This document shows positions 1 to 64,000 of a stretch of DNA of 64,000 nucleotides, piece by piece. Where the stretch lies: contig CAZAZU010000003.1 in assembly GCA_964490105.1 (NCBI GenBank), positions 245 through 64,244 on the forward strand, written 5' to 3'. The position numbers were made by a program, and so were the translations under genes. The notes beneath the pieces are model-generated. The model worked only from the letters and a program-made list of their open reading frames with translations. It was not told the DNA's origin and searched no databases. This DNA is from an uncultured Gammaproteobacteria bacterium. Its GTDB lineage: Bacteria; Patescibacteriota; Microgenomatia; Levybacterales; UBA12049. Position 1 is the first letter of the stretch. Every line of letters starts with the position of its first letter.

Positions 1-1
1 C

Positions 2-514
2 TCTCCGGATTATGAACTAAGATGCGCTATTCTTCTTACTAAAGCTAAAAAGTTCAACTTTGATTTAGATATTGAGACGGCTAAGATTATCGCTCAAAAA
101 ACAGAGGACACAAGAGAACTCGAAGGACTTCTTTTAAGGGTTATGACCGAAGCCTCCAATGAAAACAGCGGTGCCAGTCCGGGATTAGCTGAAAAAGCGC
201 TTAAATCTAACGATGATCTTAGACGGGAGCTTCGACCTGAAGATGTAATCAATAGCATATGCGAGTTTTATCAGATCAAACCTACACAGCTTAAAGGAAC
301 CAAAAGAGATGCAAAATTAGTAAGAGCTAGGCAAGCTTGCATGTACGTATTAAAGAAGGAGAGTGGGCTAACTTTTTCTGAAATTGGAAATTTACTAGGC
401 GGAAGAGATCACACAACCATAATGCATGGGGTAGAAAAAATTGAAGGATTAATCTCTGCTCACAAGCTGACTGAAGAGTCACTGGGAATAAAAGAACTAA
501 GCCAAAAAAACTAA
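2..514 (+). CDS. dnaA: Chromosomal replication initiator DnaA, C-terminal part; 5' end lies outside the window
   Basis: Frame 2 is open from position 2 to TAA at 512-514. Domain IV signature ...KGTKRDAKLVRARQACMYVLKKESGLTFSEIGNLLGGRDHTTIMHGVEKIE is the DnaA HTH DNA-binding domain. dnaN follows. Confidence 0.9.
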   Translation, partial: SPDYELRCAILLTKAKKFNFDLDIETAKIIAQKTEDTRELEGLLLRVMTEASNENSGASPGLAEKALKSNDDLRRELRPEDVINSICEFYQIKPTQLKGTKRDAKLVRARQACMYVLKKESGLTFSEIGNLLGGRDHTTIMHGVEKIEGLISAHKLTEESLGIKELSQKN

Positions 515-674
515 TGTTGAAAACTATTTTAAATTTATACACATATGAAAACTGAAAACTTATCAACCCGTAATCCACATAAGTTATCTACAAGTTATCC
601 ACATTTTTCTAGCCACGAATCGTTGCTTTTTTCCACTTTTCCTGGTAACCTACTACAACTACAAATTAATATAT
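515..674. promoter_or_regulatory. Candidate oriC segment in the dnaA-dnaN spacer with three DnaA boxes and an AT-rich stretch
   Basis: TAATCCACA at 571-579, TTATCTACA at 584-592 and perfect-consensus TTATCCACA at 595-603, all direct and spaced 4-13 bp apart. AT-rich 515-560. Classic dnaA-dnaN context. Confidence 0.6.
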
Positions 675-1790
675 ATGTTTAGAGCCACAGTATTATCTTC
701 TAATTTGAGAGCTGGGATATCTTTCGCAAATCATGCAATTTCTTCTAGAAGTCAGTTACCGATTCTTTTGAATTTTTTATTAAGCGCAAGAGACGGGAAT
801 GTGTTTATATCAGCTACAGATTTGGAAATAGGAATAATAATTAAAATTCCAGCAAAAGTAGAAGAAGAGGGAGAGGTAAGTATCTCCGCTAAGACATTTG
901 TAGACTTGGTTTCAAACATAGACCAGGAAAAGCTTACCCTTGAGCTTAAGGAAAATGTGTTAATGCTTCAGGCCGACAAGCTTAAAACCTCATTTCCAAC
1001 ACTTTTAGCCCAAGAATTCCCAAAGCTCTATGAAACAAAAGGGGAAAAGCAAGCCGAATTTAAGAAAGAAGAATTAGAGAAAGAAATACAGAAAATAGTT
1101 TTTTCCTCAGCGGGGGATATGGGTAGACCTGCTTTGTCAGGAGTTCTAATAAGAAAAAATTCAAACGGGGAAATTGTCGTAGTTGCAACAGATGGATATA
1201 GGTTGTCTTTGAAGCAGGGTTTATCTGAAAAATTAAAAGCAGGGGAGAGCATGGACCTTTTAGTTCCAGCCAGGGTAATTAAGGAACTAGCCGGTCTAAA
1301 AGAGGAGAGCGAGAACATCACTCTTTATGTGGTAAAAGAGGGAAACCAGGTGCTGTTTGAGTGCGGAGATGCGACAATTATCGGGAGGCTTATTGAAGCA
1401 GAATATCCCGATTACCAGAAGATAATTCCAGACGAGTCTACAACTAAAGCAGTTTTTGATAAAAACCAAGCCCATCAGGCTGTTAGGGCATGTTCTGTGT
1501 TTGCAAGGGAAGCTGCAAATATCGTAAAAATGAACATTGGAAACGGAAAAGTGGTTTTTTCCGCAAGCGCGTCCTCGGTGGGGGAGAATGAGGTAGAAAT
1601 TGAAGCAAAAACAACTGGGGAAGAGAACGAAATAGCGTTTAATGCTAGATATTTACTTGAGTTTTTCTCAGCAATTGACGGAGAAGAGGTGTCGTTTGAG
1701 ATGACAGGACCGCTTAGTCCGGGAGTATTTAAGATTGAAAAAGAACCATCATATCTCCACCTAATAATGCCGATCAGAATTACAGACTAG
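675..1790 (+). CDS. dnaN: DNA polymerase III beta sliding clamp
   Basis: 371 aa directly downstream of dnaA. Length and three-domain-like layout typical of DnaN. Conserved position. Confidence 0.8.
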   Translation: MFRATVLSSNLRAGISFANHAISSRSQLPILLNFLLSARDGNVFISATDLEIGIIIKIPAKVEEEGEVSISAKTFVDLVSNIDQEKLTLELKENVLMLQADKLKTSFPTLLAQEFPKLYETKGEKQAEFKKEELEKEIQKIVFSSAGDMGRPALSGVLIRKNSNGEIVVVATDGYRLSLKQGLSEKLKAGESMDLLVPARVIKELAGLKEESENITLYVVKEGNQVLFECGDATIIGRLIEAEYPDYQKIIPDESTTKAVFDKNQAHQAVRACSVFAREAANIVKMNIGNGKVVFSASASSVGENEVEIEAKTTGEENEIAFNARYLLEFFSAIDGEEVSFEMTGPLSPGVFKIEKEPSYLHLIMPIRITD

Positions 1791-1793
1791 ATT

Positions 1794-2363
1794 TTATTCT
1801 AATCCATGGTTTGGTTTCTCAAAACCCAATTCAAGAGGTTTGGCAACGTTCTTTAGGAATTCTTCACGGCTTTGAGGTGAGAAATAGATTATTTTAACAA
1901 TATCCTCATCGTTAAACGATGAAATTCCAACCCCACCGTCGAGAAAAATGTAATATGAGATAACCTCATCGTAAGGATCATACATTTTTAAATCTGGTTC
2001 TCCATACTTTTTTTTATAGTCACTTAATTTCCCTCTGGAAGAATCGAAGACATTTTCAACGGAATACTTAACCTTATCATTTTCAATAGTTATTGAATTT
2101 TTATAATCTTCAGAACGAGTATTGTATAAAAGATTGGTTCTGTTCCCGTCTTCTTCTATCGAAACAGGCTCTCCTTTTAGTTTGACAACGTCTTCTCTTG
2201 AAGCTTCTCCTGGTTTTAGTTTTTCGAAATCGCTAGTTTTACTAAATATATTATTGACAGCGCCGTCTGTAGTAAATATCAAAAAAGAGATTATTATAAA
2301 AATTATAATGAATGTTCCCGCGAGGGTAATTAATAGTTTGTCAGAAATGTTTAACCTGTTCAT
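1794..2363 (-). CDS. Hypothetical membrane-anchored protein with N-terminal TM helix; last gene of the minus-strand T4SS-like block
   Basis: 189-aa ORF. N-terminal hydrophobic helix LLITLAGTFIIIFIIISFLIF. No recognisable domain. Confidence 0.4.
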   Translation of the reverse strand: MNRLNISDKLLITLAGTFIIIFIIISFLIFTTDGAVNNIFSKTSDFEKLKPGEASREDVVKLKGEPVSIEEDGNRTNLLYNTRSEDYKNSITIENDKVKYSVENVFDSSRGKLSDYKKKYGEPDLKMYDPYDEVISYYIFLDGGVGISSFNDEDIVKIIYFSPQSREEFLKNVAKPLELGFEKPNHGLE

Positions 2364-2365
2364 TA

Positions 2366-3184
2366 TTAGTTAAATTCGTATCCTCCGTATACATTATCTT
2401 TTGCCCATTTATAGATTGATGGACATTCATTTTTAAAGTTATTTATATTGGCATATTCTCCGTCTTTTTTATTATACACGTATAATGCCATAGCTTCAGC
2501 GCTCGATTCGCTTACAAGCGAATAGGAAGACAAGCCTCTTCTGTTGTATGTCTTAATAACACCTTCTGAGGCAAAGCAATTAGGGTCTTCTCTCATAAGT
2601 CTTGTTCTTGGAAACTCCTGCTGAAGGAGTCTGTAATGCCTTTGCTTCATTAAATGACCGGTTTCATGAAGATATAGGAATGCATAAGGAGCGAACGTAC
2701 TAGTTGCGATTTTTGAACAATTGCTAAATTTAATAACCTGTGAATCATAAACTCTGCCCGCTGCTCCCAACACGCTGCTGTTGTTATAGCACTCGATGGA
2801 AAACTTATCGCCTGGTTCAAGGAGCTTAAGGAATCTTGAAGACGCTGAAGGTATTCTATATGCTTTATGAATTCCTTGTCTGGCAGCGCAATTTACGTTT
2901 TCGGCGGGAGCATAATTGTCAGGCCATCCGCTTCCTCCCTCTTTTATTATTACGCCAAAATCGTCTCTTAATCTTTGGTCTATGCTTCCGCAGTCGGGGG
3001 CTGGTCCTGTGTCTGGGCCTGGGTTTGGACCAGGGTCGCCCTCGTCGCTTCCCAGCCCTACGATGGTAGTAACAGCATCGATAATAAAGTTTTCCTGAGA
3101 TTGTGCGAGCGCTGATTTAGAAAAACTCAAAAAAGTAATCAGGGCAACAACCAAAAACAAAAAAATTTTTTTCACTCCAAACAT
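2366..3184 (-). CDS. Secreted protein with HExxH motif; putative zinc metallopeptidase
   Basis: Signal peptide MFGVKKIFLFLVVALITFLSFSKSALA. LYLHETGHLMKQRH contains HETGH (zincin-like HExxH). 2-bp gap to the next gene. Confidence 0.35.
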   Translation of the reverse strand: MFGVKKIFLFLVVALITFLSFSKSALAQSQENFIIDAVTTIVGLGSDEGDPGPNPGPDTGPAPDCGSIDQRLRDDFGVIIKEGGSGWPDNYAPAENVNCAARQGIHKAYRIPSASSRFLKLLEPGDKFSIECYNNSSVLGAAGRVYDSQVIKFSNCSKIATSTFAPYAFLYLHETGHLMKQRHYRLLQQEFPRTRLMREDPNCFASEGVIKTYNRRGLSSYSLVSESSAEAMALYVYNKKDGEYANINNFKNECPSIYKWAKDNVYGGYEFN

Positions 3185-3222
3185 ATTTTATGCACTTAAA
3201 AAATAAAAAAGCAAATTAACAT

Positions 3223-5745
3223 TTAATTATTAACTACGCGAGGAATGCATGAATTGTTGCAGGCAGCCGGGGTTTGAATTTTTCGCGCATCTTCTATGTC
3301 TCCACAAAGCTTGCGATTGTTTCTGTATTTTGGATAATAGCAAAAGCAGTATGCCGTTTGCCAGGCCTCGAAATTGTTGCCAAGGCCAGCTTGAACTTTA
3401 TTGTATGAGACTGCGTTTTGAGCTTGTCTTTGCCATGGGACATCTCCCTTTGTATTTTTTTCCTCATTCCATGGCTTGAAAGGATCTACTCGTCCATTTG
3501 TGTAGCTTGAGTCCATTTGAAAATGTCCCCAGGTGTTATTACTTGATCCATATCCATTGGGGCCGTTGCCTACGGATTCGCATTGAGCTATTTTTACGAA
3601 GAAGTCTACTTTTTCCGGATCACTTTCAAAGCGAGACAATACCTGTCGTAGTTTTTCAAGAGAGAAGTTGCATAAGGGATCTCCGAAATTTGCAGCATTC
3701 ACGTTAAATCTTCTTCGGATAGTGCTCATAATACTTGCATAGTTGGCATTCCCGCAGTCGTCTGTTGTTGGCGGGCTATTTGCGCCTTCAAACAGGTCTC
3801 CGCTGTCATCAGGAGTTGAGATTTCCGCAGCGCACCCCTCAATATATATTCGATTAGTGATGGTTACGTCGTCTTCGGGGTTAATAGTTATCTTGAAAGT
3901 AAAGCTCATGGGGGCAAATCCTTTACTTGACGCTAGGTTTTCTGTTAGCTTCCATTTCACGATCGTTTCTGGATCTGAATCAATTCTATAGCTGCCAGTT
4001 GTAAGCTCAGATCCTTCTACGAGGGTTGACTGCGGCGGGATCGCATCTACGAATGTAATGTCCTCAAGATCGCATTTCGCTTCGCGTGAATCATGAATCA
4101 GCCCAATTTGATAGGTAATATTCTCGCCGTTTGATATTTCGCGAGGCCCGACCTTAAAATAAGAAATACCCGCATAAGGACTCTCTACAATAGCCTCCTC
4201 AGGTATAAGAGTATCGTCTCCTGACGGGGCAAAGAATATGGAAAAAATCGTTATAACAAGAAAAATTATTAATGCAATTAGGATTGCAAGCGGTAGGCTA
4301 ACGGCTGAAAGGGAGACGCCAATGCCTGTTAAAATTTTCGCAAGCACTATGGACGCAACACTTATAACTGTTCCTCCGATTCCTAAAATACTACCGGCAA
4401 TTGCGCTAAGCGCTGTGGTAAAAACTCCTCCGATGGCGCTGGCAACAGAGCCGATCAAGGATCTTTTAAACAAATTCAGAAGAAAATTCAGGGGATTAGT
4501 TAAGTTTTTTAATTTTTTACTAGCTAGATTAAGTCTTGAACTTAGTTTTCCAAGTTTCGTTTTTTGAAAACGTTGCCCTATCTTAGAATTGACAGCTCTG
4601 TGTTGTGCACTTGCTATTGCCCTGCTTCTAATTTGTCCCGGGGAGTAGTAGACTAATTTGCTGCGGAGAGTTTTATTGGCCTGGGGGGGCGCTGACTGAC
4701 CCCCTTTTAACGTATTCGGAGTAGTTTTATTTGCAAGAGTGTTTGGGGGTTGTGCGCCCGGTAGGGTATTAGATGGAATAGGAGTCCATGCTGTTGTGTT
4801 GGGCTGTGCTTGCTGCGAGGGGTTTAAGGGCTGGGGAATATTTGCAGTTGGATTTCTCCTAAGCGCTTTTGATAATCTGCTTTGATTTTGAATAGCTGCG
4901 GCTTCATCTCTTTGTCTTCTTCTTTCAATTGCGGCATAAAGCTCTGGGTCATTATATTTTTGCGCCCATTCTCTTGCGAGCTTTGGTGAATGTAGGGCTA
5001 TGTGGTCATGGATTTCTTCATTGGAACGAGAAATTGACATCGCTCGATCCCCGGTTCTTCTAGAAGGGTCTTTTTGATCCCATGCTTTTGTAGCGTTTGC
5101 TACATATTGTTTCCGTATTTGATCGAACTGAGCGTAGTCAAGATTTTTTCCCCTTGCGTCCCATCTGTTGATTGCCTGAGCAAGCTCCATATCGTTCGGG
5201 TTTTTACTTGCCCACTCTCTGGCCTTTTTCTCAAAATATCCCACGAGATAATCGTGTCTTTCGGCTTCCGCACGGTCATATGCCTCCTGCTGAGTGCCCG
5301 CCCTATTTGGATCTTTTTTTCTTTTTGGGTTTTTTTGAAGCTTTTTTTCCTCTTTTTCCCAGCGTTTTGCAAAAATTTCTCCGTATTCATTAGAGTGTTT
5401 CTTGAATTGCTCGTAAGTCATTTCTTTGTCTCGTAAAAGTTTTATTCCTCCAATTGTCAATCCTACCGCACCTAGTCCAGGCAGAGTAGATGATGTTTCT
5501 TTTGATGTGGAGGGTTTTGCTGATTCAATTGATATTTCAGCGCCTAAGGACCTTGCTGTTCCAAGATCTGCCCTCCCCTGCCAAAGCCCTAATGAATTTA
5601 GAAGTCCATTGTTCGTTAAGATTTTTTCGAATTCTGCAAAGTCTTTAGTTGTTAAGATTGCGTTTTGATCAGCAGGGGAGAGGTTTTCGATTTGCTTAGC
5701 AAACCATCTAGCATTCTCTATGATTAATTTTGAATCATCGGCCAT
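3223..5745 (-). CDS. Large membrane protein with C-terminal lysozyme-like (Rpf/transglycosylase-like) domain; candidate T4SS-associated peptidoglycan hydrolase (VirB1 analog)
   Basis: 840 aa. Central Gly/Ala/Ser-rich multi-TM segment (GSVASAIGGVFTTALSAIAGSILGIGG...IFLVITIFSIFF). C-terminal KIAQCESVGNGPNGYGSSNNTWGHFQM resembles the CESGGNW...GYYGGLQFS..TW transglycosylase-like motif. Lies immediately downstream of VirB4. Confidence 0.5.
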   Translation of the reverse strand: MADDSKLIIENARWFAKQIENLSPADQNAILTTKDFAEFEKILTNNGLLNSLGLWQGRADLGTARSLGAEISIESAKPSTSKETSSTLPGLGAVGLTIGGIKLLRDKEMTYEQFKKHSNEYGEIFAKRWEKEEKKLQKNPKRKKDPNRAGTQQEAYDRAEAERHDYLVGYFEKKAREWASKNPNDMELAQAINRWDARGKNLDYAQFDQIRKQYVANATKAWDQKDPSRRTGDRAMSISRSNEEIHDHIALHSPKLAREWAQKYNDPELYAAIERRRQRDEAAAIQNQSRLSKALRRNPTANIPQPLNPSQQAQPNTTAWTPIPSNTLPGAQPPNTLANKTTPNTLKGGQSAPPQANKTLRSKLVYYSPGQIRSRAIASAQHRAVNSKIGQRFQKTKLGKLSSRLNLASKKLKNLTNPLNFLLNLFKRSLIGSVASAIGGVFTTALSAIAGSILGIGGTVISVASIVLAKILTGIGVSLSAVSLPLAILIALIIFLVITIFSIFFAPSGDDTLIPEEAIVESPYAGISYFKVGPREISNGENITYQIGLIHDSREAKCDLEDITFVDAIPPQSTLVEGSELTTGSYRIDSDPETIVKWKLTENLASSKGFAPMSFTFKITINPEDDVTITNRIYIEGCAAEISTPDDSGDLFEGANSPPTTDDCGNANYASIMSTIRRRFNVNAANFGDPLCNFSLEKLRQVLSRFESDPEKVDFFVKIAQCESVGNGPNGYGSSNNTWGHFQMDSSYTNGRVDPFKPWNEEKNTKGDVPWQRQAQNAVSYNKVQAGLGNNFEAWQTAYCFCYYPKYRNNRKLCGDIEDARKIQTPAACNNSCIPRVVNN

Positions 5746-5747
5746 AG

Positions 5748-7724
5748 TTACGTGCTTTTATCAAAATCGGAAAACCCAGGAATAACTTGAGGCTGAGGCG
5801 AAGCTTGAACGCTTGAAATGCCACTATTTGCGCTCGGCTGCTGAATGGGTTGAGCGTTCAATTCTGGACCTGGTAATCCTGACGTGTTTGCAAATGAAGT
5901 ATCGTTCATTATTTTTTCCTGCTGAGCCCTTTTTAGAAGTTCCTCGGGATTTGAGGTTATTAAATTGTGCTCGAAGGGGGCCGAAAGAACCTTCATAGAT
6001 ACATGACTTTGACCTGCGAAAAATAGTCCTTCCCCGACATTTGCCGAAAGAAGAAGCTGTTTTTCTTGCTCTGAAAGATAAAAAATCTCCGATACTAGAT
6101 CAACTTCGGTAGGGCTTTGCTTTAAAAGCATTTGAATGGATGAGTTGGAAAGTATTGCTTTTCCATAGTCAGTAGAAAGAAAATCTTGAACATCTTGCGT
6201 TGCGGTAGTTAATGCTAAGTAGTATTTTCTCGCTCTCTTAGCTACCCCATGGATAAAAGAGGCTGAATCTTGGTATTTCATTAAATACCATGCCTCATCT
6301 AAAACCAATAGACGTTTTTTGAGGTCTTTTCTAACCCTTGTCCAAATAAAATCTAAGATTATATGCATGGCAACAGGGCGTAGTTGATCTTCAAGTCCCT
6401 GAGTGGAAAAAGCTGTAAGAGGATTTTTGATATCGAAATTTGATTGTTGGTTAAAGATTCCCGCCATGCTCCCTTTTATAAATTTTTCCAGCCTTAGAGC
6501 AAGATCCCTTGATACTTGATCTTCATTCCCAATCAAAACCTTATAAAGGTCTTCCATGAGGGGTGGTTCCTTGGTTTGCGTAGTTGGATCTGCGGTGATC
6601 CCCTTTTGCTTATAGGTTTCGACTAGTGCTCTGTCTAATATTGCGTCATATGAAGCGTCAAGGTCTCCCATGACTATCCTAAGAAGCGCATGAAGCGATA
6701 AGATTTTAAGACCCAACTCGTTTTCTCCCTCTTCATATCTTCCTGAAAGATCAAACGGATTAATTTTAACGGGTGAAGCTGGAGTAAACTCTATGTATTC
6801 TCCTCCCATGGTTCTTGTTAGAATTCCATATTCGCCTTCAGGGTCTATTACTATCACTTCGGTTCCAAACATAAACTGCCTCATGACCTCAAGTTTTATT
6901 AAATACGATTTTCCGGATCCTGATTTTCCAAAAACTACTTCGTTTCCGTTCTCAAGAGAATAGCGGTCGAAAATTATAAGCGAGCCGTTAAGTTGATTAA
7001 TTCCATACATTACGCCTTTGTCTTGCGTTAATGTGGCAGAAGTGAAAGGGAAAGTGGACGCAAGGGACGTGGTATCCATATTTCTGGGAAGAAATAATTG
7101 ATCTTCGGCTAAAGGAATTGTAGATTTGAATCCGTCTTCCATTTGAAGCGTGGCTGGTTTTGCTATAACAAGAATAGAGGCGAGTAGAGTCTTAAGTCTT
7201 TTAGATGCCTCATCAAGCTCGTGTTTTTCTTCCGATACTAAGGTGATGTAAAGACTGAATTGAAAGAATCTCTCAATACCTTTCGCTAGCTCTTCCTGTA
7301 CCGCGAGCGCATCTTCAAGAGCTGCTTGTACCTTAGGGTCTAAAACTTTATTGTTTTGCTGTTGCTCCATTAAGGTTGCTTCCATTTCACCAATCTTCCT
7401 TCTCAGGTCATCAAGAGCATCGGGAGATGACGTTGGATAGCAGAACATTGAGATATTTAAGGAATGATCGAAATCAATTAATGGCTCAAGCCAATTTGGA
7501 GAAACAAATCTGGGATATCCTACCACAAAAAAAGTTTTATAGAATTTTTCTCCTACGCGAATATGCCCAAAATCTACCTCAATCGATGCTGGAGCGATTA
7601 TGTCAGTAACAGAATTCATTCCCCTTTCGATTCTGTTTATCCCTGCATTTGCTGGATGAGCCGTTGCCCCAGGGATAGAATGTTGTGGGGATTGAATTGT
7701 TTTATTTTTGTTAAATAATTTCAT
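5748..7724 (-). CDS. virB4: VirB4/TrsE/CagE-family type IV secretion ATPase
   Basis: 658 aa. Walker A GKSGSGKS, DPEGEY motif, Walker B LLVLDEAWYLM, then ...TATQDVQD. Overall VirB4-like architecture. 4-nt overlap with the upstream gene. Confidence 0.85.
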   Translation of the reverse strand: MKLFNKNKTIQSPQHSIPGATAHPANAGINRIERGMNSVTDIIAPASIEVDFGHIRVGEKFYKTFFVVGYPRFVSPNWLEPLIDFDHSLNISMFCYPTSSPDALDDLRRKIGEMEATLMEQQQNNKVLDPKVQAALEDALAVQEELAKGIERFFQFSLYITLVSEEKHELDEASKRLKTLLASILVIAKPATLQMEDGFKSTIPLAEDQLFLPRNMDTTSLASTFPFTSATLTQDKGVMYGINQLNGSLIIFDRYSLENGNEVVFGKSGSGKSYLIKLEVMRQFMFGTEVIVIDPEGEYGILTRTMGGEYIEFTPASPVKINPFDLSGRYEEGENELGLKILSLHALLRIVMGDLDASYDAILDRALVETYKQKGITADPTTQTKEPPLMEDLYKVLIGNEDQVSRDLALRLEKFIKGSMAGIFNQQSNFDIKNPLTAFSTQGLEDQLRPVAMHIILDFIWTRVRKDLKKRLLVLDEAWYLMKYQDSASFIHGVAKRARKYYLALTTATQDVQDFLSTDYGKAILSNSSIQMLLKQSPTEVDLVSEIFYLSEQEKQLLLSANVGEGLFFAGQSHVSMKVLSAPFEHNLITSNPEELLKRAQQEKIMNDTSFANTSGLPGPELNAQPIQQPSANSGISSVQASPQPQVIPGFSDFDKST

Positions 7725-8383
7725 TTTACTAGCCCTGTGTTTGGTTTTGCGCCCTTAACAATGGTGTCGCTAATGCCGTCTGAGATATGGGCACCACTGT
7801 CAGAATTGTAAATTTCATAAAAAAGCCTAATGAGTTCGTTTTTTTCAAGAATTTTTGATTTTACACCTGCTCTCATGAGCTCCTGAATGACAGATTGAGC
7901 TTTTGACATAAGAAGATTTCTAGCGTCAATGATTACCGCTTGTTTATTTTTAGCGTTTGAGACGCCACTGACTCCTTTTTCGAGAAAGGAAAATGAAATA
8001 GCAATATAGAATTTTTTATCAAGCACAGACTTATCGCGAACGAGTTGCGAGACAAAATCCTTATACATATTTATTTGAGCTGCAAGATTTGGATTAAGAG
8101 CTTTTTGAGCCTGCTGTTCCAGGAGCGTTACATATGAGCTTATGTCTAATTTTCTGCTTAAAATAACAATCTGAATCGGAAAAGAAAGGGAGTTTAGAAG
8201 GGAGGCATATGAAAGAATTTTTGCCTGCTGTTCTTCGTTTGATTGTAAAGCAAAATTTGTAGCTACGATCTCCATAATCAGGCAGGCATTCCCTCCAGAA
8301 AGAATAACCATATTTTCAACAATGTCTTCGATTTCTATAAATTTTTGCGTTGTTGCAGTTATTTTCTGAGCAGAGTTTTTCAT
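7721..8383 (-). CDS. Hypothetical protein inside the T4SS-like operon
   Basis: 220 aa with no TM segment. ATGA overlap with virB4 suggests translational coupling. Confidence 0.4.
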   Translation of the reverse strand: MKNSAQKITATTQKFIEIEDIVENMVILSGGNACLIMEIVATNFALQSNEEQQAKILSYASLLNSLSFPIQIVILSRKLDISSYVTLLEQQAQKALNPNLAAQINMYKDFVSQLVRDKSVLDKKFYIAISFSFLEKGVSGVSNAKNKQAVIIDARNLLMSKAQSVIQELMRAGVKSKILEKNELIRLFYEIYNSDSGAHISDGISDTIVKGAKPNTGLVK

Positions 8384-9663
8384 TAGTTAAAAAGCTCCCT
8401 TCTTAATTCTTCTCTTGAGTCAACCGAGAGTATCTCAAGCGGCATAATAGGTGCGCCCGTAGCTTCAATTTCCACCGCATCGAATCTGTTTTGAGCTTTA
8501 GGATCTTCAAATGTGATTATGTATTTCCCGTTTGAAAGGGAGGTGGCAGCTGCGAATTGCCCAAGTCCGTTAGTTTTAAACGCTCTTACAGGGTTGTCCT
8601 GAGGATCTTTAACCTCTACGAGTATATTGGGTAAGGGATTACCTCGGGGATCCTTTACAATGCCTGTTATGAGATTTGGCTCTTGTGTGGCAGCGGGAAT
8701 TCCTATGCTTTTTTCCATTCCCGGAGGAACTTTTCTTACCCTCTGAGTTTGGGGAAGGGTATTAAGAGTTGTAGGATTAAACTTAGGTTGGGTTTGTCCT
8801 TCGAGCTTTGCCTTAAGCGATAAAAGTTCTTTTTCAAGCTCCTCTCTCTGTCTTGTAGCTTCAATTAATGCTTTTTCAAGTTCCTGAGTTTTTTGATGCA
8901 TGGTTCCAGCATTTGCGATATTAGTTTCTGTGTTCTCGAGCGCTTTTGCTTCCTCAAGCTCTTTTTGAAGCGTAGATACTTCAGCTTCGAGCTTTTTTTC
9001 GTTTTCTTCAATTTTTTCTTCAGCTTCCTCAGCTTTTGCATCAACAAGGTCATCTAGGTTCCCTGAAAGCATTGCTGGCTGAGTATTATCCGGAAGCTCT
9101 ACCACTTTGCCAGGCATATCAGTTGGAGCTTGAGTAGGCGGAGCTGGTTGAATTTGCGGTTGAATTGCCTGGATCTGAGGTGATTCTTGGGCAGGTTGGG
9201 GCATTTGCTGAAAGACTTGGAGTGGTTGTTGAATAGGCTGCTGAGCAATTGCCTGAACGGGCTGCGCCTGTTGGGGCTTAGTCTGTTCTTGCTGATTACT
9301 TAATATAATATTTTGAGGCCGAGCTTGTTGAATAGTCTGATTGGGGACTGAAGCAAGACTGCCTCCTGATTTTTTATAAATATATTGAGTTGGTGCAAAC
9401 ATAGCCTTGATTAGATTAATAATCATTACATCTAGGGGTCGTCCGTCTACGGGTATGAAGGCTAAGGCTACTCCTAATCCCAGGAACAGGAGCGCCAATG
9501 GGAGTTTAATTATAAGGAAAATAGGTAGTATAAAAAAACAAAACCATGCTAGGACAGTGCCTCCAGCTAGATATGCAAATTGCTTAACGGTCATATTGCC
9601 GATAAGCTTAAATTGAAACCCCGTAATGTCTTGCGGTATTGGATGATTCTCCATAGGCAGCAA
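8383..9663 (-). CDS. Membrane protein with two N-terminal TM helices (VirB3-like position), Q/P-rich linker, coiled coil and C-terminal CarboxypepD_reg-like beta-sandwich
   Basis: TM helices AYLAGGTVLAWFCFFILPIFLIIKLPLALLFLGLGVALAFIP. QQP-rich low-complexity region. Heptad-like EEAEEKIEENEKKLEAEVSTLQKELEEAKALE. C-terminus GIVKDPRGNPLPNILVEVKD...TNGLGQF...GKYIITFE. Confidence 0.45.
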   Translation of the reverse strand: MLPMENHPIPQDITGFQFKLIGNMTVKQFAYLAGGTVLAWFCFFILPIFLIIKLPLALLFLGLGVALAFIPVDGRPLDVMIINLIKAMFAPTQYIYKKSGGSLASVPNQTIQQARPQNIILSNQQEQTKPQQAQPVQAIAQQPIQQPLQVFQQMPQPAQESPQIQAIQPQIQPAPPTQAPTDMPGKVVELPDNTQPAMLSGNLDDLVDAKAEEAEEKIEENEKKLEAEVSTLQKELEEAKALENTETNIANAGTMHQKTQELEKALIEATRQREELEKELLSLKAKLEGQTQPKFNPTTLNTLPQTQRVRKVPPGMEKSIGIPAATQEPNLITGIVKDPRGNPLPNILVEVKDPQDNPVRAFKTNGLGQFAAATSLSNGKYIITFEDPKAQNRFDAVEIEATGAPIMPLEILSVDSREELRRELFN

Positions 9664-9789
9664 ACAAAATAACTACTAGTATCTAGTACCTATTTACTAG
9701 CTAATAGAATATAACGTGAAAAAAAGGGATTCAAGGCGATCGAAATAGATCAGTTTTAGAGAAAAATGAAGCTAATTGTGAAAACCTCT

Positions 9790-10197
9790 TTAAGGAGTAA
9801 AGCAGGATCCTGATCTGCACTGTTGGATGTCTGGGCGCGGACAATCAAAGCGATCCGTACAAGGGACACATTGGGAAAACCCAAACCGGGTTATGCAGGC
9901 CTCTCTTACTCCGGTAGCCTTTGCAATAACAGGTAAGATTATAAAAGACAAAAGAATCAAAACAAAACCAAGCACAGCGAACGTGAGAGTTTTCCTCGCT
10001 CCTTCTGCTTGCTTAGGATCTCCACCAGAGGTTACAAACTTAAATCCACTAATAATAATAAAGATAATAGCTACGAGCCCTGATAAAACCAATAACCAGA
10101 AAATAACATTTCCGACTATGACCGGGAAACAGTTGACCGTAGCGACTTGATCGCCTCCTCCTACTAAACAACCGCTATCTTTTAATGCTTGCCACAT
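9790..10197 (-). CDS. VirB2/TrbC-like two-TM pilin-like protein, paralog 1, with Cys-rich C-terminal tail
   Basis: 135 aa. Hydrophobic hairpin around the conserved TSGGDPKQAEGARKTLTFAVLGFVLILLSFI motif. C-terminal 8-Cys tail. Confidence 0.55.
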   Translation of the reverse strand: MWQALKDSGCLVGGGDQVATVNCFPVIVGNVIFWLLVLSGLVAIIFIIISGFKFVTSGGDPKQAEGARKTLTFAVLGFVLILLSFIILPVIAKATGVREACITRFGFSQCVPCTDRFDCPRPDIQQCRSGSCFTP

Positions 10198-10242
10198 AGA
10201 GTTAGCGTAACAAAGAGAGATTTAAAAAACAAGGGGAATAGA

Positions 10243-10668
10243 TTAGTCAACCAAGTTAGGGATAATGATGTTTCCTCCGGTTAGTGATCCGGCATCAAAT
10301 AGCTGTAATACGAAGTTGATGATAAAGTAGGAGACGAAAACAAGCACTAAGCCTACAAGTGCAGCTACGATCGTTCCTCTTGCAGCCTCTACTTTGCCTT
10401 TATCCCCACCAGACATAATCCATTTGATTCCTCCGTAGACTAGAAATCCGATAGCTAATATAACAGCTACTATGAATAGGATTGTTATTATATTTGAAAT
10501 CATTGGACCTACTCCATCAGCCCCAAGCGAACATAAAGCTCCAAATCTGAGTCCTCCGCCTGGATTGTCAGCGCATGGATCAATCGGACCAAAATCCTGA
10601 GCAAATGCAATTGGGGTAAGACTTAAATAAGTTGCTGTAGAAAATATTAGAGCAGATAACTTTTTCAT
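10243..10668 (-). CDS. VirB2/TrbC-like pilin-like protein, paralog 2
   Basis: Signal peptide MKKLSALIFSTATYLSLTPIAFA if the ATG at 10666-10668 is used; the ORF track's 10707 start is TTG. Hairpin with MSGGDKGKVEAARGTIVAALVGLVLVFVSYF motif. Confidence 0.55.
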   Translation of the reverse strand: MKKLSALIFSTATYLSLTPIAFAQDFGPIDPCADNPGGGLRFGALCSLGADGVGPMISNIITILFIVAVILAIGFLVYGGIKWIMSGGDKGKVEAARGTIVAALVGLVLVFVSYFIINFVLQLFDAGSLTGGNIIIPNLVD

Positions 10669-10722
10669 TAGTAATATGATCGTATGAGGTTTTGAATTGT
10701 TTGTCAAGAGGTAAATTCGAGG

Positions 10723-11178
10723 CTAAAATGCACATCCCGGTCTAGATGGATTACATTGACACCTGTATCTTCCGGTATCCGCATCTCTTCTGCATAAGGG
10801 TCTGTCTGGATTTGGACAAGTTCCAAATGTGTCACCTCCGCATCTTGAGGTGCTAGCGGGTAGATCTAAAACCTTTACTTGGAAAAGAGCAGAAACGGTG
10901 CTAATTATCATAAAAGATGCGAAACCAACTATAAGACCGATTATTGCATAGATTATTTTTTTTCTTGCCGCCTCAACTTTGTTTTTGTCTCCTTGTGATG
11001 TTATATAGGAAATACCTCCCCAAATTAGAAAAAAAAGCGCAGTCAGCGTGAGGAGTATGAACAACACTGTCATTCCGTTTGAGATAAGACTAAGAAGGGT
11101 TTCGTCTCCTCCTGATGGCATTCCCATAATAGGGTCAATTCTTTTTCCGCCAGGTAGCGCTAATGCAATTTTTTCCAT
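10723..11178 (-). CDS. VirB2/TrbC-like pilin-like protein, paralog 3, with Cys-rich C-terminal tail
   Basis: Hairpin with TSQGDKNKVEAARKKIIYAIIGLIVGFASFMI. C-terminal Cys-rich CGGDTFGTCPNPDRPLCRRDADTGRYRCQCNPSRPGCAF. The track's N-terminal 11 aa (MIFWDYLDLDN) is read-through into the 349-bp repeat, so the start was trimmed to the ATG at 11176-11178. Confidence 0.55.
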   Translation of the reverse strand: MEKIALALPGGKRIDPIMGMPSGGDETLLSLISNGMTVLFILLTLTALFFLIWGGISYITSQGDKNKVEAARKKIIYAIIGLIVGFASFMIISTVSALFQVKVLDLPASTSRCGGDTFGTCPNPDRPLCRRDADTGRYRCQCNPSRPGCAF

Positions 11179-11179
11179 A

Positions 11180-11528
11180 TTATCTAAATCCAGGTAGTCC
11201 CAGAATATCACGGGTTATTAATTCAAGTAAAGCTAAGGAGAATATTATGAACAGAAGTCCAACTATCGCTGCGGTTAGTTGATCTCTGGCATTCTTAACT
11301 TTCTCAGGATCTCCCTGGGAAGTCATCAGCTTATATCCTGCAATAATTATGATTATTATTACTATTCCTCCGGAAATGCTTAAAACAAACCCAAGCATCC
11401 ATCTGGTAAATCCAGCTGAATCTGTTCTCACAAATCCGATTGCTGTTTTAATCTTTGTACACCCCTTAGCATCTGTATATGATGATCCATTCTTAGCACA
11501 AGGAAGGGAGAGAGGGTCATTTTGTTGA
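11180..11528. repeat. 349-bp direct repeat, copy A (3' end of pilin paralog 4 plus the junction)
   Basis: Appears identical, on reading, to 12141-12489. Encodes the shared C-terminal pilin module. Confidence 0.85.
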
Positions 11529-12097
11529 AGAGTCGTATCGCTTTCATAATCAGTATGAAAGCCTGGGACATCTCCCTCAGCAAAAGGCCTACAGAGGGGT
11601 GTTTTTGAGTCAGAGTAAGCCTTAGAGGTCATTTGATAAAACTTGCCATCTGCTGGATCCTTAAATACGCAGTAATTCATACTACATAGATTGCCTAGGC
11701 CTTTTCTGCACTGGTCATTGCTCGTGGTGCATGTGTCGCTAGCGTTTAGTTCACAGCGGTCTGTTTCGTCTGGAACATCTCTCACCTCACATCCTCTATA
11801 TGCATTTGCGCTACATATTTGATCATCTGGGCATGGTGAGGGAGGGTTTGGGTTAGGCGCTCGTTGTTCGCTTGAGCATTCGAAAGCCGTTTGGCTTGGA
11901 TTGCAAACCACATCGTCATTAACATATACACATTTCCAAACTCCGGCATCGTTATAAGGGTGTGCAGTTTTTCCGCTTACTCGAGGGCATGTAAAGCAAT
12001 CGCTGCCATTGCCTCGAGCGGCAAATGATGGATTTGATCCAAGTGCAAAAAGTAGGAAAAAAAATATAGGGACGAGAATTGTTAATATTTTTCTCAC
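11180..12097 (-). CDS. Secreted Cys-rich ectodomain fused to a C-terminal VirB2-like pilin module, paralog 4
   Basis: GTG start in frame at 12095-12097 gives signal peptide VRKILTILVPIFFFLLFALGSNPSFAA. About 20 Cys in the ectodomain. The C-terminal 116 aa are identical to paralog 5 (YKLMTSQGDPEKVKNARDQLTAAIVGLLFIIFSLALLELI). Confidence 0.55.
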   Translation of the reverse strand: MRKILTILVPIFFFLLFALGSNPSFAARGNGSDCFTCPRVSGKTAHPYNDAGVWKCVYVNDDVVCNPSQTAFECSSEQRAPNPNPPSPCPDDQICSANAYRGCEVRDVPDETDRCELNASDTCTTSNDQCRKGLGNLCSMNYCVFKDPADGKFYQMTSKAYSDSKTPLCRPFAEGDVPGFHTDYESDTTLQQNDPLSLPCAKNGSSYTDAKGCTKIKTAIGFVRTDSAGFTRWMLGFVLSISGGIVIIIIIIAGYKLMTSQGDPEKVKNARDQLTAAIVGLLFIIFSLALLELITRDILGLPGFR

Positions 12098-12140
12098 AAC
12101 TTTATCGTAGGTAAAACTTAGAGGAATTGCAAGAAAGGGG

Positions 12141-12489
12141 TTATCTAAATCCAGGTAGTCCCAGAATATCACGGGTTATTAATTCAAGTAAAGCTAAGGA
12201 GAATATTATGAACAGAAGTCCAACTATCGCTGCGGTTAGTTGATCTCTGGCATTCTTAACTTTCTCAGGATCTCCCTGGGAAGTCATCAGCTTATATCCT
12301 GCAATAATTATGATTATTATTACTATTCCTCCGGAAATGCTTAAAACAAACCCAAGCATCCATCTGGTAAATCCAGCTGAATCTGTTCTCACAAATCCGA
12401 TTGCTGTTTTAATCTTTGTACACCCCTTAGCATCTGTATATGATGATCCATTCTTAGCACAAGGAAGGGAGAGAGGGTCATTTTGTTGA
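12141..12489. repeat. 349-bp direct repeat, copy B (3' end of pilin paralog 5 plus the junction)
   Basis: Appears identical to 11180-11528. The copies are 961 bp apart. Confidence 0.85.
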
Positions 12490-13535
12490 TATCTGATACT
12501 GCTAACGCAGCCCTTTCCTTGTATGCATCTAAGGTTATTTCTTTCATTACAATAACCTTTGCTTTCCGGCATCGCTTCATCTCCTGACGGCGTAACGCAC
12601 TTACCATCATTCCATGTGTCAGTGCTTTTGCATTTATAACATGTATTTCCGAAGTCTTCGGGAGCTTCTTTGCAAGTTCCCGTAAGAGCATCTCTGCCGT
12701 TTTTATCACAAATTAAATTGTCGCAGCAGCTGCCCTGACTGCCTGCATTACCGCTACAGGTTTCCCCTTTATTATTGCAGAAGTCGGGTGGCGGATAGCC
12801 TTTTGGATATGCGCAGTATGTTCTAATTTCATTGCCCTTTCTGTTATTACATCGTGGACCAGGCCCCGATCCGCACACATTGCCAATTCCCTGAACCTCC
12901 TTGCAGTCATGAGTGCTTTTAGGGCAATTAGGATCTCTATTAGCGCACCAATCTCTTTCAGAGTCAGGGGTAGTACATCTTCCTTCTCCGGCAACACATC
13001 TTGTTCCTTGGGCAGAGCAATCAACTCTTGAAACAGGGTCTCTTAATTCGCTTCCCTTTACGCATAGATCTGCTGCGTTGCTCCATGTAAATCCCGAAGC
13101 GCATCGGGGACAGCTTTGGGGCGTTGCGGGGATTGGATTTGTTGCTGAGCAGTCAGCAGCAACCACATCTGGTCCTGGAGTGAAGCCTGCGGTTTGGTCG
13201 CTGCAGCCATGGTCAAACCCTCCGCCTATATCGCACTTGGAAAGTGTCCAGCTGATTGTTTTTCCTTCCTGGCTTTTTGAAACGTCAATCGTGTAGGGAG
13301 AAGATGTTATTCTGGTTTCCGGTATGCCCGTAGCGTTAAATTTCCAAAAGTAGCTATTACTATCTGCCGTAGAGTATGTCCATTCAAACTTAATTCTGGA
13401 AGTTTCATTGTCTGGTCCCCCACAAAACGGGTTAGCTCTAAGGTTTTGTGGCGGATTGGGAATTGCGTGTGCGACTTCTGGTAAAAAAAATACCATTGCA
13501 AGAAAATAAATAACTAAGATCAGAATTTTTCTCAC
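12141..13535 (-). CDS. Secreted large Cys-rich ectodomain fused to a C-terminal VirB2-like pilin module, paralog 5
   Basis: GTG start with signal peptide MRKILILVIYFLAMVFFLPEVAHA. More than 40 Cys in the ectodomain. C-terminal 116 aa identical to paralog 4. Shares a 27-bp 5'-end block and the 349-bp 3' block with paralog 4. Confidence 0.6.
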   Translation of the reverse strand: MRKILILVIYFLAMVFFLPEVAHAIPNPPQNLRANPFCGGPDNETSRIKFEWTYSTADSNSYFWKFNATGIPETRITSSPYTIDVSKSQEGKTISWTLSKCDIGGGFDHGCSDQTAGFTPGPDVVAADCSATNPIPATPQSCPRCASGFTWSNAADLCVKGSELRDPVSRVDCSAQGTRCVAGEGRCTTPDSERDWCANRDPNCPKSTHDCKEVQGIGNVCGSGPGPRCNNRKGNEIRTYCAYPKGYPPPDFCNNKGETCSGNAGSQGSCCDNLICDKNGRDALTGTCKEAPEDFGNTCYKCKSTDTWNDGKCVTPSGDEAMPESKGYCNERNNLRCIQGKGCVSSIRYQQNDPLSLPCAKNGSSYTDAKGCTKIKTAIGFVRTDSAGFTRWMLGFVLSISGGIVIIIIIIAGYKLMTSQGDPEKVKNARDQLTAAIVGLLFIIFSLALLELITRDILGLPGFR

Positions 13536-13571
13536 AACTTTATCGTAGAAGAATAAAATTCGATTTGCAAA

Positions 13572-14879
13572 TTAGGAAGAGAATTTAAAGCCTCGGCCTT
13601 TTATTGTTTGGATGTGCGTAGGAGAGTTAGGGTTTTCCTCGATTTTTTTTCTTACCCTAAAAATTAGCTGATCTAAGGCTTGCTCAGTTACTCCTGCGGT
13701 CGAAGCTTGATCTCCCCATACGCTACTGATTATCTCGTCTCTCTCTAAGATTTTTTCAGGGTTTAAGGCTAAGAATTTAAGCAACTTAAACTCTGAGGAT
13801 GTTAATCCTTCAGATAGGATGAGATTGCCTTTTATTATTTCATTTGTTGACTCATCATAGATAATCTCATTTTTGGCGTTTTTAAGTTCATTTTTTGCAA
13901 ATTCTTCTAAAAGGGGAACAGCAAATTTATTATTTTTGACTAAGTCTATTGCCACTAGATGGCTTGATTCGGTAGCGTCTTCCTTAGCAATTAGATTTTG
14001 CTCAAACGGGGTAAGGGATTTCCAGATTTCTGTTAAAACTGCCTTAACTCGCGTATTTGATAAAAGAAATTCTTTAATGTTCTTTTTAACCCCTTCATTG
14101 ATGCACGCTTCAGTACTTACAAGCCATAGTTTTCCCAAACCGCCGGTAACTTTAATAATTTCATCAAGAGTAGGTTGATTAATAGTTTTGTCTGTAGATT
14201 TTTTAATATAGCTTAACCTAAAGTTTCTAATTTTCTCATCTCCTAGCGAGAGATAGACTAAATTCCCTACTAAAAATTCATAAAAAGTTGATAAAACGTC
14301 ATGCCCTATTGTTTCCTCAAGCGGGCGATTAAGGGGAAAAACACAAGAAAATCTGTATTTTGCTCTGTCTCTTAATACTTTTAAGTTTTCAAAAAATACA
14401 GGCTCAACTACGCCCACATATTCTTCAAATTTGTCAAAAAGAAGAACTATGGTTAATTCCTTATGTAAGCATAAATAGTCAATTGTTTTTTTAAATCCTT
14501 GAAAAATTACTAACTCATCGCCTGATTTTAAACTCTCATCTAAGATTGCTTTGGTAAACTTATATTCTTCGTTCAGTTTTCTCTCCTGTAGGGAATCTAC
14601 GAGCTCTAAAAACATGTATTTAGTAGAATCAGACAGCGGTCTTTTTTTAATCTCAGAAAAATTTAGCATTACGAAATGGAACCATTTTTGATTTTCTCCC
14701 AGATGAAGATGACGCGCCTTTGTGTTATATGCAAGAATTCGAAGCACGTTACTTCTCCCAACACCGGGAAGTGAAATAACTTGTGCTGAATTACCACTTT
14801 TAATATAGGAAATTATTTTTCCTATTTCTTCTTTTCTGGAATCCGGCGGGTAAAGTGATTCAAAGTGCGTAGGTTCCAT
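13572..14879 (-). CDS. Putative transcriptional regulator: N-terminal ATPase-like domain plus C-terminal OmpR/PhoB-type winged helix
   Basis: C-terminus LSEGLTSSEFKLLKFLALNPEKILERDEIISSVWGD...TEQALDQLIFRVRKKIEENPNSPTHIQTIKGRGFKF matches the Trans_reg_C pattern. N-terminus has a degenerate P-loop-like LPGVGRSNVLR. First gene of the minus-strand block. Confidence 0.55.
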   Translation of the reverse strand: MEPTHFESLYPPDSRKEEIGKIISYIKSGNSAQVISLPGVGRSNVLRILAYNTKARHLHLGENQKWFHFVMLNFSEIKKRPLSDSTKYMFLELVDSLQERKLNEEYKFTKAILDESLKSGDELVIFQGFKKTIDYLCLHKELTIVLLFDKFEEYVGVVEPVFFENLKVLRDRAKYRFSCVFPLNRPLEETIGHDVLSTFYEFLVGNLVYLSLGDEKIRNFRLSYIKKSTDKTINQPTLDEIIKVTGGLGKLWLVSTEACINEGVKKNIKEFLLSNTRVKAVLTEIWKSLTPFEQNLIAKEDATESSHLVAIDLVKNNKFAVPLLEEFAKNELKNAKNEIIYDESTNEIIKGNLILSEGLTSSEFKLLKFLALNPEKILERDEIISSVWGDQASTAGVTEQALDQLIFRVRKKIEENPNSPTHIQTIKGRGFKFSS

Positions 14880-14950
14880 AGCTTTGGTTATTTAATTGTA
14901 AGTGTTTTATAAGGTTTTTATCAAGCTCGTAGGAGTGGTTTGACTTAAAC

Positions 14951-17900
14951 TTGCTCCATATGACACAGGAAATTCTTACAGGATCCATTCAACAGATTCA
15001 GGGTAAGCAAATTGAATTGACAGTAAGAAGCATAAATCCTACACTGAATAGAGGGGGAGAAATCTTTATGTCAGACGCTGGAATTAATACTGAAGCACCA
15101 CAAGCCGTAAGACCTGTCGCAACAAGCGGGGAATTACCTGCTCTTCCGAGAGCGGGGGGGATGTCTCTTGAAGGATTGACTCCGGCTCAACAAATTGATG
15201 CCAAAAGAACTATAAAGCTTATTGAGGATCTAGGTTTTAAGCCAAAAGAAGTGACTTCTAAAGGTAGAACTGAGCAGACGGCTCAGTCAGTTGTTGAAAA
15301 TGCAGGCTTAGATAGTCAGGATCCAGTAGTTTTAAAAAGATCTCGCGATTTAGCAAATAAAGAAGATTTAACAGCAGAGGAGACTGCAGAACTACTTCAA
15401 GCAAATTCTGGGAGAATTTCAAAAGCAGAAGAGTTACTTAAGGAATCATTAGGCAGAGAATTAACTGATGCTGAGAAAAAAGCAATCTTAAGAGCTCATT
15501 TTGTGGGATTTGGTGAAAAAGGAAAAGATGAAAAAAGAGACTCTGGTGTATTTAATGTAAGCCAGGAGCAGTTAGCGGAAAAAGCAAGAATTCTTAAGGA
15601 TGCAGGTTTTGATAAAGAACAAAGACGAGAAATCATAGAATCAGGTCTTGCTGCAGGTGCTCCTCCAGCTCCAGCTAATCCCATGGATGCAAGAAATCAG
15701 GCAATTGCCGATCTGGCTAATCTAAATCTTACGTTAAAGCTTGCTGATATTAGAGACAAAATATTGGCCTTACATGCAGAAGCACAAGCGGGCAATCAAG
15801 GAGCTGGTCTAGTGCCAAATCCTGATGGAATATCTTCTGAGACATTTGATGCTATCTATAAAGGATTTTTTGAAAGAGTAAAAAATGTCTTGAACATGCC
15901 AAATCCCCCCGTTGAGGTTTTAGCACTTGAGCAGCAACTCAAGCAAATAAAAGATCTAGATGACAGAACTCACGAGCAACGAGGACCGCAAGAGAATTTT
16001 ATAAATGAATACGACTTTCTAGTAAAACAGCTTGTAGATGTTGGGCCAAATAATCCTCAGAGGCAGCAGTTTGAGCAAATGCTCGTAGATAGGGTTGTGG
16101 CATTTACCGCTTCTGGGGTTAATCCTTCAAATGACAATATTTACGATATGACTTTAAAGAGAATTATTCAAACAGATGTTTTAGTGTCGAATCCTGTACT
16201 ACAAGAGCAGGTGAGATCGGCGCTAGATAGATTGGTGGTTAGAATTGTAGGATTACCACTACAATCTGATACGGGAGATTTTGACATCGGATTTTATGGA
16301 GGAATTAATTTTGCCTCTATAAAAAATCTTTTACTCTCTATGTCTCAGGACCCATCATACTTTGAAACTAGAGAGATACGCAGGTTATATAGCCAAATGA
16401 ATCTAACAACAAGAGATGCGTATGTACAGTTTAGAGATACAAGAAGAGACCAGAATCTTAATGTGGGATCAAAATTTGAAGCAATGAGAATAGTCCATGA
16501 GTTAAATAAAATGATTGTTCAAAATCAGCTTGATGCTGCTAACCAGGCAGCGCCTCAATTAGGGCCTGAGTATGTTCAGGCATTGTCTAAGTCAAAAGGA
16601 GTTGCATCTGTATTCAGGATTATGGAGTCTGGAATTCTGGATCTTATGGCTAGAGATGGATATATGGCCAAAGGCAGATATGATGCATTAATGGGTAAAG
16701 CACAAAGTCAGGAAACTGGAAGATTTGATAACTCAGGAAATGCATCTATTGTTAAGCAGATTAGAAAAATGCAAGAGCAGCTGGGATCATTGCCGCAAGG
16801 TGCTCAAGCAGGATTAACTCAAGACATGAAGCAATTACTCCAGATGGAAGATTGGGAAGTAGACCTAGCATTTAATTTGGGAAGAAATCTTTATAACATT
16901 TTACATAGATCTGCTGAGCTATCTTCATGGGGAAGATTGCCAAAAGGACTTAAGGCATTTACAAATTCCGTATTTGGAGGATTTAGAAATATTTATAACC
17001 CTGGACTCCATGTTCTAGAAAGATTTAAGCCAGGCGCAGGCAGAGGAGGATATAGATTATTTGAAATGTTTATGGATGCAATGCAAAGACGAAGAAAAAC
17101 TATGGAAGGTTACGGAGACATGAATTTGGAGCAGGTTAGGGGCGACCTTATTAAATTCTTTGAGCTTCCTTCTATCGCTGGCCAAAGAGGATTTATTTCT
17201 TCATGGAAAGCAAATGAGGGAACCCTAACAATGGTGGAAACTAATTTTACCCCACAGGGTATTTTCGGTCAATTCGATATACATTCCCAAATGCACCTAG
17301 AGGAAGATGGATCAAAAATTTTTGATAGAGCTACAGGGATTGTGCCGGGTAGAGGCATTGGTCATTTCCTGGATACAGATGCGTTAACTTTCATTAATAG
17401 CGCAGGGGAGCAGTTTGAATGGGGTAAGCTATCAGATGGGCAGAAAGCTGATTATTTCAGATCTTTATTTTTTGAACCCGGAACGGGAGGCCACGGACAT
17501 GACCCAGTGTTAAGACGGGATATAAATATTGGATTAGGGGTAATTTATAAAACCGCGCTGGGGCCAGCGGGGGGGCATCATGGGCATGAAAGTCATCACC
17601 TCAATGAAGTTAAAGAACAAATAAGGAGATTGATATGGGAGCGCGCTGCTGAAGAAAATCCACTTGCAGTTTTGCCTTATCTACATAAGCTTAAATTTAG
17701 CGCCGATCATGCGCCTGTTACTGTAGGGCAGGGGCCTCAGGCAAGAACAGAGGTTGTGGCAGGAAAAACCTTACTTGCTGATGTGTATCAAGCACCAGTA
17801 ATGAGCGATTCCAAAGTAAAATTCATGCTGCTAAATGAGTGGAGAATGTCAAAGATTAAGGAAGGGAATCTCAACTACACTTTAGTTGATGCTATAAATG

Positions 17901-18727
17901 AGATTGATGCATCAATGGGAGTACAGAGAGATCCTATTACGCACGCTATAACCAATCAAGTCGCCGTTATGGGGCTTAGTCTCACTCAAGAAGAATATGA
18001 ATTATACGATAGGATTGTTGAGAGCGCAAAATTAGCATCTAGAGATATGGCAAATGTAAGGTATGGCTTTGTGGCATTTGCGAATGATCTTCCTTTTGAA
18101 AAAGAGAACTTTGATGTTTTGGGAAATAACGCATATCAAAGGCACTTCGGAGATGTGGTTCAGATAAATAGCTCAACACAAGCTATGATAGACGCATTTG
18201 ACAATCTTGGTACAGTAAAAGATTTTCATGGAGTGGTCGAGGTTGTGGGTAAATTTGAAAAAGGAATTACTGCAGTTCATGGGGATGCTGCAGCCAAAGA
18301 TAAAGCAGCTCCTTTAGTAGAGGCTATTACAAGATTTTTTAGAAGAGGTGAGAATGCAGGTGGAGAAAAATTCGTTGAAGAGGATAAAAAAGGCCCAATG
18401 GCTAAAATGAAAAGATATTTTAGGCAATGGGACGAGGTGCATTCAGTCTTGCAACAGTTTCATAAAGCAAACTCTATCGCTCAGCAGGAATATAATGTTG
18501 AAGCATTGGCATTAGATAGGCATCAGATTTACTTACTTCAGGAGGAGTTGATGGCAAGTGGATTTATGGGGCATGATCAGGAAGAGGAGTTTAGGAAAAA
18601 CTTTGGAGGGTTCTTGGGTTTTATAACAAGAATGATGCTTGAAGGATTCTTAAGGACTGGAAAATTATCTACGATAATAACAGCGAGAGGTTTGTTGGGG
18701 AGTTCATTTAAAGGTGCAATTGAATAA
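14951..18727 (+). CDS. Large soluble hypothetical protein (1258 aa), divergent from the regulator. The real start may be the internal Met at about 15069
   Basis: Long uninterrupted ORF with no TM segment. Helical, charged N-terminal third. His-rich motifs GGHGHDPV and GGHHGHESHH near 17490-17600. Confidence 0.5.
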   Translation: MLHMTQEILTGSIQQIQGKQIELTVRSINPTLNRGGEIFMSDAGINTEAPQAVRPVATSGELPALPRAGGMSLEGLTPAQQIDAKRTIKLIEDLGFKPKEVTSKGRTEQTAQSVVENAGLDSQDPVVLKRSRDLANKEDLTAEETAELLQANSGRISKAEELLKESLGRELTDAEKKAILRAHFVGFGEKGKDEKRDSGVFNVSQEQLAEKARILKDAGFDKEQRREIIESGLAAGAPPAPANPMDARNQAIADLANLNLTLKLADIRDKILALHAEAQAGNQGAGLVPNPDGISSETFDAIYKGFFERVKNVLNMPNPPVEVLALEQQLKQIKDLDDRTHEQRGPQENFINEYDFLVKQLVDVGPNNPQRQQFEQMLVDRVVAFTASGVNPSNDNIYDMTLKRIIQTDVLVSNPVLQEQVRSALDRLVVRIVGLPLQSDTGDFDIGFYGGINFASIKNLLLSMSQDPSYFETREIRRLYSQMNLTTRDAYVQFRDTRRDQNLNVGSKFEAMRIVHELNKMIVQNQLDAANQAAPQLGPEYVQALSKSKGVASVFRIMESGILDLMARDGYMAKGRYDALMGKAQSQETGRFDNSGNASIVKQIRKMQEQLGSLPQGAQAGLTQDMKQLLQMEDWEVDLAFNLGRNLYNILHRSAELSSWGRLPKGLKAFTNSVFGGFRNIYNPGLHVLERFKPGAGRGGYRLFEMFMDAMQRRRKTMEGYGDMNLEQVRGDLIKFFELPSIAGQRGFISSWKANEGTLTMVETNFTPQGIFGQFDIHSQMHLEEDGSKIFDRATGIVPGRGIGHFLDTDALTFINSAGEQFEWGKLSDGQKADYFRSLFFEPGTGGHGHDPVLRRDINIGLGVIYKTALGPAGGHHGHESHHLNEVKEQIRRLIWERAAEENPLAVLPYLHKLKFSADHAPVTVGQGPQARTEVVAGKTLLADVYQAPVMSDSKVKFMLLNEWRMSKIKEGNLNYTLVDAINEIDASMGVQRDPITHAITNQVAVMGLSLTQEEYELYDRIVESAKLASRDMANVRYGFVAFANDLPFEKENFDVLGNNAYQRHFGDVVQINSSTQAMIDAFDNLGTVKDFHGVVEVVGKFEKGITAVHGDAAAKDKAAPLVEAITRFFRRGENAGGEKFVEEDKKGPMAKMKRYFRQWDEVHSVLQQFHKANSIAQQEYNVEALALDRHQIYLLQEELMASGFMGHDQEEEFRKNFGGFLGFITRMMLEGFLRTGKLSTIITARGLLGSSFKGAIE

Positions 18728-18749
18728 AAGCTATTGAAAGTTAAGTATG

Positions 18750-20351
18750 CTATCCTCCAAGAAGTTGACTGATGATTCTTCCTCGCTGTCTGTGTTTTGC
18801 ATCTAAGCTCATTGGGTCATGTTGAATAGCAGCGGCACCTTTAAGTCCTCCTCTAATTGCGCCACCAGCAGCTGCGGTAGGCTGGAAAACAGGGCCGTAA
18901 TTAACATTTGGAGCTTTAATAGCGCCTCTAGTAATTTGAAGTACGTGAGGTGTCATAAATAAGAATCCTAAAGCTATCACACCAGCAAATATTTGGCTGG
19001 AGTCCCCGGTTCCTCCACCTACAAGGGGCGGGATAAATAAGGTTCCAGTCTCGATTGTGTTTTGTGGATCTGATGCAATATCGCTGAATACTTTTCCTAA
19101 GATAAACATAGACATAGCAGTAGGGAATACGGCCAGATTAGCAAGCATATCCTTAAACCAGGGGCTTACGCCAGTGGAAGAGCCTGGGAACAGGCCAATT
19201 AAGATCCAGAACGGTGCAAAAACGATATCTAATAAGATGTTTATGTACGCAGTTATTAATATAATCCATAGGCGAATTGCAGTATAAATTAAAGCCAAAA
19301 ATATAATTAAAGCTGAGGCTAAGCCCACTATTAAGCCTACTACTGCAGTAAATAGATTACCTACAAAATCAAAAAGACCAGGTTCAAAATTTACGCTCCC
19401 GCGTCCGCTAGGAGATCCATTTAGAGCGTTCATAACTAAATTTCTCATTGTGTCAGATCCCTGAAGTGCTAATTCAGGAAATCCTCCCCCAAATCCCGCT
19501 CCTAAGTCATCGCTTGGGTCACCTGGCCAAAGTCTGTTAATTGCATCAAATGGGGTAGGGGATGTAGTTATTTGTCCTAAGTTGCCGATCTCATGTCCCG
19601 GAATGTTGGCTAGTACACCGCCAACTAGATATAAGGCTACGTACATAACATCTATCAGAAGTCCTGCTATTGCAAAAGAAAAAGTGACCAGTATTATTCC
19701 CGTAATAATTCTAGGAATCTGGTTTTCTATGGTCATTACTGTGCGGGGGTCAATATGAACACGGAACATGATAGCTAGACCAATTAATACAAAAATAATA
19801 ACGAAGAGTAAGTAGGCTATATTTCTCATAGCCACCCAGATCTCTAGAAGCGGTCTAATTCCGCAAAACCCTACTCCCTGTACTGCTCCGGCACACTCTC
19901 CTGCCCGCGGTTCTTGAGCGTATGTGTTTTTGGCTATACCGAAATTGCCGGCTAGGTAATTAATGTATTGACCTGAGCTTGTAGGAGGTGTAAATGTGGC
20001 GGCAATCAGTGTGCCCATTACGCCTAATGCCCCTCCGCCATTTTCTACGAAACCTATCCTCCCTGTTACAGGATCAACTCCTAAGCATCTATGATCTTGT
20101 CTAATTGGATCAAAACCGCCAAGCTGACAAACAGTTGCAGCCATAAGTTCAATTACTGTGCTTTGTACGTATGTGCGCTGGTCCTTTGGTACATCAGAAT
20201 TGAGGCCGGTGGTATTCTTTTCTGTTTTTATAATATCGCTATTTTTTACCTCCGTAGTTATAGATGCTTGCGCAAAAGAATTTTTAGTAAAAAGAAAGAA
20301 AAGTGAGCCTAAAAAGACAAATAAAATTAATACTCGGGCAGAGAGCTTCAT
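18750..20351 (-). CDS. Polytopic membrane protein; candidate VirB6/TrbL-like T4SS channel component
   Basis: Signal peptide, then at least six hydrophobic helices across 533 aa with a periplasmic loop after the signal. Lies near the VirB4 cluster. Assignment rests on topology alone. Confidence 0.4.
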   Translation of the reverse strand: MKLSARVLILFVFLGSLFFLFTKNSFAQASITTEVKNSDIIKTEKNTTGLNSDVPKDQRTYVQSTVIELMAATVCQLGGFDPIRQDHRCLGVDPVTGRIGFVENGGGALGVMGTLIAATFTPPTSSGQYINYLAGNFGIAKNTYAQEPRAGECAGAVQGVGFCGIRPLLEIWVAMRNIAYLLFVIIFVLIGLAIMFRVHIDPRTVMTIENQIPRIITGIILVTFSFAIAGLLIDVMYVALYLVGGVLANIPGHEIGNLGQITTSPTPFDAINRLWPGDPSDDLGAGFGGGFPELALQGSDTMRNLVMNALNGSPSGRGSVNFEPGLFDFVGNLFTAVVGLIVGLASALIIFLALIYTAIRLWIILITAYINILLDIVFAPFWILIGLFPGSSTGVSPWFKDMLANLAVFPTAMSMFILGKVFSDIASDPQNTIETGTLFIPPLVGGGTGDSSQIFAGVIALGFLFMTPHVLQITRGAIKAPNVNYGPVFQPTAAAGGAIRGGLKGAAAIQHDPMSLDAKHRQRGRIISQLLGG

Positions 20352-20401
20352 TAATTTAAGTTTGATCCATTTTCAAAAATATGTCAAGTTAAATTGAAGT
20401 G

Positions 20402-20488
20402 CGGAGAGGGCGAGATTCGAACTCGCGGTAGGCTTGCACCCACAGCTGTTTTCAAGACAGCCGCACTAGTCCACTATGCGACCTCTCC
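20402..20488 (-). tRNA. tRNA-Ser(UGA), class II
   Basis: Reverse complement GGAGAGGTCGCATAGTGGAC...GCTGTCTTGAAAACAGC...GGTTCGAATC. Anticodon loop CTTGAAA. Long variable arm. CCA not encoded. Confidence 0.8.
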
Positions 20489-20534
20489 GTGGTGAGTATT
20501 TTATCAGTTTTATTAGCTTGAGCCAAGGGAATAT

Positions 20535-22082
20535 TTATCTTCTTGGGGTGGTGCCTTCTAGGGTACCCTCTTTTATGGTTTTGCCAGTTTGATTTGTAGT
20601 AGTTATTACTGATGAAATGAGAGCAATTTTTAGGAAATCCAAGAGAATCCTTTTGCGTTTTTCTTTATTTATGGTGGCATAATGTAATCTTGCAGCTTCA
20701 TATCTAAGCCTAGCTTCTTTAAGTGCTTGTGGAGAGGCACCATTTTCTTGCAAATTTCTATATTCTGTTTTTGCTTCATCTCTAATCTCTTTCGCGCCAT
20801 CAGCCATACTTCTTAGAACTTTACTATATTCTGTTTTGGTATTTTTAGCTCGAGCTTTAGCTCTGGTAAAAATCCCTTTATAGGTTTTATCTCTTTTTGC
20901 AATTAAATCTTTTAGGGCTTTTCCGGCTTCAGCCAAAGCCTGTGGAGTTTCGCGCCCAGCATTAACGCTATCTTTAGCCTGGATAAAAGCTGCACTTATC
21001 ACTAAACCCTCTTCATTATTCATCGCATCCTCTAATGCCAATTGGGCTTTATATATTCTTTCATCTGATGCTTTTCCAGATGTTAGCTCGTCTAGGTTTG
21101 CTTTTGCCGGCGTAATAAGCGAAAACAAAGGTGGTTCTTCTTTTGCTTCTTCTGTTGCCGCAATAATTTCACTTACTAATTCCTCGTCCACTGTTTCCTC
21201 AGGTTCTTGCGCAGGTATATCAGTATCAGCTGGGGGCTCAACAGGAGCACTGGGTAATTCAGTGGCTGCTGAAGCCAGCTCTGGGTCAATTACCTCACCA
21301 TCCGTAGCCGCAGGGGTAGGCTCACTAGTTTCAATACTCGAAACGTTATTCCCTAAATGTCTCTCTGAAAGGGTTTCTCCGTTTTCCCCTTGGTACTTTC
21401 TTGTATCGTATACGCTCATTCCTATCCTAGGAGTTAAGCTAGCCTTTTTTACAACTATTGGTTTTCCATTCTCATAAACTACCAAATATAGATTGTTAGG
21501 GTTAGTCACGGATTCAAGATTTGCTATGGAGACCGCAGAGTCATCTGCTTGTCTTTCTACTATGTATGATTGGAGAGGGCTACCTTCGATTTGCACTGCT
21601 TCAAGAACTCGCTGAGCTTCTTCAGCGTTTAAGTCCATAAATACGGTAATTCCTTGTTTTTCATGTTGCTCACCTGTCTCTGTTTTAAATCTTGTTGTTT
21701 TTCCATCGGAATCATATGTATAAACTGAGCCATGGTCTGTGGTAAAAGATTTTATGCGCGATCCATTTTCAGCTCGAGGTGGCTCTGCGGACGTTACTTT
21801 AGGCTCCACTTTTCCATCTGGTTCTAGCTTTTTTGGAGTAGGGAGGCCTGCGGCATCAGCTAAGGCTGCATCAACTCTGGGAGGATTTGCAGTTAAATCT
21901 GCTTCAATAGTTCCGGCAAGCACATTATTAGCGGCTACAACACTTGCATCTGGTGGTTTTGGTACAGAGGGAGCAATAGGAGGCCTTGCTGCTTCTGAAG
22001 GTCTTGGTGTTCCATCTGGCATACTTGGTATTACGCTCATATGTTCTATCATAAGTCTAGATTTATAAGCTCTTTTTGTCAA
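20535..22082 (-). CDS. Hypothetical protein with Ala/Pro-rich N-terminal half and coiled-coil C-terminus
   Basis: 515 aa, compositionally GC-richer than its surroundings. No TM segment or signal peptide. Confidence 0.45.
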   Translation of the reverse strand: MTKRAYKSRLMIEHMSVIPSMPDGTPRPSEAARPPIAPSVPKPPDASVVAANNVLAGTIEADLTANPPRVDAALADAAGLPTPKKLEPDGKVEPKVTSAEPPRAENGSRIKSFTTDHGSVYTYDSDGKTTRFKTETGEQHEKQGITVFMDLNAEEAQRVLEAVQIEGSPLQSYIVERQADDSAVSIANLESVTNPNNLYLVVYENGKPIVVKKASLTPRIGMSVYDTRKYQGENGETLSERHLGNNVSSIETSEPTPAATDGEVIDPELASAATELPSAPVEPPADTDIPAQEPEETVDEELVSEIIAATEEAKEEPPLFSLITPAKANLDELTSGKASDERIYKAQLALEDAMNNEEGLVISAAFIQAKDSVNAGRETPQALAEAGKALKDLIAKRDKTYKGIFTRAKARAKNTKTEYSKVLRSMADGAKEIRDEAKTEYRNLQENGASPQALKEARLRYEAARLHYATINKEKRKRILLDFLKIALISSVITTTNQTGKTIKEGTLEGTTPRR

Positions 22083-22189
22083 TTTTACTGAACTTTGAAG
22101 TCCAGTATGAAAACTTAAAAATCTAAAAATGAGTTTATACTGAATGAAGCCGAACTACTTGATATTAACTTTACAGAAAATTTATAGAT

Positions 22190-22531
22190 TTAAGCTTGGG
22201 GATTTGAGGTAAGAGTTTTTGCAGTCTGGATTGCCTGATCAATTTGTCCCTGTTTTATCGAATCACGCATAGAATTTAGCGCTAAGTCTCTTTTCTCATC
22301 CGTCACTTTTTCAAGTTCTTCTAAGTACACTTCATTTGCCTCTTTATATTTTTGCCCCAAGCCTTTTAGCTTGTTAAGTAAATCTGCCTGATCTTTAATG
22401 GGTAGCGCTGCAAGAAAGTCTCTCGCAAGTTGCTGAGCTTCAGGCGCTTGGAGTTTGTTTTGCTTTAGATGTTCTACGATTAACTCAAGTAGTTCTTTTT
22501 TTACTAATTCAATTTCATCAGTAAGATTCAT
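22190..22531 (-). CDS. Hypothetical small helical protein
   Basis: 113-aa ORF. No recognisable motif. Confidence 0.35.
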   Translation of the reverse strand: MNLTDEIELVKKELLELIVEHLKQNKLQAPEAQQLARDFLAALPIKDQADLLNKLKGLGQKYKEANEVYLEELEKVTDEKRDLALNSMRDSIKQGQIDQAIQTAKTLTSNPQA

Positions 22532-22610
22532 AGTCCTATTATCTATACAAAAGTTTAAAAATCAAATAGCAAATATTGACGATAGTAAGAGGTTGAGTTA
22601 AAGTATAGGT

Positions 22611-23165
22611 ATGGATTCTGCCCCAGAAAACGATCAAGATCAAAGAACTAGCAATACGCTTCCTCAGGAGCATGACCACACTGTTAGAACCCTTATTTCT
22701 TGGTCTGCTCCCGGAAGGCCGTTTAAGCAGCGCGGTAAACAATTTTATACCACGGCCATCCTAATTGCTTTTTTTATCGAAGTAATTTTATTTCTCTTTT
22801 CTCAATATATGCTAATGTTTGTAGTGGCCTCATTAGTTTTTGTATCGTTTGCTTTCGCGTATGTTCCGCCAAAAAACTTTCACTATAAAATTTCAACTGA
22901 AGGATTTATGCTGGAAGACCATTTTTATATATGGCATGAGCTATACGATTTTTACTTTACTAAAAGAAATGGAGAAGATATCTTAAACATAAGAACAAAA
23001 AGTATTTTTCCGGGAATTTTGACCATTACATTAGGTGATATTTCTAAGGATCATGCTAAGGATGTTCTGGTTAGGTATTTACCTTATAGGGAATATATTA
23101 AACCGACATTTATGGAAAAATCGGGAGATTGGCTTTCTAAAAATTTTCCTCTGGAAAAAGTTTAA
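22611..23165 (+). CDS. Hypothetical membrane protein
   Basis: 184 aa. Two adjacent TM helices near residues 55-100. Confidence 0.4.
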   Translation: MDSAPENDQDQRTSNTLPQEHDHTVRTLISWSAPGRPFKQRGKQFYTTAILIAFFIEVILFLFSQYMLMFVVASLVFVSFAFAYVPPKNFHYKISTEGFMLEDHFYIWHELYDFYFTKRNGEDILNIRTKSIFPGILTITLGDISKDHAKDVLVRYLPYREYIKPTFMEKSGDWLSKNFPLEKV

Positions 23166-23166
23166 C

Positions 23167-23256
23167 TGGCGGAGAGTGGGAGATTCGAACTCCCGGTCGC
23201 CTTACGACGACATCCGCTTTCCAAGCGAACGCACTAGGCCACTATGCGAACTCTCC
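23167..23256 (-). tRNA. tRNA-Ser(GGA), class II, CCA encoded
   Basis: Reverse complement GGAGAGTTCGCATAGTGGCCTAGTGCGTTCGCTTGGAAAGCGGA...GAGTTCGAATCTC...GCCA. Anticodon loop TTGGAAA. Confidence 0.8.
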
Positions 23257-23284
23257 TCGCCTTGCTCGGAGTAAACTCCAGCAG

Positions 23285-23710
23285 TTATTTAATTAGTTTT
23301 TTTGCTTCTTCCCAGGCTTCTTTTTCGGATGCATAAGTTAATTTTTCCAAAACTTGATTATAATCTATCCAGGCAACTTCTTCCATCTCGTTATCATGAT
23401 CATTTGTGTCTCCGCCTTTAAATTTCATAATGAAATAGTAAACAGTTTTTTTAATTTTCTCATTATCCCAAACATAAAAATATGAAGTTGGTTTTATTTC
23501 AGTTTCAATTTCTCCGTCTATTCCTGTTTCTTCTTTAACTTCTCTTATTGCTGTTTCTTCTTTCGTCTGGTGTTTGTTATCTTCCTTGTCTCCAATTAAT
23601 CCTTTTGGAAAAACCCAGCCATGATGCTGGGAATGCTTAGCCATAAGAATAAGCGTATTATCGCCTTCTTTTTTGTAAACTATTCCGCCTGCTGAAAATT
23701 CAAATTTCAT
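23285..23710 (-). CDS. NUDIX hydrolase
   Basis: Nudix box GDKEDNKHQTKEETAIREVKEETGI. Start trimmed to MKFEFSAGG because the longer ORF-track start would overlap two tRNAs. Confidence 0.75.
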   Translation of the reverse strand: MKFEFSAGGIVYKKEGDNTLILMAKHSQHHGWVFPKGLIGDKEDNKHQTKEETAIREVKEETGIDGEIETEIKPTSYFYVWDNEKIKKTVYYFIMKFKGGDTNDHDNEMEEVAWIDYNQVLEKLTYASEKEAWEEAKKLIK

Positions 23711-23720
23711 AATTAAATCC

Positions 23721-23808
23721 TGGCGGAGGGTGCAGGATTTGAACCTGCGTAGGACTTGCATCCTCGAGTTTTCGAAACTCGTGCAATTGGCCGCTATGCG
23801 AACCCTCC
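23721..23808 (-). tRNA. tRNA-Ser(CGA), class II, CCA encoded
   Basis: Reverse complement GGAGGGTTCGCATAGCGGCC...CGAGTTTCGAAAACTCG...GGTTCAAATCC...GCCA. Anticodon loop TTCGAAA. Confidence 0.8.
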
Positions 23809-23812
23809 AATG

Positions 23813-23885
23813 CGCGCCTGGCGGGAATCGAACCCACAACCTCAAGATCCGCAATCTTGCGCTCTATCCGTTGAGCTACAAGCGC
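23813..23885 (-). tRNA. tRNA-Arg with apparent GCG anticodon
   Basis: Reverse complement GCGCTTGTAGCTCAACGGATAGAGCGCAAGATTGCGGATCTTGAGGTTGTGGGTTCGATTCCCGCCAGGCGCG. Anticodon stem CAAGA/TCTTG, loop TTGCGGA. Confidence 0.65.
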
Positions 23886-23924
23886 ATATGTGTATTTTAG
23901 TTGATTAAGTGAGGCTAAGCAAGC

Positions 23925-24893
23925 TTAGAGGCTTACGCATTTAGCGAGCGGAATGTATATTGTTTTGTTGAAAAACTTAATTGATCTGTAGCTTCGTGAG
24001 CACGTAAATCTTGGTCCTGAAAATATTACCTTAGGAGTAGGCAGAGGAGGTGTGGGAGAGACGCTTGGAGTTGGAGCCACTGTGATCGTAGGACTTGGTA
24101 CAGAGGTTGGGGCAATTGTCGCGCTTGGCATATTCGTCGGTGAAGGACTTATTGGTGTCATAGTTGGAGAAGGCGAAATGGTGGGAGTCAAGGTGACTGC
24201 AGGAGTTGCGCTAGGAGTTACAGATGGAGTTCCGAGTGGTTCAGTGGAAGACATACTGTTTTGTGGCTGAGGTGTGGCTCTTGAAACGAAATCTGATGAA
24301 TTATTATTAGTGTCTTCACTATTTCCCATAAATTCATCAGTTCCTCCTATTCCCATCGATGAGGCTGTCGAAGATGAATTAGCTTTTCTTTCAACGCTTG
24401 TTCCTCCTGCAGGTTCAGCTAAAGAAGTCCCTTCCCCAAAAGTCGTACCAGGATTTCCAATACTTACAGCATCAATTACTATTCCAGCTGCCAGCGAGCC
24501 ATCAATTATAGCCAAGCTATTATCATTAGCTATTGTTCCGCTCCCACTGCTATCACATAATAAAGAAGGATTAAGGCTGGTATTGCACCAAAGAAAAAAG
24601 CCACGCGCTGGAATAACATCATCTGAGGTGAAGGTAACGATATTGGCGCTAGTTGTTCCGCTGGTTCTTTTACCAAGTCTCATTCCATCAAGGCTTATGT
24701 CTAATTCTGTTGGGTTATAGATCTCTACAAAATCCTGCGTAGTCGTGCCGATACCAGCTCCACTAATCTGTATCTCGGAAATTACTAAATTGGTGGCTGT
24801 AGCAGCAGACACATTCTGGAATTTATTCAAAATAACTGCCGAAAAAAAGAGGATTAAGGATATACCCAAGAGTGAAGGCAGCGCTCTTCGCAT
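23925..24893 (-). CDS. Secreted lamin-tail-domain (LTD) protein with Pro/Thr/Ser-rich C-terminal region
   Basis: Signal peptide. LVISEIQISGAGIGTTTQDFVEIYNPTELDISLDGMRLGK fits the LTD consensus (INEI...DEFIELYN...L.GW.L). A PT-rich low-complexity tail follows. Confidence 0.55.
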   Translation of the reverse strand: MRRALPSLLGISLILFFSAVILNKFQNVSAATATNLVISEIQISGAGIGTTTQDFVEIYNPTELDISLDGMRLGKRTSGTTSANIVTFTSDDVIPARGFFLWCNTSLNPSLLCDSSGSGTIANDNSLAIIDGSLAAGIVIDAVSIGNPGTTFGEGTSLAEPAGGTSVERKANSSSTASSMGIGGTDEFMGNSEDTNNNSSDFVSRATPQPQNSMSSTEPLGTPSVTPSATPAVTLTPTISPSPTMTPISPSPTNMPSATIAPTSVPSPTITVAPTPSVSPTPPLPTPKVIFSGPRFTCSRSYRSIKFFNKTIYIPLAKCVSL

Positions 24894-24969
24894 ATTAATT
24901 TAGGTATAATCCCATTTTAATTATTAGTCAACTATTATTAAATGTATCAGTCTTATTGTTTTATCAAAG

Positions 24970-25054
24970 CGGAGGAGGAGAGATTCGAACTCTCGAAATC
25001 TTGCGATTTGGCGGTTTAGTAAACCGCTGCACTAGGCCACTATGCGACTCCTCC
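24970..25054 (-). tRNA. Class II tRNA (Ser-like) with apparent anticodon ACU
   Basis: Reverse complement GGAGGAGTCGCATAGTGGCCTAGTGCAGCGGTTTACTAAACCGC + 17-nt variable arm + GAGAGTTCGAATCTCTC + CTCCTCC. Canonical 5-bp stem GCGGT/ACCGC gives loop TTACTAA. Identity uncertain. Confidence 0.55.
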
Positions 25055-25064
25055 TTTAGCTACT

Positions 25065-25154
25065 TGGCGGAGGGTACAGGATTCGAACCTGCGTGAGTCT
25101 TACGACTCAGGGATTTAGCAAACCCCCGCAATGGACCAACTATGCGAACCCTCC
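25065..25154 (-). tRNA. tRNA-Ser(GCU), class II, CCA encoded
   Basis: Reverse complement GGAGGGTTCGCATAGTTGGTCCATTGCGGGGGTTTGCTAAATCCC...GGTTCGAATCC...GCCA. Anticodon loop TTGCTAA. Confidence 0.8.
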
Positions 25155-25178
25155 TTGGGGTAGGGGAATTATACCATT

Positions 25179-25742
25179 TTAAACTTCGTATTCGTAGATT
25201 TTTCCTCTCTCGTTCTCGTATGAGGCCATTTGAACATCTGTCATTTTTTCGAAGTGTTTTCTAAATGGTCTAATACTGTTTCCGCTAGCACAAATAAAAA
25301 TAATGTCATTTTGCCATACGTTTGCTAATACTTCATTTAGAAATTCCATTACTCTTTTCTCCACATCTTTTATGCTTTCGCCGTTTGGCGGAGGAGAGTC
25401 GTATCCACGGTGCCATGCGGGATATTCCTTGGGATAAAGTTCTTCGGTTTTTTTCTTACTTTTCCCAGTGAGATCTCCGTAATCTCTTTCGCGAATGCGA
25501 GGATCTGCAACAACCATAATTTCTTTACCTTTATGAGGCTCAAGAACAATATCTAGTGTATGCTTGCATCTAATTAAAGGTGAGGTAAAAGCTTTTGTGA
25601 CCTTTTTATCTTTTAGTGTATGAGCTATTTTTTTAGCTTCTTCAATTCCAGATTCTGTTAGATCTGGATCACGTTTTCCTGAAAATATCCCTTCTAGGTT
25701 GTCCGTGGTTTGTCCGTGTCTAAATAAAAATATTTTTGCCAT
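25179..25742 (-). CDS. Histidine phosphatase, phosphoglycerate mutase family
   Basis: N-terminal IFLFRHGQTTDN...SGKRDPDLTESG (RHG catalytic motif). Confidence 0.7.
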   Translation of the reverse strand: MAKIFLFRHGQTTDNLEGIFSGKRDPDLTESGIEEAKKIAHTLKDKKVTKAFTSPLIRCKHTLDIVLEPHKGKEIMVVADPRIRERDYGDLTGKSKKKTEELYPKEYPAWHRGYDSPPPNGESIKDVEKRVMEFLNEVLANVWQNDIIFICASGNSIRPFRKHFEKMTDVQMASYENERGKIYEYEV

Positions 25743-25760
25743 TTGTGTTTATATAATTAT

Positions 25761-26453
25761 ATGGGGCTACTAGATTTCATTTTCCCAAAATACTGTGTAA
25801 ATTGCAAAAAATTTGGAGATTACCTTTGTTCTAACTGTTTTTCTCGTCTTTCCTTTGATACTAAAAACATTTGTTTGGTCTGCGGTCGGCCTTCTTACAA
25901 CGGCTTGACTCATCCCATTTGCAAAAAGAGAAGCACCCCGGATGGGGTTTTTACGGGTGTAGTTTTTAATAAAATATCTAAAAAATTAATATATCAATTT
26001 AAATACAGGCCATATCTATCAGGATTATCTGTATTTATCGCTGATCTTTTATATGATTCGTTAATTCAAAATGAAGAATTTAATAGGATTTCAGGTTTGT
26101 CTTTGATTTTAGTTCCAATACCATTGAGTAAGGCCAAATATAAAAAAAGAGGATATAATCAGGCTGAAATTTTAGCAAAAGAGCTTGGGAAAAAATTAAA
26201 TCTTGAGGTTTTAGATTGTTTGGAGCGAACCAAAGAAACAGTTACCCAGGTGGGTCTTAGTAAGAACGAAAGAAAAGAAAATATAAAGGGGGCATTTGTT
26301 GTTAAGAAAAAGTATGAAGAAAGTTTAAAAAATATGAATATATTGATTATTGATGATGTTTTGACAACAGGAGCCACTATTTATGAAGCAACTATGGTCT
26401 TAAAGAAGTCAGGATCGAGTAAAATCTGGGGTGTTGCGTTTGCCAGGGAGTAA
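25761..26453 (+). CDS. comFC: ComF family protein (ComFC-like): zinc ribbon plus phosphoribosyltransferase domain
   Basis: CxxC...CxxC N-terminus (CVNCKK...CSNCF; CLVCGRP...HPIC). PRT signature ILIIDDVLTTGATIYEA. ATG at 25761 preferred over the track's TTG at 25743. Confidence 0.7.
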   Translation: MGLLDFIFPKYCVNCKKFGDYLCSNCFSRLSFDTKNICLVCGRPSYNGLTHPICKKRSTPDGVFTGVVFNKISKKLIYQFKYRPYLSGLSVFIADLLYDSLIQNEEFNRISGLSLILVPIPLSKAKYKKRGYNQAEILAKELGKKLNLEVLDCLERTKETVTQVGLSKNERKENIKGAFVVKKKYEESLKNMNILIIDDVLTTGATIYEATMVLKKSGSSKIWGVAFARE

Positions 26454-27312
26454 TAGCATCTCCATTTGCTCTTCTTCTTTCAGTAAGGAATTGAGGGTTA
26501 TATCTCATAAAATCAGGCATATGAGGTAATGCTTTTTTAATATCATCTGCGCGTCTTCTTGCGGTTTTTCTTTCTCCGGAAGTAATCTTTAAACCATATT
26601 GTCTCATTAGTTCAGGGTGCAGCATATCAAGCGCCTGAAGTCGCATAAAATTTTTGATTGCTCTTGGGACTGAGGCATGCTCTAATAAAATATAAGGTAT
26701 CAGGCTCATGGCGGCGTCACCTACTGCAAGCCTACCATCATAAATCATTCTCTCAAGATGATTTTGGATGCCATCATATGTTTCAGGTAAAGTTTTTGGT
26801 TTTAATCCCATTGGGGCAAAAACTCCTGAGACCGCGTCCTTAGTGTATTCATCCCTTTCAGAATCAGATAAAGGACCGACAAATCTTTGGTATCCTTCAA
26901 CTGAGCCGACAATTAATGTTCCCGCAACTACTCCTTGAGCTTCTTGAGTCATGGGGGAATAAGACTTGCCTTCCTGATGCGCACCAGTTGTGGTAGTTAG
27001 TTTGCGTCTAAAATCTGGATTTGCATGGACATTGTTTATGCGCGTTAATGCTTCTTCTGCTTCCGCATTGGTACCATGAATAATATCAAATCCAAGCGTT
27101 GCATTTAATCTTAGTCTTCCGAGCGTGTTTCTTTGAATTTCGCCAGTGTGAACCAAGAGTTCGCCTACTCGTGGATCCGCAGCTTGAGTAAGTAATGCGC
27201 TTTGACCGCCCAGAATTGGTGCAGCCTCGCTTGCTACTCTTATTAAAGCTCCTGAGGGATTAAACCTTAAATTATTTGGACCAGAGTTTGGTCCGTATTC
27301 AACTCTTGTCAT
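26392..27312 (-). CDS. Hypothetical protein. Start placed at MTRVEYGPN; the 3' end overlaps comFC convergently by 62 nt
   Basis: About 300-aa ORF with no secure motif. The longer track start at 27390 would run through a terminator hairpin. Confidence 0.4.
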   Translation of the reverse strand: MTRVEYGPNSGPNNLRFNPSGALIRVASEAAPILGGQSALLTQAADPRVGELLVHTGEIQRNTLGRLRLNATLGFDIIHGTNAEAEEALTRINNVHANPDFRRKLTTTTGAHQEGKSYSPMTQEAQGVVAGTLIVGSVEGYQRFVGPLSDSERDEYTKDAVSGVFAPMGLKPKTLPETYDGIQNHLERMIYDGRLAVGDAAMSLIPYILLEHASVPRAIKNFMRLQALDMLHPELMRQYGLKITSGERKTARRRADDIKKALPHMPDFMRYNPQFLTERRRANGDAITPWQTQHPRFYSILTSLRP

Positions 27313-27318
27313 TTTTAT

Positions 27319-27348
27319 TAAAAAACCCGCTACGAGCGGGTTTTTAAT
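27319..27348 (-). terminator. Rho-independent terminator downstream of tmRNA
   Basis: aaaaacccgc-tacg-agcgggttttt is a perfect 10-bp hairpin flanked by A/T runs. On the minus strand it sits 3 nt past the tmRNA 3' end. Confidence 0.6.
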
Positions 27349-27350
27349 TG

Positions 27351-27737
27351 TGGAGATGTCGGGAAGTGATCCCGAGTGCAAGAAATGCAAATTAAAATGT
27401 CTACAAGCTTAGTTGATTATTATTTTGATCACTCTATCCTTTGAAAATCAACATTCATAAATAGAGCCGAGGTTATAATTACAATAAAGAGCTAACCAGC
27501 TTCTTTACAGTTTTCTTGGCTGATTTATGCTCAAAATATCTCACCAAGAGAAGATATAGTGAACAGCTCTAAAGCTTAAGCGTATGCTAAAGCTGGTTGA
27601 GCACTAGAAGGAGAGAAAGCTCTCCCTATAGCGTTAAATGTTTTTGAAACATTTATATTTGATCAAATTTTACGTCTTTTAATCGTGGACGGCTTGCAAT
27701 TATTAATGTACTGATCTTGTCGATGCAATGCATCCCC
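27351..27737 (-). ncRNA. ssrA: tmRNA (ssrA), absent from the ORF track
   Basis: Minus-strand 5' end GGGGATGCATTGCATCGACAAGATC matches the tmRNA 5' consensus GGGGnnGnnnnGnnTCGAC. 3' end ...TCGGGATCACTTCCCGACATCTCCA forms a T-arm plus acceptor. G3:U70 pair. Lies 41 nt downstream of smpB and is followed by a terminator. Confidence 0.7.
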
Positions 27738-27777
27738 AAGGAACGAATAATAGCAAATTTAGCCTCAATTGTCAAGT

Positions 27778-28230
27778 TTACGAGGCTAGCTCCTGCTCAA
27801 TTTCGCGGTCTAAATCTGCTTTTTTCTTAGCCGTTTTTTTATCAAATTTCTTCTTTCCTTTTCCTACTCCAACTTCTAGTTTTATTAATCCATGTTTTTC
27901 ATAAAATGAAATCGGAACAAGGGTTAAATTTGCGCCATCCGTCTTGTGTTTGAGGCTAATTATCTCGCTTTTATGAAGAAGTAGCTTTCGGGTTCTAGAT
28001 TCGTCATACCCTTCTGGCCTTGCGTATTCATATGGGAATATTTTTGCATTTACTAAATATGCTTCTGAGCCCATAATTCTGACATAGCTTCCAGTTAGAT
28101 CTGCATGTTCCATTTTAATCGCTTTAACCTCAGCTCCATTTAGGTTTATTCCAGCCTCAAATCTTTCAGAAATAAGATAGTCGTAAAAAGCCCTTTTATT
28201 GGTGATTTTCATATGGAAATAATACGCCAA
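27778..28230 (-). CDS. smpB: SsrA-binding protein SmpB
   Basis: KITNKRAFYDYLISERFEAGINLNGAEVKAIK matches the SmpB N-terminal consensus (NRKA.HDY.IEE..EAGI.L.G.EVKS.R). Confidence 0.85.
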   Translation of the reverse strand: MAYYFHMKITNKRAFYDYLISERFEAGINLNGAEVKAIKMEHADLTGSYVRIMGSEAYLVNAKIFPYEYARPEGYDESRTRKLLLHKSEIISLKHKTDGANLTLVPISFYEKHGLIKLEVGVGKGKKKFDKKTAKKKADLDREIEQELAS

Positions 28231-28248
28231 AAGAGAGGAATTGTAAAT

Positions 28249-30183
28249 TTAGTTTATGTCGATTTTATAGACTTTACTATTTGAGAGAACAAAGATTGCG
28301 TTATCAGCCTCATTAACGTCAATGTCTGTTGCGCTTTTTAATACACTTGCCTGATAAGACTTAATGAATTTTCCTTCTTTATCCAGGACTACAATTCTAG
28401 AGTTTCCGTTGTCTAAAACATAAATATTGTCGAAATCTTCACCTGTAATAATTCGGGTGGGGGAGGACATTTCTTTGTCAATTCCGCTTACTTCAAAATC
28501 ATCTTCAGCGCCTCTTGTGTACTTATTGATTGAACCGTTATTAAATAGTACATAGATTGACCCATCAATCGCCAAGCTAGTAGCATCTGAGAGGTCTACT
28601 TCTTCTGTCAGATAATCGCTTTCTGTGTAATCGTCTTTGCCTGGTACAAATTTAGAAATTCCAGCTTCTTTATCCAAAACGTAAATATTAGATCCGAATA
28701 CTCCAATTCCCGAAGCTGTTTCCCAGCTTTTATCAAATAAAGATTCCTTAGAATCATTCCCTTTATCAACTGAATTAGCTCCTTTGTCATCTAAGAAATA
28801 AACGAAGTCCTCATTTTGAGTAAAATGAGTTGCATCTGGATTGTCTATCTCTATAGAAAGAAGTTTGCTTTCTGATTTATCAACTTCAGCCGCCGATATT
28901 CCACCTTGTCCGTCGCCGGTAATTTCGTTATTTACTTTGGTTAAAAGTTCTTCGATTTGATTGTCTTCATCAGACCCTTCTTTGAATGTGTCTTTATTTT
29001 TATCTAATAAGTTTTTGGCTGTCCTAAAACTTTCTTGAGCGAGCGATGCATTTAGGTCTTTTAGATTCAGCCCTTCATCGTATTTTTCCTGTGCTTCGTT
29101 AAATATTCCTGCAAATTTTTCTTGGGAGCCTTGGTTTTGTCTATTTATGAGCGCAAGGGCTCCGCTAATTACAATTACTGCAATTAAAACAATTGCAATT
29201 GTTAATATGATTTTTCTTGAATGCCCCAAATTTCCTGGTAATTTTTTAAGAAATCCTAAGCTAAAACCCATGGACATCTTTCTTCTTCTCGTTGGAATTT
29301 GATCTGCTAAGAAGGGGGAAGGGGTTTCAGCAGGCGCAGGCTGTTCAGGGATTGGTTGGTTAGATCCAATTAATGTTTCTGTTGATTCGTTAAATCCTGT
29401 TTCTGACTTTTCTAGATTTTCGGTTGGTTGTTCAATTGCTTCTTCATCGCTTTTTTCTAAGTTTTGCTCATCAGTTTCTACATCTGAATCCCTCTCGATA
29501 TCCTCTTCAGTAGCTGCTTCAGTGTGAGCTTCAGATTCTGATTCATCCACTGGAAGCGCAGCTTGGGATAGTTCTTGAGCGTTTAACTTTTTATATAGAA
29601 GAATTACGGCTGAAGCAGCGCCTTCTGTTTTTTCATGAAGATGGGGTGCGAGGTTTTCGGAGATTTCATCTGGAGTATTATTGTCCAGTGCTGAAGCGAG
29701 AGTTGCAGACTGTATAACTTTTGTAAATGATTTAGTCTGCAAGACTATAATGTCACCTTCCTGAACGTAACCAGACGCTGATTTAATAGCAAGTTCTTCG
29801 CTTGCTTCAAGAACTGTTCCGATTTTTTCTCCTCTTTTGAGAATTGCTTTTCCGCCTCCTGTTGCAAATAGATAAAGAACGTTTTCGTTTAAATAGCAGA
29901 TTACAAATGAAAGCTTTATCCCTGTTTTTACCCTTTCTGCCGTAGTATTTACAGCCTGTTTGATTGACTCTAAATCTTTATTTTCTAGAGTAAAAAATTC
30001 ACTTTCTAAAGTAGAAATTAGATCTTTACCTAATGAGTTTAAGTGTTCTTCGCCTTCCTGGGGAGTAGTATCGGTCTGGAGGGACAATGCAGCAAAGAGT
30101 CGGCCTGCGCTATATGCCTGAGACCAAGCCGTAGGCGTAGGTGTTGCTACTACTTTACTAAATGCTAGATTTGTTTCTGCCAT
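28249..30183 (-). CDS. Membrane protein: N-terminal cytoplasmic domain, single TM, coiled coil, C-terminal beta-propeller-like repeats
   Basis: TM helice IILTIAIVLIAVIVISGALALI. C-terminal repeated IYVLD/IFVL blocks. Acidic low-complexity linker. Confidence 0.4.
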   Translation of the reverse strand: MAETNLAFSKVVATPTPTAWSQAYSAGRLFAALSLQTDTTPQEGEEHLNSLGKDLISTLESEFFTLENKDLESIKQAVNTTAERVKTGIKLSFVICYLNENVLYLFATGGGKAILKRGEKIGTVLEASEELAIKSASGYVQEGDIIVLQTKSFTKVIQSATLASALDNNTPDEISENLAPHLHEKTEGAASAVILLYKKLNAQELSQAALPVDESESEAHTEAATEEDIERDSDVETDEQNLEKSDEEAIEQPTENLEKSETGFNESTETLIGSNQPIPEQPAPAETPSPFLADQIPTRRRKMSMGFSLGFLKKLPGNLGHSRKIILTIAIVLIAVIVISGALALINRQNQGSQEKFAGIFNEAQEKYDEGLNLKDLNASLAQESFRTAKNLLDKNKDTFKEGSDEDNQIEELLTKVNNEITGDGQGGISAAEVDKSESKLLSIEIDNPDATHFTQNEDFVYFLDDKGANSVDKGNDSKESLFDKSWETASGIGVFGSNIYVLDKEAGISKFVPGKDDYTESDYLTEEVDLSDATSLAIDGSIYVLFNNGSINKYTRGAEDDFEVSGIDKEMSSPTRIITGEDFDNIYVLDNGNSRIVVLDKEGKFIKSYQASVLKSATDIDVNEADNAIFVLSNSKVYKIDIN

Positions 30184-30237
30184 TTCATCTTTTCCGGCTT
30201 ATTTAGCCGACTCATTTTCTATACGATAATTCCAGTT

Positions 30238-30480
30238 TTATAGAATGATTAGGGCAGCAACAAAAATAATCACTCCTATTATAGCATTTATTATTGCAAT
30301 TGAGTTAAGTAATATTGAACTGGCGCCATCATCGACCACTTTTTGCATTGCTCGAGCCTGTTTATAGACGATTAATAGGAATATTACAGTAATCAGACTT
30401 AATATAAGGAATATAAATTTGAGAATTGTTAAAAATTGAAAAAAGTTAAAAAGTATATCAAGCATGTTTTGTTTTTCCAA
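30238..30480 (-). CDS. Small hypothetical membrane protein (2 TM)
   Basis: 80-aa hydrophobic ORF overlapping the upstream gene by 23 nt. Confidence 0.35.
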   Translation of the reverse strand: MEKQNMLDILFNFFQFLTILKFIFLILSLITVIFLLIVYKQARAMQKVVDDGASSILLNSIAIINAIIGVIIFVAALIIL

Positions 30481-31141
30481 TCAGATTATTTATAGTTTTT
30501 ATTACTTTTTCAGGATGAGGAACAGCTAGGAATTCAAAATTTGACGATGGACCTGCCGTATGAAGATTAACGTCCCCGAAATCAAAAATTGATCTTATTA
30601 TGCCGACCTGTGAATAACCAACATCTTCTACCTGAGAAAGCTTTGTGGCATCAACATTTTCATAAATTAAACTTGAAAAATCAATATCAATAATTCTTTT
30701 ATTGGTAACAACAGAAATGTTGTAAAACCAGCTTAAATATTTAATGAAAACATAGGAAAAAACAATCTGATAGTAAAAGATTGTCGCAAAAATTATGAAA
30801 TTGTAAGGTATAAAAGTAATATCAATGATTCCAAAGGAATTAACATAAAACATGAATGGGAAAACGAGGACTGCGCCAATTGCTCGTATCATCCATGGAA
30901 CGTTAGTCACAAAATGCCTTCTTAAATAAAGGAGTATTTCTTCATCATCCTGTAAGTCAGCGACTCTTACTGCCTGTGGATGATCACAATAAGCTGATAT
31001 TAGATGGCTGTGAATGTGTTTCCCTTTTTGTGGTGTAATGTGTGGTTTTGCTTGGGTGCTCTCTTCCACAGGTTTTGCTTCAGAGGTTTTCTCAGCTTCT
31101 GTATTAGGGTGAGCAGGATTTCCTACAAAAATATCAGGCAT
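30458..31141 (-). CDS. Hypothetical membrane protein
   Basis: 227 aa with multiple TM helices in the central region. Confidence 0.4.
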   Translation of the reverse strand: MPDIFVGNPAHPNTEAEKTSEAKPVEESTQAKPHITPQKGKHIHSHLISAYCDHPQAVRVADLQDDEEILLYLRRHFVTNVPWMIRAIGAVLVFPFMFYVNSFGIIDITFIPYNFIIFATIFYYQIVFSYVFIKYLSWFYNISVVTNKRIIDIDFSSLIYENVDATKLSQVEDVGYSQVGIIRSIFDFGDVNLHTAGPSSNFEFLAVPHPEKVIKTINNLIGKTKHA

Positions 31142-31167
31142 GTTGTGCGGGCGTACTTTATTATACG

Positions 31168-32811
31168 TTACTTTTTTTCAATATTAAAGAATGCAAATCC
31201 AGATTGTGGAATTGACAAATGACCCGGTGCTCTTAAATTAAATGCTCTTTTAAAATCATCACCGGATAGTGAAACACCATTTATTGTAACGTTTGAAGTG
31301 TTTCCGTTTCCCTGGGAAACTGAAACACTTGTAGCCTGACTAATCCCTCCTTGACCAGAAACTAAATTTCTAAGCTCATCCATGCTGTAAGGATTTCCTC
31401 CCCAGCAGTCAGTGGTAACCGGTGTAATTCGGGAAGTGTCAATTCCTGAAGTTCTAAGTGCAATTGCTGCATTAACTATGTCAGCCATTTCTGTGGGGGA
31501 AAGCCATGGATTATTTCTTCCGCATTTTCCAGAAGAAACACTATATCCTTGTGTATACCAGGCTTTATACAGCCATGGTGAGCCTCCTAATTTATCATAA
31601 GCTTTATCTATAAAATTTCCTCCACCCCCACCGTCTGTCGTATCCCAGCCGCGGGTCGTTGTAAATCCTCCATGAGTAGATGCATAGTATGTAACGACAC
31701 CTTCGATAACCTGACCGCGTGTCGATTGAACTGCTTGTCGCCATGCCTCGGGCGGATTTGAAGCTTTGCCGTCATTATAAACCTGGCATGCTTCAGTAGT
31801 GCAGATCTCTTTTCCCTCGCTTTTATATCTATATGCATAAGTTCTTGCTGCAATTGCTTGAGCCTTTAAAGCTTCAGGGTGCCAGGTGGAAGGCATTTCA
31901 GCAATTCCCATTAAGTATCTTTCCTCAAAGTTCATGCTGCCAAACCCCGCCACCTGAATATCTCCGCCTGTGTCTTTACCAACGGGTTCTTTTCCATAAT
32001 ATGCGTTAAGAATTTGATTTACGCTTTGTCCGCTTTGCGCTCTGCCCCGAGCTCCATACTGACTCATTCCTTTTCTGTGAGTGTGAGCTCCAAATGAAAA
32101 CACTGCGAAATATCCGGAAGGAGCAGCTTCTCTAAATCCAACAATTGACGCGTTATAATCATCAGCTAAATTGCTATCCCCAATGGTGGCTGTAAAAGTT
32201 CCGGATCTTGCATTAATGATTTCCTGCTGTTTTGCAGATAATGCCGCAATTTGTCCGGTTAAATTGGACTGGTAGGTTTTTGCTTCGCCGATTATTTTAT
32301 CTAGATTAGCTTTTACTGTGGCTAGTTTTATTTTTTCGTTCTCGAGCGCTTCCTTTTTTTCCTCCAAAGTGTTAATTGAGAGTGCAATATTGGTAATAAT
32401 CATTTTATCCTGGTCCGCTGCAGCTTTTTGGTAAGCAAGAATTTGAGTTATTTCAGAAGCTGAATTTGAAGAAAGAAATACGAGTATTGGGGAATTGTAA
32501 TGACTTTTAATATAGTAGTTTCTTATCGCTAGATTTAATTTGTCTGTTTGTTTTTCTAAATCTTTATATCCTTTATCAATATCGTTTCCTTTTTTAACTA
32601 CATCTGCTTCTATAAATGCGACGCGTGATTTAATACTCGCAACTTGTTGTTCTAATGGAGCTGTGGCAGATTTTGAATCATTCAAAGCTTTTGTTAAGTC
32701 TGCAATTTGTTTATTTAAATCATCAAGCTCATCTCCTCTGGCTTTTCCGACACCTAATAGAAGAGAAGATAGGATAAGAAATAAGAAAACTAAAAAAGAA
32801 AATTTGGGCAT
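31168..32811 (-). CDS. SpoIID/LytB-domain protein with N-terminal signal/anchor and coiled coil
   Basis: AHTHRKGMSQYGARGRAQSGQSVNQILNAYYG...EMPSTWHPEALKAQAIAARTYAY matches the SpoIID consensus (GMSQYGA...EALKAQAVAARTYA). Confidence 0.8.
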   Translation of the reverse strand: MPKFSFLVFLFLILSSLLLGVGKARGDELDDLNKQIADLTKALNDSKSATAPLEQQVASIKSRVAFIEADVVKKGNDIDKGYKDLEKQTDKLNLAIRNYYIKSHYNSPILVFLSSNSASEITQILAYQKAAADQDKMIITNIALSINTLEEKKEALENEKIKLATVKANLDKIIGEAKTYQSNLTGQIAALSAKQQEIINARSGTFTATIGDSNLADDYNASIVGFREAAPSGYFAVFSFGAHTHRKGMSQYGARGRAQSGQSVNQILNAYYGKEPVGKDTGGDIQVAGFGSMNFEERYLMGIAEMPSTWHPEALKAQAIAARTYAYRYKSEGKEICTTEACQVYNDGKASNPPEAWRQAVQSTRGQVIEGVVTYYASTHGGFTTTRGWDTTDGGGGGNFIDKAYDKLGGSPWLYKAWYTQGYSVSSGKCGRNNPWLSPTEMADIVNAAIALRTSGIDTSRITPVTTDCWGGNPYSMDELRNLVSGQGGISQATSVSVSQGNGNTSNVTINGVSLSGDDFKRAFNLRAPGHLSIPQSGFAFFNIEKK

Positions 32812-32875
32812 TAGATTATTATATCAAATCAAATGTTGATAGATGGATTTTCTTGTGATATTATGGCACCCTAGT

Positions 32876-33457
32876 ATGGAAGAGATCTCTTATTCAGGAG
32901 CCAATCAGCCTTCAAAAAAAAGAATTTCGAAAAGAGTCGCCCTGTTTGGAATATTCTTCGTAATTATCTTATTGCTCCTTGGAAGTGTCGCTTATTTTGT
33001 AACAAGCGGAAGTGAGCCTGAAGAAGATAGTACGTCGATTACTTTAACTGAGGATTCAGAAGATGAAGTAGCTATGGAAGAAGAGCCAACGGTTACACCT
33101 GAGGAAACAGAAGCACCAACTCCATCAAAAGCACCTACAAAAGCGCCGACTAAAGCAGCAGACGAAGCAGATACTCCTGCAAGTTCGGGTTCAGTTGCAG
33201 TGCAGAATGGTAGCGGAGAATCCGGGGTTGCTGGTGCAGCAGCTGCTGTTATAAAAGAGGCCGGGTTTACGATTGCATCAACGGGAAATGCAGACAACTT
33301 TGATTATACGGATGTAACAATTCAGGTAAAAAACTCAAAGAAAAGTATTTTAGCTGATTTAGAAAAGGCATTATCAGCAGATTACACGATAGGAGACACA
33401 TCAACAGATCTTCCAGAAGCGACATCTTACGACGCTTTGGTTATAATAGGAAAGTAA
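32876..33457 (+). CDS. Membrane-anchored LytR_C-domain protein
   Basis: TM anchor VALFGIFFVIILLLLGSVAYFV. Acidic/Pro-Thr linker. C-terminal VAVQNGSGESGVAGAAAAVIKEAGFTIASTGNADNFDYTDVTIQV fits LytR C-terminal domain architecture. Confidence 0.5.
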   Translation: MEEISYSGANQPSKKRISKRVALFGIFFVIILLLLGSVAYFVTSGSEPEEDSTSITLTEDSEDEVAMEEEPTVTPEETEAPTPSKAPTKAPTKAADEADTPASSGSVAVQNGSGESGVAGAAAAVIKEAGFTIASTGNADNFDYTDVTIQVKNSKKSILADLEKALSADYTIGDTSTDLPEATSYDALVIIGK

Positions 33458-34071
33458 TGATAATTCCGACAATCCTCGAAACACGCTGGGAGGAGATTGA
33501 GAAAAAGTTCGAAATATATAAAGGCTTTGCAAAAGCAGTTCATGTAGATTTTTTAGATGGGAAATTTGAAGAAAATACCACTTTTTTAAATCCAGAACCA
33601 TTTGCTAAATATTCAAAATATTTTGACCTCGAAGCACATTTAATGGTAGAAGAGCCGATTGATTACATTGAAAATTTATCCAAAGCAGGATTCAGGACTT
33701 TTTTAGGGCATATCGAAAAGATGAGTGATCAGGTGGAATTTGTAGCTCGTGGACAGGAGTTGGGCGGAGTAGGTTTGGCACTAGACATTGATACGCCGGT
33801 TTCAAATATTAGAGTTTCTTTTGAAGATTTAGATAGGATTTTACTTATGGCAATTCATGCTGGTGCTTCGGGCAGGCCTTTTGATGAAAAGGTTTATGAA
33901 AAAATAAGTGAGGTTTCAGGCTCCGGTTTTACAAAAATTCAGGTCGATGGGGGGGTAAGTGATCAAACACTGCCAAAATTAAGAGAAAATGGGGCTAGTA
34001 TGTTTTGCGTAAACAGCTTTCTTTTTAAAGGTGACCCGGAGTCACAATTTCGTTTACTTGAGTCGCTTTAA
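33457..34071 (+). CDS. rpe: Ribulose-phosphate 3-epimerase-like (TIM barrel)
   Basis: PTILETRWEEIEKK...VHVDFLDGKF...EAHLMVEEP...LALDIDTP...ILLMAIHAG..G.PF...QVDGGVS aligns with Rpe landmarks (IAPSIL...HVDVMDG.F...HLMV..P...LALNP...VLVMSV.PGFGGQ.F...VDGG). Confidence 0.6.
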   Translation: MIIPTILETRWEEIEKKFEIYKGFAKAVHVDFLDGKFEENTTFLNPEPFAKYSKYFDLEAHLMVEEPIDYIENLSKAGFRTFLGHIEKMSDQVEFVARGQELGGVGLALDIDTPVSNIRVSFEDLDRILLMAIHAGASGRPFDEKVYEKISEVSGSGFTKIQVDGGVSDQTLPKLRENGASMFCVNSFLFKGDPESQFRLLESL

Positions 34072-36509
34072 GGATTTGGTCTTTGTTCATTTAATCCAAT
34101 CGATCTGCATACGCCCCTATTTTCAGTACCCTTTATAAAGTATTCATTTCTTCCTCCGCAAGGTCTTGCTACGATATTTGCAGGAAGAGAATAAATTTCA
34201 TCTTTAGGATTACTATCCTTTAATAAATTATTCATAATTTTATTCCAGATTGGCGCAGCTCCTGTAATACCTGAGGCTAAAAGAGGGTTCATGGGAGTAT
34301 TATCATTATTGCCGACCCATACCGCAGTCAGGACTTTGGGTGTATACCCAATTGTCCAGTTATCTCTTTTGTTATCAGTTGTTCCTGTTTTTACAGATAC
34401 AATGTGTTTTGGAATATTTAGGGGAGAATTCAGTCCAAACCCCATGGAGCGCGCGTTATTATCCGCTAAAATATTTGAAATGATAAATGCAACCTCCTCT
34501 GGCATAGCTCTTTTTTCTTTAATTTCATTTTTTTCCTCTAGTATTGCCCCCTGATAATTTGTAATTTTTAGAATCGGATTTAGTTCAACCTTCTTCCCCT
34601 TATTTGCCAGTGTTCCATAAACAGTAGCCATTTCAGTCATTTTTGCTTCAGCTGCTCCTAATGTAATTGCGAGTCCATAGTTTTCCGGATCCTGCCAGGT
34701 AGAGATGCCCATTTTTTTACCAAGGTTTACCATAGTAGAAACTCCTATTTGATTTAAGGTTTTCACTGCGGGAATGTTTATGGAATTTCCAAGAGCATTT
34801 CTTAAAGTTACATTGCCATGAAACCTTCCGTCATAATTAGCCGGAGAATATGGGGGTGATCCTGGCGATGCAAAAGAGACGGGGGTATCCTGAATAGTTG
34901 TTGCCCCAGTGTATCCATTCATGAGTGCAGCTGAGTACGTAACAACTTTTATGGTTGATCCCGGTTGTCTTAAAGCAGTCGTAACATTATAGTTCCCTCC
35001 ATTTGGATCGTAATAATCTTTGCCCCCAACCATAGCCAGAATATCTCCGTTTGTTGGATTAGTTATTAATGCTCCTGCATTTGTGAAGTTAAGGTATCCT
35101 GCTTTTTCAACTTCGTCAGTAATAATCTTCTGAGCCATGTCCTGAGTTTTTAATTCAAGACTTGTTATGACAGTAAGTCCGCCACGCTCAACAACCGGAA
35201 GTCCGTATCTTTCTATCAAGAGATCTTTTACGTACATTACGAAGTGTGGAGCCTTTATACTATTTTGATTAGGTTTAAATACTAGTTTTTCTTTCTGGGC
35301 TTTTTCTGCTTCCTCTTTTGTTATAAATTTAAGCTCCCTCATTCTAGTAAGCACATCTCTTTGTCTTCCTTTCCAAAGATCGGGAGTTCCGCTATATGGT
35401 GAATAAATCGACGGAGCTTGGGGAAGTCCGGCTAGGAAAGCGCTTTCTGCGAGAGTTAATCGCCTTACATCTTTCCCGAAGTAAGTTTGTGCTGCGGCTT
35501 GTGCGCCCCAGGTAGTTCCTCCATATGGTACTTGATTAAAGTACATTTCTAAAATTTCATCTTTTGTATATATTTGCTCAGCCCAAACGGAAAGAATAAC
35601 TTCTTTAATCTTTCGCTCAATAGTTCTATCCGGAGTAAGAAGCCTTGCTTTTATAAGTTGCTGTGTGATGGTTGAGCCTCCCTGAAGCGGTTTTCCTGTA
35701 AGGTCAGCGTATGCAGATCTTATTATTGCTAAAATATCAAAACCCGGAGTTGAGTAGAAATTTTTATCCTCGATTGCAATTGTTGCATTTTTAAAATCTT
35801 GGGGAATTTCAGACAGGGGTACGTTCGTTCTGTTTTGATTTGCATAAATCTGATAGAGGAGCACTTTATTTCGATCATAAATTTTTGTGGTTTGGGCAAT
35901 TTCCTGATGTGATAATTCCGCAGGATTTGGTAAGTTTTTTATTAATACATAAGAAATTATAGGGAGGAAAATAAACAAAAATGAAAAAAGAGTGCCGATA
36001 AAAGCATACTTAAATCTTGTTTTAAAAGGTAAGGTTACTGGAAGTCTTGGTCTTCCTCTTTTTTTGTGTTTTTTTATGTGAGGTGTATGAAGCTTGGGAG
36101 TATTTATTTTTGGCATTCCTATTTTTGGAAAGCTGATTCTAGGAAGTGAAAATTTAGGAATTTTAATTTCAGGGATAGTAGTTTTCGGGATATGAAATTT
36201 AGGAAAATTGTACTTTGGAATTTTAAACTTAAAGTTTACGCTAGGTAGCTTAAAATCTGGAATATTTATTTTTGGTAATCTAATTTCTGGCTTTTTTATT
36301 TCAGGGATTTTTAGTGAAATATTTTTTTTCCGCGTACTCTCTTGATTGAATATCTCTTTCTCAACATGTTTTTTAGAATTAAGCCGTGGAGTATTTCTGC
36401 TTAATGCTTCAACTAATTTCCAAGGGGAAGAGAATACAAAAATTGTAACATCACCTATAAAAATTAAAATTTTCGCAACAAAAATAATCAAAGATTTTAA
36501 TATATCCAT
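34068..36509 (-). CDS. Class A penicillin-binding protein (transglycosylase plus transpeptidase) with unusual N-terminal xPKx peptide repeats
   Basis: GT51 motifs EDKNFYSTPGFD and GGSTITQQLIK. Transpeptidase STIK. N-terminal tandem IPKF/LPKI repeats encoded at about 36060-36330. Confidence 0.85.
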   Translation of the reverse strand: MDILKSLIIFVAKILIFIGDVTIFVFSSPWKLVEALSRNTPRLNSKKHVEKEIFNQESTRKKNISLKIPEIKKPEIRLPKINIPDFKLPSVNFKFKIPKYNFPKFHIPKTTIPEIKIPKFSLPRISFPKIGMPKINTPKLHTPHIKKHKKRGRPRLPVTLPFKTRFKYAFIGTLFSFLFIFLPIISYVLIKNLPNPAELSHQEIAQTTKIYDRNKVLLYQIYANQNRTNVPLSEIPQDFKNATIAIEDKNFYSTPGFDILAIIRSAYADLTGKPLQGGSTITQQLIKARLLTPDRTIERKIKEVILSVWAEQIYTKDEILEMYFNQVPYGGTTWGAQAAAQTYFGKDVRRLTLAESAFLAGLPQAPSIYSPYSGTPDLWKGRQRDVLTRMRELKFITKEEAEKAQKEKLVFKPNQNSIKAPHFVMYVKDLLIERYGLPVVERGGLTVITSLELKTQDMAQKIITDEVEKAGYLNFTNAGALITNPTNGDILAMVGGKDYYDPNGGNYNVTTALRQPGSTIKVVTYSAALMNGYTGATTIQDTPVSFASPGSPPYSPANYDGRFHGNVTLRNALGNSINIPAVKTLNQIGVSTMVNLGKKMGISTWQDPENYGLAITLGAAEAKMTEMATVYGTLANKGKKVELNPILKITNYQGAILEEKNEIKEKRAMPEEVAFIISNILADNNARSMGFGLNSPLNIPKHIVSVKTGTTDNKRDNWTIGYTPKVLTAVWVGNNDNTPMNPLLASGITGAAPIWNKIMNNLLKDSNPKDEIYSLPANIVARPCGGRNEYFIKGTENRGVCRSIGLNEQRPNP

Positions 36510-36613
36510 AATTTATAAATGAGCAGGAGAGATAAGTACGACTTTTAGCCTCAGAATTTAACTAAGTCCAAGCTGGATTATACAAAATTGAAGGTTTACT
36601 TAAAAGAGGGACT

Positions 36614-38782
36614 TTAAGGGTTTGGAGTGGGAGATGGTGAGAGCTCTGGATGAGCACATGTTACGCAATATCTGTCTCCAGTGTCATCAGTTATAACATA
36701 GTGTTCTTTAAGCTCTAGATTATCTGTCTGTTTTGGATCTTTTGGAATATTTTGTGTTGTTTTATCTACAAAAATATTTGTTTTGCCCGGATCTCTTCTT
36801 TTAGGAAATTTATTTCTCACAAAATAATCTGCTCTCATCTCGCATGTAGATCCTTCTGCCGGAAATAAACCTGAATGACGACAGACATTTAATCTAACCG
36901 CATTTTGAGGGGGAATTAGAGGCGAAGTTTTTTCATCTTCAAGAAGAAACGACATAATCTCATTCCAAATAGGGGATGCTCCTGTTACTCCTGAAACAAC
37001 AGCTCCCATCGGAGTATTATCATTATTTCCAACCCAGGTGGTAACTACATATTTAGGAGTGTATCCTATCGTCCAGTTATCTCTGTAGTCATTTGTGGTT
37101 CCTGTTTTTACAGAAACAGTTTGGCCCGGGATATTAAGAACTGAATTTGTACCGAATGCCATCGCTCTTGCCTGGTTGTCAGATAAAATATCAGAAATAA
37201 TAAAGGTGACTTCTTCAGGAAGAACTCTTTTACCAAATATTGGCGCCTGGTTTTTTTTCTTTTCAAGAGTTTTTCCGCGGCTGTCTTTTACCTCGATAAC
37301 TGGATTCAGATCTACGCGGTAACCTTTATTTGCAAACACTCCAAATGCCGTAGTCATATCAAGCATTGTTACTTCTCCTCCTCCAAGAGTTAAGGAAAGT
37401 CCGTACCTTTCGGCATCTGTAAATGTATTAATTCCCATGGCAGCAGCTGTTGCCATCATTGTCTCAACTGTATTAAGTTTTAGCATTTTTACTGCAGGAA
37501 TATTTAAAGAGCTTGCTAAAGATTCTCTAAGGGTTACTGCTCCATGAAATTTTCCGTCATAATTTTTAGGACAATATGAAGGGCCATTTGATTGGGGATA
37601 GCAGGTTTCTTTATCAACGAATACTGTGGCTGCGGAATAACCGTTTTGAATACCTACTGCGTAATTGATCGGCTTAATTGAAGATCCAGGTTGTCTAAGG
37701 GCTAGCGCTATATTTACATTTCCATCAATTGAAGTGTCGAAATAATCTTTACTTCCCACCATAGCTAATATATCTCCGTTTGCGGGATCGCTTACTACTG
37801 CTGCTCCATTAGAAACTCTAGCAAATCTTAGCTTTGCTACCTCAGTAGCAACAGCAAGCTCGGCAAATGCTTGGACACTTGAATCGAGTGTGGTTGTTAT
37901 CTGGAATCCACCTTCTTCAGTGAATTTTTTACCATATTTCTCCTCCATCATATCTCTAATGTAGAGAACAAAGTGGGGAGCCTGGATATTATTGGAAATA
38001 TTTTTATATTCTAATTTTTGATTTCTAGCTTTTTCTTCCTCTTCTTCTGAAATATATCCTTGTTCTCTCATTTGCCTAAGAACAAGTTCTTGTCTGTCTT
38101 TTGCTAGGTCTGGACGGGATCCAAAAGGAGAATAAAGAGTCGGGCTTTGGGGAAGACCTGCTAAGAGTGCTGCTTCAGCAAGAGTTAAGTCCTTAGCACT
38201 TTTTCCAAAATAAGTTTTAGCAGCGGCCTCGATTCCATAGGCTGTTCCTCCATATGGAATTTGATTTAGATACATTTCGAGAATTTGAGATTTAGAATAT
38301 AAAACTTCAGTTACGAATGCTAAAACAATTTCCTTAACTTTTCGCTGAATTGAGCGCTCTGAAGTTAAAAGACTGCTTTTTATAAGCTGTTGGGTGAGAG
38401 TTGAGCCTCCTTGTATGGGTTTTCCTGATACATTTGCGACTAGTGCTCTAGTGATTCCTCTTATATCAATTGCGCCGTGTTTGTAGAAATCTTTATCTTC
38501 AACTGCAATCGTGGATTCTTGAACATGCCTCGGGATATCTTTAAGCGGAATCTGGATCCTGTTCTTATTTGAATAAACTGTATATAAAAGTTTTCCGTCT
38601 CGATCAAAAATTTGACTAGATTCAGGAATTGAAGATGGATTATTTAGGCGGGTTGGGGAGGGAAGATCTTTTAAGACAAAACTATACGTAAATATTCCCA
38701 AGGGAATTGCCAAGAGTACAATGACTAATCCGAAATACTTTTTCTTGCGAAATTTCCGATAGAATTTCCTGATAGTTCCCAT
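36614..38782 (-). CDS. Class A penicillin-binding protein (second tandem paralog)
   Basis: EDKDFYKHGAID, GGSTLTQQLIK, SSIK and KTGTT motifs. Confidence 0.85.
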   Translation of the reverse strand: MGTIRKFYRKFRKKKYFGLVIVLLAIPLGIFTYSFVLKDLPSPTRLNNPSSIPESSQIFDRDGKLLYTVYSNKNRIQIPLKDIPRHVQESTIAVEDKDFYKHGAIDIRGITRALVANVSGKPIQGGSTLTQQLIKSSLLTSERSIQRKVKEIVLAFVTEVLYSKSQILEMYLNQIPYGGTAYGIEAAAKTYFGKSAKDLTLAEAALLAGLPQSPTLYSPFGSRPDLAKDRQELVLRQMREQGYISEEEEEKARNQKLEYKNISNNIQAPHFVLYIRDMMEEKYGKKFTEEGGFQITTTLDSSVQAFAELAVATEVAKLRFARVSNGAAVVSDPANGDILAMVGSKDYFDTSIDGNVNIALALRQPGSSIKPINYAVGIQNGYSAATVFVDKETCYPQSNGPSYCPKNYDGKFHGAVTLRESLASSLNIPAVKMLKLNTVETMMATAAAMGINTFTDAERYGLSLTLGGGEVTMLDMTTAFGVFANKGYRVDLNPVIEVKDSRGKTLEKKKNQAPIFGKRVLPEEVTFIISDILSDNQARAMAFGTNSVLNIPGQTVSVKTGTTNDYRDNWTIGYTPKYVVTTWVGNNDNTPMGAVVSGVTGASPIWNEIMSFLLEDEKTSPLIPPQNAVRLNVCRHSGLFPAEGSTCEMRADYFVRNKFPKRRDPGKTNIFVDKTTQNIPKDPKQTDNLELKEHYVITDDTGDRYCVTCAHPELSPSPTPNP

Positions 38783-38888
38783 CAGATAATAATACCATTC
38801 ATGAAGTCATAGAAACAACAATTTACCTCGTATCTTTTTTATTGAAACGATTAAATTAGATCAACAACCCTTAGAAAAAAGTTAACGG

Positions 38889-39938
38889 ATGAACTATAAT
38901 AATTCTGTGATTTCAATAGAACAAATTCAAGCTTTCCTGCACTTTCTTACGATCCCTTTTGTCGGTTTAAATTTTATAGATATAGCAATCTTTGTAATAG
39001 TTGCTTTTTATGCTCTGGAAGGATATGCACTGGGTTTCATAAAAGGATTTGCAGATTTTATAAGCTTTTTGGCCTCATTTTTATTTGGACTTACTTTTTA
39101 CGATATTTTTGGAGATTTTTTGGTTAATACTTTTAGTATTCCGAAAGGCTTCGGAAATGCATTAGGATTTTTTCTGGCTGCATTCGTTTGTGAAGTTGCG
39201 TTAACCATTTTACTTAGGAGCATTATTCTTCCTTTTATTTTTAAGAGTCTTGAGAAAATTAATTATCCCAAGAAAGCAGAAAAAATCTTAGGAATTTTAC
39301 CTGGAGTTTCATCTGCCTTTGTTCTTTTGTCTTTTATTTTAACTATGGTGGTGGCACTTCCTCTTTCACCGTTTATGAAAAATTCTGTCGCATCATCAAA
39401 GCTTGGAGAGCCGCTAGTCTCAAATATTCAGGGATTTGATAAAGAGCTTAATGATGTTTTCGGCGGAGCAGTAAACGACGCATTAACTTTTTTAACTGTT
39501 GAGCCGAAGAGCGATGAGCTTTTAGAGTTGAATTTTACGACCACAAATGTAAAAGTTGACAGAGATTCTGAAGTAGAAATGCTTGCCTTAGTTAATGCCG
39601 AAAGAGAAAACTTAGGACTTGTTCCCGTGGAGGAAGACCCTAGTTTAAGAGAGGTGGCCAGAGCTCATTGTACAGATATGTTAGAGCGTGGATATTTTTC
39701 TCACTATACACCTGAAGGAAAATCACCTTTTGACAGAATGGCTGAAGCAGATATCGCTTATAAATTTGCAGGAGAAAATTTAGCCTTGGCGCCTTCCACA
39801 AAACTTGCCATGAAGGGACTTATGAACAGCGCTGGGCATAGAGCAAATATTCTTTCGGAAAATTTCGGAAGAGTAGGGATAGGTGTAATTGATGGGGGAA
39901 TTTACGGAGAGATGTTTTGCCAGGAATTTTCAGATTAA
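38889..39938 (+). CDS. CvpA-like membrane domain fused to C-terminal CAP/SCP (YkwD-like) domain
   Basis: Four TM helices in the N-terminal half. C-terminus MLALVNAERENLGL...HCTDMLERGYFSH...GEN...GHRANIL. Confidence 0.55.
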   Translation: MNYNNSVISIEQIQAFLHFLTIPFVGLNFIDIAIFVIVAFYALEGYALGFIKGFADFISFLASFLFGLTFYDIFGDFLVNTFSIPKGFGNALGFFLAAFVCEVALTILLRSIILPFIFKSLEKINYPKKAEKILGILPGVSSAFVLLSFILTMVVALPLSPFMKNSVASSKLGEPLVSNIQGFDKELNDVFGGAVNDALTFLTVEPKSDELLELNFTTTNVKVDRDSEVEMLALVNAERENLGLVPVEEDPSLREVARAHCTDMLERGYFSHYTPEGKSPFDRMAEADIAYKFAGENLALAPSTKLAMKGLMNSAGHRANILSENFGRVGIGVIDGGIYGEMFCQEFSD

Positions 39939-39941
39939 TTT

Positions 39942-40976
39942 ATGACTAATTTGCCCAACTTAGAATCTGGAGAAGTTAAAGATAAAAAAGTAATTCTAAG
40001 ATATGAGTGTGATGTCAGACTTTCTGAAAGCGGAGAAATTCTAGATGAAACAAGGCTAGTTTCAGGCTTTTCTACTATAGAATATCTTCTTGATAATAAT
40101 TGTGAAGTAATAATTATCGGTCATTTAAGACGCCCCGAGGGGTGGGATGAAAAATATAGTCTTCTTCCTGTTGCTAAATGGTTTGCCAAGGAATTTGAAT
40201 CAAAAGAATCTGAAGTTGAATTAGGTAAATTTAAAGGCTGGAAGATTAAAGACCGGCTTATTTTGCTTGAAAATTTACGCTTCTTTAAAGAAGAAAAAGA
40301 GAACGAATCTAATTTTGCAAAAGAATTAGCAAGTCTTGGAGAGGTTTATGTTAACGAAGCATTTGGATCAAGTCACCGAGGGCACGCTTCTATAGTTGGA
40401 ATTCCAAAGCTTTTACCTTCATTTCCGGGGTTTCATTTTACAAAAGAAGTAAGAGTCTTAGATGAGGTTGTTAATCTGCCAATTAACCCTCTTACTATTA
40501 TACTAGGTGGAGCAAAGATGGAAACAAAGATTCCAATTGTTTCTAGAATGCATCAGATTGCTGATTATATTTTAATTGGAGGCAAAATTGCCGGCGAAGA
40601 TAGAAGAAGAATTGAGGATGTAAGGAGTAGTAAGGCTAAAATTATAATTGCTGATTCTTCAGAGGATGGGAAGGATATTTCAAAAAAAACAGTGAGCGAA
40701 TTTGAAAATATTATTTCTCAAAGCGGAATGGTGGTTTGGAATGGACCGATGGGATACATCGAGGGCGGATTTGAGCAAGGGACTCTTTCAATTGCAAAGG
40801 CTATTGTAAATAGTGGTGCATATAAAATCTCCGGGGGAGGGGACACTGTCGCTTTTTTAAATAAGCATAAATTATTTGATAAATTTGATTTTGTATCTAT
40901 GGGGGGAGGAGCCATGTTAGAATTTTTATCTGGAGATTCACTTCCTGGTGTTGAGGCGCTACAAAATAGCTCTTGA
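39942..40976 (+). CDS. pgk: Phosphoglycerate kinase (short form)
   Basis: KVILRYECDVRLSESGEILDETRLVSGFSTIEYLL...IIGHLRRPEG and EAFGSSHRGHASIVG match PGK N-domain motifs. TGA stop. Confidence 0.75.
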   Translation: MTNLPNLESGEVKDKKVILRYECDVRLSESGEILDETRLVSGFSTIEYLLDNNCEVIIIGHLRRPEGWDEKYSLLPVAKWFAKEFESKESEVELGKFKGWKIKDRLILLENLRFFKEEKENESNFAKELASLGEVYVNEAFGSSHRGHASIVGIPKLLPSFPGFHFTKEVRVLDEVVNLPINPLTIILGGAKMETKIPIVSRMHQIADYILIGGKIAGEDRRRIEDVRSSKAKIIIADSSEDGKDISKKTVSEFENIISQSGMVVWNGPMGYIEGGFEQGTLSIAKAIVNSGAYKISGGGDTVAFLNKHKLFDKFDFVSMGGGAMLEFLSGDSLPGVEALQNSS

Positions 40977-41007
40977 TGAATTTTGTACTTAGATTTATAC
41001 TCTATAG

Positions 41008-41604
41008 ATGACACCCCAAGACCTTAAAGATATTAGAAATATTACTGTATCGGGCCGAATCGCCTCTGGATCCACAACTCTTGCAAAACATTTAGCCGAC
41101 ACTCTCGGGTGGCGCCATGTAGAAGGCGGGGATATTTTTTGGGAAAGAGTAAGAGGAAGGCTTGGGCTTGATCCAAAAGACACAGATAAAAGACCGGATG
41201 ATGAAGATAAAGTTTTTGATGAAGAGCTCAAAAAAATGTTAACAAATGATAAAAATCTGATTCTTGAGACTAAGCTGGCGGGATTTAATGCGCAAGATAT
41301 CCCTGGTGTATTTAAAATTCTTGTAGTTTGTGAAGATTCTGCTGGGGAGGATCATATGGATATTAGAATAGATAGGCTTATTAATCGTGAACAGCAGTCA
41401 TTAGAAAGTGCAAAACAAGAAGTAATTGAAAGAGAAAAAAACGATATAGATAAATGGAGGAGAATGTATGCCAATGGAGACGAGAATTGGATTTATTGGG
41501 ATAGGAAATACTACGATTTTGTAGTTAATACCTATTCACATAATGCTGATGAAAGTCTTAATTTGGTTCTTGAACAGCTTGGTTTTTCAAAGAAAACTTC
41601 TTGA
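41008..41604 (+). CDS. P-loop NTPase, cytidylate-kinase-like
   Basis: ITVSGRIASGSTTLAKHLADTLGW P-loop with kinase-like architecture. Confidence 0.4.
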   Translation: MTPQDLKDIRNITVSGRIASGSTTLAKHLADTLGWRHVEGGDIFWERVRGRLGLDPKDTDKRPDDEDKVFDEELKKMLTNDKNLILETKLAGFNAQDIPGVFKILVVCEDSAGEDHMDIRIDRLINREQQSLESAKQEVIEREKNDIDKWRRMYANGDENWIYWDRKYYDFVVNTYSHNADESLNLVLEQLGFSKKTS

Positions 41605-41653
41605 AATTAAGATTTCATAGTGGTAGAGTAGGCTAGTTCTACAGTTAACATTT

Positions 41654-42241
41654 ATGAAGAGTCTAATAAAGTTAATATCGGGAATAATTTTTTTCATAAT
41701 TATAGTTTCATCTTCTGCTCAAGCGCAGGTGATGGAAGTAACCACAAAACCTACGGAAAGTATCCCAATGCCTACTACCAGTCTAACTCCAAGTCCGGTT
41801 CCTGAAGCTGTCCAGTACCAGCTTCCATATCCTGGAATTCTTCCAGGAAGCCCCTTGTATTCAATAAAAATGATTAGAGATAGAATTATGGAGATTTTAA
41901 TCTCAGATCCAGTAAAAAAATCCAATTTTTATTTACTTCAAGCTGATAAAAGAACAGCGAGCGCTTTAATGCTCTATGAGAAAAATGAAGACAAAACGGC
42001 AGAAACTACATTAACAAAAGCCCAAAAATATTTAGAAAAATCTTTAGTAAAAGCACAGGAGGCAAAAAATTCGGGCAAAGACGTCGGGGATATATTTGCA
42101 AGAATTAAAGATTCTTCATCAAAACAAAAACAGGAAATAGAAATAATTAGCGGAAAATCTAAGGAAAAAAAAGAATCTTTGAAAGATGACCTGGAAAAGG
42201 TAAAAAACATCGAAAAAAGTGCAGATCAACTTAAGCCGTAA
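41654..42241 (+). CDS. Secreted hypothetical protein
   Basis: Signal peptide MKSLIKLISGIIFFIIIVSSSAQA. Helical, Lys-rich. Confidence 0.4.
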   Translation: MKSLIKLISGIIFFIIIVSSSAQAQVMEVTTKPTESIPMPTTSLTPSPVPEAVQYQLPYPGILPGSPLYSIKMIRDRIMEILISDPVKKSNFYLLQADKRTASALMLYEKNEDKTAETTLTKAQKYLEKSLVKAQEAKNSGKDVGDIFARIKDSSSKQKQEIEIISGKSKEKKESLKDDLEKVKNIEKSADQLKP

Positions 42242-42403
42242 AATATAGATTCTTAGAATAAATGTACTAATTTTTTACTCGGGTCTTTAATTTTTAATCA
42301 TATTTTTATACCCGATTTTTCCCTGATTTTTCTCTTAATTTTGGTCCTGTTTAAAAATGAGGCTAGAAAAACGACTGATATTTTTTGATCTAGTATTTGT
42401 TAG

Positions 42404-42432
42404 TTGACACCCCACTGTTAGCGGCATATGAT
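42404..42432 (+). promoter_or_regulatory. Sigma-70-type promoter of the nrdR-nrdJ operon
   Basis: TTGACA at 42404-42409, 17-bp spacer, TATGAT at 42427-42432. Confidence 0.55.
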
Positions 42433-42439
42433 CGATCTT

Positions 42440-42457
42440 GGCACTAGATTTAGTGTC
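42440..42457 (+). promoter_or_regulatory. Candidate NrdR box (operator)
   Basis: Inverted repeat CACTA-GATT-TAGTG resembles the NrdR-box palindrome (acaCwAtATaTwGtgt). About 10 bp downstream of the -10 element. Confidence 0.45.
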
Positions 42458-42492
42458 TGAACTTTAAGAATTTGCCCGAAGAAAAATAAGCT

Positions 42493-42942
42493 ATGAAATG
42501 TCCATATTGCGGTTCCCGCGAAACAGAAGTAGTAGAAACCAGAGACAGTGAAGATCTTGAGACAATAAGAAGAAGACGAAATTGTGTTAAGTGCGAGAAG
42601 AGATTCACGACTTATGAAAGAGTAGAGAATGTTAATCTGGTAGTTATTAAAAAAGATGGACGACGAGAACAGTTTAATAGAGATAAACTAAGAAACGGAA
42701 TTTCTAGATCCTGCGAAAAGACTACGGTATCAGTTGAAGACATTGAGAAGATAATAGTAGAAGTAGAAAGAGAATTAAGAGGAGCAGACTCGGTAGAAGT
42801 AGAAAGTAAAAAAATAGGGCAAATGGTGGCTGGAAGACTAAAGAAATTAGATAAAATTGCATATATAAGATTTTCGAGTGTATTCAAAAGATTTGTAGAC
42901 ATAGAAGACTTTGAAAAAGAAGTCAAAAAATTAATAAATTAA
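42493..42942 (+). CDS. nrdR: Transcriptional repressor NrdR
   Basis: MKCPYCGSRETEVVETRDSED...RRRRNCVKCEKRFTTYERVE zinc ribbon plus ATP-cone. Confidence 0.9.
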   Translation: MKCPYCGSRETEVVETRDSEDLETIRRRRNCVKCEKRFTTYERVENVNLVVIKKDGRREQFNRDKLRNGISRSCEKTTVSVEDIEKIIVEVERELRGADSVEVESKKIGQMVAGRLKKLDKIAYIRFSSVFKRFVDIEDFEKEVKKLIN

Positions 42943-42945
42943 ATT

Positions 42946-45357
42946 ATGAAATTAGACGGTGTAAGACAAAAAGTATTTTTAGACAGATATTCTTTAAAAG
43001 ATAAAGAAGGAAATCCCATGGAACAAACTCCAGATGAGATGTGGAGAAGAGTTGCTAAGGGAATTGCAGGACAGGAAAAGAAGGCTGACCAGAAGCATTG
43101 GGAGAAGAAATTCTATGATTCGATGGAAGGATTTAAGTTTCTTCCAGGGGGACGCATTTTAGCTGGCGCTGGAACTGGATTTGATGTCACATATTTTAAC
43201 TGCTTTGTTATCCCATCTCCAAAAGATTCCAGGGATGGAATTTTAGATAATCTTAAGATAATGATTGAAATCATGGCAAGGGGCGGAGGAGTAGGAATCA
43301 ATCTATCAAGTCTTCGTCCAAAGGGTTCTCGCGTTCGAAAAGTAAATGGTTTTTCATCTGGCCCTATGAATTGGGCAGAGCTTTATTCACTAGCCACAAA
43401 AGACATTGTTCAGCAGGGAGGATCTCGAAGGGGAGCTCTTATGCTCATGCTTCATGATTGGCATCCAGACATCGAAGAATTTATTACTGTAAAACAGGAC
43501 CTAACTCGCATTAACGGTGCTAACCTTTCAGTTTGCGTAAGTGACGCATTCATGGAAGCTGTAAAAGCAGACGCTGACTGGGATTTGGAATATCCAGATC
43601 TGGATGACCCTAAGTATGATGAAAAATGGAATGGAGACCTTGAAGGCTGGAAAAAGCTTGGAGGAAAAGTCGTAGTTAAAAAAACAGTTAAAGCAAAATA
43701 TCTTTGGGATTTAATTTGTACAGCTGCTTGGACTTCAGCAGAGCCAGGTCTTCACTTCCTTGACCGCTCAAACAAAAGATCAAACACAGCATATTTTGAA
43801 ACTCTAATCGCTACTAACCCATGCGGAGAACAGCCCCTTGGAGCTTGGGCAGTTTGTAATTTAGGAGCTATGAATTTGTCTGCTTATGTAAATGAAAAAG
43901 GTGAGTTTGAATACACGAGATTTGGAAAAGATGTAAGAGTTGCGATGAGATTTTTAGATAATGTGATTGATGACACATACTACTTCTTTAAAGAGAATGA
44001 AAAAGTTGCAAAAGATATTAGAAGGACTGGTCTTGGAATTCTAGGATTAGCTGATGCTTTAATAAAAATGAAGTTAAAGTATGGAGCTCCTGAATCAGAA
44101 GCGACTATTAAAAAGATTTTCGAAACTTTAAGAAATGAAGCTTATGATGCATCAGCTGATATCGCAAAAGAGAAAGGCGCTTTTCCTAAATTTAACAAAG
44201 AAAAATATCTAAAGGGATACCACATTCAAAGACTTCCTAAGGAAATTCAAGCAAAGATTGCAAAAAATGGAATTAGAAATGCTGTTCTACTCACAATTGC
44301 TCCAACAGGAACCACAAGTTTGATTTCTGGAGTTTCTTCTGGGGTAGAGCCAGTTTATGAGTTTGAGTTTATCAGGCGAGATAGGCTAGGGGAGCACAAA
44401 ATGTATCACCCTCTATATGAAGAGTGGAAAAAAGCCAATCCTGACGCCGAGAAACCTGGATACTTTGTTAGTGCAAATGATTTAACTCCAGAAGAGCACG
44501 TGACGGTTCAGGCAATTGCTCAGGAGTATATTGATTCTTCAATATCTAAAACTGTTAATGCTCCAAATGCTCATACTGTCGACGACGTAAAAAATCTCTA
44601 CATGTCAGCATATGACAATGGGCTTAAGGGCGTAACTTATATGAGGGATGGAAGTCGCGAGGGAGTTCTATCCAGAGTAGAAGAGAAGAAAGAAGAAGTA
44701 AAAGTTCCGGATGTAGCTAACCACACAGTAAGAGCACCCCGTCCTATGATGATGGAAGGAGTAACGTATAAGACTCAAACTCCAGTCGGGGATACCTACA
44801 TCACTCTTAATCATGATCAGAACAGAGAGCCATTTGAGATGTTTATAACTATCGGAAAAACAGGTTCTGATGTCGCAGCTATGGCTGAAGCATTGGGGCG
44901 CATGATTTCTCTTAATTTAAGTCTCGCAGGCAACCTGCCGCCGCGCGAGAGAATTAGACAAGTTATAAGTCAGCTGTCCGGAATAGGAGGAGCAAGAAGT
45001 GTGGGATTTGGAGAAAATAGAGTCAGATCTCTTCCTGATGCTGTTGCAAAAATATTAGCAAAGCAATATGCATTTAAAGTAAACGGTGTAGTAGAGGACA
45101 AATTAGTTCCGCCTTCAACTGCAAATGGTCATTCGGAAACACAGATCCCATTAACTGCAGATGCTCCGGTTGAGGAAAAATCTGAGCCACAGGAGGAAAT
45201 ATCAGTTCTTCAGCAGCTTCCTCTTCAAGAAGGAATCACAATTGACACAAAACCGAAGACTCACAACTTTGATATTTGCCCAGAATGCGGAACTTCAGCT
45301 TTTGTATTCGAAGAGGGATGCGGTAAGTGTTACGCTTGCGGTCATTCTGAATGCTAG
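42946..45357 (+). CDS. nrdJ: Class II (adenosylcobalamin-dependent) ribonucleotide reductase NrdJ
   Basis: 803-aa monomeric RNR with active-site NPCGEQPL and C-terminal Cys cluster CPECG...CGKCYACG. Not class Ia (no R2 gene) and not class III. Confidence 0.8.
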   Translation: MKLDGVRQKVFLDRYSLKDKEGNPMEQTPDEMWRRVAKGIAGQEKKADQKHWEKKFYDSMEGFKFLPGGRILAGAGTGFDVTYFNCFVIPSPKDSRDGILDNLKIMIEIMARGGGVGINLSSLRPKGSRVRKVNGFSSGPMNWAELYSLATKDIVQQGGSRRGALMLMLHDWHPDIEEFITVKQDLTRINGANLSVCVSDAFMEAVKADADWDLEYPDLDDPKYDEKWNGDLEGWKKLGGKVVVKKTVKAKYLWDLICTAAWTSAEPGLHFLDRSNKRSNTAYFETLIATNPCGEQPLGAWAVCNLGAMNLSAYVNEKGEFEYTRFGKDVRVAMRFLDNVIDDTYYFFKENEKVAKDIRRTGLGILGLADALIKMKLKYGAPESEATIKKIFETLRNEAYDASADIAKEKGAFPKFNKEKYLKGYHIQRLPKEIQAKIAKNGIRNAVLLTIAPTGTTSLISGVSSGVEPVYEFEFIRRDRLGEHKMYHPLYEEWKKANPDAEKPGYFVSANDLTPEEHVTVQAIAQEYIDSSISKTVNAPNAHTVDDVKNLYMSAYDNGLKGVTYMRDGSREGVLSRVEEKKEEVKVPDVANHTVRAPRPMMMEGVTYKTQTPVGDTYITLNHDQNREPFEMFITIGKTGSDVAAMAEALGRMISLNLSLAGNLPPRERIRQVISQLSGIGGARSVGFGENRVRSLPDAVAKILAKQYAFKVNGVVEDKLVPPSTANGHSETQIPLTADAPVEEKSEPQEEISVLQQLPLQEGITIDTKPKTHNFDICPECGTSAFVFEEGCGKCYACGHSEC

Positions 45358-45390
45358 TTTGTAAAGCAAGAGCTAATAGTTTATAGTTAT

Positions 45391-45530
45391 TTTCAATAAG
45401 GAAAGGGTAAGTGAGGCGTAAATCCTCCACAGTGCCGCTACCGTAAAGTCCCGATTTAATCGGGATAAAGTCGGAAAACCACCTTATGTAGATTCTCGAG
45501 CAAGATTTTTTGGCGAACTTCTCGAGATCC
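45391..45530 (+). promoter_or_regulatory. Candidate cobalamin (AdoCbl) riboswitch
   Basis: AAGGAAAGGGTAAGTGAGGCGTAAATCC...CCACAGTGCCGC...AAAGTCGGAAAACCACC carries GGGAA/AATCC and a B12-box-like AGTC.GGA.ACC. Followed by the CTCGAG...CTCGAG hairpin and RBS GAGGAG. Downstream genes are B12-related. Confidence 0.45.
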
Positions 45531-45555
45531 TTACAGGATAACGAGGAGTTTTTTT

Positions 45556-45963
45556 ATGGCAAAGAAATTAAAAATTATTTTAGGAATCTTTCTACTTCTA
45601 TTAGTTTCGTTTTTAATTTTATTTTTTAAATTTTATCAAGATGAAATGGAATGGTATAGCCGTAATGGTTTGGTCCCGGTTAAGAATTCTACGATTACAT
45701 CTACTGATATGCCGGTTAAGACAGAAACACATGTTTCATATTACGGAGCCGAAGGGAAGAATGCTCTAGAATTATTGGGGGAATATGAGCAATTTGAACA
45801 AGCATCCTCAGGATTGGTTATTTCTATAAATGGAAGAAGAGCTGAGGAAAAAAATAGAGAGTTTTGGGCTTTTTATATCAATGGGAAAACAGCAACTTTA
45901 GGGCCTGAAGATTACGTTACAAAGAAAGGAGATTTGATTGAATGGAAAATAGAAGAATATTAA
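45556..45963 (+). CDS. DUF4430-like surface protein; candidate cobalamin-binding component
   Basis: N-terminal TM/signal. C-terminus YINGKTATLGPEDYVTKKGDLIEWKIEEY resembles the DUF4430 ending (...dGD.i.w.y). Confidence 0.45.
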   Translation: MAKKLKIILGIFLLLLVSFLILFFKFYQDEMEWYSRNGLVPVKNSTITSTDMPVKTETHVSYYGAEGKNALELLGEYEQFEQASSGLVISINGRRAEEKNREFWAFYINGKTATLGPEDYVTKKGDLIEWKIEEY

Positions 45964-46493
45964 ATTTTGAAAAATTACTTTTACCTTTAATAATCATTGT
46001 ATTTGGAGCAACTTTAAGGCTAATCCCGCACCCTGCAAATGTAGCGCCAATTGCTGCGATAGCTATTTTTGGAGGTGTATATCTTAATAAAAAATATGCT
46101 TTGGTTTTGCCGATTTTGGCTATGATTGTTTCAGATATTTTTTTGGGATTTAGTGTAAGTACGCCGCTTGTATATGCAAGCTTTCTTATTTCAGGGGTAA
46201 TTGGTTTATGGTTAAAAAATCACAAACATTTACCTTTAGTAATAGGCGCAACACTAGCTTCATCGATAATCTTTTTTCTGTTAACAAATTTTAATTTTTG
46301 GTACGTGACATCTTTATATCCAAAGACATTCGATGGAATGATTCAGGCATATTTTATGGCGTTGCCATTTTTCAGGAACACAGTAATCGGAGATTTAATT
46401 TACGTAGGTTTGTTTTTTGCAAGCTTTGAAGTGATATTAAAATTATCAAAGGAGTTCTATGGCAGGACCAATTTATACAAAAACAGGGGATAA
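45942..46493 (+). CDS. Small polytopic membrane protein; candidate substrate-capture component for the corrinoid
   Basis: 183 aa, about 5 TM helices. Overlaps both neighbours inside the riboswitch-controlled unit. Confidence 0.35.
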   Translation: MENRRILNFEKLLLPLIIIVFGATLRLIPHPANVAPIAAIAIFGGVYLNKKYALVLPILAMIVSDIFLGFSVSTPLVYASFLISGVIGLWLKNHKHLPLVIGATLASSIIFFLLTNFNFWYVTSLYPKTFDGMIQAYFMALPFFRNTVIGDLIYVGLFFASFEVILKLSKEFYGRTNLYKNRG

Positions 46494-46998
46494 GGGAAAA
46501 ACCTCATTATTTGATGGTAAGAGAGTTTTAAAATCAGATAAAAAAGTTGAGACTTACGGCACGATTGATGAGTTGAACTCTGCGATTGGTGTAGCTTCAG
46601 CTTTTATTAAGATAGCCTCAGTAAATAAGGAGTTAGAGGAAATTCAAAATGATCTTTTAGAAATCGGTTCGTCGCTGGCTGTTTCTTCTACATTACCAGC
46701 TCCGCAGATTGCAAATCGTCCTAAAGAGTTTGAAGTTTTAATTGATAAATTGACTAAAGAAATGCCACCTCTTAGTCAATTTATTTTGCCGGGCGGTGGA
46801 AAGGGCGGATCTCTTATTCATGTTGCACGTACGATAGCTAGGAGGGCTGAAAGACGTATCGTAGATTTAAATAGAACTGAAGAGATAGACAATACTATTA
46901 TTGTTTATTTAAACCGTTTATCAGATTTATTGTTTACCATTGCCAGATTTGTAAATTACAAAGAAAAGAAAAAAGAAAAAATCTGGAGGAAAAAATGA
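46459..46998 (+). CDS. PduO-type ATP:cob(I)alamin adenosyltransferase
   Basis: [40 protein letters not shown] matches the PduO/MMAB N-terminal consensus (IYTRTGD.G.TSL..G.RV.K...R..AYG..DELNS). Confidence 0.75.
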   Translation: [179 protein letters not shown]

Positions 46999-48386
46999 GC
47001 CCTGATGTTAAGCCGTTGATTCCAGATTTGTCTCGTGAAATAGCGAACAGAAAATATTCACATGCTGACAGAAGAATAAACGGGAGCTTAGCGACAGTTG
47101 TTTTGGTAAATTCATTAGTAGGTGTTCCGTCTGTAACTCCAGCTGATATAAATATTTCACTTGGCGCTCCAGTTGGAGTGGTTGAAGCTAGCTTAGGTGA
47201 TTATCAAAAGCCTGATTTGAAAACAGTTGTAATCTTCGATCAGGGTTTACGATTTCCGCCTTCAAACACACCTGGTATAACAAGCGAAATAGAGGCTCCA
47301 ATTTTTGCTACCAAAGAAGCAGGTTCTGATCCAAGTAAGCGTGCTGCTGCATACGACTTTAATTTAGATGTTATTGCGAGAGAAAGTATAAAAAGTGTTG
47401 AAGATCCTGTGCTTAGACAGCTAAAGTTAGAGGAGCAAAAAAGATATGTTAAAACTCAAGTTGAAACTCTTTTGGGAGAAAAAATGCATGTTCTTTTGAG
47501 AATTACCCGATATGACATTAAGGATGGAAAGTTTTACGGAGAAGATATGCCTGGTCCTGCAATCGAGTCTTTTAAAAGAGGAAGGGATCACAGGAGATTG
47601 CATGGAAATTCCGTAGATCATAAAAGAGAAGATGCAGAGATAGATGGAATCGAATTAATTGAATCAAGAATGGCAGAGGTTGAAATTGGAGATGAGGAGT
47701 TTTTTGCTTCCCCTCCAGGAGGAACTTATCCTGGGAATTTTTACGATATTGCAACAAAAAAAGTAGATGAGAGAGGGGAATATGTGGAATTTAGGCGATA
47801 TAGTTCAGGTTTAAGTTATGAAGAATACAGAGATTTTTACAGAGAAATGGGTGCTGAAACTCCCGATGATCCATCTGACGCATTTTTCTTGAGTACTCCG
47901 ATTCAAATTAAAGATTCTAGGTTTCAGGATGCAGACGCTTTGCACGCATATTTACATCGAGATCATGAGTATATGGAAAGAGAAGAGTTTGATCAAATCA
48001 TGCGCTTCTCAAGTGGAGTAGTAGAAAATTATGCTGCAAATCCTACTCTTTTTAACCTTAGAGCGGCGATTAATAAGGCTGATGAGGTAAGAAAAATGCG
48101 TAAAGAAGGGATAGAAGTTGTCATGAGTTACAGTGCTATTGATCTTAATCGAGAAATTATGGCTCTAGGTTCTCAAAAGGTAGACATAGAAAACCTGCCC
48201 TGCGGCAACCTGAATTTAAATGAAGCTGATGGACCGGCTGATACAGTAAGTGCATTTGACAGGAGTTATGAATTTGATGCAGTGGGAGCTTGCGTATCAT
48301 GTGGCAGGGAGGGTATGCTCGGCCCATGTGGATTGTGTGAGCCGTGTGATGCAAAAGCACGAAGAGATCAGAAAAAACTCAAATAG
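46995..48386 (+). CDS. Hypothetical protein with C-terminal Cys cluster, translationally coupled to the adenosyltransferase
   Basis: 463 aa. ATGA overlap with the upstream gene. C-terminal CVSCGREGMLGPCGLCEPC. Confidence 0.4.
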   Translation: MSPDVKPLIPDLSREIANRKYSHADRRINGSLATVVLVNSLVGVPSVTPADINISLGAPVGVVEASLGDYQKPDLKTVVIFDQGLRFPPSNTPGITSEIEAPIFATKEAGSDPSKRAAAYDFNLDVIARESIKSVEDPVLRQLKLEEQKRYVKTQVETLLGEKMHVLLRITRYDIKDGKFYGEDMPGPAIESFKRGRDHRRLHGNSVDHKREDAEIDGIELIESRMAEVEIGDEEFFASPPGGTYPGNFYDIATKKVDERGEYVEFRRYSSGLSYEEYRDFYREMGAETPDDPSDAFFLSTPIQIKDSRFQDADALHAYLHRDHEYMEREEFDQIMRFSSGVVENYAANPTLFNLRAAINKADEVRKMRKEGIEVVMSYSAIDLNREIMALGSQKVDIENLPCGNLNLNEADGPADTVSAFDRSYEFDAVGACVSCGREGMLGPCGLCEPCDAKARRDQKKLK

Positions 48387-48447
48387 CTGTTAGTTTTTTG
48401 TAATGATTATTTCAAGCCCCAGAGCTTTATTGTGATAATATAGTTAT

Positions 48448-48816
48448 ATGAATGAAGATCAAAATTTGATACCTAAAATTCCTGCCGCGCCAGTTCCATC
48501 TGAAGCAGAAAAGCTAGCTAGAGCTGAAATTGCGCAAGCTGATGACTTCACACAGGCAACACATCAACTGCCTGTGATTGCAGATGAGCTTTCGACGTTT
48601 ATAAAGCCAGTAGCTCAACCCGAGCATTCGCTTGAGGGAACAGGTGCGATGCAAACTCCCGCAAAGCTCTCTACGGTAGATGGATCTGGAATTAGTTTAC
48701 CTGATGGTTTTGGTACACCTGAAGCTGCAATCGCTGCAACAAAAGGAAAAGCTACTGAAGGATCAACGGGTGCTGGTTTAGTATACGAAAGACAAATAGA
48801 AAGAAAGGCAGCTTAA
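48448..48816 (+). CDS. Hypothetical small protein
   Basis: 122-aa ORF lying 2 nt upstream of the coupling-ATPase gene. Confidence 0.3.
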   Translation: MNEDQNLIPKIPAAPVPSEAEKLARAEIAQADDFTQATHQLPVIADELSTFIKPVAQPEHSLEGTGAMQTPAKLSTVDGSGISLPDGFGTPEAAIAATKGKATEGSTGAGLVYERQIERKAA

Positions 48817-48818
48817 CT

Positions 48819-51179
48819 ATGATAGGAAATCCTTTCGCATTAATGTTTAACCTCATGTTGGCCATATTAATTCTTGGCCTTCTTTCTGCTGTAATCGGGG
48901 GGATCAGTTATTTGCTAGCTCTTAGATATAAATTTAGAAATAGAGAAAAAGCTTCTCTTGATTCAACTTTACTCCAGATTGCACTGCCACGTGACAACGA
49001 GATAAAAATTGATGCTGCAGAGCAATTGTTTGCAAGCTTTGCCTCATTACACAAGAGCGGAAAACCACAATGGCTAGTAGATCAGCCGGTTCTTTCTTTT
49101 GAAATCGTTGGAATGCCTGGAGATATTAGATTTTTTGTTTCTGTCCCAAATAAATATAAAGATTTTGTGGAAAAACAGATTAACGGAGCCTATCCTGATG
49201 CTGAAATAAAAGAAGTTACTGAAAAAACCTCTTTAAAAGAAGGGTTTGTGGTCGGAAATGATTACAATATTTTCGGAGAAAATTCTAAAGTGGCATTTGC
49301 TCAGTTAGGGCTAAAGAAATCTAATTATGAGCCAATTAAAACTTATAAAGAATTTGCTGTAGATCCGCTTTCGACCATCACTTCAGTATTAGCGAAAATG
49401 ACAGAAGGGGAGGGAGCAGCTATACAAATTCTTGTTTCTCCGGCTGAATCAGGATGGAAGAAGTTAGGTAAAGATCACGTCTCTCATACTAAGAAAGAAG
49501 AGGCAAATCCTGAAACCGCTAAGTATTCAGTGGATGCAAAAGAACTTGAGTCAATTGAATCAAAAGTCAGTAAGCCCGGATTTAATACAGTTATTAGGTT
49601 AGTTGTTGCGTCATCAACTAAGGAAACAGCTGAAGCTCATTTAAGTAATATTAAAAATGCTTTTAGTCAGTTTAATGGTCATAATTCTTTCACAAAAGTT
49701 TCGGTTAAAAGACAAAAAGCATTTATGGATGATTTTATATACAGATATCATCAGAGACGCGGTGCTCCTTCAATTCTTAGTTCTGAAGAACTAGCTACAA
49801 TTTTTCATTTTCCAAATAAGTCTGTGTCGACCCCGCATATTTACTGGGTTAGTTCTAAAAGAGCACCAGTTGCCGCACATGTTCCAACAACCGGTCTTTT
49901 CTTAGGGAAGAGCGTTTATCGTGGATTATCACGGGATGTTTATGTAGAGAGGGATGATAGAAGAAGACATACTTATATTATCGGAAAAACCGGAACCGGA
50001 AAAACAGAATTTTTAAAACAAATGATTCTTCAGGATATAAAAAACGGAGAGGGAGTAGGAGTAGTAGATCCTCATGGAGATCTTATTGAAGATATATTGC
50101 AAATGATTCCTCCAGAGCGCGCAGAGGACGTAATTTTATTTGACCCTTCAGATACAAGCAGACCAATGGGACTTAATATGTTAGAAGCTGATACTGAAGA
50201 AGAAAAGCACTACGTTGTTTCTTCTATAGTGGGGCTTATGTATAAGCTTTATGATCCGAATAAAACTGGTATTATCGGACCCCGTTTTGAGCACGCGATT
50301 CGTAACGCGATGCTTACAGTTATGAGTAGAAAAGGAAGCACATTTATCGAGGTCGTTCGCGTTCTAACTGATGCAAATTTTGTTCAGGAACTTCTTCCTC
50401 ACGTTCAGGATCCAATTGTTAGACGTTACTGGACAGATCAGATTGCACAGACTTCAGACTTCCATAAGTCAGAGGTTTTGGATTACATCGTTTCAAAGTT
50501 CGGCCGTTTCGTTACAAATAAAACTATGAGAAATATTATTGGCCAATCTGAATCGGCATTTAACATGAAGTATGTAATGGACAATCAGAAGATTCTTCTT
50601 ATAAATCTCTCAAAAGGAAAGATTGGAGAAGAGAACTCAAGCTTCTTAGGTTTGATTCTTGTCCCAAAGATTCTAATTGCAGCTATGAGCAGGCAGAATA
50701 TGCCGATGGAGCAAAGAAAAGACTTTTTTCTCTACGTTGACGAGTTCCAGAATTTTGCTACCCCTGACTTTGCCCAGATTTTATCAGAAGCACGAAAATA
50801 TCGTTTGGATTTAATTGTGGCAAATCAATTTATAGGGCAAATGGAAGAAGAAGTTAAAAATGCTATTTTTGGAAACGTAGGTACACTGGCTGCTTTCCGT
50901 GTAGGAGTAACTGATGCAAATTATCTTCAACACGAATTTCAGCCTACATTTTCAGAAGCAGATCTTATAAACATTGATCGTTTCAATTGTTATATGAGAA
51001 CTGTAGTAAACGGTGAGCCAGTTCCTCCATTTTCTCTTGATACCACAAAAGATATGGAACAAGAGCAAGCTGCTAAGAATCCAAGAGTTGCAGAATTAAT
51101 AAAAGAATTATCAAGGTTAAAGTATGGAAAAGATGTGAACGTAATAGAGCAGGTAATAGGTCAACGCGCCCAACTATAA
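48819..51179 (+). CDS. VirD4/TraG/TrwB-like type IV coupling protein (FtsK/HerA-superfamily ATPase) with N-terminal TM anchor
   Basis: Two N-terminal TM helices. Walker A IIGKTGTGKTEF. Walker B FFLYVDEFQNF followed by R..LDLIVANQFIGQM (T4CP-like pattern DE...R...Q...Q). Confidence 0.6.
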   Translation: MIGNPFALMFNLMLAILILGLLSAVIGGISYLLALRYKFRNREKASLDSTLLQIALPRDNEIKIDAAEQLFASFASLHKSGKPQWLVDQPVLSFEIVGMPGDIRFFVSVPNKYKDFVEKQINGAYPDAEIKEVTEKTSLKEGFVVGNDYNIFGENSKVAFAQLGLKKSNYEPIKTYKEFAVDPLSTITSVLAKMTEGEGAAIQILVSPAESGWKKLGKDHVSHTKKEEANPETAKYSVDAKELESIESKVSKPGFNTVIRLVVASSTKETAEAHLSNIKNAFSQFNGHNSFTKVSVKRQKAFMDDFIYRYHQRRGAPSILSSEELATIFHFPNKSVSTPHIYWVSSKRAPVAAHVPTTGLFLGKSVYRGLSRDVYVERDDRRRHTYIIGKTGTGKTEFLKQMILQDIKNGEGVGVVDPHGDLIEDILQMIPPERAEDVILFDPSDTSRPMGLNMLEADTEEEKHYVVSSIVGLMYKLYDPNKTGIIGPRFEHAIRNAMLTVMSRKGSTFIEVVRVLTDANFVQELLPHVQDPIVRRYWTDQIAQTSDFHKSEVLDYIVSKFGRFVTNKTMRNIIGQSESAFNMKYVMDNQKILLINLSKGKIGEENSSFLGLILVPKILIAAMSRQNMPMEQRKDFFLYVDEFQNFATPDFAQILSEARKYRLDLIVANQFIGQMEEEVKNAIFGNVGTLAAFRVGVTDANYLQHEFQPTFSEADLINIDRFNCYMRTVVNGEPVPPFSLDTTKDMEQEQAAKNPRVAELIKELSRLKYGKDVNVIEQVIGQRAQL

Positions 51180-51184
51180 TGATG

Positions 51185-51256
51185 TGGGCTAGCTTGGGAT
51201 CGAACCAAGGACATCTACTTTATAAGAGTAGCGCTCTACCACTGAGCTACTAGCCC
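51185..51256 (-). tRNA. tRNA-Ile with UAU anticodon
   Basis: Reverse complement GGGCTAGTAGCTCAGTGGTAGAGCGCTACTCTTATAAAGTAGATGTCCTTGGTTCGATCCCAAGCTAGCCCA. Anticodon loop CTTATAA. Confidence 0.75.
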
Positions 51257-51306
51257 GAATGGAGAGTATTATAACATTTCCAACCTGAAATTTGCCTGGG
51301 GTTAAA

Positions 51307-52167
51307 TTAAAGCTCTGAGAGGACTTGGGATTCTGAGGCTCTATCCGGAACGTATTCTAAGTATCTTTCTGTAGTAGATAATCTCTTGTGACCTAATATT
51401 TTTGAAAGTAAAACAATTGAAGCTCCATGTTTTAAGTGATGAGCCACAAAAGTATGTCTTAAATCATTTACCTTCGCATTTTTAATCTCAGCTAATCTAA
51501 AGTATCTTTCAACTGAAGTTCTAATGTTTCTAATTAAGAAGGGCTTTCCTGATTTAGTAATAAACAAATGATCTTCTGTTACTTTTGGACGAATATCCAG
51601 ATACCTTTTTAAGGCTTCCTGAGCCCTTTTATTAAGGGGAACTAGGCGTTCGCCGTGTTTCTCCATTGCCGGGATATGAAGTGAGTCTTTTTGAATGTCT
51701 GAAAGACGTAGTGCTGTTAATTCTCCGATTCTGATACCTGTTTGAAGTAATAATTCAATAATTGCCGACATTCTAGCATCATTTCTAGCTGCATCACGTA
51801 GCGCTCTATATTCAGTTGGAGTTAAGATTCTAGGAGGAGCAAGCTGATATTTAGGATGTGCGACTAATAGAGAAGGGTCATCAGTGATGAATTCATTGAT
51901 TTTTAAAAACCTATAAAAAGTTCTCGTAGAATTAATTTTTCTGGAAATTGACTTAGGAGTGTAGCCGTCGTTATTCATTTTAGCTAAGAAAGCTTCAATG
52001 TCTTCCTTAGAGACATCATGAACATGCTGTCTTTCAAGCTCATTTAAGAAGCCAACAAGCTGCTCGATGTCTTTTCCGTATGCTACAATTGTAGAGGTCG
52101 AATGACCTTTATCTTTTAAAAAACTTTTGAACTGCGAACTGGCATCAGCGAGTTTTATTTGATTCAT
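51307..52167 (-). CDS. Tyrosine recombinase, XerC/XerD-like
   Basis: SAM-like N-terminal domain. C-terminal ...LRHTFVAHHLKHGASIVLLSKILGHKRLSTTERYLEY (R...HxxR...Y). Confidence 0.7.
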   Translation of the reverse strand: MNQIKLADASSQFKSFLKDKGHSTSTIVAYGKDIEQLVGFLNELERQHVHDVSKEDIEAFLAKMNNDGYTPKSISRKINSTRTFYRFLKINEFITDDPSLLVAHPKYQLAPPRILTPTEYRALRDAARNDARMSAIIELLLQTGIRIGELTALRLSDIQKDSLHIPAMEKHGERLVPLNKRAQEALKRYLDIRPKVTEDHLFITKSGKPFLIRNIRTSVERYFRLAEIKNAKVNDLRHTFVAHHLKHGASIVLLSKILGHKRLSTTERYLEYVPDRASESQVLSEL

Positions 52168-52207
52168 AATGGCCTATAATATCACAGTTCTGAGCTCGTA
52201 GTCAACT

Positions 52208-52546
52208 ATGAAAAAAATATTTTTCTTAATCTCAATTGCTATCTGTATTCTGATAATTAACGCACTTCTACGCTCAATTTATGACTTATGGAACAAACAG
52301 GACTTAGTTGTTACCGCTGAAAATGATTTAAGAAGAGAAAAAAAGGAAAATGAGAAATTAAAGCAGCAATTGGTCTTAGTGCAAGATGAAAATTTTGTAG
52401 AGACTGAGGCTAGAAATAAGCTTTTTATGGTTAAACCTGGAGAATCGGGAGTAATAGTTCCATCAGAATTGATCCAGAAGAAAGAGAAAAAAGAAGTTGA
52501 AAATATTCCAAACTGGCAAAAATGGGTGAAATTATTTAAAAATTAA
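52208..52546 (+). CDS. FtsB/DivIC-like septum formation initiator
   Basis: N-terminal TM, coiled coil, then ...EARNKLFMVKPGESGVI, which is characteristic of the family. Confidence 0.5.
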   Translation: MKKIFFLISIAICILIINALLRSIYDLWNKQDLVVTAENDLRREKKENEKLKQQLVLVQDENFVETEARNKLFMVKPGESGVIVPSELIQKKEKKEVENIPNWQKWVKLFKN

Positions 52547-53340
52547 GATTCTTTTATTTTAATTTCTGTTTCAACTGCTGGTTTGTCGAATAAATTTGAA
52601 GCAGATCCACCCCGCAGGAATAATTCCATGAATCGGTCGGTGTGCCCTGAAGAGCCTGGTGCAAAAGCTAATTCTCCCTCGTGAATATTAAAAGTGCCGT
52701 CAGTATACGTAGCTACATGTTTTTTACCGTTAACCTCAACTGTTAGCATTTGTCCTGGTTTATATTTAGCCTCAGATGAGTAGATAGATGTTTTTATATT
52801 TCCATAACCATCAATTGAGGCGATAACATTTTTAGGAGCATCGGGAATGATGCTTACACTTTCAGGAGTTCCTATGAAAGACTTATCTCCTTTAATCATT
52901 TTGGCTACAGGAAAGGGATATTTATCTCGGCTTCGGAACTGTGAGCCTTCATTTTCAACAATTACATGATGGAATTTATCAATAAACGGCTTTATAAATG
53001 AGAAATTATAGCCTGCATTTATTCCTACTAACTCAAATCCATTTTTTAGTTTTGCATACATCAGAACTTCTCCTTTATTATTTTTTTGAGCGTGTTTCTT
53101 ATCTTTTCTTGGAGCAGTATTAGAGAAAATGTAAGTTTTTTTTAGGTTTGGAGTAAGTGCTACTTGGTAAATCCAAAAACCGGTATTAACTGTAGAGAAG
53201 GGTGGTGTGGACTGAGTATGAATATATACATCGGGGATAAGGTTTCGAAGTCTAATGATAACCTCTGTAAATGCCGGATCACCTGTTCCGTAATCTGAAA
53301 TTAGAATTAAAGTTTTATCCACAGCCGTTAAATATACCAA
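52543..53340 (-). CDS. SAM hydroxide adenosyltransferase-like (DUF62 family)
   Basis: N-terminal ILISDYGTGDPAFTEVIIRL...P...IHTQSTPPF fits the family pattern (TDFG..D.Y......I.....I.D..H.I.PF). Confidence 0.45.
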   Translation of the reverse strand: MVYLTAVDKTLILISDYGTGDPAFTEVIIRLRNLIPDVYIHTQSTPPFSTVNTGFWIYQVALTPNLKKTYIFSNTAPRKDKKHAQKNNKGEVLMYAKLKNGFELVGINAGYNFSFIKPFIDKFHHVIVENEGSQFRSRDKYPFPVAKMIKGDKSFIGTPESVSIIPDAPKNVIASIDGYGNIKTSIYSSEAKYKPGQMLTVEVNGKKHVATYTDGTFNIHEGELAFAPGSSGHTDRFMELFLRGGSASNLFDKPAVETEIKIKES

Positions 53341-53376
53341 AAATAAATTAAAAAAGGAAGCCTAAGCTTTCCTGTA

Positions 53377-53451
53377 TGGTGGCGGCGGCGGGGTTCGAAC
53401 CTGCGACCATTGCCTTATGAAGACACCGCTCTACCACTGAGCTACGCCGCC
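53377..53451 (-). tRNA. tRNA with CAU anticodon (elongator Met or Ile2-lysidine type), CCA encoded
   Basis: Reverse complement GGCGGCGTAGCTCAGTGGTAGAGCGGTGTCTTCATAAGGCAATGGTCGCAGGTTCGAACCCCGCCGCCGCCACCA. Loop TTCATAA. One mismatch each in the anticodon stem and the T stem. Confidence 0.65.
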
Positions 53452-53590
53452 TAGCGTTGCTTGGGACAAACCTCACGGTTTTTCCCAACGATTTCCCTTT
53501 GTGGTTGCGCGACAGCGGAACTCATCAAGTACGCTGTAACCGCGCATGTATTTTAACATGTTAAGTAGGCTTAATCAAACTTACGGGAGT

Positions 53591-53619
53591 TTGCCCTGAG
53601 GCTGTAAAGCTGGTATAAT
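53591..53619 (+). promoter_or_regulatory. Sigma-70-type promoter with extended -10
   Basis: TTGCCC at 53591-53596, 17-bp spacer, TGGTATAAT at 53611-53619. Confidence 0.5.
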
Positions 53620-53625
53620 ACGCTA

Positions 53626-53730
53626 ACGCGCGGGGTAGTGTACAGTGCACGTGAGGCTCATAATCTCACAGGCTAGGCGCAACTCCTAGCCCCGCAACAC
53701 AGTCTAGGCTCGCAATTGCGAGCCTATTTT
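53626..53730 (+). ncRNA. Candidate small structured RNA (about 105 nt) of unknown family, bracketed by a promoter and a terminator
   Basis: GC-richer than its surroundings. Internal hairpins GTGAG...CTCAC and GGCTAGG-cgcaact-CCTAGCC. Terminator AGGCTCGC-aatt-GCGAGCCT + ATTTTAT at 53705-53730. Confidence 0.4.
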
Positions 53731-53743
53731 ATATAATACGATT

Positions 53744-55057
53744 ATGGATCAATTTAAAAATAAGAAAATTGCGGTAATTGGGGGAGGGTTAGAGGGAAAA
53801 TCCTCTGTAGAATTTTTCAAAAGAAATGGCGCAGATGTAGAAATTCGAGATCAGAATCAGGGCGAAGATTATTTAGAAGATCTTGAAAAGTTTGATTTAA
53901 TAATTCGTTCTCCGGGTGTTAAATTATCAGATCTTGAAGGAAAAGTTGATAGAAAAAAGATCTCTTCTCAGACAAAAATTTTTATGGATCTTTGTCCGTG
54001 CGCAGTAATTGGTGTGACTGGAACAAAGGGAAAGGGAACTACCTCGAGCTTAATATATGAAATGCTTAAGGCGGAGGGCAGGGATGCATATTTAGGGGGA
54101 AATATTGGTGTTCCGCCGTTAGATTTTTTAGAAAAGCTTACTTCAAATTCATGGGTGGTTCTTGAAATGAGCTCATTTCAGCTTGCAGATTTAGAAAAAA
54201 GCCCTCACATAGCAGTGATGCTGATGGTGACTTCGGAGCATATGGATTATCACAATGATATTAATGAATATGTGGAGTCGAAGCGAAACATTTTAAGCCA
54301 CCAGACAGAAAATGATTTTGCAATCGTAAATAGAGATTATCCGCCAAGCAATGAATCTGATATTTTGACTGAAGGAAAAGTTTATTATGTATCCCGGGAG
54401 CGGGAAGTAGAGGAGGGGTGTTTTGCGTTAGGAAACCAGGTAATTCTCAGAACAAACGGTAACTCGATACCTATAATCGATACCCGGGAACTTCTTTTAA
54501 GAGGAGATCATAACCAGGAAAATGTCTGTGCTGCAACAATTGCTGCTTATCTAGCAGGAGTTAGGGTTGGAACCATAATTAAGACCCTGCAGTCATTTAA
54601 AGGTCTGGAGCATAGGCTTGAATTAGTAGCTAAAATAAATGGAGTCGAATACTATAATGATTCATTTTCTACAACGCCTGAAACGGCAATTGCCGCGATA
54701 AAATCTTTTAAAAATCCTGAAATTTTAGTGCTTGGGGGGTCTACGAAGAATAGTGATTTTGCAGAGTTAGGAAAAGTAATAGGGGAAGCAGAAAATATAA
54801 AAGCAATAATTCAAATTGGCGAAGAATGGAACAGGATAAAAGCAGAAATTAAAACAGTTAGACCCGAAACTCTAATAATAGAAGGAGCTAAAAATATGGA
54901 ACAGGTAATTACCGCAGCTTCTAAGATTGCTGTTTCTGGAGATGTTGTTATTCTTTCACCTGCAGCTGCATCTTTTGATAAATTTAAAAATTATAAAGAC
55001 CGCGGAAATCAGTTTAAGGAACAAGTATTTAAATTAAAAGAAAATTCCGCACAATGA
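53744..55057 (+). CDS. murD: Mur ligase, most likely UDP-N-acetylmuramoylalanine--D-glutamate ligase
   Basis: KKIAVIGGGLEGKSSVEFF Rossmann N-terminus. GVTGTKGKGTTSSL P-loop. Mur ligase C-terminal domain. Confidence 0.6.
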   Translation: MDQFKNKKIAVIGGGLEGKSSVEFFKRNGADVEIRDQNQGEDYLEDLEKFDLIIRSPGVKLSDLEGKVDRKKISSQTKIFMDLCPCAVIGVTGTKGKGTTSSLIYEMLKAEGRDAYLGGNIGVPPLDFLEKLTSNSWVVLEMSSFQLADLEKSPHIAVMLMVTSEHMDYHNDINEYVESKRNILSHQTENDFAIVNRDYPPSNESDILTEGKVYYVSREREVEEGCFALGNQVILRTNGNSIPIIDTRELLLRGDHNQENVCAATIAAYLAGVRVGTIIKTLQSFKGLEHRLELVAKINGVEYYNDSFSTTPETAIAAIKSFKNPEILVLGGSTKNSDFAELGKVIGEAENIKAIIQIGEEWNRIKAEIKTVRPETLIIEGAKNMEQVITAASKIAVSGDVVILSPAAASFDKFKNYKDRGNQFKEQVFKLKENSAQ

Positions 55058-56229
55058 AGCCCTCACTTAAGATAATTTCAAAAGATAAATCTGCAAGAGC
55101 AGGAGTAATAAAAACTCCACATGGGGATGTTTTGACACCTGCATTTTTTCCAGTAGGCACAAAAGGGACTCTTAAGAGTATAACTGGAGCGCAAATTAGA
55201 GAGATTGGTCCTCAAGCGGTTCTTGGAAATACATATCATCTTATGCTTCAGCCAGGAGAGGAAATGGTGGCTAAGATGGGAGGTCTTTCTAGGATGATGG
55301 ATTGGAATGGTCCCACATTTACTGACAGTGGTGGATTTCAAGTTTTTTCTTTGGGAGTTGGTCTTGAAAAACCAGGAGTGAAGTTCTTAAAAGAAGATAC
55401 GGCCACAAATATTGAAGAGTCTAAGCCTCGTTTGAATAAGATCACAGAAGATGGAGTAGAGTTTCAATCTCATATTGATGGATCAAGGCATAAATTAACT
55501 CCAGAAAGCTCGATTGAAATTCAAGAAAAACTAGGCGCAGATTTAATTGTCGCATTTGATGACTTAGAATCGCCAACATACTCTAAAGCTGAAACAATGA
55601 AAAGTCTGGAGCTTACAGAAAAGTGGCTCTTAAGGTCACTAAAGGCCCAAAAGACGCACGATCAGCTTATGTATGGAGTAACTCATGGTGGGCAATTTGA
55701 AGATCTTCGTAAAAAGAGCGCGAAGTTTGTAAATGAACATTTCGATGCGATTGCACTTGGAGGCGCACATGCTTCTAAGAAAAATCTTTATGAAGTAGTC
55801 GAATGGACAGTAGAGGAATTAGATGAAGAAAAGCCAAGACATTTGCTGGGAATTGGAGAAGTGGATGATATTTTCGAAGCAGTTGAGCGAGGAATTGATA
55901 CTTTTGATTGTGTAATTCAAACAAGACTTGGACGAATGGGACATGTTTTTGTGAGTCCAAAAGAGGGAAATGTAAAAAATAGATTTAGATTTGATATCAC
56001 AAAATCTAAATTTGCTTCTGACCTAAAACCAATTGATCCTAATTGTGATTGCTATGTTTGCAAAACTTATCCGAGAGCATACATAAACCACTTGTTTAGA
56101 AGTAGGGAATTGCTAGCTTACACATTAGCCTCATATCATAATGTCTATTTCGCTGTAAGTTTGACCAATAAAATAAGACAATCTATCATCGATGGAAAGT
56201 TTGCCTCCCTCAAAAAATCCTGGATTTAA
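55054..56229 (+). CDS. tgt: Queuine tRNA-ribosyltransferase
   Basis: TPAFFPVGTKGTLK...LGNTYHL... and Zn site CDCYVCKTY...H. Confidence 0.85.
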   Translation: MKPSLKIISKDKSARAGVIKTPHGDVLTPAFFPVGTKGTLKSITGAQIREIGPQAVLGNTYHLMLQPGEEMVAKMGGLSRMMDWNGPTFTDSGGFQVFSLGVGLEKPGVKFLKEDTATNIEESKPRLNKITEDGVEFQSHIDGSRHKLTPESSIEIQEKLGADLIVAFDDLESPTYSKAETMKSLELTEKWLLRSLKAQKTHDQLMYGVTHGGQFEDLRKKSAKFVNEHFDAIALGGAHASKKNLYEVVEWTVEELDEEKPRHLLGIGEVDDIFEAVERGIDTFDCVIQTRLGRMGHVFVSPKEGNVKNRFRFDITKSKFASDLKPIDPNCDCYVCKTYPRAYINHLFRSRELLAYTLASYHNVYFAVSLTNKIRQSIIDGKFASLKKSWI

Positions 56230-56244
56230 TGCTATAATCCTCTC

Positions 56245-57225
56245 ATGGATAAGAAAAAGGTTTACAGTGGAATTCGTGCGACAGGACGCCTTCATTTAGG
56301 CAATTATTTTGGTGCCGTAAAAGGAATGCTTGAGCTTCAGGATCAATATGACTGCGTATTCTCAGTTGTTGATCTTCATGCCATAACGACCCCATATGAT
56401 CCTAAAAGCTTACAGCAAAACGTAAAAGATGTAGTATTGGATTATCTAGCAGCAGGACTTGATCCTGAAAAATGCTTGATTGAAATCCAGAGTAGGGTAC
56501 CAGAGCACACTGAGCTTGCTTATCTTTTATCTACAATTTATCCGGTGAGTCGCCTTGAAGACCTGCCGACTTATAAAGATAAAAAAGCCCAATATCCAAA
56601 ATATGTAAATATGGGACTTTTATATTATCCAGTTCTAATGGCAGCGGATATTATGCTTTATAAAGCTGAGCTTGTTCCTGTTGGGATTGATCAGGAGCCT
56701 CATTTGGAAGTGACTCGAGAGATAGCTCGTAAGTTTAATTCGGTTTATGGACCTACTTTTCCAGAGCCAGAGAGGTTTAAAACATTTGGTGAATATATCC
56801 CGTCCCTTATGGGGGAAGGGAAGATGAGTAAGACAGTTGAGGGTTCTTCCATACTTTTAACTGATAGTTTGGAGGAGATAAAAAGAAAGATTGCAGCTGT
56901 TCCCACTGATTCAGGAACAGAAGGCGGAGATCTTCCAAAAACTGGCGGAGTTGCAGCATTATTTAGTTTCCTAAAGCTATTTAATCACGCAGATTTGTAC
57001 ACTAAATATGAACAGGATTATAAAGCAGGTGCTATCAGATATTCTGAAATGAAAGCTGATGTTGCTCAGGCAATTTTTGATGTTCTAGATCCGATTCAGC
57101 AAAAAAGAAAAGAAATAGAAAGCACCTTTAATCTTGAGCGCATGATAAATGATCACACTAATATTTGCCGGGAAGTAGCCGCCAAAACACTTTTAGAAAC
57201 AAAACAAAAAATGGGCCTCGTTTAG
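56245..57225 (+). CDS. trpS: Tryptophanyl-tRNA synthetase
   Basis: SGIRATGRLHLGNYFGAVK (HIGH region) and GKMSKTVEG (KMSKS). Confidence 0.85.
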   Translation: MDKKKVYSGIRATGRLHLGNYFGAVKGMLELQDQYDCVFSVVDLHAITTPYDPKSLQQNVKDVVLDYLAAGLDPEKCLIEIQSRVPEHTELAYLLSTIYPVSRLEDLPTYKDKKAQYPKYVNMGLLYYPVLMAADIMLYKAELVPVGIDQEPHLEVTREIARKFNSVYGPTFPEPERFKTFGEYIPSLMGEGKMSKTVEGSSILLTDSLEEIKRKIAAVPTDSGTEGGDLPKTGGVAALFSFLKLFNHADLYTKYEQDYKAGAIRYSEMKADVAQAIFDVLDPIQQKRKEIESTFNLERMINDHTNICREVAAKTLLETKQKMGLV

Positions 57226-57264
57226 CTTTAAATTTAAGCCCAAGTGTGATATACTTTTTCATCA

Positions 57265-59133
57265 ATGGCAGCAGGCAGAAAAACAAAGAAAACGCTTTTC
57301 CCCAAGCTTAATAAAAAAGTAAAGAACTGGAAAAATCTTCTTATCTATGGATCTGTTTTTATTTTCCTAGGACTTCTGTTTATAGGTGTGAATCAGCCTA
57401 CAGCTACTCAAGATTCAGTTCCTTTGTCACAAGCGATTCAGGAAGTTAAAAGAGGAAACGTAAAAGAGATTGAGGTTCATGATAATAAGCTTGTTTTAAA
57501 GCTTGACGATAAAAATGTAGAAGCTTTTAAGGAGCCGGGTTCAAATGTATATACTCTTTTTAAGGATGCAGGAGTGGATCTAAGTAAAACAAAGGTAAGT
57601 ATTAATGATAAAACCACATTAAATAACTGGATTAGTATTTTTGCATCTCTTCTTCCGATTCTTTTAATGGTAGGTTTCTTCTACTTTATTTTTAGACAGG
57701 CTAGAGGAGCGCAGGATAGCGTATTCTCTTTTGGTCAATCAAAAGCTAAGCTTTACAGTAAAGATACTCCAAAGATTTCATTCGCAGACGTAGCTGGAGT
57801 TGATGAGGCTAAAAAAGAACTAGAGGAAATAGTAGACTTCTTAAAAAACCCAGGTAAATATAAAAGTATTGGCGCAAGAACTCCAAAAGGAGTTCTTATG
57901 ATTGGACCTGCTGGAACTGGAAAAACACTTCTAGCTCGTGCTACAGCTGGAGAGGCAAACGTTCCTTTTTTCTCAATTGCAGGATCAGAATTTATGGAAA
58001 TGTTGGTCGGAGTTGGAGCAAGTCGAGTTCGTGATTTGTTTGGAACAGCTAAGAAAAGTCAGCCTGCAATTATTTTTATAGATGAAATTGATGCAATCGG
58101 AAGACAAAGGAGCTCTGGATTTATGGGAGGACATGATGAGCGCGAACAAACATTGAATCAGATTTTGGTCGAGATGGACGGATTTTCTCCAAATGAACAA
58201 TTGGTAGTTATGGCTGCAACTAATAGACCTGATATTTTGGATCCTGCACTCGTTCGTCCGGGTCGTTTTGATCGCCGTGTTGCTTTAGAGCTTCCAGATG
58301 TAGAGGGAAGAAAAAATATCTTACAAATTCACGCTAAGAATAAGCCAATGGATGTGAAAGTGGACTGGGATAAAGTAGCGAAGAGAACTGTCGGATTTTC
58401 AGGAGCAGATCTGGAAAATATGCTTAATGAAGCCGCGATTAGAGCTGCAAGAAATAACAGAAAAAAGGTAGATATGTCAGATCTTGAGGAAGCAGCTACC
58501 AAGGTAAAGCTAGGCCCTGAAAAGAAAAGACTTCAAACAGATATGGATAGGAAAATGACAGCGTATCATGAAGCAGGACACGCATTGGTGGGTTGGGAAA
58601 TGCCTCACATAGATCCAATTCATAGAATCTCAATTGTCTCTAGGGGAATGAGTCTTGGGCATACTATGACAGAGCCAATTGATAGAGTTCATGAAACTAA
58701 GTCACATCTTATTGAGGAAATCGCGATGATGCTTGGAGGCCAAGCTGCTGAAAGAATCGTATTTAATGACATCACAACTGGAGCATCAAATGATATCGAG
58801 AGAGCGACAAATATAGCGCGAGCTATGGTTATGAGATTTGGAATGAGTAGTCTTGGACCAGTTACTTTAGAGGTTCAAAAAGAAAGTCCATATGACACAG
58901 ATAGTCTTTCTCCTGAAATGCAGGCAAAAGTAGATAATGAGGTTAAGAAGATTATTGATGAGGGGCTAGAAGAGGCGACTAAGGTTCTTAAGAGACTAAG
59001 AAAAAAGCTGGATTTATTAGCTGAAGAGCTTCTAAAACAGGAGACAATAGAGTCTGAAGGATTTGAAAAGCTAATAGGACCTAAAAAAATGCTTCCGGGC
59101 CATAAGCCTGCCATCCTCCCAATCGAAGCCTAA
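57265..59133 (+). CDS. ftsH: ATP-dependent zinc metalloprotease FtsH
   Basis: [19 protein letters not shown] region, HEAGHAL zinc motif, N-terminal TM. Confidence 0.9.
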
Positions 59134-59175
59134 TACCTCTTGACAATTGAGTAAAAAAGTATAACAATTGCGTCA

Positions 59176-59778
59176 GTGAAGCAATTCGACAAAATCGGCC
59201 TTATTAAACATGCTTGGGAGCTAGTTAAAAAGAACGCTAAATTAGTAGCGCTTTTAATGGTGGCTTTTGTGGGCTATCAAATAATTCAAGGAGTAGTTCA
59301 GGGATTTTTTGGAGAAGGCATGCTCGCTTCATTAGTATCTTTAGGTTTTACTGTTTTAACTCTTTTCTTCCAAATTGGATTCATTAAGATAATCTTAAAG
59401 CTAATTGACGGTCATAAAGCTGAAATTACTGAGTTATGGGCATATCCTCAGTATCTTCTTAGGATGATTGGAGCCACAATCGTTTATACGATAATTGTGG
59501 CTATAGGATTTATTTTATTAATAATTCCTGGAATTTATCTGGCGTTAAGGCTTCAATTCTATAGTTATTACATAGTAGATAAAAACGCAGGAGCAATGGA
59601 TTCACTTAGAATGAGCTGGAAAGCAACTGATAAGAATGTAATTAATATATTCTTATTTATGCTTTTAATAATCGGAATAAATATTCTTGGGGCCTTAGCT
59701 TTAGTGGTTGGACTTCTAATTACTATTCCAGTTTCATTTATCGCAGTTACTCTTCTTTATAGAAAACTCTCCGCTTAA
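59176..59778 (+). CDS. Hypothetical polytopic membrane protein
   Basis: 200 aa with 4-5 TM helices. Confidence 0.4.
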   Translation: MKQFDKIGLIKHAWELVKKNAKLVALLMVAFVGYQIIQGVVQGFFGEGMLASLVSLGFTVLTLFFQIGFIKIILKLIDGHKAEITELWAYPQYLLRMIGATIVYTIIVAIGFILLIIPGIYLALRLQFYSYYIVDKNAGAMDSLRMSWKATDKNVINIFLFMLLIIGINILGALALVVGLLITIPVSFIAVTLLYRKLSA

Positions 59779-59808
59779 GTTTATCTCCAAACTTGCTATA
59801 ATCCAACT

Positions 59809-60741
59809 ATGTCAAAGCTCGTTTTAGTTGATGGTAATGCTATAGTTCACCGAGCGTATCATGCGCTTCCTCCGCTTCACAAGACTGAAGATGGTCAATT
59901 AACTAACGCAGTATACGGCTTTTTCTCAATGGTTTTAAAGATTACTGCAGATCTTGCTCCAGATCATCTAATTGTTTGCTTTGATCGTGCGGCTCCTACT
60001 TTTAGAAAGCAAATGTTTTCAGGTTATCAGGCGACAAGACCAAAGATGGATGATGGTCTTTCAAATCAATTTAAGATAATTAGGGAGGTTTTAGATAAGG
60101 TTAAAATATCTGTTTTTGATCTTGATGGGTATGAAGCAGATGATCTTATCGGAACTTTAGCAAAACAGGCTGCAGAAGAGAATAAAGAAAACCAAGTAAT
60201 AATTGTAACAGGAGATCGTGATTTACTTCAGTTGGTTAATTCTCAGGTTTTAATACTTGCTCCAATAATTGGAGTTACGAAAATGATTTTATTTGACTCC
60301 GATAAAGTAAAAGAAAAATATGGAGTTGATCCGTCTCATTTTGTAGATTATAAAGCGCTCATTGGGGATAATTCTGATAATTATCCTGGGGTTGGGGGGA
60401 TTGGTCCAAAGACAGCTGTAGATTTAGTAAATAAATTTGGAACACTTGAGGAGATTTATGAGAATTTAGGAGAGGTGAGTCCTAGAATTTCTGAAAAACT
60501 TGCAACTGACGCAGAGCAAGCAGTTATGGCTAAAAAACTTGCAATGATTGAAGTAAATGCGCCGATTCATCTTAAGTTTAACAATTGTGAAGTTAAGAGT
60601 ATAGATCGAGAGGCTTTACTTTCTTCGTTTGAAAAGCTAGATTTTAATAGTCTAATTACGAGATTTAAATTAGATCAAAAACCGAAAGTAGAAAAACCTA
60701 AAAAAACAGAGCCTAGTAAAGATCAATTAGGATTATTATGA
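59809..60741 (+). CDS. 5'-3' exonuclease (FEN-like, Pol I N-terminal domain homolog)
   Basis: LVLVDGNAIVHRAYHA...TGDRDLLQLV...GVGGIGPKTAVDLV (H3TH). Confidence 0.8.
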   Translation: MSKLVLVDGNAIVHRAYHALPPLHKTEDGQLTNAVYGFFSMVLKITADLAPDHLIVCFDRAAPTFRKQMFSGYQATRPKMDDGLSNQFKIIREVLDKVKISVFDLDGYEADDLIGTLAKQAAEENKENQVIIVTGDRDLLQLVNSQVLILAPIIGVTKMILFDSDKVKEKYGVDPSHFVDYKALIGDNSDNYPGVGGIGPKTAVDLVNKFGTLEEIYENLGEVSPRISEKLATDAEQAVMAKKLAMIEVNAPIHLKFNNCEVKSIDREALLSSFEKLDFNSLITRFKLDQKPKVEKPKKTEPSKDQLGLL

Positions 60742-61841
60742 AGGTTGCAATAGTACACGATTACATTAAGGAGTATGGAGGCGCTGAGCGCGTGTTGGAG
60801 TCATTACATAATGTATTTCCAAATGCTCCAATTTACACTTCTGTCTATTTGCCTAAATATCTTGGGCCTCACAAAGAGCGATTTGAAAAGTTTGATATCA
60901 GGACTTCCTGGGCTCAAAATCTGCCATTTAAAGCAAAACTTATTAGCCCACTTCGCTTAATTGCTCCTCTAATTTTTGATTCTATGGATTTTTCTAAATA
61001 TGATGTGATTATTGTTTCTGCGACTGGAGCATATAATCCAAATTTTATAAATAAAAAGAACGCGAAAGTTATTTGTTATTGTCACACGCCGCCTCGTTAT
61101 TTATATGGTTATGAGACAGCTAGGAATTGGAGAAAAAATATAATTACTAGAGTAATTGGCTCTCTTTCTATTCATTTTCTTAGGATCATTGACCATAGGT
61201 CTTCACAAAATGTTGATCAATTCATAGCTAATTCTAATAATACAAAAGCTAGAATTGAAAAATTCTACAGAAAAGATTCAGTTGTTATTTATCCTCCAGT
61301 AGAAGTTTCAAGTGGCGCCGTAGAGAAGGGGGATTATTACTTAGCTGGAGGAAGAATTGCTAGGGCAAAACATCCAGATCTTATAATGCGAGCATTTCTT
61401 AAAAATGGACTTCCTTTGAAAGTTTTTGGAAAAAGTTTTGGAGGATATGAAAAAGAAATTGCAGATTTATTAAAAGAAAAAGGATCGAATGTTGAATATC
61501 TAGGGGAGATAAGTGACACTGAGAAAGACAAATTAATGAAGGGTGCAAAAGGCTTTATTTTTGCCTCACTTGATGAGGATTTTGGGATAATTCCAGTTGA
61601 ATCTATGATGAATGGGACTCCGGTTATCGCTCATAAATCAGGCGGAGTAATTGAGACTGTAGTAGAGGGAAAAACCGGGGTATTTTTTGACGACCTAACA
61701 ATTGAAAGTATAAACAGTGCGATCAAAAAATTTGAAAAAATAAAGTTTAATGCTTCGGAACTACAAAAACACGCAGATAAATTTAGTAAAAAAAGATTTG
61801 AAAAAGAGATAAAAGATTTTGTTGACAAAGTTACAAGATAG
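60738..61841 (+). CDS. Glycosyltransferase family 4-like (GT-B)
   Basis: MKVAIVHDYIKEYGGAERVLESL N-terminus and E..G.P motif region (ESMMNGTPVIAHKSGG). Confidence 0.65.
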   Translation: MKVAIVHDYIKEYGGAERVLESLHNVFPNAPIYTSVYLPKYLGPHKERFEKFDIRTSWAQNLPFKAKLISPLRLIAPLIFDSMDFSKYDVIIVSATGAYNPNFINKKNAKVICYCHTPPRYLYGYETARNWRKNIITRVIGSLSIHFLRIIDHRSSQNVDQFIANSNNTKARIEKFYRKDSVVIYPPVEVSSGAVEKGDYYLAGGRIARAKHPDLIMRAFLKNGLPLKVFGKSFGGYEKEIADLLKEKGSNVEYLGEISDTEKDKLMKGAKGFIFASLDEDFGIIPVESMMNGTPVIAHKSGGVIETVVEGKTGVFFDDLTIESINSAIKKFEKIKFNASELQKHADKFSKKRFEKEIKDFVDKVTR

Positions 61842-61856
61842 AGCTATAAACTCCTA

Positions 61857-62147
61857 ATGTCAGATTTAGAAAGAGATGTTCCTAGGGCAGTAAAGTGGAT
61901 TGAATTAATTGTCCCAAATGGAACCCCAGAATTTAAAATAAGGAGAAGAACTCAGATGGTAGCGAATTATCATTTTGAAGGGGCAATAATTGAGGCTATG
62001 GATGTGTTTGGTACAATTGCTATGTCGACAGTAAGTATAGAAGCAGTTAGGCCAGAAAGAGTAGGCGCTTTAAATCTTAAAGAAGAAAGAATAGGAAGAA
62101 TAGTTGATGCTCTAAAACCGGTCATAGAGGATGTAGAAGATGCCTGA
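61857..62147 (+). CDS. Hypothetical small protein
   Basis: 96-aa ORF; overlaps mutM start by 8 nt. Confidence 0.3.
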   Translation: MSDLERDVPRAVKWIELIVPNGTPEFKIRRRTQMVANYHFEGAIIEAMDVFGTIAMSTVSIEAVRPERVGALNLKEERIGRIVDALKPVIEDVEDA

Positions 62148-62982
62148 ATTACCAGAAGTAGAAACAGTTAAATTGGGACTCCAAAAATATTTAAAAGGTC
62201 ATAAATTTGTTGATGTTGAAATATTATCTAAGGGAATATTTGATGGAGATCCGAAAGATATAATAGGCTCAAGAGTTATTGAAATTAAGCGTTTTGGTAA
62301 AGGCTTGGTAATTGATTTGGATAATGGTAAAAGTTTGGCCATACATATAAAACTAACTGGACAAGTTATCTATAGAGATCCAAAAACGGCGAAAGTTCCA
62401 GTAAGTCCTCAAAAAGTAAAAACTCTTCCAAATAATGCGACTAGAATTATCTTTAAGTTAGATCGCGACGCAATTTTATATTTTAATGATCTTCGCAAGT
62501 TCGCATGGATAAGAGTTCTTCCTACAGAAAAAGTAATGGAAATGCCATTTTTTAAGAATATGGGACCTGAGCCATTTAAAGATTTAACTTATGAGAAGTT
62601 TGAAAAGATAATCAGTAATTCAAAGATTGTCGTTAAGCCTTTAATTATGGATCAAACAAGAATTGGGGGAATTGGAAATATTTATGCAAATGACGCGTTG
62701 TTTTTAGCGAAAATTGATCCCAGAAGACGCGCTAATACGTTAATTTTGCCTGAAATAAAAAAACTTTATGACGCAGTTTTAAGTGTTATGGAGAAAAGTA
62801 TGAAGTACGGTGGCGCATCGGAGCTAAATTTTGTAAATGTGATGGGACAGGAGGGAGAATATCAAATGCATTCTCTTGTCTATGGGAAAAAAGGAAAGCC
62901 TTGTTCTAATTGTAAAAATGAAATTAAGAAAATATTCCTAGGAGGACGGGGAACTTTCTTTTGTCCCACCTGCCAAAGCTAA
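62140..62982 (+). CDS. mutM: Formamidopyrimidine-DNA glycosylase
   Basis: MPELPEVETVK N-terminus and C-terminal zinc finger CSNC...CPTCQ. Confidence 0.8.
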   Translation: MPELPEVETVKLGLQKYLKGHKFVDVEILSKGIFDGDPKDIIGSRVIEIKRFGKGLVIDLDNGKSLAIHIKLTGQVIYRDPKTAKVPVSPQKVKTLPNNATRIIFKLDRDAILYFNDLRKFAWIRVLPTEKVMEMPFFKNMGPEPFKDLTYEKFEKIISNSKIVVKPLIMDQTRIGGIGNIYANDALFLAKIDPRRRANTLILPEIKKLYDAVLSVMEKSMKYGGASELNFVNVMGQEGEYQMHSLVYGKKGKPCSNCKNEIKKIFLGGRGTFFCPTCQS

Positions 62983-63106
62983 AGCTTAGGCGATTGCGGG
63001 CAGGGAGAATTGTCAGAAATAATCTTCCCTTATTGACTGTTTTAGGGGATTGGAATAGAATTAGTGCTAACAAAGTACCCTTTAGGGTCTTTTTTTAAGC
63101 TTATTT

Positions 63107-63814
63107 ATGGGTTCAAACTATACAGATAAGGTCGTAATCTCGGTCGGAGGATCTCTTATTTACCCCGACGGAGGAATTGACACTAAGTTCCTCGAAAAGC
63201 TTAATAAGTTCGTAAGAGAACAGTTGGCGGCAAATCCTAACCGCCAATTTTTTTTGATAACAGGAGGAGGAACTATCGCTCGTCATTATAGAGATGCAGG
63301 AGCAGAAGTAATAAAACATGAGCTTACCCGAGACGATTTAGATTGGCTAGGAATCCACGCCACAAAAATGAACGCCCATTTAGTTAGAACAATTTTTAGA
63401 GATATAGCTCATCCATTTGTACTTAAGCATTATGAAATTATTAGAAAGGTCGAGGAAAGAGTAGTCGTCGCATCCGGATGGAAGCCTGGATGGTCGACTG
63501 ACTACTGTTCTGTAATGATTTGTGAAGACTACGGAATAAAAACCCTCATTAACCTCTCCAATATAGACCAAGTTTACAACGATGACCCCAGAAAAAATCC
63601 AGACGCAAAACCACTTGATAAGATTTCATGGACTGATTTTAGAAAAATGGTGGGAGATGAGTGGATTCCTGGAATGAACTCTCCATTTGATCCGATCGCT
63701 TCTAAGAAAGCGCATGAATTAGGAGTAAAAGTGGTAGTTTTAAATGGAAATAATATGGAAAATCTTGAAAATTACTTCAACGGAAAAGACTTCAAAGGTA
63801 CTGTGATAGAATAG
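63107..63814 (+). CDS. pyrH: UMP kinase (amino-acid kinase fold, archaeal-like short form)
   Basis: KVVISVGGSLIYPDGGID...LITGGGTIAR... Confidence 0.6.
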   Translation: MGSNYTDKVVISVGGSLIYPDGGIDTKFLEKLNKFVREQLAANPNRQFFLITGGGTIARHYRDAGAEVIKHELTRDDLDWLGIHATKMNAHLVRTIFRDIAHPFVLKHYEIIRKVEERVVVASGWKPGWSTDYCSVMICEDYGIKTLINLSNIDQVYNDDPRKNPDAKPLDKISWTDFRKMVGDEWIPGMNSPFDPIASKKAHELGVKVVVLNGNNMENLENYFNGKDFKGTVIE

Positions 63815-63818
63815 GCTC

Positions 63819-64000
63819 GTGCTATCCCATCTTACTCTTCAAAACTTTCGCAATTATAAGAAATCTAGCTTTGATTTTAAAGATAAGTCTTTAATAATAA
63901 TTGGCCCAAATACCGCAGGAAAATCAAATCTCATAGAGTCGATTTTTCTTTTATCTACTGGAAAAAGTTTTAGAGCTGAAAAAGATTCTCAGATGGTAAA
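63819..64000 (+). CDS. recF: DNA replication/repair protein RecF, N-terminal fragment (GTG start); continues past the window
   Basis: VLSHLTLQNFRNYKKSSFDFKDKSLIIIGPNTAGKSNLIESIFLLSTGKSFRAEKDSQMV matches RecF (L.L.NFRNY...G.NG.GKTN.LEAI..L..G.SFR). Not in the ORF track because it lacks an ATG and a stop. Confidence 0.65.
   Translation, partial: MLSHLTLQNFRNYKKSSFDFKDKSLIIIGPNTAGKSNLIESIFLLSTGKSFRAEKDSQMV

Follow-up and report, generated by a model that had tools for sequence, protein, structure and literature searches.

T4SSs of the Patescibacteria form a clade derived from MPF_FATA, the conjugation machinery of monoderms (PMC12102498, PMC10633639, PMC12857230). The phylum-wide description of this clade lists dnaA proximity, TrsD, PrgI, pilin arrays and a missing relaxase (PMC12102498), and in Southlakia epibionticum the same T4SS, its pilin series included, is essential for epibiotic growth (PMC10633639). 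A Gram-positive-like, relaxase-free, pilin-rich system of Patescibacteria, with its dnaA proximity, pilin arrays and TrsD, has already been published in 2023-2025 (Wang 2023; Quinonero-Coronel 2025).

Here, we examine a 64-kb stretch of DNA (the window) from Ca. Levybacteria (Microgenomatia), whose genome is reduced and of the Patescibacteria type, and describe a genuine T4SS gene cluster adjoining the replication origin of this ultra-small genome. The block is very probably a chromosomal Patescibacteria-clade T4SS, derived from MPF_FATA, that has lost its relaxase and would serve macromolecule exchange with a host cell; since the same system is already described for the phylum, this confirms a known kind of machine. 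An earlier note on this DNA had read the block as a chromosomal T4SS beside oriC, with a gene order resembling Gram-positive types, in a reduced, symbiont-like genome. The core reading, a Gram-positive-type T4SS that has neither relaxase nor outer-membrane core and is probably not conjugative, held through every test run, and all ORFs named in that note are present where it had placed them (Table 1).

Genomic setting and described relatives

The block begins at 1794, next to the end of dnaN (675-1790), and is thus chromosomal and dnaA/dnaN-adjacent; dnaA itself is truncated by the left window edge. Together with the DnaA-box-like sites in the intergenic region, this bears out the placement beside oriC. 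The 26 related loci, with VirB4 identities of 45-92%, derive without exception from Patescibacteria MAGs and have patescibacterial gene content. Their common gene order is regulator, pilins, PrgI, TrsD, VirB4, hydrolase, dnaN, dnaA, and dnaN lies no more than 10 kb away in 20, so that the conservation near dnaA for which the earlier note had proposed a check is present.

Table 1. Features of the T4SS block and associated elements, in window coordinates (a dot in the strand column: no strand).
Feature	Position	Strand	Evidence or remarks
dnaA-dnaN intergenic region, probable oriC	515-674	.	four DnaA-box-like 9-mers at 535-603, one of the four perfect
189-aa protein	1794-2363	-	N-terminal TM anchor and ~150-aa outside domain; last gene in block
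Secreted protein, 272 aa, predicted zinc metallopeptidase	2366-3184	-	invariant HExxH (H173, E174, H177) and E226, from alignment
VirB1 analogue, 840 aa	3223-5745	-	lysozyme/lytic-transglycosylase fold, C-terminal model
VirB4 ATPase, 658 aa	5748-7724	-	lacks first ~180 residues of full-length VirB4
TrsD/TraD-like protein, 220 aa	7721-8383	-	stop overlaps virB4 start by 4 nt; immediately upstream of virB4
PrgI/VirB3-family protein, 426 aa	8383-9663	-	PF12666 1.9e-10; PF13620 1.6e-7; TM scan
Small VirB2-like pilin, 135 aa	9790-10197	-	Cys-rich C-terminal tail; PF18895 3.3e-8; NF045849 8.2e-8
Small VirB2-like pilin, 154 aa	10243-10707	-	PF18895 5.7e-9
Small VirB2-like pilin	10723-11211	-	Cys-rich C-terminal tail; PF18895 2e-9
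Large pilin	11180-12172	-	ectodomain with 16 Cys; PF18895 6.4e-8; TrbC 0.004
349-bp perfect direct repeat, copy A	11180-11528	.	stop codon and last 115 codons of large pilin
349-bp perfect direct repeat, copy B	12141-12489	.	
Large pilin, 464 aa	12141-13535	-	signal peptide and ectodomain with 30 Cys; PF18895 5e-8; NF045849 1.8e-9
Regulator, 435 aa	13572-14879	-	C-terminal OmpR/PhoB-type wHTH, PF00486 6.6e-20; first gene in block
Soluble protein, 1255 aa	14960-18727	+	inside cluster; no TM segment, no Cys, no domain match
VirB6-like polytopic membrane protein, 533 aa	18750-20351	-	signal peptide and N-terminal outside domain
VirD4-like coupling-protein homologue, 786 aa	48819-51179	+	PF10412 2.8e-9; PF12696 1e-5; NF045973 1.9e-12; TrwB and DotL 1e-4

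With the S. epibionticum locus (SEML1_0006-0019) and the systems of the phylum survey (Quinonero-Coronel et al. 2025), the block shares an MPF_FATA-type VirB4, a TrsD homologue next to virB4, PrgI/VirB3, VirB6, lysozyme and peptidase genes downstream of virB4 and an array of divergent PF18895 pilins, here five. Shared as well are the lack of a relaxase and of an outer-membrane core, a distant T4CP homologue, and the dnaA/dnaN adjacency typical of Microgenomatia and Paceibacteria. The component set, once described as non-canonical, is so only against Gram-negative VirB systems and is standard for this clade. In the survey, however, VirB6 homologues are scarce in Microgenomatia and VirB3 is mostly unlinked to virB4, whereas the present locus has the two of them in synteny. 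Within one pilin array of the survey, identity reaches at most 54%, in contrast to two pilins here, of 300-460 aa, with Cys-rich ectodomains and an identical hairpin module. The wall hydrolase domain of the present locus falls in no Pfam family.

The MPF_FATA plasmids pSK41/pGO1 (and pIP501) display the same order of a small VirB2-like/CagC-family protein, a 2-TM VirB3-like protein, TrsD, VirB4, and a membrane protein plus wall hydrolase. In pSK41 the collinear series is TraB (CagC family), TraC, TrsD, VirB4, TraF and the TraG hydrolase, as expected from the proposal that virB4 is followed by a hydrolase gene as in Gram-positive T4SSs, and VirB6/TrbL and VirD4-like genes lie further off, as here. 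Unlike these plasmid-borne systems, the block is chromosomal and vertically conserved, lacks relaxase, topoisomerase and ssb genes and apparently an oriT, has five pilins where the plasmids have a single small TraB, encodes a hydrolase with the lysozyme fold only and no CHAP domain, and contains no recognised TrsH/VirB8-like protein. The pCF10 Prg/Pcf system has in common a PrgI-family VirB3 (PF12666), a VirB6-type polytopic protein, and VirB4 followed by a multidomain hydrolase with an intracellular N-domain and a TM segment (PrgK-like, PMC12857230), but it differs in having no pilin, a PrgB adhesin, VirB8-like PrgL and PrgD, and a relaxosome. Mycoplasma ICEs are approached at scores below the NCBIfam cut-offs: window pilins match the Mbov_0395 pilin-like family (1.8e-9 and 8.2e-8), and, between them, VirB4 and the TrsD-like protein tile the VirB4 profile of Mbov_0397; those ICEs, by contrast, are mobile, carry a DDE transposase and have an unsplit VirB4. 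Gram-negative VirB/D4 systems (R388 Trw, Agrobacterium VirB) share VirB2-, VirB3-, VirB4- and VirB6-like parts, whereas the block has no recognised VirB5, VirB7, VirB9, VirB10 or VirB11 and serves a monoderm envelope.

Motor, membrane and wall components

The VirB4 assignment is upheld by profile searches and by intact Walker A (GKSGSGKS at residue 266) and Walker B (LLVLDE at residue 472) motifs. The protein matches the TraG P-loop (3.4e-28) and AAA_10 (4e-11) in Pfam, conju_CD1110 in NCBIfam (NF045971; 2.7e-116, 389.7 bits against a cut-off of 325), and 4AG5 (2.2e-47) and TrwK (1.6e-6) in the PDB. Its closest plasmid matches are in Actinomycetota and Bacillota, whereas Gram-negative TraC matches are partial only. 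In NCBIfam VirB4_plasma (NF045975), VirB4 covers positions 292-893 and the 220-aa protein covers 97-278 (5.3e-11). The latter also aligns with pSK41 TrsD (hhalign: prob 92%, E 6e-7, 173 columns) and matches the TrsD/TraD family NF041427 over its full length, at 13.1 bits against a cut-off of 200; in the related locus L015, the TrsD-like N-domain and VirB4 are fused in frame. Judged from these alignments, the 220-aa protein represents the N-terminal domain of VirB4, detached and TrsD-like, and VirB4 is split in two proteins. Its earlier candidacy as VirB8 was dropped on account of the VirB4 N-domain and TrsD matches.

The 426-aa protein passes PF12666 (41.6 bits, cut-off 27) and comprises two TM segments (about 28-75) followed by a linker rich in Q and P, a coiled coil and a beta-sandwich of CarboxypepD_reg-like type. 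The two TM segments and the PrgI family agree with its initial reading as a VirB3-position protein, but the long tail, first taken as extracytoplasmic, is probably cytoplasmic. PrgI of pCF10 has 117 aa, whereas the VirB3 here carries a 330-aa C-terminal extension.

From its N-terminus, the 840-aa protein consists of a ~430-aa region that is probably cytoplasmic, a TM block (431-511), a beta-sandwich region and a C-terminal domain (~631-840), whose predicted model (pLDDT 89) has a lysozyme/lytic-transglycosylase fold; a CES...GxFQM motif is conserved in this domain and Glu723 is nearly invariant. Neither the protein nor 46 relatives match any Pfam or NCBIfam family, the SLT, Rpf and lysozyme families included, and a deeper sequence profile of the hydrolase domain has no PDB match. 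We therefore retain from the proposed membrane hydrolase with an Rpf/transglycosylase-like domain the modelled fold but not membership of a curated sequence family, and the protein is predicted to be a membrane-anchored, lysozyme-fold wall hydrolase. The 272-aa predicted peptidase begins with a hydrophobic, signal-peptide-like stretch (residues 1-28) and has no Pfam match and no PDB sequence match. Beside its gene, in five loci, lies the 189-aa gene, which occupies the position of PrgL/TrsH (VirB8-like) in Gram-positive systems. The 189-aa product has no Pfam/NCBIfam match (BamE is weak at 0.032) and no significant hhalign similarity to pSK41 TrsH, and Pfam/NCBIfam searches identified no VirB8-like protein.

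We identify the 533-aa protein as VirB6 from fold searches of its predicted model (pLDDT 70), in which TrwI/VirB6 is the top structural match and both a VirB6 fold and the polytopic topology first proposed are recovered, and from one of 40 family members (P0102) that passes PF04610 in the homologous TM region (32 bits vs 25.9). The window protein itself has no Pfam match, PF04610 included, and its hhalign comparison with pSK41 TraL is not significant. A tRNA-Ser gene adjoins the VirB6-like gene.

Pilin array, regulator and a lineage-specific protein

All five VirB2-like hairpin proteins noted at the outset exceed the PF18895 gathering score (33.0-37.8 bits vs 26.6). Two ORFs probably overstate their products: the third small pilin likely starts at ATG 11178, giving 151 aa, the length of its orthologue in the related locus L002, and the shorter large pilin likely starts near 12097, giving about 305 aa. 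In the latter, a signal peptide is followed by a Cys-rich ectodomain and then, at the C-terminus, by a VirB2-like hairpin. The ectodomains of the two large pilins are mutually unrelated, whereas their hairpins are identical. This repeated-hairpin pattern recurs in five related loci (L002, L024, L014, L011 and L008). Between neighboring genes, hairpin identity is 100% over 349 bp here and 96%, 99% and 90% in three other genomes, while between genomes the module shows 54-86% identity; several genomes have thus each homogenised it on their own.

When the window is compared with L002, VirB4 retains 91% identity and the VirB6-like protein 87%, whereas the large-pilin ectodomains, the 840-aa hydrolase (47%) and the 1255-aa protein (45%) have all diverged much more rapidly than VirB4. 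We count the divergence of these three as a signature of host interaction in favor of the host-exchange reading. The 1255-aa protein, with 14 homologues only among 5.8e9 proteins, is lineage-specific and fast-evolving, and is a candidate substrate or accessory factor. A more speculative proposal, which we regard as possible but doubtful, is that the array is a modular host-recognition system of adhesin-pilin fusions with exchangeable Cys-rich ectodomains, in which gene conversion would keep the hairpin identical, recombination would shuffle ectodomains between strains and so set epibiont host range, and the 1255-aa protein would be a translocated effector.

Five pilins, two with large, variable Cys-rich ectodomains, in a cluster without a coupling protein could also point to an organelle for adhesion only, a VirB4 machine building a VirB2-type host-attachment pilus and moving no substrate. 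We consider this unlikely, as the block keeps both a wall hydrolase and a VirB6 channel protein, and as Patescibacteria can already attach by means of type IV pili and adhesins (PMC10633639, PMC12857230); the adhesion reading, moreover, leaves room for transport.

The 435-aa regulator lies upstream of pilins in eight loci. Its wHTH accords with the ATPase-wHTH regulator of the earlier note, but the ATPase part is unproven: PDB profile matches are confined to residues 333-434, no family is matched by the N-terminal 340 aa, and this region holds an LLFDK and a P-loop-like PGVGRS, the latter a Walker-A-like motif with Arg in place of Lys.

Missing parts and probable role

The VirD4-like gene lies 41 kb from virB4, and with such a T4CP in the genome DNA transport stays conceivable. 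A tRNA-Ile gene and a tyrosine recombinase are found near it, all within 48.8-52.2 kb. As first reported, relaxase, VirB9, VirB10 and VirB11 are missing: no Pfam/NCBIfam family match to any of them was obtained across the 64-kb window, in a scan of ORFs of at least 110-120 aa that covered all except a few lying over longer ORFs, with no usable profile for VirB7. These absences bear on whether the block is a conjugative element (ICE), functional or recently decayed, in which DNA would be moved with the help of the distal VirD4-like protein and of a relaxase that escaped recognition. Membership of VirB4 in the conjugation family CD1110, the gene order collinear with pSK41, and the T4CP homologue, tRNA genes and recombinase noted above would fit such an element. 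We nevertheless hold it to be highly improbable, given that no integrase lies in or adjoins the block, that GC content is uniform with the flanks, that a set of 3,035 Patescibacteria genomes yielded only 109 relaxases (PMC12102498), and that the dnaN-adjacent position is kept across Levy-, Woyke- and Shapirobacteria, unlike the behavior of a mobile element.

H. pylori ComB and Sulfolobales Ced are likewise T4SS-derived, relaxase-free and driven by a VirB4-family motor, and the VirB4 described here weakly resembles CedB (6.4e-13). An import device of this kind would nourish the bacterium with DNA, RNA or nucleotides of its host that it is unable to make itself, as has been proposed in the literature (PMC11665869); the DNA uptake and host attachment suggested in the earlier note are likewise ideas already in print. 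Besides the CedB similarity, the reduced Patescibacteria-type genome, the ComFC-like and VirD4-like genes in the window, and a 2026 preprint reporting that a cultivated relative feeds on host RNA and has T4SS-pilus-like tubes (10.64898/2026.06.21.733656) argue for import. Yet ComB retains VirB7-10, and of its VirB7, VirB9 and VirB10 parts none was found in the 64-kb window (no match for VirB9 or VirB10; VirB7 without a usable profile); Ced uses CedA and type IV pili, and there is no specific homology here beyond the ATPase. Furthermore, competence of S. epibionticum is ComEC-dependent and dispensable, whereas its T4SS is essential and its T4CP is not (PMC10633639, PMC12102498, PMC12857230). 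Import of host nucleic acids is thus a plausible minority reading and the main alternative to the one we prefer, protein or effector export with the 1255-aa protein as candidate substrate.

For contact-dependent macromolecule exchange with the host cell, rather than conjugation, VirB3 and TrsD would dock a VirB4 hexamer onto the VirB6 channel in the single membrane, and the hydrolase and peptidase would open the peptidoglycan locally. Pilins pulled from the membrane by VirB4 may then polymerise into a pilus or short conduit, on which the Cys-rich ectodomains of the two large pilins could act as host-binding modules.

The locus represents no new kind of system, and what it adds is small: a VirB6 and a lysozyme-fold hydrolase in Microgenomatia, ectodomain pilins on an identical hairpin, and the 1255-aa protein. 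As an example from Microgenomatia it is clean and complete, and each of its core parts can be named, from the split VirB4 (TrsD-like protein and motor), VirB3 and VirB6 to the lysozyme-fold hydrolase, peptidase, five pilins and regulator. Experimental handles on the Patescibacteria T4SS are offered by the two ectodomain pilins, whose hairpin is homogenised, by the hypervariable hydrolase and by the lineage-specific 1255-aa protein; few other machines have been shown to be essential for epibiotic life in this very large, mostly uncultured lineage.

Gene order and conservation of the cluster

The cluster is the T4SS already published for Patescibacteria, a kind of system that is known. In Southlakia epibionticum, the genes SEML1_0006-0019 were shown to be essential, the pilin series included, and they resemble Gram-positive conjugative T4SSs with no recognisable relaxase or coupling protein (Wang et al. 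2023, PMC10633639). A survey of 3,035 genomes nested the Patescibacteria VirB4 clade in MPF_FATA, accompanied by TrsD, PrgI/VirB3 and arrays of 2-11 PF18895 pilin genes (especially in Microgenomatia and Saccharimonadia), with relaxases nearly absent, T4CPs encoded elsewhere and the cluster beside dnaA/dnaN in Microgenomatia and Paceibacteria (Quinonero-Coronel et al. 2025, PMC12102498); the description recurs in a review of 2025 (PMC12857230).

In the window (G+C ~39%), dnaA is entered mid-gene at the left edge, its frame open from base 2 to 514, and the 160-bp spacer before dnaN holds four DnaA-box-like 9-mers, one of them perfect. Twelve closely spaced minus-strand genes (1794-14879, gaps of -4 to 126 nt) precede the 1255-aa and VirB6-like genes, and the ORFs found coincide with the limits that the earlier note had set for the block. 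A VirB4 query against one genome per GTDB species returned 26 loci, the closest VirB4 being 91% identical; those that are named belong to Ca. Levybacteria, Woykebacteria, Shapirobacteria, Doudnabacteria or 'Patescibacteria group'. When every window protein was compared with these loci by tblastn, a common order emerged: regulator, pilins, PrgI, TrsD-like protein, VirB4, hydrolase and, in part, peptidase and 189-aa protein. Throughout the related loci dnaN and dnaA lie beyond the block and convergent with it, dnaN being at most 10 kb away in 20 of the 26, while five of the other six end early on the dnaN side. The earlier note had raised the question of conservation near dnaA, and the order retained there indicates that the block is a vertically inherited chromosomal feature, not a mobile element.

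Genes lie on the minus strand almost throughout 1794-38782, a 37-kb stretch to the right of the DnaA boxes, and are head-on to replication if this starts at about 600. The gene strand turns to plus at 38.9 kb, and GC skew is strongly positive only beyond 40 kb. It is unlikely that the origin lies where the strands switch (38.8 kb) rather than beside dnaA, since skew over 1-40 kb is ~zero, not negative, and the DnaA boxes cluster in the dnaA-dnaN spacer. A promoter and terminator scan found sites no more numerous than in shuffled sequence and was therefore left unused. The remaining genes of the window are housekeeping ones, among them those for PBPs, PGK, RNR, Mur ligase, TGT and FtsH. Five tRNA-Ser genes (anticodons UGA, GGA, CGA, ACU and GCU) stand within 5 kb, the unusual tRNA-Ser(ACU) immediately adjoining tRNA-Ser(GCU); a tmRNA beside smpB, found with Rfam (83.8 bits) and not reported by ARAGORN, overlaps the start of a 332-aa MPAB_Lcp_cat ORF call. 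Additionally, the ComFC noticed earlier is borne out as a ComFC-like protein (double zinc ribbon and phosphoribosyltransferase) 5 kb past the cluster, and the window holds no competence genes besides this one.

Table. Coordinates of features in the window and in other loci
Feature	Sequence	Coordinates	Strand	Remark
DnaA-box-like 9-mers	window	535-603
dnaN	window	675-1790		follows dnaA
189-aa protein	window	1794-2363	-
272-aa protein	window	2366-3184	-
840-aa hydrolase	window	3223-5745	-
VirB4	window	5748-7724	-
220-aa protein	window	7721-8383	-
426-aa protein	window	8383-9663	-
Five pilin genes	window	9790-13535	-
435-aa regulator	window	13572-14879	-
1255-aa gene	window	14960-18727	+
VirB6-like gene	window	18750-20351	-	ends at a tRNA-Ser gene
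tRNA-Ser genes	window	20401-25154
ComFC-like protein	window	25743-26453	+
tmRNA	window	27348-27737	-
VirD4-like gene	window	48819-51179
VirD4-like gene and neighbours	window	48819-52167
Hairpin-module pair	window	11180-11528 / 12141-12489		100% nt identity
Hairpin-module pair	L002	5245-5599 / 6211-6565		96% nt identity
Hairpin-module pair	L024	5119-5456 / 6154-6491		99-100% identity
Hairpin-module pair	L014	1832-2134 / 3351-3653		90-98.7% identity
Hairpin-module pair	L011	6216-6458 / 6794-7036		95.9% nt identity
Hairpin-module pair	L008	5542-5853 / 6301-6612		87% nt identity
HExxH protein	L012	4480-5880
Fused ORF	L015	1659-3977		DATFUR010000012.1
Plasmid cluster	L028	2177441-2197204		Streptomyces sp. 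BHT-5-2 p1

Motor, membrane and cell-wall components

The VirB4 assignment of the earlier note is upheld by the Pfam TraG P-loop domain (3.4e-28), by the NCBIfam model 'VirB4-like conjugal transfer ATPase, CD1110 family' (2.7e-116, over the model cut-off), by solved structures (Thermoanaerobacter VirB4 4AG5, 2.2e-47; R388 TrwK) and by intact Walker motifs. Because the profile match begins at position 178, this VirB4 is short of the N-terminal region that full-length proteins have; the 220-aa protein, whose stop overlaps the virB4 start, is this N-domain in detached, TrsD-like form. It covers positions 97-278 of a Mycoplasma VirB4 profile (5.3e-11), with VirB4 covering 292-893; its own 19-sequence profile aligns with TrsD of pSK41, a staphylococcal conjugative plasmid, over 173 columns (hhalign 92%, E 6e-7); and in the related locus L015 the two are one in-frame 772-aa ORF, an arrangement that is either ancestral, from before the split, or a later natural re-fusion. 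The same three observations rule out the VirB8/PrgL-like identity for which this protein had been a candidate.

The 426-aa protein belongs with VirB3, as had been proposed: it is of the PrgI family (1.9e-10), and its two TM helices are adjacent. The 330-aa tail, which passes from a low-complexity linker through a coiled coil into a CarboxypepD_reg-like sandwich, had been read as extracytoplasmic; a cytoplasmic location is more likely, since both termini of VirB3 proteins are cytoplasmic (PMC12857230) and the charge distribution agrees with this. A large unannotated family, including the polytopic protein suspected earlier of being VirB6-like, was identified as VirB6-like by predicted fold, although hhalign against pSK41 TraL was not significant. 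This adds to the picture for Microgenomatia, where the 2025 survey found VirB6 scarce (PMC12102498).

For the 840-aa hydrolase, put forward earlier as a VirB1 analogue, fold search revealed a lysozyme-type fold in the C-terminal domain, a putative wall-hydrolase domain absent from Pfam. The assignment rests on fold search because a C-type lysozyme match with an 11-sequence profile (E 0.02) was lost with a larger 23-sequence profile, which matched nothing. As a query against an index of 5.8e9 proteins, the C-terminal fragment returned no homologue; an exhaustive HMMER library yielded 292 relatives of the domain, some fused to Peptidase_M15_4. The 272-aa predicted peptidase is predicted to be secreted and carries an invariant HExxH with a downstream Glu, with no match in a PDB profile search. 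The 189-aa protein is membrane-anchored; as a VirB8-like candidate it gave no significant hhalign match to pSK41 TrsH, a weak BamE-like match being the only hint. Gene content between virB4 and dnaN differs among relatives (L012, L013, L015), some of which miss the lysozyme-fold protein and keep the HExxH protein alone; that of L012 is enlarged (466 aa) and contains a TM segment of its own as well as an additional domain.

The regulator, described earlier as an ATPase-wHTH protein, has a firm C-terminal OmpR/PhoB wHTH. Its ATPase half is unproven, because an invariant Arg replaces the Lys of the 'Walker A', and its N-terminal 340 residues matched nothing in Pfam at E<=1 or in a PDB profile search.

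A shared hairpin module in the pilin array

All five consecutive genes that had been called VirB2-like exceed the Pfam gathering score for T4SS_pilin (PF18895). Both large pilins have the same hairpin, whereas their Cys-rich ectodomains are unrelated and contain 16 Cys in the pilin of about 305 aa and 30 Cys in that of 464 aa. The hairpin is encoded by a 349-bp repeat with sharp edges that makes up the last 115 codons and the stop codon of both genes. Near-identical pairs recur within related loci (see table), yet identity of the module falls to 54-86% from one genome to another, and the N-terminal ectodomains show no relationship or have been shuffled between strains. An assembly artefact is ruled out by unique repeat-to-unique junctions and by homogenised paralogues in five independent assemblies. 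The pattern suggests that the T4SS pilin array undergoes concerted evolution or cassette exchange. Moreover, the window pilins match the Mycoplasma ICE 'Mbov_0395 pilin-like' family, and since pSK41 TraB is annotated as CagC family, VirB2-like hairpins may not be foreign to MPF_FATA; the hairpin profile against pSK41 TraB was not significant (hhalign).

Affinities and function

The block is collinear with pSK41 (CagC-family TraB, TraC, TrsD, VirB4, TraF and the TraG hydrolase). Plasmid-borne VirB4 proteins come closest in Actinomycetota (36%) and Bacillota (about 25%), Gram-negative TraC matching only in part. The nearest one of the plasmid collection (36% identity, E 1e-103) is encoded in a Streptomyces cluster that lacks annotation and in which a VirB4 short at its N-terminus is accompanied by a VirD4-like ATPase and an NlpC/P60 hydrolase. 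This cluster may be the closest relative that the system has outside Patescibacteria.

That the block serves conjugation is unlikely. As reported in the earlier note, relaxase, VirB9, VirB10 and VirB11 families had no match in the window ORFs scanned (110-120 aa or more, omitting a few that overlap longer ones). A VirD4-like coupling protein of 786 aa, overlooked earlier, is encoded far from the block (TrwB_AAD_bind 2.8e-9; CD1115 family 1.9e-12), in what may be a separate module or element remnant; an insert of ~340 aa separates its N-terminal TM segment from its P-loop. Two uncharacterised ORFs of 463 and 122 aa precede its gene, and tRNA-Ile(UAU) and then a tyrosine recombinase come after it. 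Import of host nucleic acids ranks as the chief rival to the favoured reading, which is given below; the ideas of DNA uptake and attachment raised in the earlier note have been published (PMC11665869).

Protein export is the favoured reading. In a model drawn from R388 and Gram-positive systems (PMC12857230), a VirB4 hexamer would be held at the VirB6 channel by VirB3 together with the TrsD-like domain, the lysozyme-fold protein and peptidase would open the cell wall, and VirB4 would feed the VirB2-like pilins into a host-reaching filament or conduit. A candidate effector or substrate is the 1255-aa protein, which is soluble, has neither Cys nor TM segments, matches no domain and has only 14 homologues among 5.8e9 proteins. 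Comparison of the window with its relative L002 shows 87-94% identity for VirB4 (91%), the regulator, the VirB6-like protein and the small pilins, as against just 47% for the hydrolase and 45% for the 1255-aa protein, a pattern that fits host-interaction factors. The identities of the parts and the conservation of the block are established, confirming the earlier observation and supporting its interpretation, with four corrections. The remaining value lies in the pilin-module observation and the candidate substrate.

Follow-up and report, generated by a model that had tools for sequence, protein, structure and literature searches.

Tandem T4SS pilin-family genes of a Candidatus Levybacteria genome include two long members with cysteine-rich ectodomains on an identical hairpin module

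Gene content of the array

The window, a 64,000-nucleotide stretch of a Candidatus Levybacteria (Patescibacteria/CPR) MAG, carries five pilin genes, p1 to p5, in tandem on the minus strand (9790-13535). They lie directly upstream of PrgI/VirB3-like, TraC-like, and VirB4 genes, and the array adjoins dnaN. The short pilins are p1 (9790-10197; 135 aa), p2 (10243-10668; 141 aa), and p3 (10723-11178; 151 aa), and the long ones are p4 (11180-12097; 305 aa) and p5 (12141-13535; 464 aa). The open reading frames of p2, p3, and p4 extend over 10243-10707, 10723-11211, and 11180-12172, and their true starts are likely ATG 10668, ATG 11178, and GTG 12097, respectively.

All five proteins passed the gathering cut-off of the Pfam family PF18895, T4SS_pilin (26.6 bits), at 33.0-37.8 bits (33.9, 36.4, 37.8, 33.0, and 33.3 bits for p1 to p5; E 2e-9 to 6e-8). 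They have in common the motif [ST]-x-G-D-x-x-K-[VA]-x-x-A-R flanked by two hydrophobic helices, which are predicted to be joined by a K/R-bearing loop. Coordinates and alignment thus agree with a first-pass annotation that had described five tandem paralogs sharing this hairpin and motif. Its assignment of the hairpin to the T4SS pilins also held: besides PF18895, weak TrbC/VirB2 (PF04956) matches occur in 25 of 51 family members, and each of the five hairpins can be aligned over almost the full length (80 positions) of the model for the Mycoplasma ICE “Mbov_0395 family pilin-like conjugal transfer protein” (NF045849; E 4.5e-10 to 2.8e-5), with scores of 23.7-39.1 bits, short of the equivalog cut-off (40). 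The PF04956 scores of 17.8 and 14.4 bits lie below the Pfam threshold of 27.9 (p4, E 0.004). That the TrbC/VirB2 similarity stays under this threshold counts against a pilin reading.

Directly downstream of the pilins, a PrgI/VirB3-like T4SS membrane protein (8383-9663, minus strand; PF12666, 41.6 bits) carries a C-terminal CarboxypepD_reg/Ig-like domain (PF13620). It is followed by a 220-aa TraC-like protein (7721-8383, minus strand; PF26593) resembling the N-terminal part of Mycoplasma ICE VirB4 (NF045975, E 5e-11, far below cut-off) and by a VirB4-type T4SS ATPase (5748-7724, minus strand; PF19044, E 3e-28; AAA_10; DUF87). The pilin genes appear to be co-transcribed with these neighbors. 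On the other side, 36 nt upstream of p5, a minus-strand gene (13572-14879) encodes a protein of 435 aa whose C-terminal domain is an OmpR/PhoB-type winged helix (PF00486, E 7e-20). It is kept beside the arrays of distant relatives (L028/L029) and is a candidate regulator of the array.

Array and neighbors recur together at 15 loci of related genomes and also in distant relatives, and across Levybacteria the order of one or two long pilins first and three or four short ones after is kept. Co-occurrence with VirB4, PrgI, and TraC-like genes extends from this locus to more than 20 other genomes and no phage or holin family was matched, which speaks against the earlier proviso that the hairpin might belong to another family, such as the holins, with no T4SS linkage.

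Among the short pilins, p2 is the “bare” counterpart of the long-type layout, with a signal peptide, a 2-Cys neck, and the hairpin. The short Cys-rich C-terminal tails reported at first pass for p1 and p3 are present, with six Cys behind helix 2 in each; p1 has two further Cys ahead of helix 1, while p3 has no signal peptide. At the position orthologous to p1, relatives have tails with 4-16 Cys.

Cysteine-rich ectodomains of the long pilins

In p4 and p5, a Sec signal peptide is followed by a variable, Cys-rich ectodomain, then by a conserved neck with two Cys and the hairpin. As first described, the ectodomain ahead of the hairpin measures about 190 aa in p4 and 350 aa in p5, and both fusions proved real and conserved. 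Orthologous ectodomains are under purifying selection (dN/dS 0.06-0.15), and the long pilins are therefore real genes. In a model of the hairpin module (pLDDT 83), two helices, each 33-36 residues long, come after two small beta-hairpins. In p5, the signal peptide occupies residues 1-24 and the pilin hairpin residues 386-457. The full AF2 model of p5 is only moderate (mean pLDDT 64, pTM 0.29); together with Foldseek it indicates an Fn3-like beta-sandwich at about residues 27-105, with match probabilities up to 0.99 but E values of about 0.03-0.1. An HMM placed a 6-Cys module of about 50 aa in two copies at residues 138-191 and 295-347.

The two ectodomains are unrelated, with no BLAST match between them, while neck and hairpin are the same. 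Both are rare: homologues of the p4 ectodomain among 5.8 billion proteins were only itself and one Levybacteria protein, and the p5 ectodomain returned only 11 cluster representatives among 1.84 billion. Across 125 long family members, the ectodomains fall into 49 unrelated clusters, and the hairpin is shared at ≥50% identity.

Whole-protein Cys totals for p1 to p5 are 8, 2, 6, 16, and 30, all even, so that the 20-40+ Cys first ascribed to the long pilins was an overstatement. An even number was also found in 107 of 126 long family members. By topology prediction, each Cys of p1 to p5 lies in an extracytoplasmic segment; a single Cys occurs among the 658 aa of the cytoplasmic VirB4.

Exact repeats at the long pilin genes

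p4 and p5 are 100% identical over their final 349 nt. The two copies of this repeat (11180-11528 and 12141-12489, minus strand) each cover the neck, hairpin, and stop codon. A second exact repeat, of 24 nt, covers the GTG starts of p4 (12087-12110, minus strand) and p5 (13525-13548, minus strand), with 0.00 matches expected by chance, and marks the 5' edge of a replaceable cassette.

An assembly artefact, in which a collapsed or duplicated repeat created the identical stretch and the second long pilin, is very improbable. The window belongs to an 83-kb MAG contig, and an independent assembly of identical sequence (an ENA contig) breaks exactly at the repeat. That contig ends exactly 139 nt inside it, however, which is its k-mer size, and a break of this kind is the mark of a true branch with two different continuations. 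Moreover, p4 and p5 are both intact with orthologues under purifying selection, and two long pilins, with hairpins 85-100% identical and ectodomains unrelated, are likewise present in L003, L025, and L015, which are genomes from other studies.

The 349-nt repeat begins at the junction between ectodomain and neck, Q-x-N-D/E-P-L-S-L-P-C, which is sharply conserved. This coincidence would suit cleavage of the long proteins at the neck, with the ectodomain being a pro-region or cargo; cleavage would free a soluble disulfide-rich factor (an effector, toxin, or signaling protein) or trim a very long leader to leave an ordinary small pilin. Processing of VirB2, TraA, and TrbC propilins involves leaders of unusual length, TrbC and VirB2 being trimmed and cyclized, and secreted effectors often contain small Cys-rich modules, all of which speaks for cleavage. 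Nevertheless, we regard it as improbable, as neither a protease gene nor a recognizable cleavage motif was found in the cluster, p2 already supplies an insert-free pilin of signal peptide, neck, and hairpin, and the wealth of unrelated ectodomain types carried by a single anchor looks less like a leader than like display or recognition.

Concerted evolution and cassette replacement

Four loci encode two long pilins: the window, L003, L025, and L015. In DNA, the two hairpins of one genome are 100, 100, 98.5, or 85% identical, compared with 75-86% for hairpins of different genomes, a pattern indicating gene conversion. Between the window and L003, the p4-type ectodomain is orthologous (78% aa identity, dS of about 1), and the pair of long pilins thus predates the split of these lineages.

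Comparison of ectodomain variability among relatives, proposed at first pass, showed that the ectodomain alone is replaced: between genomes otherwise collinear at about 78-80% DNA identity, replacement is confined to the ectodomain segment. The alignment of the window with L003 is interrupted from 13525 to 12489 and that with L025 from 12090 to about 11521, and in each case both breakpoints fall on repeat ends. A search for near-identical strains showing population-level exchange of cassettes found none. The identical hairpin repeat and the replacement between genomes, the most informative features of the locus, were absent from the first-pass annotation.

Diversity-generating retroelements (DGRs) are common in CPR genomes, and several relatives have Avd-like four-helix-bundle genes (PF05635; weak PF22296 bAvd) directly after a long pilin or elsewhere within the array. 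Diversification of the ectodomains by a DGR is nevertheless largely refuted for the window and is the least probable of the alternatives. The window has no Avd-like ORF, and neither a simple regex motif screen of the window and loci ORFs nor comparison of a subset of window ORFs with Pfam revealed a reverse-transcriptase-like ORF. L028 and L030 were searched for a TR/VR-type imperfect repeat and none was found; the repeats in the window region are all exact and lie over the conserved hairpin, not the variable part, and orthologous ectodomains display purifying selection rather than hypermutation.

Relation to known systems

Tandem VirB2-like arrays near virB4 and dnaA have already been published for Patescibacteria (Cell 2023; Microb Genom 2025; PMC10633639, PMC12102498). 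The first-pass statement that typical T4SSs have one VirB2 is correct in general but not for Patescibacteria, which have arrays of 2-11 pilins near virB4 (PMC12102498; PMC10633639), and pilin multiplicity is therefore not the surprise here. In a survey of 3,035 genomes, arrays occurred in particular abundance in Microgenomatia, the class including Levybacteria (PMC12102498), and in the cultured Saccharibacterium Southlakia epibionticum the PF18895 array SEML1_0014-0019 was scored essential for epibiotic growth (PMC10633639). The window array resembles these in its PF18895 pilins with weak PF04956 similarity, its tandem arrangement beside PrgI/VirB3-like and VirB4 genes, its chromosomal position near dnaA/dnaN, and its monoderm-type (MPF-FATA-like) machinery with no relaxase nearby. 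Published arrays, however, are described as small divergent pilins whose identity within an array averages 25% and reaches 54% at most, whereas two members here share a 100% identical hairpin module, and the Southlakia genes encode about 127-190 aa, whereas two window members have Cys-rich ectodomains of 190-350 aa. What appears new is the ectodomain-bearing long pilins on a shared hairpin anchor, not the tandem array itself; no description of such fusions, their concerted evolution, or cassette replacement was found in the literature searched.

The Gram-negative pilins TrbC, VirB2, and TraA likewise have two hydrophobic helices with a short basic loop, a predicted N-out/C-out topology after Sec insertion, and VirB3-/VirB4-type genes alongside, in addition to the weak PF04956 similarity. 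Classical mature pilins are single hairpins of about 7 kDa. In contrast, the window has five paralogues rather than one, with Cys-rich tails or large N-terminal ectodomains, the cell has no outer membrane, and no VirB5, VirB7, VirB9, or VirB10 was found in the cluster. The Mycoplasma ICEs likewise have a wall-less/monoderm T4SS, with a VirB4 N-terminus resembled by the TraC-like neighbor; their proteins are small and encoded in mobile ICEs, whereas the window system is chromosomal and adjoins the replication origin.

The chaperone-usher tip adhesins FimH and PapG, in which a variable N-terminal receptor-binding domain is joined to a pilin domain that enters the fiber lattice, offer an analogy; the bulky minor pilins found at the tips of type IV and T2SS filaments follow the same design principle. 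The resemblance is functional only; fold and assembly are unrelated, those systems relying on Ig-like donor-strand exchange or on the helices of type IV pilins and the window pilins on a VirB2-type helical hairpin, and membership in those systems is excluded. In the Bartonella Trw and Anaplasma T4SSs, virB2/trwL and trwJ copies are amplified and diversified (cited in PMC12102498), again a tandem amplification of pilus subunits in host-associated bacteria, proposed to vary surface recognition or antigenicity. There, divergence affects small pilins as a whole, as well as VirB5-type tip proteins, whereas in the window the pilin module is constant and the fused ectodomain varies.

Proposed role of the long pilins

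We propose, with a probability of roughly 0.55, that p1 to p5 are pilin-family subunits of a chromosomal, origin-proximal T4SS and that the long ones act as two-domain host-recognition pilins. As in VirB2/TraA, the hairpin would insert so that its two ends lie outside and its basic loop lies inside. The short paralogues would make a T4SS pilus or channel-associated fiber, and the long ones would join the same lattice via the identical hairpin, displaying their disulfide-stabilized ectodomains on its outside. A bulky domain of this kind would be fitted most easily in a sparse or tip subunit, and in the operon the long genes precede the short ones. The architecture resembles that of two-domain tip adhesins, with a receptor-binding domain plus a pilin domain, and a tip or adhesive role of the long pilins is plausible. 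Polymerization of the whole PF18895 family is an assumption, and to our knowledge a pilus has so far been seen for no Patescibacterial T4SS. A VirB2-type lattice would be crowded if each of its subunits bore a 35-kDa domain.

Alternatively, though with clearly lower probability, the long proteins could be membrane-anchored surface proteins rather than fiber subunits, with the hairpin as a two-helix anchor or T4SS docking module and the ectodomain acting in adhesion or in an envelope-spanning channel of a monoderm cell. Patescibacterial VirB4 is related to the MPF-FATA class, and such Gram-positive-type T4SSs are generally without a pilus (PMC12102498; PMC10633639). The fold evidence does not discriminate for a VirB2-like pilin, and large ectodomains would be expected to crowd a VirB2 lattice. 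On the other hand, one signal-anchor helix would be enough for anchoring, the long-protein hairpin shares its family with the adjoining short ectodomain-free paralogues, and identity of the hairpin in the two long copies suits a common assembly interface better than a generic anchor.

If the long proteins are host-recognition pilins, their ectodomains would recognize host-cell surface structures and may decide to which host this tiny symbiotic cell attaches. Homologous recombination at the 24-nt 5' and 349-nt 3' flanks would swap cassettes and homogenize the anchor. If true, cassette swapping on a constant anchor would let recognition change without breaking assembly.

Layout and family of the five pilins

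At 9790-13535, five minus-strand ORFs follow one another head to tail, and their starts were taken as the most likely ones from reading the DNA. The genes p1 (ATG at 10197, 135 aa) and p3 (ATG at 11178, 151 aa) encode proteins ending in a 6-Cys tail, whereas p2 (ATG at 10668, 141 aa) encodes a signal peptide and a 2-Cys neck. The two long members, p4 (GTG at 12097, 305 aa) and p5 (GTG at 13535, 464 aa), consist of a signal peptide, an ectodomain of ~190 and ~350 aa, respectively, a 2-Cys neck of the same kind as in p2, and the pilin hairpin. Across the alignment of p1-p5, two hydrophobic helices flank the common motif [ST]-x-G-D-x-x-K-[VA]-x-x-A-R. Since the ORFs, their family scores, the motif, and the layouts were all found, the first-pass annotation, which had proposed five tandem pilin-like paralogs with this shared hairpin, Cys tails on p1 and p3, and signal peptides plus ectodomains on p4 and p5, was correct in everything except the number of Cys in the long pilins, which it put at 20-40+ and which is 16 for p4 and 30 for p5 as whole proteins. 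Cys totals are even in all five pilins with no Cys in the two helices or the loop, and the cytoplasmic VirB4 (658 aa) has only one.

The profile search suggested by that annotation placed all five proteins above the whole-protein gathering cut-off (26.6 bits) of PF18895, T4SS_pilin, with 33.9, 36.4, 37.8, 33.0, and 33.3 bits for p1 to p5, and 51 of 51 aligned relatives matched the same family. Each pilin has two segments with hydropathy peaks of 2.5-3.2, in keeping with the helix-loop-helix of PF18895, and the AF2 model of the neck plus hairpin (pLDDT 83) begins with two small beta-hairpins and continues with two helices of 33-36 residues (module residues 38-70 and 75-110). PrgI, TraC-like, and VirB4 genes follow directly downstream, and linkage of pilins to T4SS genes recurs in 15 related loci as well as in the more distant loci L028 and L030.

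Matches to PF04956 (TrbC/VirB2; cut-off 27.9 bits) stayed below threshold, at 17.8 bits for p4 and 14.4 bits for p5 with no match for p1-p3; 25 of the 51 relatives matched it at E <= 0.1 (best 2.9e-4), which suggests distant homology rather than membership. All five pilins also align to NCBIfam NF045849 (Mbov_0395), the pilin-like conjugal transfer protein of Mycoplasma ICEs, and their scores of 31.8, 23.7, 32.2, 39.1, and 37.2 bits, all under the equivalog cut-off of 40, indicate a related family of which they are not equivalogs. Fold searches with the hairpin module could not tell its shape from thousands of other helical hairpins, and no pilin came up when solved structures were searched by sequence and by profile. 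The first-pass annotation would have been refuted by a hairpin of another well-defined family, such as a holin, with no T4SS linkage in other genomes; a phage holin or other phage membrane protein was rejected as no PHROG matched any of p1-p5 at E <= 0.01, and the T4SS linkage is kept in relatives. PF18895 membership is therefore established, homology to classical VirB2 is likely, and the assignment of the array as T4SS pilins is supported.

Gene neighborhood

The pilin genes share their strand with virB4, which is 2.1-5.8 kb away, and the intergenic gaps are 1-126 nt. Downstream on this strand follow genes for a PrgI/VirB3-like protein with a C-terminal Ig-like domain, a TraC-like protein, the VirB4 ATPase, three proteins that matched no Pfam or NCBIfam model, and dnaN. 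The last (675-1790) was assigned by synteny with L001, a contig identical to the window in which dnaN comes right after the T4SS cluster with dnaA adjoining. A scan of 9500-15100 found no convincing terminator, and its promoter and terminator matches were at or below chance level. Because of the short gaps and the lack of convincing terminators, p1-p5 and the downstream T4SS genes are consistent with one operon.

The PrgI/VirB3-like protein (8383-9663, minus strand) is unusually long at 426 aa and comprises an N-terminal PrgI membrane domain, a Q/P-rich part, a charged coiled-coil-like part, and a C-terminal CarboxypepD_reg/Ig-like domain, which suggests an extension reaching the surface. The TraC-like protein (7721-8383, minus strand, 220 aa) aligns to positions 97-278 of the 894 in NF045975, the Mycoplasma ICE VirB4 model (E 5e-11), and its stop codon and the start of the VirB4 ATPase gene (5748-7724, minus strand) overlap. 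Together the two resemble a single VirB4 divided between an N-terminal and an ATPase protein. The three genes downstream of virB4 (3223-5745, 2366-3184, and 1794-2363, minus strand) encode proteins of 840, 272, and 189 aa that have 10, 6, and 0 Cys, respectively, and contain hydrophobic segments or a signal peptide; these are likely to be divergent T4SS components of the VirB6/VirB8 type. A 786-aa T4SS coupling-protein-like gene with a TrwB_AAD_bind match (E 2.8e-9) was found at 48819-51179 on the plus strand, at a distance of ~35 kb from the T4SS genes; the genome thus has a VirD4-like ATPase that is unlinked to virB4.

Upstream of the pilins, at 13572-14879 on the minus strand, lies a gene for a protein with a C-terminal OmpR/PhoB winged helix, in which no receiver domain was detected. 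Such a protein (435-462 aa) is also kept beside the arrays of L028 (4786-6120) and L029 (8595-9983) and is a candidate dedicated regulator of the pilin array. Its gene points the same way as the array in the window and is transcribed divergently from it in L028. Divergent from and upstream of this gene, a 1258-aa ORF with no Pfam match (14951-18727, plus strand) is conserved in L003, L007, and L025 by blastn.

Comparison with published arrays

Arrays of this type are already known. The supplement of Wang et al. (PMC10633639) describes array genes of ~380-420 nt in Southlakia that encode PF18895 proteins, and the array was required for epibiotic growth by Tn-seq. Quinonero-Coronel et al. 2025 (PMC12102498) reported 441 VirB2 arrays of 2-11 pilin genes each, and a 2025 review restates points of both papers. 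The window, with five tandem PF18895 genes near virB4 where at least two define an array, and with the same chromosomal place near dnaA/dnaN, is thus an ordinary case of the published kind. It differs in divergence: within published arrays pilin identity averages 25% with a maximum of 54% (PMC12102498), and p1-p3 are 24-34% identical to the long-pilin hairpin module, but p4 and p5 share a 116-residue module that is 100% identical. Pilins with fused ectodomains are mentioned in neither paper nor in the review, and literature searches for such fusions were also empty. What is new here is the ectodomain-fused pilins, their homogenized anchor, and their swappable domains.

Spread and diversity of long pilins

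One or two long pilins (266-522 aa) lead the array and three or four short ones follow, an order kept in 15 related loci; in distant relatives this leading position is taken by long members of 760-799 aa. Of 164 proteins found with p5 as the query, the best 120 listed were all long PF18895 proteins. When 125 long pilins were cut at the hairpin and their N-terminal parts clustered, 49 unrelated ectodomain clusters resulted, with hairpins at least 50% identical to those of the window. Cys number is even in 107 of 126 long pilins.

Outside the hairpin, p4 and p5 matched nothing in Pfam (E <= 1), NCBIfam, or PHROGs. Any one ectodomain is very rare: that of p5 was found in 11 cluster representatives among 1.84 billion and that of p4 in two proteins among 5.8 billion. 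Structure models had been proposed as a check for disulfide-rich folds, and the model of p5 with a fold search yielded a tentative Fn3-like sandwich at the N-terminus only. Recognizable Fn3 or SdrD_B domains occur in a few relatives. In addition, a ~50-aa 6-Cys module (C-x2-C ... W ... C ... C ... C-x5-C) occurs twice in p5; it is present in 13 of 126 long pilins and was never seen without the hairpin in this data set. Among orthologous ectodomains, dN/dS is 0.06-0.15, which shows purifying selection, and dN is ~2.5 times that of VirB4.

Close relatives of VirB4 and p5 are Candidatus Levybacteria/Levyibacteriota MAGs. VirB4 like that of the window also occurs in MAGs titled "uncultured Gammaproteobacteria bacterium" (L002, L004-L008, L011, L015, L019, L023, and L025-L027) at 58-92% identity (83-92% for the closest eight, ~58-79% for the other five). 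A Levybacteria-type array was detected by HMM in those with the flank present (L004, L006-L008, L011, L015, L025, and L026), and the titles look like mislabeled taxonomy, at least for the closest MAGs. In L017-L024 (Shapirobacteria, Woykebacteria, and Doudnabacteria), a locally built hairpin HMM found no pilin within 10 kb of VirB4; their pilins may be elsewhere or too divergent.

Probable gene conversion and cassette replacement

Over their final 349 nt, which cover the neck and hairpin as well as the stop codon, p4 and p5 are 100% identical, and a 24-nt exact repeat (chance expectation 0.00) spans both start codons. One ENA contig, which matches the window at 100% identity over 11,318 nt, stops exactly 139 nt into the 349-nt repeat; as 139 is the assembler k-mer size of that contig, the break is how a real two-context repeat behaves in a de Bruijn graph. 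That the repeat or the second long pilin is an assembly artefact is largely excluded and very improbable.

In other genomes with two long pilins, hairpin DNA identity within the genome is 100% (L003), 98.5% (L025), and 85% (L015), compared with 75-86% between genomes. The p4-type ectodomain is orthologous in the window and L003 (78% amino acid identity, dS ~1), the p5-type in the window and L025 (80%), and the other ectodomain of L025 has its match in L007. This orthology places the gene pair before the split of the lineages and rules against recent duplication as the source of identical hairpins; an old pair whose hairpins group by genome carries the signature of gene conversion, which would homogenize the long-pilin hairpins. 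Lateral transfer of p4 between the window and L003 lineages was considered, as dS is ~1 for p4 and saturated for VirB4, and was not supported, blastn identity being uniform at ~78% across the whole region. A metagenome scan with the hairpin module for strain-level variants gave nothing closer than ~80%. In L028, a distant Patescibacterium, two adjacent short pilin genes share a 200-nt stretch (9636-9835 and 10047-10246) at 94% identity, so hairpin homogenization is not confined to long pilins.

The blastn alignment of the window with L003 breaks at 13525 and restarts at 12489, and that with L025 breaks at 12090 and restarts at ~11521, between collinear flanks that are ~78-80% identical. Both pairs of breakpoints fall at the ends of the two repeats (24 nt and 349 nt), and only the ectodomain and most of the signal peptide are replaced between the fixed flanks.

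Diversification by a DGR was considered for the window because Avd-like genes lie beside long pilins in L028, L030, and L031. It was rejected: the window has no Avd-like ORF, a motif screen of the ORFs of window and loci found none that is RT-like, L028 and L030 have no imperfect repeat of the TR/VR type, and only exact repeats occur in the window region. A DGR origin of the ectodomains is thus largely excluded and hardly credible. Genes for four-helix-bundle "23S rRNA intervening sequence proteins" (PF05635, weakly PF22296 bAvd; 106-170 aa) were seen in or beside the arrays of many relatives, at L028 8512-8832, L030 3390-3758, L031 2469-2837, L006 3284-3667, and L026 7340-7720, and in L009, L012, L015, L018, L021, and L024. 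They often directly follow a long pilin, with no RT or TR/VR pair alongside, and are absent from the window array.

A proposed two-domain pilin for host recognition

We favor the reading of the long pilins as two-domain host-recognition pilins, and put it as a whole, with assembly, display, and cassette exchange, at about 0.55. The Sec signal peptide and the K/R-bearing loop would orient the hairpin N-out/C-out, as in VirB2/TraA, which would leave all Cys-rich parts outside the cell, where disulfides are possible. The short paralogs would form the fiber or an extension of the channel, and the long pilins would join through the same interface and display the variable domain, most plausibly as sparse or tip subunits given the bulky domain and the promoter-proximal gene position. 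Recombination at the flanks would swap cassettes and keep the anchor uniform.

The main rival, in which long pilins with the same hairpin are non-polymerizing surface anchors, is unlikely. Release of the ectodomain by processing at the conserved neck, which lies within the 349-nt repeat, is less probable still. The two-domain reading has its design analog in FimH-type adhesins. Its most specific form, that in Levybacteria and their relatives a VirB2-type pilin has turned into a two-domain adhesin with a hairpin socket kept identical by gene conversion and interchangeable recognition domains that set host attachment or feeding through the T4SS, is tentative, at somewhat less than even odds. We know of no earlier natural VirB2-family pilin with a fused receptor-binding domain.

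Patescibacteria, which live as cells attached to other microbes, account for a large part of bacterial diversity, and in the one tractable species the T4SS and its pilin array are indispensable to this way of life. As the multi-pilin CPR T4SS array is already in the literature, the value of the present observations is confined to the fused-ectodomain variant and its evolution. A pilin subclass with its own fast-turnover surface domain is a candidate for host recognition that can be read from sequence: ectodomain types could be matched to co-occurring hosts in metagenomes, and soluble ectodomains could be expressed and tested for binding. A fiber subunit could vary its recognition end while recombination holds its assembly end constant, a design that may be a natural display scaffold. 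The ectodomain-fused pilins are worth pursuing as candidate determinants of host specificity; if the most specific form of the reading is true, the ectodomain repertoire would be a primary determinant of the hosts to which an episymbiont can attach, or from which it can feed, through the T4SS.

Follow-up and report, generated by a model that had tools for sequence, protein, structure and literature searches.

Two adjacent genes on the minus strand of the window (the whole stretch of 64,000 nucleotides that was analysed) encode proteins that have mutually unrelated N-terminal regions and share one C-terminus, which raises the question of how such a combination has arisen. Self-comparison of the window shows that positions 11180–11528 and 12141–12489, in direct orientation and 961 bp apart from start to start, are identical in 349 of 349 bases, without a mismatch, although the value is read from a probable metagenome assembly and the true identity may lie slightly below 100% if the assembler merged near-identical copies. 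Outside both ends of the repeat the identity drops to 18–36% per 50 bp, i.e. to the random level. The low-coordinate end coincides exactly with the TAA stop of the two minus-strand genes, and the repeat comprises this stop codon, 115 full codons and 1 additional base, resulting in 116 identical C-terminal residues. Both the base-for-base identity and the shared 116-residue terminus had been claimed in a preliminary description of this DNA, and both hold. No further copies of the shared segment, or of fragments of the variable regions, could be identified elsewhere in the 64 kb window.

The explanation that we favour, with a probability of about 0.8, is that the two genes are old tandem pilin genes in which the shared C-terminal module is recurrently gene-converted, while the N-terminal ectodomains evolve independently and are replaced as cassettes via their constant flanks.

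Long pilins in a type IV secretion gene cluster

The repeat lies in a cluster of minus-strand genes that has, at its low-coordinate end, two ORFs for a VirB4-like ATPase (5748..8383), of which 7721–8383 encodes the N-terminal part and 5748–7724 the P-loop part (TraG P-loop/AAA_10). Next to these lie a gene for a PrgI/VirB3-like protein (8383..9663) with a long C-terminal extension containing a CarboxypepD_reg-like domain and, upstream of both, five contiguous pilin genes. Short pilin gene 1 (9790..10197) encodes a PF18895 protein with a Cys-rich C-terminal tail. Short pilin gene 2 (10243..10668) has its likely start at ATG 10668, preceded by TTGACA-N17-TACGAT, and short pilin gene 3 (10723..11178) encodes 151 residues from ATG 11178, 1 nt past the stop of gene 4; a 162-aa ORF call for gene 3 was rejected as a spurious extension. 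The dnaN gene is found at 675–1790, and relaxase and coupling-protein domains were absent from the scanned ORFs. Patescibacterial type IV secretion systems (T4SS) have been described as carrying arrays of VirB2-like pilins (PF18895) next to prgI and virB4, near dnaA/dnaN and without a relaxase, and such arrays are particularly frequent in the class Microgenomatia, to which the Levybacteria belong (PMC12102498). As judged from its predicted domains, the locus has the gene content of a Patescibacterial (MPF-FATA-like) T4SS cluster. The nearest VirB4 proteins all belong to Levybacteria or Patescibacteria, for which reason the organism, an ultra-small bacterium of the CPR, is assigned to Candidatus Levybacteria (Patescibacteria). 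Directly upstream of the array, a gene at 13572..14879 (minus strand) encodes a protein of 435 aa that ends in an OmpR-type winged-helix DNA-binding domain. Relatives keep this gene in the same place, directly ahead of their long pilin genes, and its product is a candidate regulator of the pilin array.

In the long pilins encoded by genes 4 and 5, a signal peptide is followed by a Cys-rich ectodomain and then by a complete pilin module. In gene 4, the variable part (11529..12097, minus strand) has a GTG start at 12097, the signal peptide MRKILTILVPIFFFLLFALGSNPSFA and an ectodomain designated type B with 14 Cys residues, for which an ortholog was found in the relative L002 (79% aa) and only 2–4 relatives across public protein collections. 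The variable part of gene 5 (12490..13535, minus strand) has a GTG start at 13535, a signal peptide ending in AHA and a type A ectodomain with 28 Cys residues, with orthologs in L024 and L027 (about 80% aa). The two ectodomains are unrelated to each other, and the ectodomain lengths are 163–324 aa. Signal peptides of the AxA type and even numbers of Cys residues characterize the long pilins. Base composition gives no sign of a foreign origin of the ectodomains in either GC or GC3, as their GC3 (0.34–0.38) is barely above that of neighbouring genes (0.28–0.34).

Repeat copy 1 (11180..11528, minus strand) forms the 3' end of gene 4 and repeat copy 2 (12141..12489, minus strand) that of gene 5, in each case encoding the complete PF18895 module together with the stop codon. 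The module is composed of a Cys loop PCAKNGSSYTDAKGC, two transmembrane helices and a GLPGFR tail, and the repeat unit aligns to the whole mature part of a short pilin. All five array genes match PF18895 (T4SS_pilin) with 33.2–38.0 bits, against a gathering cutoff of 26.6; scores for the NCBIfam Mbov_0395 pilin-like protein (32–39 bits) are just under its cutoff of 40, and PF04956 (TrbC/VirB2) reaches 17 bits, under its cutoff of 27.9, with genes 4 and 5 not being small proteins. The predicted structure of gene 5, of only moderate confidence (pLDDT 61, pTM 0.28), contains a helical hairpin, H386–418 and H423–458, connected by the loop SQGDPEK, with a pLDDT of 70–80, while the fold of the ectodomain is poorly predicted. 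In a PDB fold search the N-terminal beta-sandwich of gene 5 gave weak FN3 matches (E 0.008–0.08), none with E <= 0.001, and comparison of the module sequence with PDB chains returned only noise, matching no solved pilin. The shared C-terminus had initially been labelled a membrane anchor. It is indeed constant, but alignment, profile and structure prediction all indicate that it is the whole VirB2-like pilin module, i.e. Cys loop plus two-helix hairpin.

Concerted evolution of the pilin modules

The position of each long pilin gene can be followed in related genomes. Colinearity with L002 extends over window positions 9002–12489 and takes in the spacer as well as the ectodomain of gene 4 (78% nt); with L024 it extends over positions 12090–14982 and takes in the ectodomain of gene 5 (77%). 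Ectodomains, intergenic spacer and promoter spacers are orthologous by position; the ectodomain orthologs share about 79% aa identity between genomes with a dN/dS of 0.06–0.15, indicative of purifying selection. The modules behave differently from these flanks. Within a genome their dS is 0.000 (window), 0.022 (L024) or 0.10 (L002), as compared to 0.6–1.7 between genomes, where they differ by 14–25% and where the backbone dS is at least 1. In a neighbour-joining tree the modules group by genome, with 100% bootstrap support for both the window pair and the L024 pair. Exact tracts between long-pilin modules measure 349 bp in the window, 338 bp in L024, 291 bp in L002 and 289 bp in L014, and a 204-bp exact tract connects short pilins in L011; the tract boundaries differ from lineage to lineage. 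Clustering by genome and differing tract ends are both marks of concerted evolution by gene conversion, and their joint presence in these sequences points to that process. The recent gene conversion suggested in the preliminary description is therefore borne out, with within-genome exact tracts of 289–349 bp set against 14–25% divergence between genomes and flanks that are orthologous by position.

It could be argued that diverged paralogs or strain alleles were collapsed to a consensus, or chained in tandem, during assembly. The window and all its relatives appear to be metagenome assemblies, the repeats of 204–349 bp are longer than the usual k-mer sizes, and it is precisely within the module that the contigs of relatives are interrupted (L027 at its end, L005 at its start), as is expected of near-identical repeats. 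However, the 30-nt junction that separates the gene 5 stop from the gene 4 copy of the 5' block (12111..12140, minus strand) is unique sequence and overlaps the promoter-like site of gene 4 in its -35 element and spacer. Junction and promoter have orthologs in L002, L024 and L005; a bubble mis-join would not produce such a junction, and the tandem arrangement is old. Moreover, five independent assemblies from different studies repeat the pattern, each with its own tract boundaries, and assemblers kept the neighbouring 64–95 bp, of 75–85% identity, separate. At most, such an artefact would turn 100% identity into 98–99%, leaving the conclusion unaffected, and we consider it an improbable source of the pattern.

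Alternatively, without any conversion, young duplicates of the module or of the whole gene may have been fused to a new ectodomain in each lineage. Fusion would also leave sharp repeat edges, and copy number does vary, since L006, L007, L009, L010 and L011 possess a single long pilin. Little credence can be given to this scenario, as orthologs of the two ectodomain types, of the spacer and of the position-specific promoter spacers occur in genomes whose backbones are separated by a dS of at least 1, which implies that the two genes are older than the identity of their modules. In addition, the first 64 bp of the L002 modules are position-specific (shared with L027_a and L005_b, respectively), and the remaining 291 bp are identical, as in a conversion tract.

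Selection at the nucleotide level, exerted by an embedded RNA or regulatory element or by an overlapping reading frame, is the least probable of the alternatives. A GTG-initiated frame inside the repeat does run on into the next gene in both copies, and the dS of modules between genomes (0.6) is somewhat below that of the backbone (at least 1). Orthologous modules nevertheless differ at 35–55 synonymous sites per about 114 codons, a between-genome divergence by which this possibility is effectively refuted, and the alternative-frame extension is not kept in relatives, where the downstream genes use their own ATG or GTG.

Gene conversion of old tandem genes hence remains the preferred reading. 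We propose that genes 4 and 5 are old, independently promoted, VirB2-like long pilin genes, and that the 349-bp repeat was left by a very recent conversion within the genome, through homologous recombination between direct copies of the module. The conversion would have replaced the module in full, stopping only where homology ends, at the junction with the ectodomain and at the stop codon. As the common version of the Cys loop resembles the position-b version of relatives, the gene 4 module was probably the donor that overwrote the gene 5 module. The recombination pathway would be of the RecA type; a tblastn search with E. coli RecA gave no match in the window, which is uninformative for a 64 kb stretch. 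Independent recurrence of conversion in related lineages implies that the modules evolve in concert and the ectodomains separately. A metagenome scan with the module yielded 60 loci (best 75–81% aa), with no further intralocus repeats among them, and since neither metagenome nor genome collections yielded a same-species relative, the conversion cannot be dated. Exact look-ups of the gene 4 and gene 5 proteins (window translations, P0001 and P0005) likewise gave no recorded contig.

Ectodomain cassettes and their constant flanks

Replacement of ectodomains between genomes is most evident from a comparison of L002 and L027, in which the backbone is 92.7% and the module 98% identical and both ectodomains are unalignable; the breakpoints coincide with the start-codon block and the start of the module. 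L005 and L027 share a type D cassette (about 99% identity), while the L005 backbone has about 80% identity to L003, which belongs to the MAG that also contains the L027 contig. This case of transfer consists of one contig pair and could reflect a chimeric contig joined in the module; with the L005_b long pilin as a query, no more near-identical type D cassettes were found. Among 165 public long pilins, a single anchor family is combined with 59 ectodomain clusters, and where two modules are at least 90% identical, the ectodomains are unrelated in half of the pairs. The cassette exchange on a constant C-terminus that had been envisaged for this locus is thereby upheld on an evolutionary time scale, by the L002/L027 pair and by the 59 clusters among 165 proteins. 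A scan of viral contigs with the module gave no match, and hence no sign of a phage vector.

The second constant flank is a 5' block that is identical in gene 4 (12087..12110, minus strand) and gene 5 (13525..13548, minus strand) and consists of cTACGATaaagtt plus GTGAGAAAAAT, i.e. a -10-like hexamer, 6 nt, the start codon and the first signal-peptide codons. The block was earlier given as 27 bp; it is real and has no mismatches, with 0 matches expected in shuffled sequences, but it measures 24 bp and its position is shifted by 1–2 bases. No third copy was found in the 64 kb window, even when allowing 3 mismatches. The block is part of a promoter-like element, TTGCAA-N17-TACGAT, at 12104..12132 for gene 4, with a b-type spacer kept in L002_b, L005_b and L024_b, and at 13542..13570 for gene 5, with an a-type spacer kept in L002_a and L024_a (both on the minus strand). 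These sites were recognized by their conservation, as they show 8 of 12 matches in a generic sigma-70 scan and remain under its threshold. The TACGAT of gene 4 ends 6 nt ahead of the GTG start, a spacing which suggests that the long-pilin mRNA is probably leaderless and the promoters of the leaderless type. A -10/start-codon element of this kind precedes the long-pilin genes in many relatives, so that the block is a functionally conserved element and its identity alone is no proof of recent recombination; as the promoter spacers are position-specific, recent recombination through the 24-bp block is not demonstrable. On an evolutionary scale, we propose that the promoter/start block and the module may act as homology arms for the replacement of cassettes between lineages, and the same arms would allow loss of one gene by deletion.

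Constant blocks around variable cassettes also evoke programmed, high-frequency switching of ectodomains. In the Neisseria pilE/pilS, Anaplasma msp2 and Borrelia vlsE systems, one expression site is accompanied by many promoterless silent cassettes. The long pilins resemble these systems in having conserved blocks around variable cassettes and in the mechanism of gene conversion; however, it is the variable part that is converted there, whereas here two complete genes are present and the constant part is homogenised. In the R64 shufflon, the Rci site-specific recombinase acts with inverted sfx sites on the PilV tip adhesin of a type IV pilus. As in R64 PilV, a constant pilin part is joined here to alternative parts, which in R64 specify the recipient, in a conjugation-associated pilus, but the scanned ORFs lack a recombinase and the repeats are not inverted here. 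The R64 thin pilus is referred to in PMC12102498. Perfect direct repeats of 349 bp that are 612 bp apart must yield RecA-dependent deletions at appreciable frequency, and host-dependent Patescibacteria could profit from variation. On the other hand, both genes are complete, each having a promoter-like element, a start codon and a signal peptide, the block, module and cassette fragments have no extra copies in the 64 kb window, and recombinase, transposase and reverse-transcriptase domains are absent from the ORFs from 675 to 45963. Conversion hits the constant region, and the ectodomains are under purifying selection. Each specific form of switching was rejected: a pilE/pilS-like system, as both genes are complete, the constant region is converted and silent copies are lacking in the 64 kb window; a shufflon, as the repeats are direct, with only weak inverted matches of 20–34 nt and no recombinase in the scanned ORFs; and a diversity-generating retroelement, as the copies lie within the conserved module and are identical rather than A-mutated, with no reverse transcriptase nearby. 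With no recombinase or reverse transcriptase in the scanned ORFs and no silent cassettes in the 64 kb window, programmed switching is not supported, and it is very unlikely to explain the locus.

Related surface systems and possible role of the long pilins

Concerted evolution, as seen in this pilin system, is a known mechanism. The closest parallel is found in Helicobacter pylori babA/babB and homA/homB, where the 3' segment is described as being in concerted evolution (Pride & Blaser 2002, cited and extended in PMC2795765). The adhesin paralogs there have a diverse ectodomain or middle part and a membrane-embedded 3' part that clusters by strain via gene conversion, as in the long pilins, and chimeras and cassette replacement generate adhesin diversity. 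The H. pylori genes described there differ in being at dispersed loci, in having a beta-barrel anchor in a diderm outer membrane, and in that the process was shown experimentally; the genes studied here are in tandem, 961 bp apart, and carry a two-helix pilin module of a monoderm T4SS with ectodomains that are unrelated rather than allelic. In Anaplasma and Bartonella, tandem virB2 genes next to virB4 vary in copy number between strains, and a variable surface organelle was proposed (PMC3556328 and references in PMC12102498). There, the variation is confined to short hypervariable stretches of small pilins without fused ectodomain cassettes, and concerted evolution of a hairpin module is not the reported feature.

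Members of published Patescibacterial arrays are highly divergent, with a mean of 25% and a maximum of 54% aa identity (PMC12102498), unlike the identical modules found here. The same survey, covering 3,035 genomes, tied no adhesins to the Patescibacterial T4SS and mentions neither gene conversion nor identical modules, nor pilins that carry a large ectodomain at the N-terminus. The pilin array is essential in Southlakia epibionticum (PMC10633639, PMC12857230), and T4SS plus pilin array are needed for epibiotic growth of the sole genetically tractable Patescibacterium, in which their role has been called completely unknown (PMC11665869, PMC10633639). At least in Levybacteria, some array pilins thus consist of the module fused to large, disulfide-rich and extremely diverse domains that are predicted to be extracellular, with at least 59 mutually unrelated types of them on a single module family. 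Recurrent conversion keeps the modules of co-resident genes identical, while each type of outer domain is conserved and the types are exchanged from lineage to lineage. We propose that the T4SS machinery and the short pilins would in this way meet one invariant module for polymerisation and membrane insertion, while the pilus or cell surface could show alternative host-binding domains. This would be a modular way to vary what the pilus of a secretion system displays, the display and the adhesin function of the ectodomains being suggested by their predicted architecture, and it provides a testable hypothesis of interchangeable host-binding heads on an invariant polymerising pilus base, in which the ectodomain sequences likely set host specificity.

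A more far-reaching version is that the long pilins are the missing host-recognition adhesins of the T4SS pilus, with a pool of horizontally exchangeable cassettes that Levybacteria swap by DNA uptake and by homologous recombination at the promoter/start block and the module, and with repeats that yield population heterogeneity, together leading to switching of host range. Natural transformability has been reported for Saccharibacteria (PMC10633639). This version is tentative and, in our opinion, rather doubtful; if true, the 961-bp deletion, duplications and chimeras would stand within populations of an obligate epibiont.

Finally, repeats of this kind break or confuse short-read assemblies and cause wrong start-codon calls in public annotation. 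The N-termini beginning with MIFWDYLDLDN, already suspected to be spurious, originate from a GTG within the repeat that is read in another frame, and they are present in the ORF list for both downstream genes. The public protein record of gene 4 (P0005, 330 aa) bears the same spurious N-terminus.

Pilin array and long pilins of the T4SS-like cluster

Five consecutive minus-strand ORFs all match Pfam family PF18895 (T4SS_pilin) above the gathering score. They comprise the short pilin genes 1 (9790-10197), 2 (ORF 10243-10707, with the start probably at ATG 10668) and 3 (10723-11178), followed by the long pilin genes 4 (11180-12097; 305 aa from GTG 12097) and 5 (12141-13535; 464 aa from GTG 13535). 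An OmpR-type winged-helix protein is encoded upstream of the array (13572-14879), and a PrgI/VirB3-like gene (8383-9663) and a VirB4-like ATPase in two ORFs (7721-8383 and 5748-7724) lie downstream, all on the minus strand. The dnaN gene (675-1790, plus strand) and the T4SS cluster are separated by about 4 kb, which makes the array origin-proximal, in agreement with a published observation in Microgenomatia (PMC12102498). Beyond the T4SS cluster, the window contains housekeeping genes up to 46 kb, and the nearest VirB4 relatives (at most 91% at the amino acid level) are all from Candidatus Levybacteria or other Patescibacteria MAGs. Cluster content, position and VirB4 relatives therefore identify a chromosomal, origin-proximal Patescibacteria T4SS-like cluster with a VirB2-like pilin array, as previously described in this group (PMC12102498). 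Southlakia epibionticum requires this system, which is essential there (PMC10633639, PMC12857230).

Both long pilins open with an AxA-type signal peptide, followed by a Cys-rich ectodomain and, as the preliminary description had claimed, 116 identical C-terminal residues. Their ectodomains (163 residues with 14 Cys in gene 4, 324 residues with 28 Cys in gene 5) have no mutual similarity. In gene 5, a beta-sandwich with only weak FN3 matches (E 0.008-0.08) is predicted for the N-terminal portion of the ectodomain. The ectodomain of gene 4 is close to an orphan: searches of 5.8 billion clustered proteins and of 1.84 billion representatives gave 2 and 4 relatives, respectively. The shared 116-residue unit aligns to the whole mature part of a short pilin, and is characterized by a Cys-X13-Cys loop, two hydrophobic helices with SQGDPEK between them, and a GLPGF tail; AlphaFold predicts a helical hairpin for it in gene 5 (H386-418 and H423-458). 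Judged by alignment and predicted fold, the unit, previously called an anchor, amounts to a complete pilin module.

The module is encoded by a 349-bp repeat that begins at the stop codon of these minus-strand genes. Inside both copies an out-of-frame GTG opens an ORF extending into the next gene, which explains the spurious MIFWDYLDLDN N-termini already suspected from the sequence. This false start is present in the public gene 4 record P0005 (330 aa; 11180-12172), where it conceals the signal peptide, and the mechanical ORF list has it for gene 3 (10723-11211). The true starts, GTG 12097 (MRKIL...) and ATG 11178, are backed by orthologs; that of gene 3 is 1 nt past the gene 4 stop.

Concerted evolution of the pilin module

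Self-comparison of the window, the check proposed for the suspected base-for-base identity, gave 0 mismatches between 11180-11528 and 12141-12489 (349/349 positions; start-to-start spacing 961 bp), and identity drops to 18-36% per 50 bp just beyond either end. No extra fragments of the repeat or of either ectodomain were found in the window. For comparison, VirB4 served to retrieve 26 related loci, and a gene 5 homolog led to one more (L027). These loci have a conserved order of regulator, one or two long pilins, about three short pilins, prgI-like gene, hypothetical gene and virB4.

The tandem arrangement of the long pilins is old. Positions 9002-12489 are colinear with locus L002 (78% nt) across the ectodomain of gene 4 and on through the intergenic spacer, and positions 12090-14982 with L024, including the gene 5 ectodomain (77%). 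Ectodomains cluster by type across genomes, as seen for gene 4 and its L002 counterpart (78.6% aa), gene 5 and its L024 counterpart (79.3%), and L006 and the gene-4-position pilin of L024 (57.9%); the gene 5 ectodomain is also 83% identical to P0002, the gene-5-position pilin of L027. A dN/dS of 0.03-0.15 between genomes shows that these domains are functional and subject to purifying selection.

The modules, unlike the ectodomains, cluster by genome. In a neighbour-joining tree the two window modules pair, as do those of L024, each with 100% bootstrap. The dS between the two modules within a genome is 0.000 (window), 0.022 (L024) and 0.10 (L002), against 0.6-1.7 for orthologous modules between genomes and at least 1 for the backbone. 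These synonymous differences between genomes exclude nucleotide-level selection as the cause of identity. The extent of the exact tracts varies from lineage to lineage: the window has 349 bp, L024 338 bp and L002 291 bp; in L002 the first 64 bp are position-specific and common to the gene-5-position pilin of L027 and the gene-4-position pilin of L005, respectively. Recurrent, independent gene conversion classically leaves such a pattern, which supports the recent conversion proposed earlier. Both window copies have the gene-4-position version of the Cys loop (CAKNGSSY.DAKGC), and therefore gene 4 was probably the donor.

A repeat created by assembly is unlikely: the unique sequence that joins the copies has orthologs in relatives, the pattern recurs with differing boundaries in five independent assemblies, and assemblers kept the adjacent diverged sequence distinct. 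The true identity could nevertheless lie slightly under 100%, if near-identical copies were merged during assembly.

The same architecture recurs in L014, a distant Levybacteria-like locus (VirB4 72% aa), with two long pilins carrying unrelated ectodomains, a common 5' block of promoter and signal peptide (783-898/2236-2351, 118 bp, 85%), and a module region (1832-2216/3351-3735) containing a 289-bp exact tract beside a still diverged 3' end. Adjacent short pilin genes have long segments in common that are 95.5% similar in L011 (6216-6461/6794-7039, with a 204-bp exact run) and 87% similar in L008 (5542-5853/6301-6612), so homogenisation of modules extends beyond long pilins.

Promoter-like block and ectodomain replacement

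The shared 5' block, first described as 27 bp, exists without mismatches, but is 24 nt long and displaced by 1-2 bases (12087-12110 and 13525-13548). None would be expected by chance, and a third copy is absent from the 64 kb window with up to 3 mismatches allowed. Each pilin gene except gene 3 has a TTGnnn-N17-TACGAT/TACGCT element of its own, ending 6 nt (genes 5, 4 and 1) or 10 nt (gene 2) ahead of the start codon: TTGCAA-N17-TACGAT-N6-GTG for genes 5 and 4 (13542-13570 and 12104-12132, minus), TTGTTT-N17-TACGCT-N6-ATG for gene 1 (about 10204-10232, minus) and TTGACA-N17-TACGAT-N10-ATG for gene 2 (10679-10707, minus). An equivalent arrangement precedes long-pilin genes in L002, L005, L006, L007, L010, L011 and L024, identifying the block as -10 element, 6-nt discriminator, start codon and first signal-peptide codons. 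No Shine-Dalgarno sequence is visible at these four genes, and the promoter-start geometry suggests leaderless mRNAs, two of them with a GTG start. Each gene position has its own type of 17-nt spacer (a-type or b-type), with orthologs in other genomes, so the promoter region lacks recent homogenisation; functional constraint is a sufficient account of the block's identity.

Ectodomains have been replaced between lineages. L002 and L027, each on a single contig, are 92.7% identical in the backbone and 98% in module plus spacer, and their ectodomains are unalignable at both positions; the alignment breaks off at the start codon and restarts at the first base of the module. As this left breakpoint falls in the 5' block, the latter may also serve as an upstream homology arm. 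The type D ectodomain cassette is about 99% identical between L005 and L027 (5 mismatches in about 540 nt), with identity falling to 89% exactly at the module start, and the L005 backbone is only 69-84% identical to L003, from the same MAG as L027. This suggests a recent horizontal replacement; a chimeric contig joined inside the module is a possible alternative. The L027 contig ends (10124) and the L005 contig starts (1) inside the module, where the near-identical tract begins. Such breaks are expected from near-identical repeats, which fragment short-read assemblies of this locus. Among 165 public long pilins, one module family is combined with 59 ectodomain clusters, and 18 of 36 module pairs with at least 90% identity have unrelated ectodomains.

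The best-supported account is homologous recombination between the directly repeated copies of the module. Conversion tracts end where homology ends, so that the module stays the same in both genes and the ectodomains stay different, and the constant flanks also permit replacement of ectodomain cassettes from foreign DNA or deletion of one gene. Natural transformation has been documented in Saccharibacteria (PMC10633639). In functional terms, the T4SS would meet one invariant polymerising/membrane module, with alternative putative host-binding domains on display. The cassette exchange envisaged in the preliminary description holds between lineages, but a programmed switch of ectodomains is not supported, since neither a recombinase, transposase or reverse transcriptase in the scanned window ORFs, nor silent cassettes or inverted sites in the window, could be identified.

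Known systems and other features of the locus

The closest functional and evolutionary parallel is babA/babB and homA/homB of H. pylori, in which intragenomic conversion keeps the 3' membrane-anchor segment evolving in concert, alongside a diverse middle region, as related in PMC2795765 with reference to Pride & Blaser 2002. Genes 4 and 5 belong to the Patescibacterial VirB2-like pilin arrays. In the published survey of these arrays (PMC12102498), all members reported are divergent (aa identity 25% on average, at most 54%), no adhesins are recorded, and neither fused ectodomains nor gene conversion is mentioned. The virB2 arrays of Anaplasma and Bartonella are analogous tandem families, but without ectodomain cassettes (PMC3556328). 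Gene conversion with modular cassettes is a well-known mechanism; its occurrence in CPR T4SS pilins with large variable ectodomains appears to be undescribed.

Short pilins 1 (9790-10197) and 3 (10723-11178) are without an obvious cleavable signal peptide and have Cys-rich C-terminal tails (8 and 6 Cys per whole protein), so extracellular disulfide-rich decorations occur at either end of the module within one array. Large ORFs around the T4SS cluster, 14951-18727 (+), 3223-5745 (-), 18750-20351 (-) and 20535-22082 (-), encode proteins of 1258, 840, 533 and 515 aa without Pfam or NCBIfam matches; the polytopic-looking 533-aa protein could be a divergent VirB6-like component. VirB4 seems to be divided between its two adjacent ORFs, which overlap: the 220-aa product corresponds to positions 97-278 of NF045975, the Mycoplasma ICE VirB4 model, and the P-loop domain lies in the 658-aa product. 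The PrgI/VirB3-like protein (8383-9663; 426 aa) is far longer than canonical VirB3/PrgI, with a Q/P-rich linker, a coiled-coil-like stretch and a C-terminal CarboxypepD_reg/Big-like domain. Finally, L011, from a related Patescibacteria MAG, has a perfect 319-bp head-to-tail tandem duplication downstream of virB4 (13630-13948/13948-14266).
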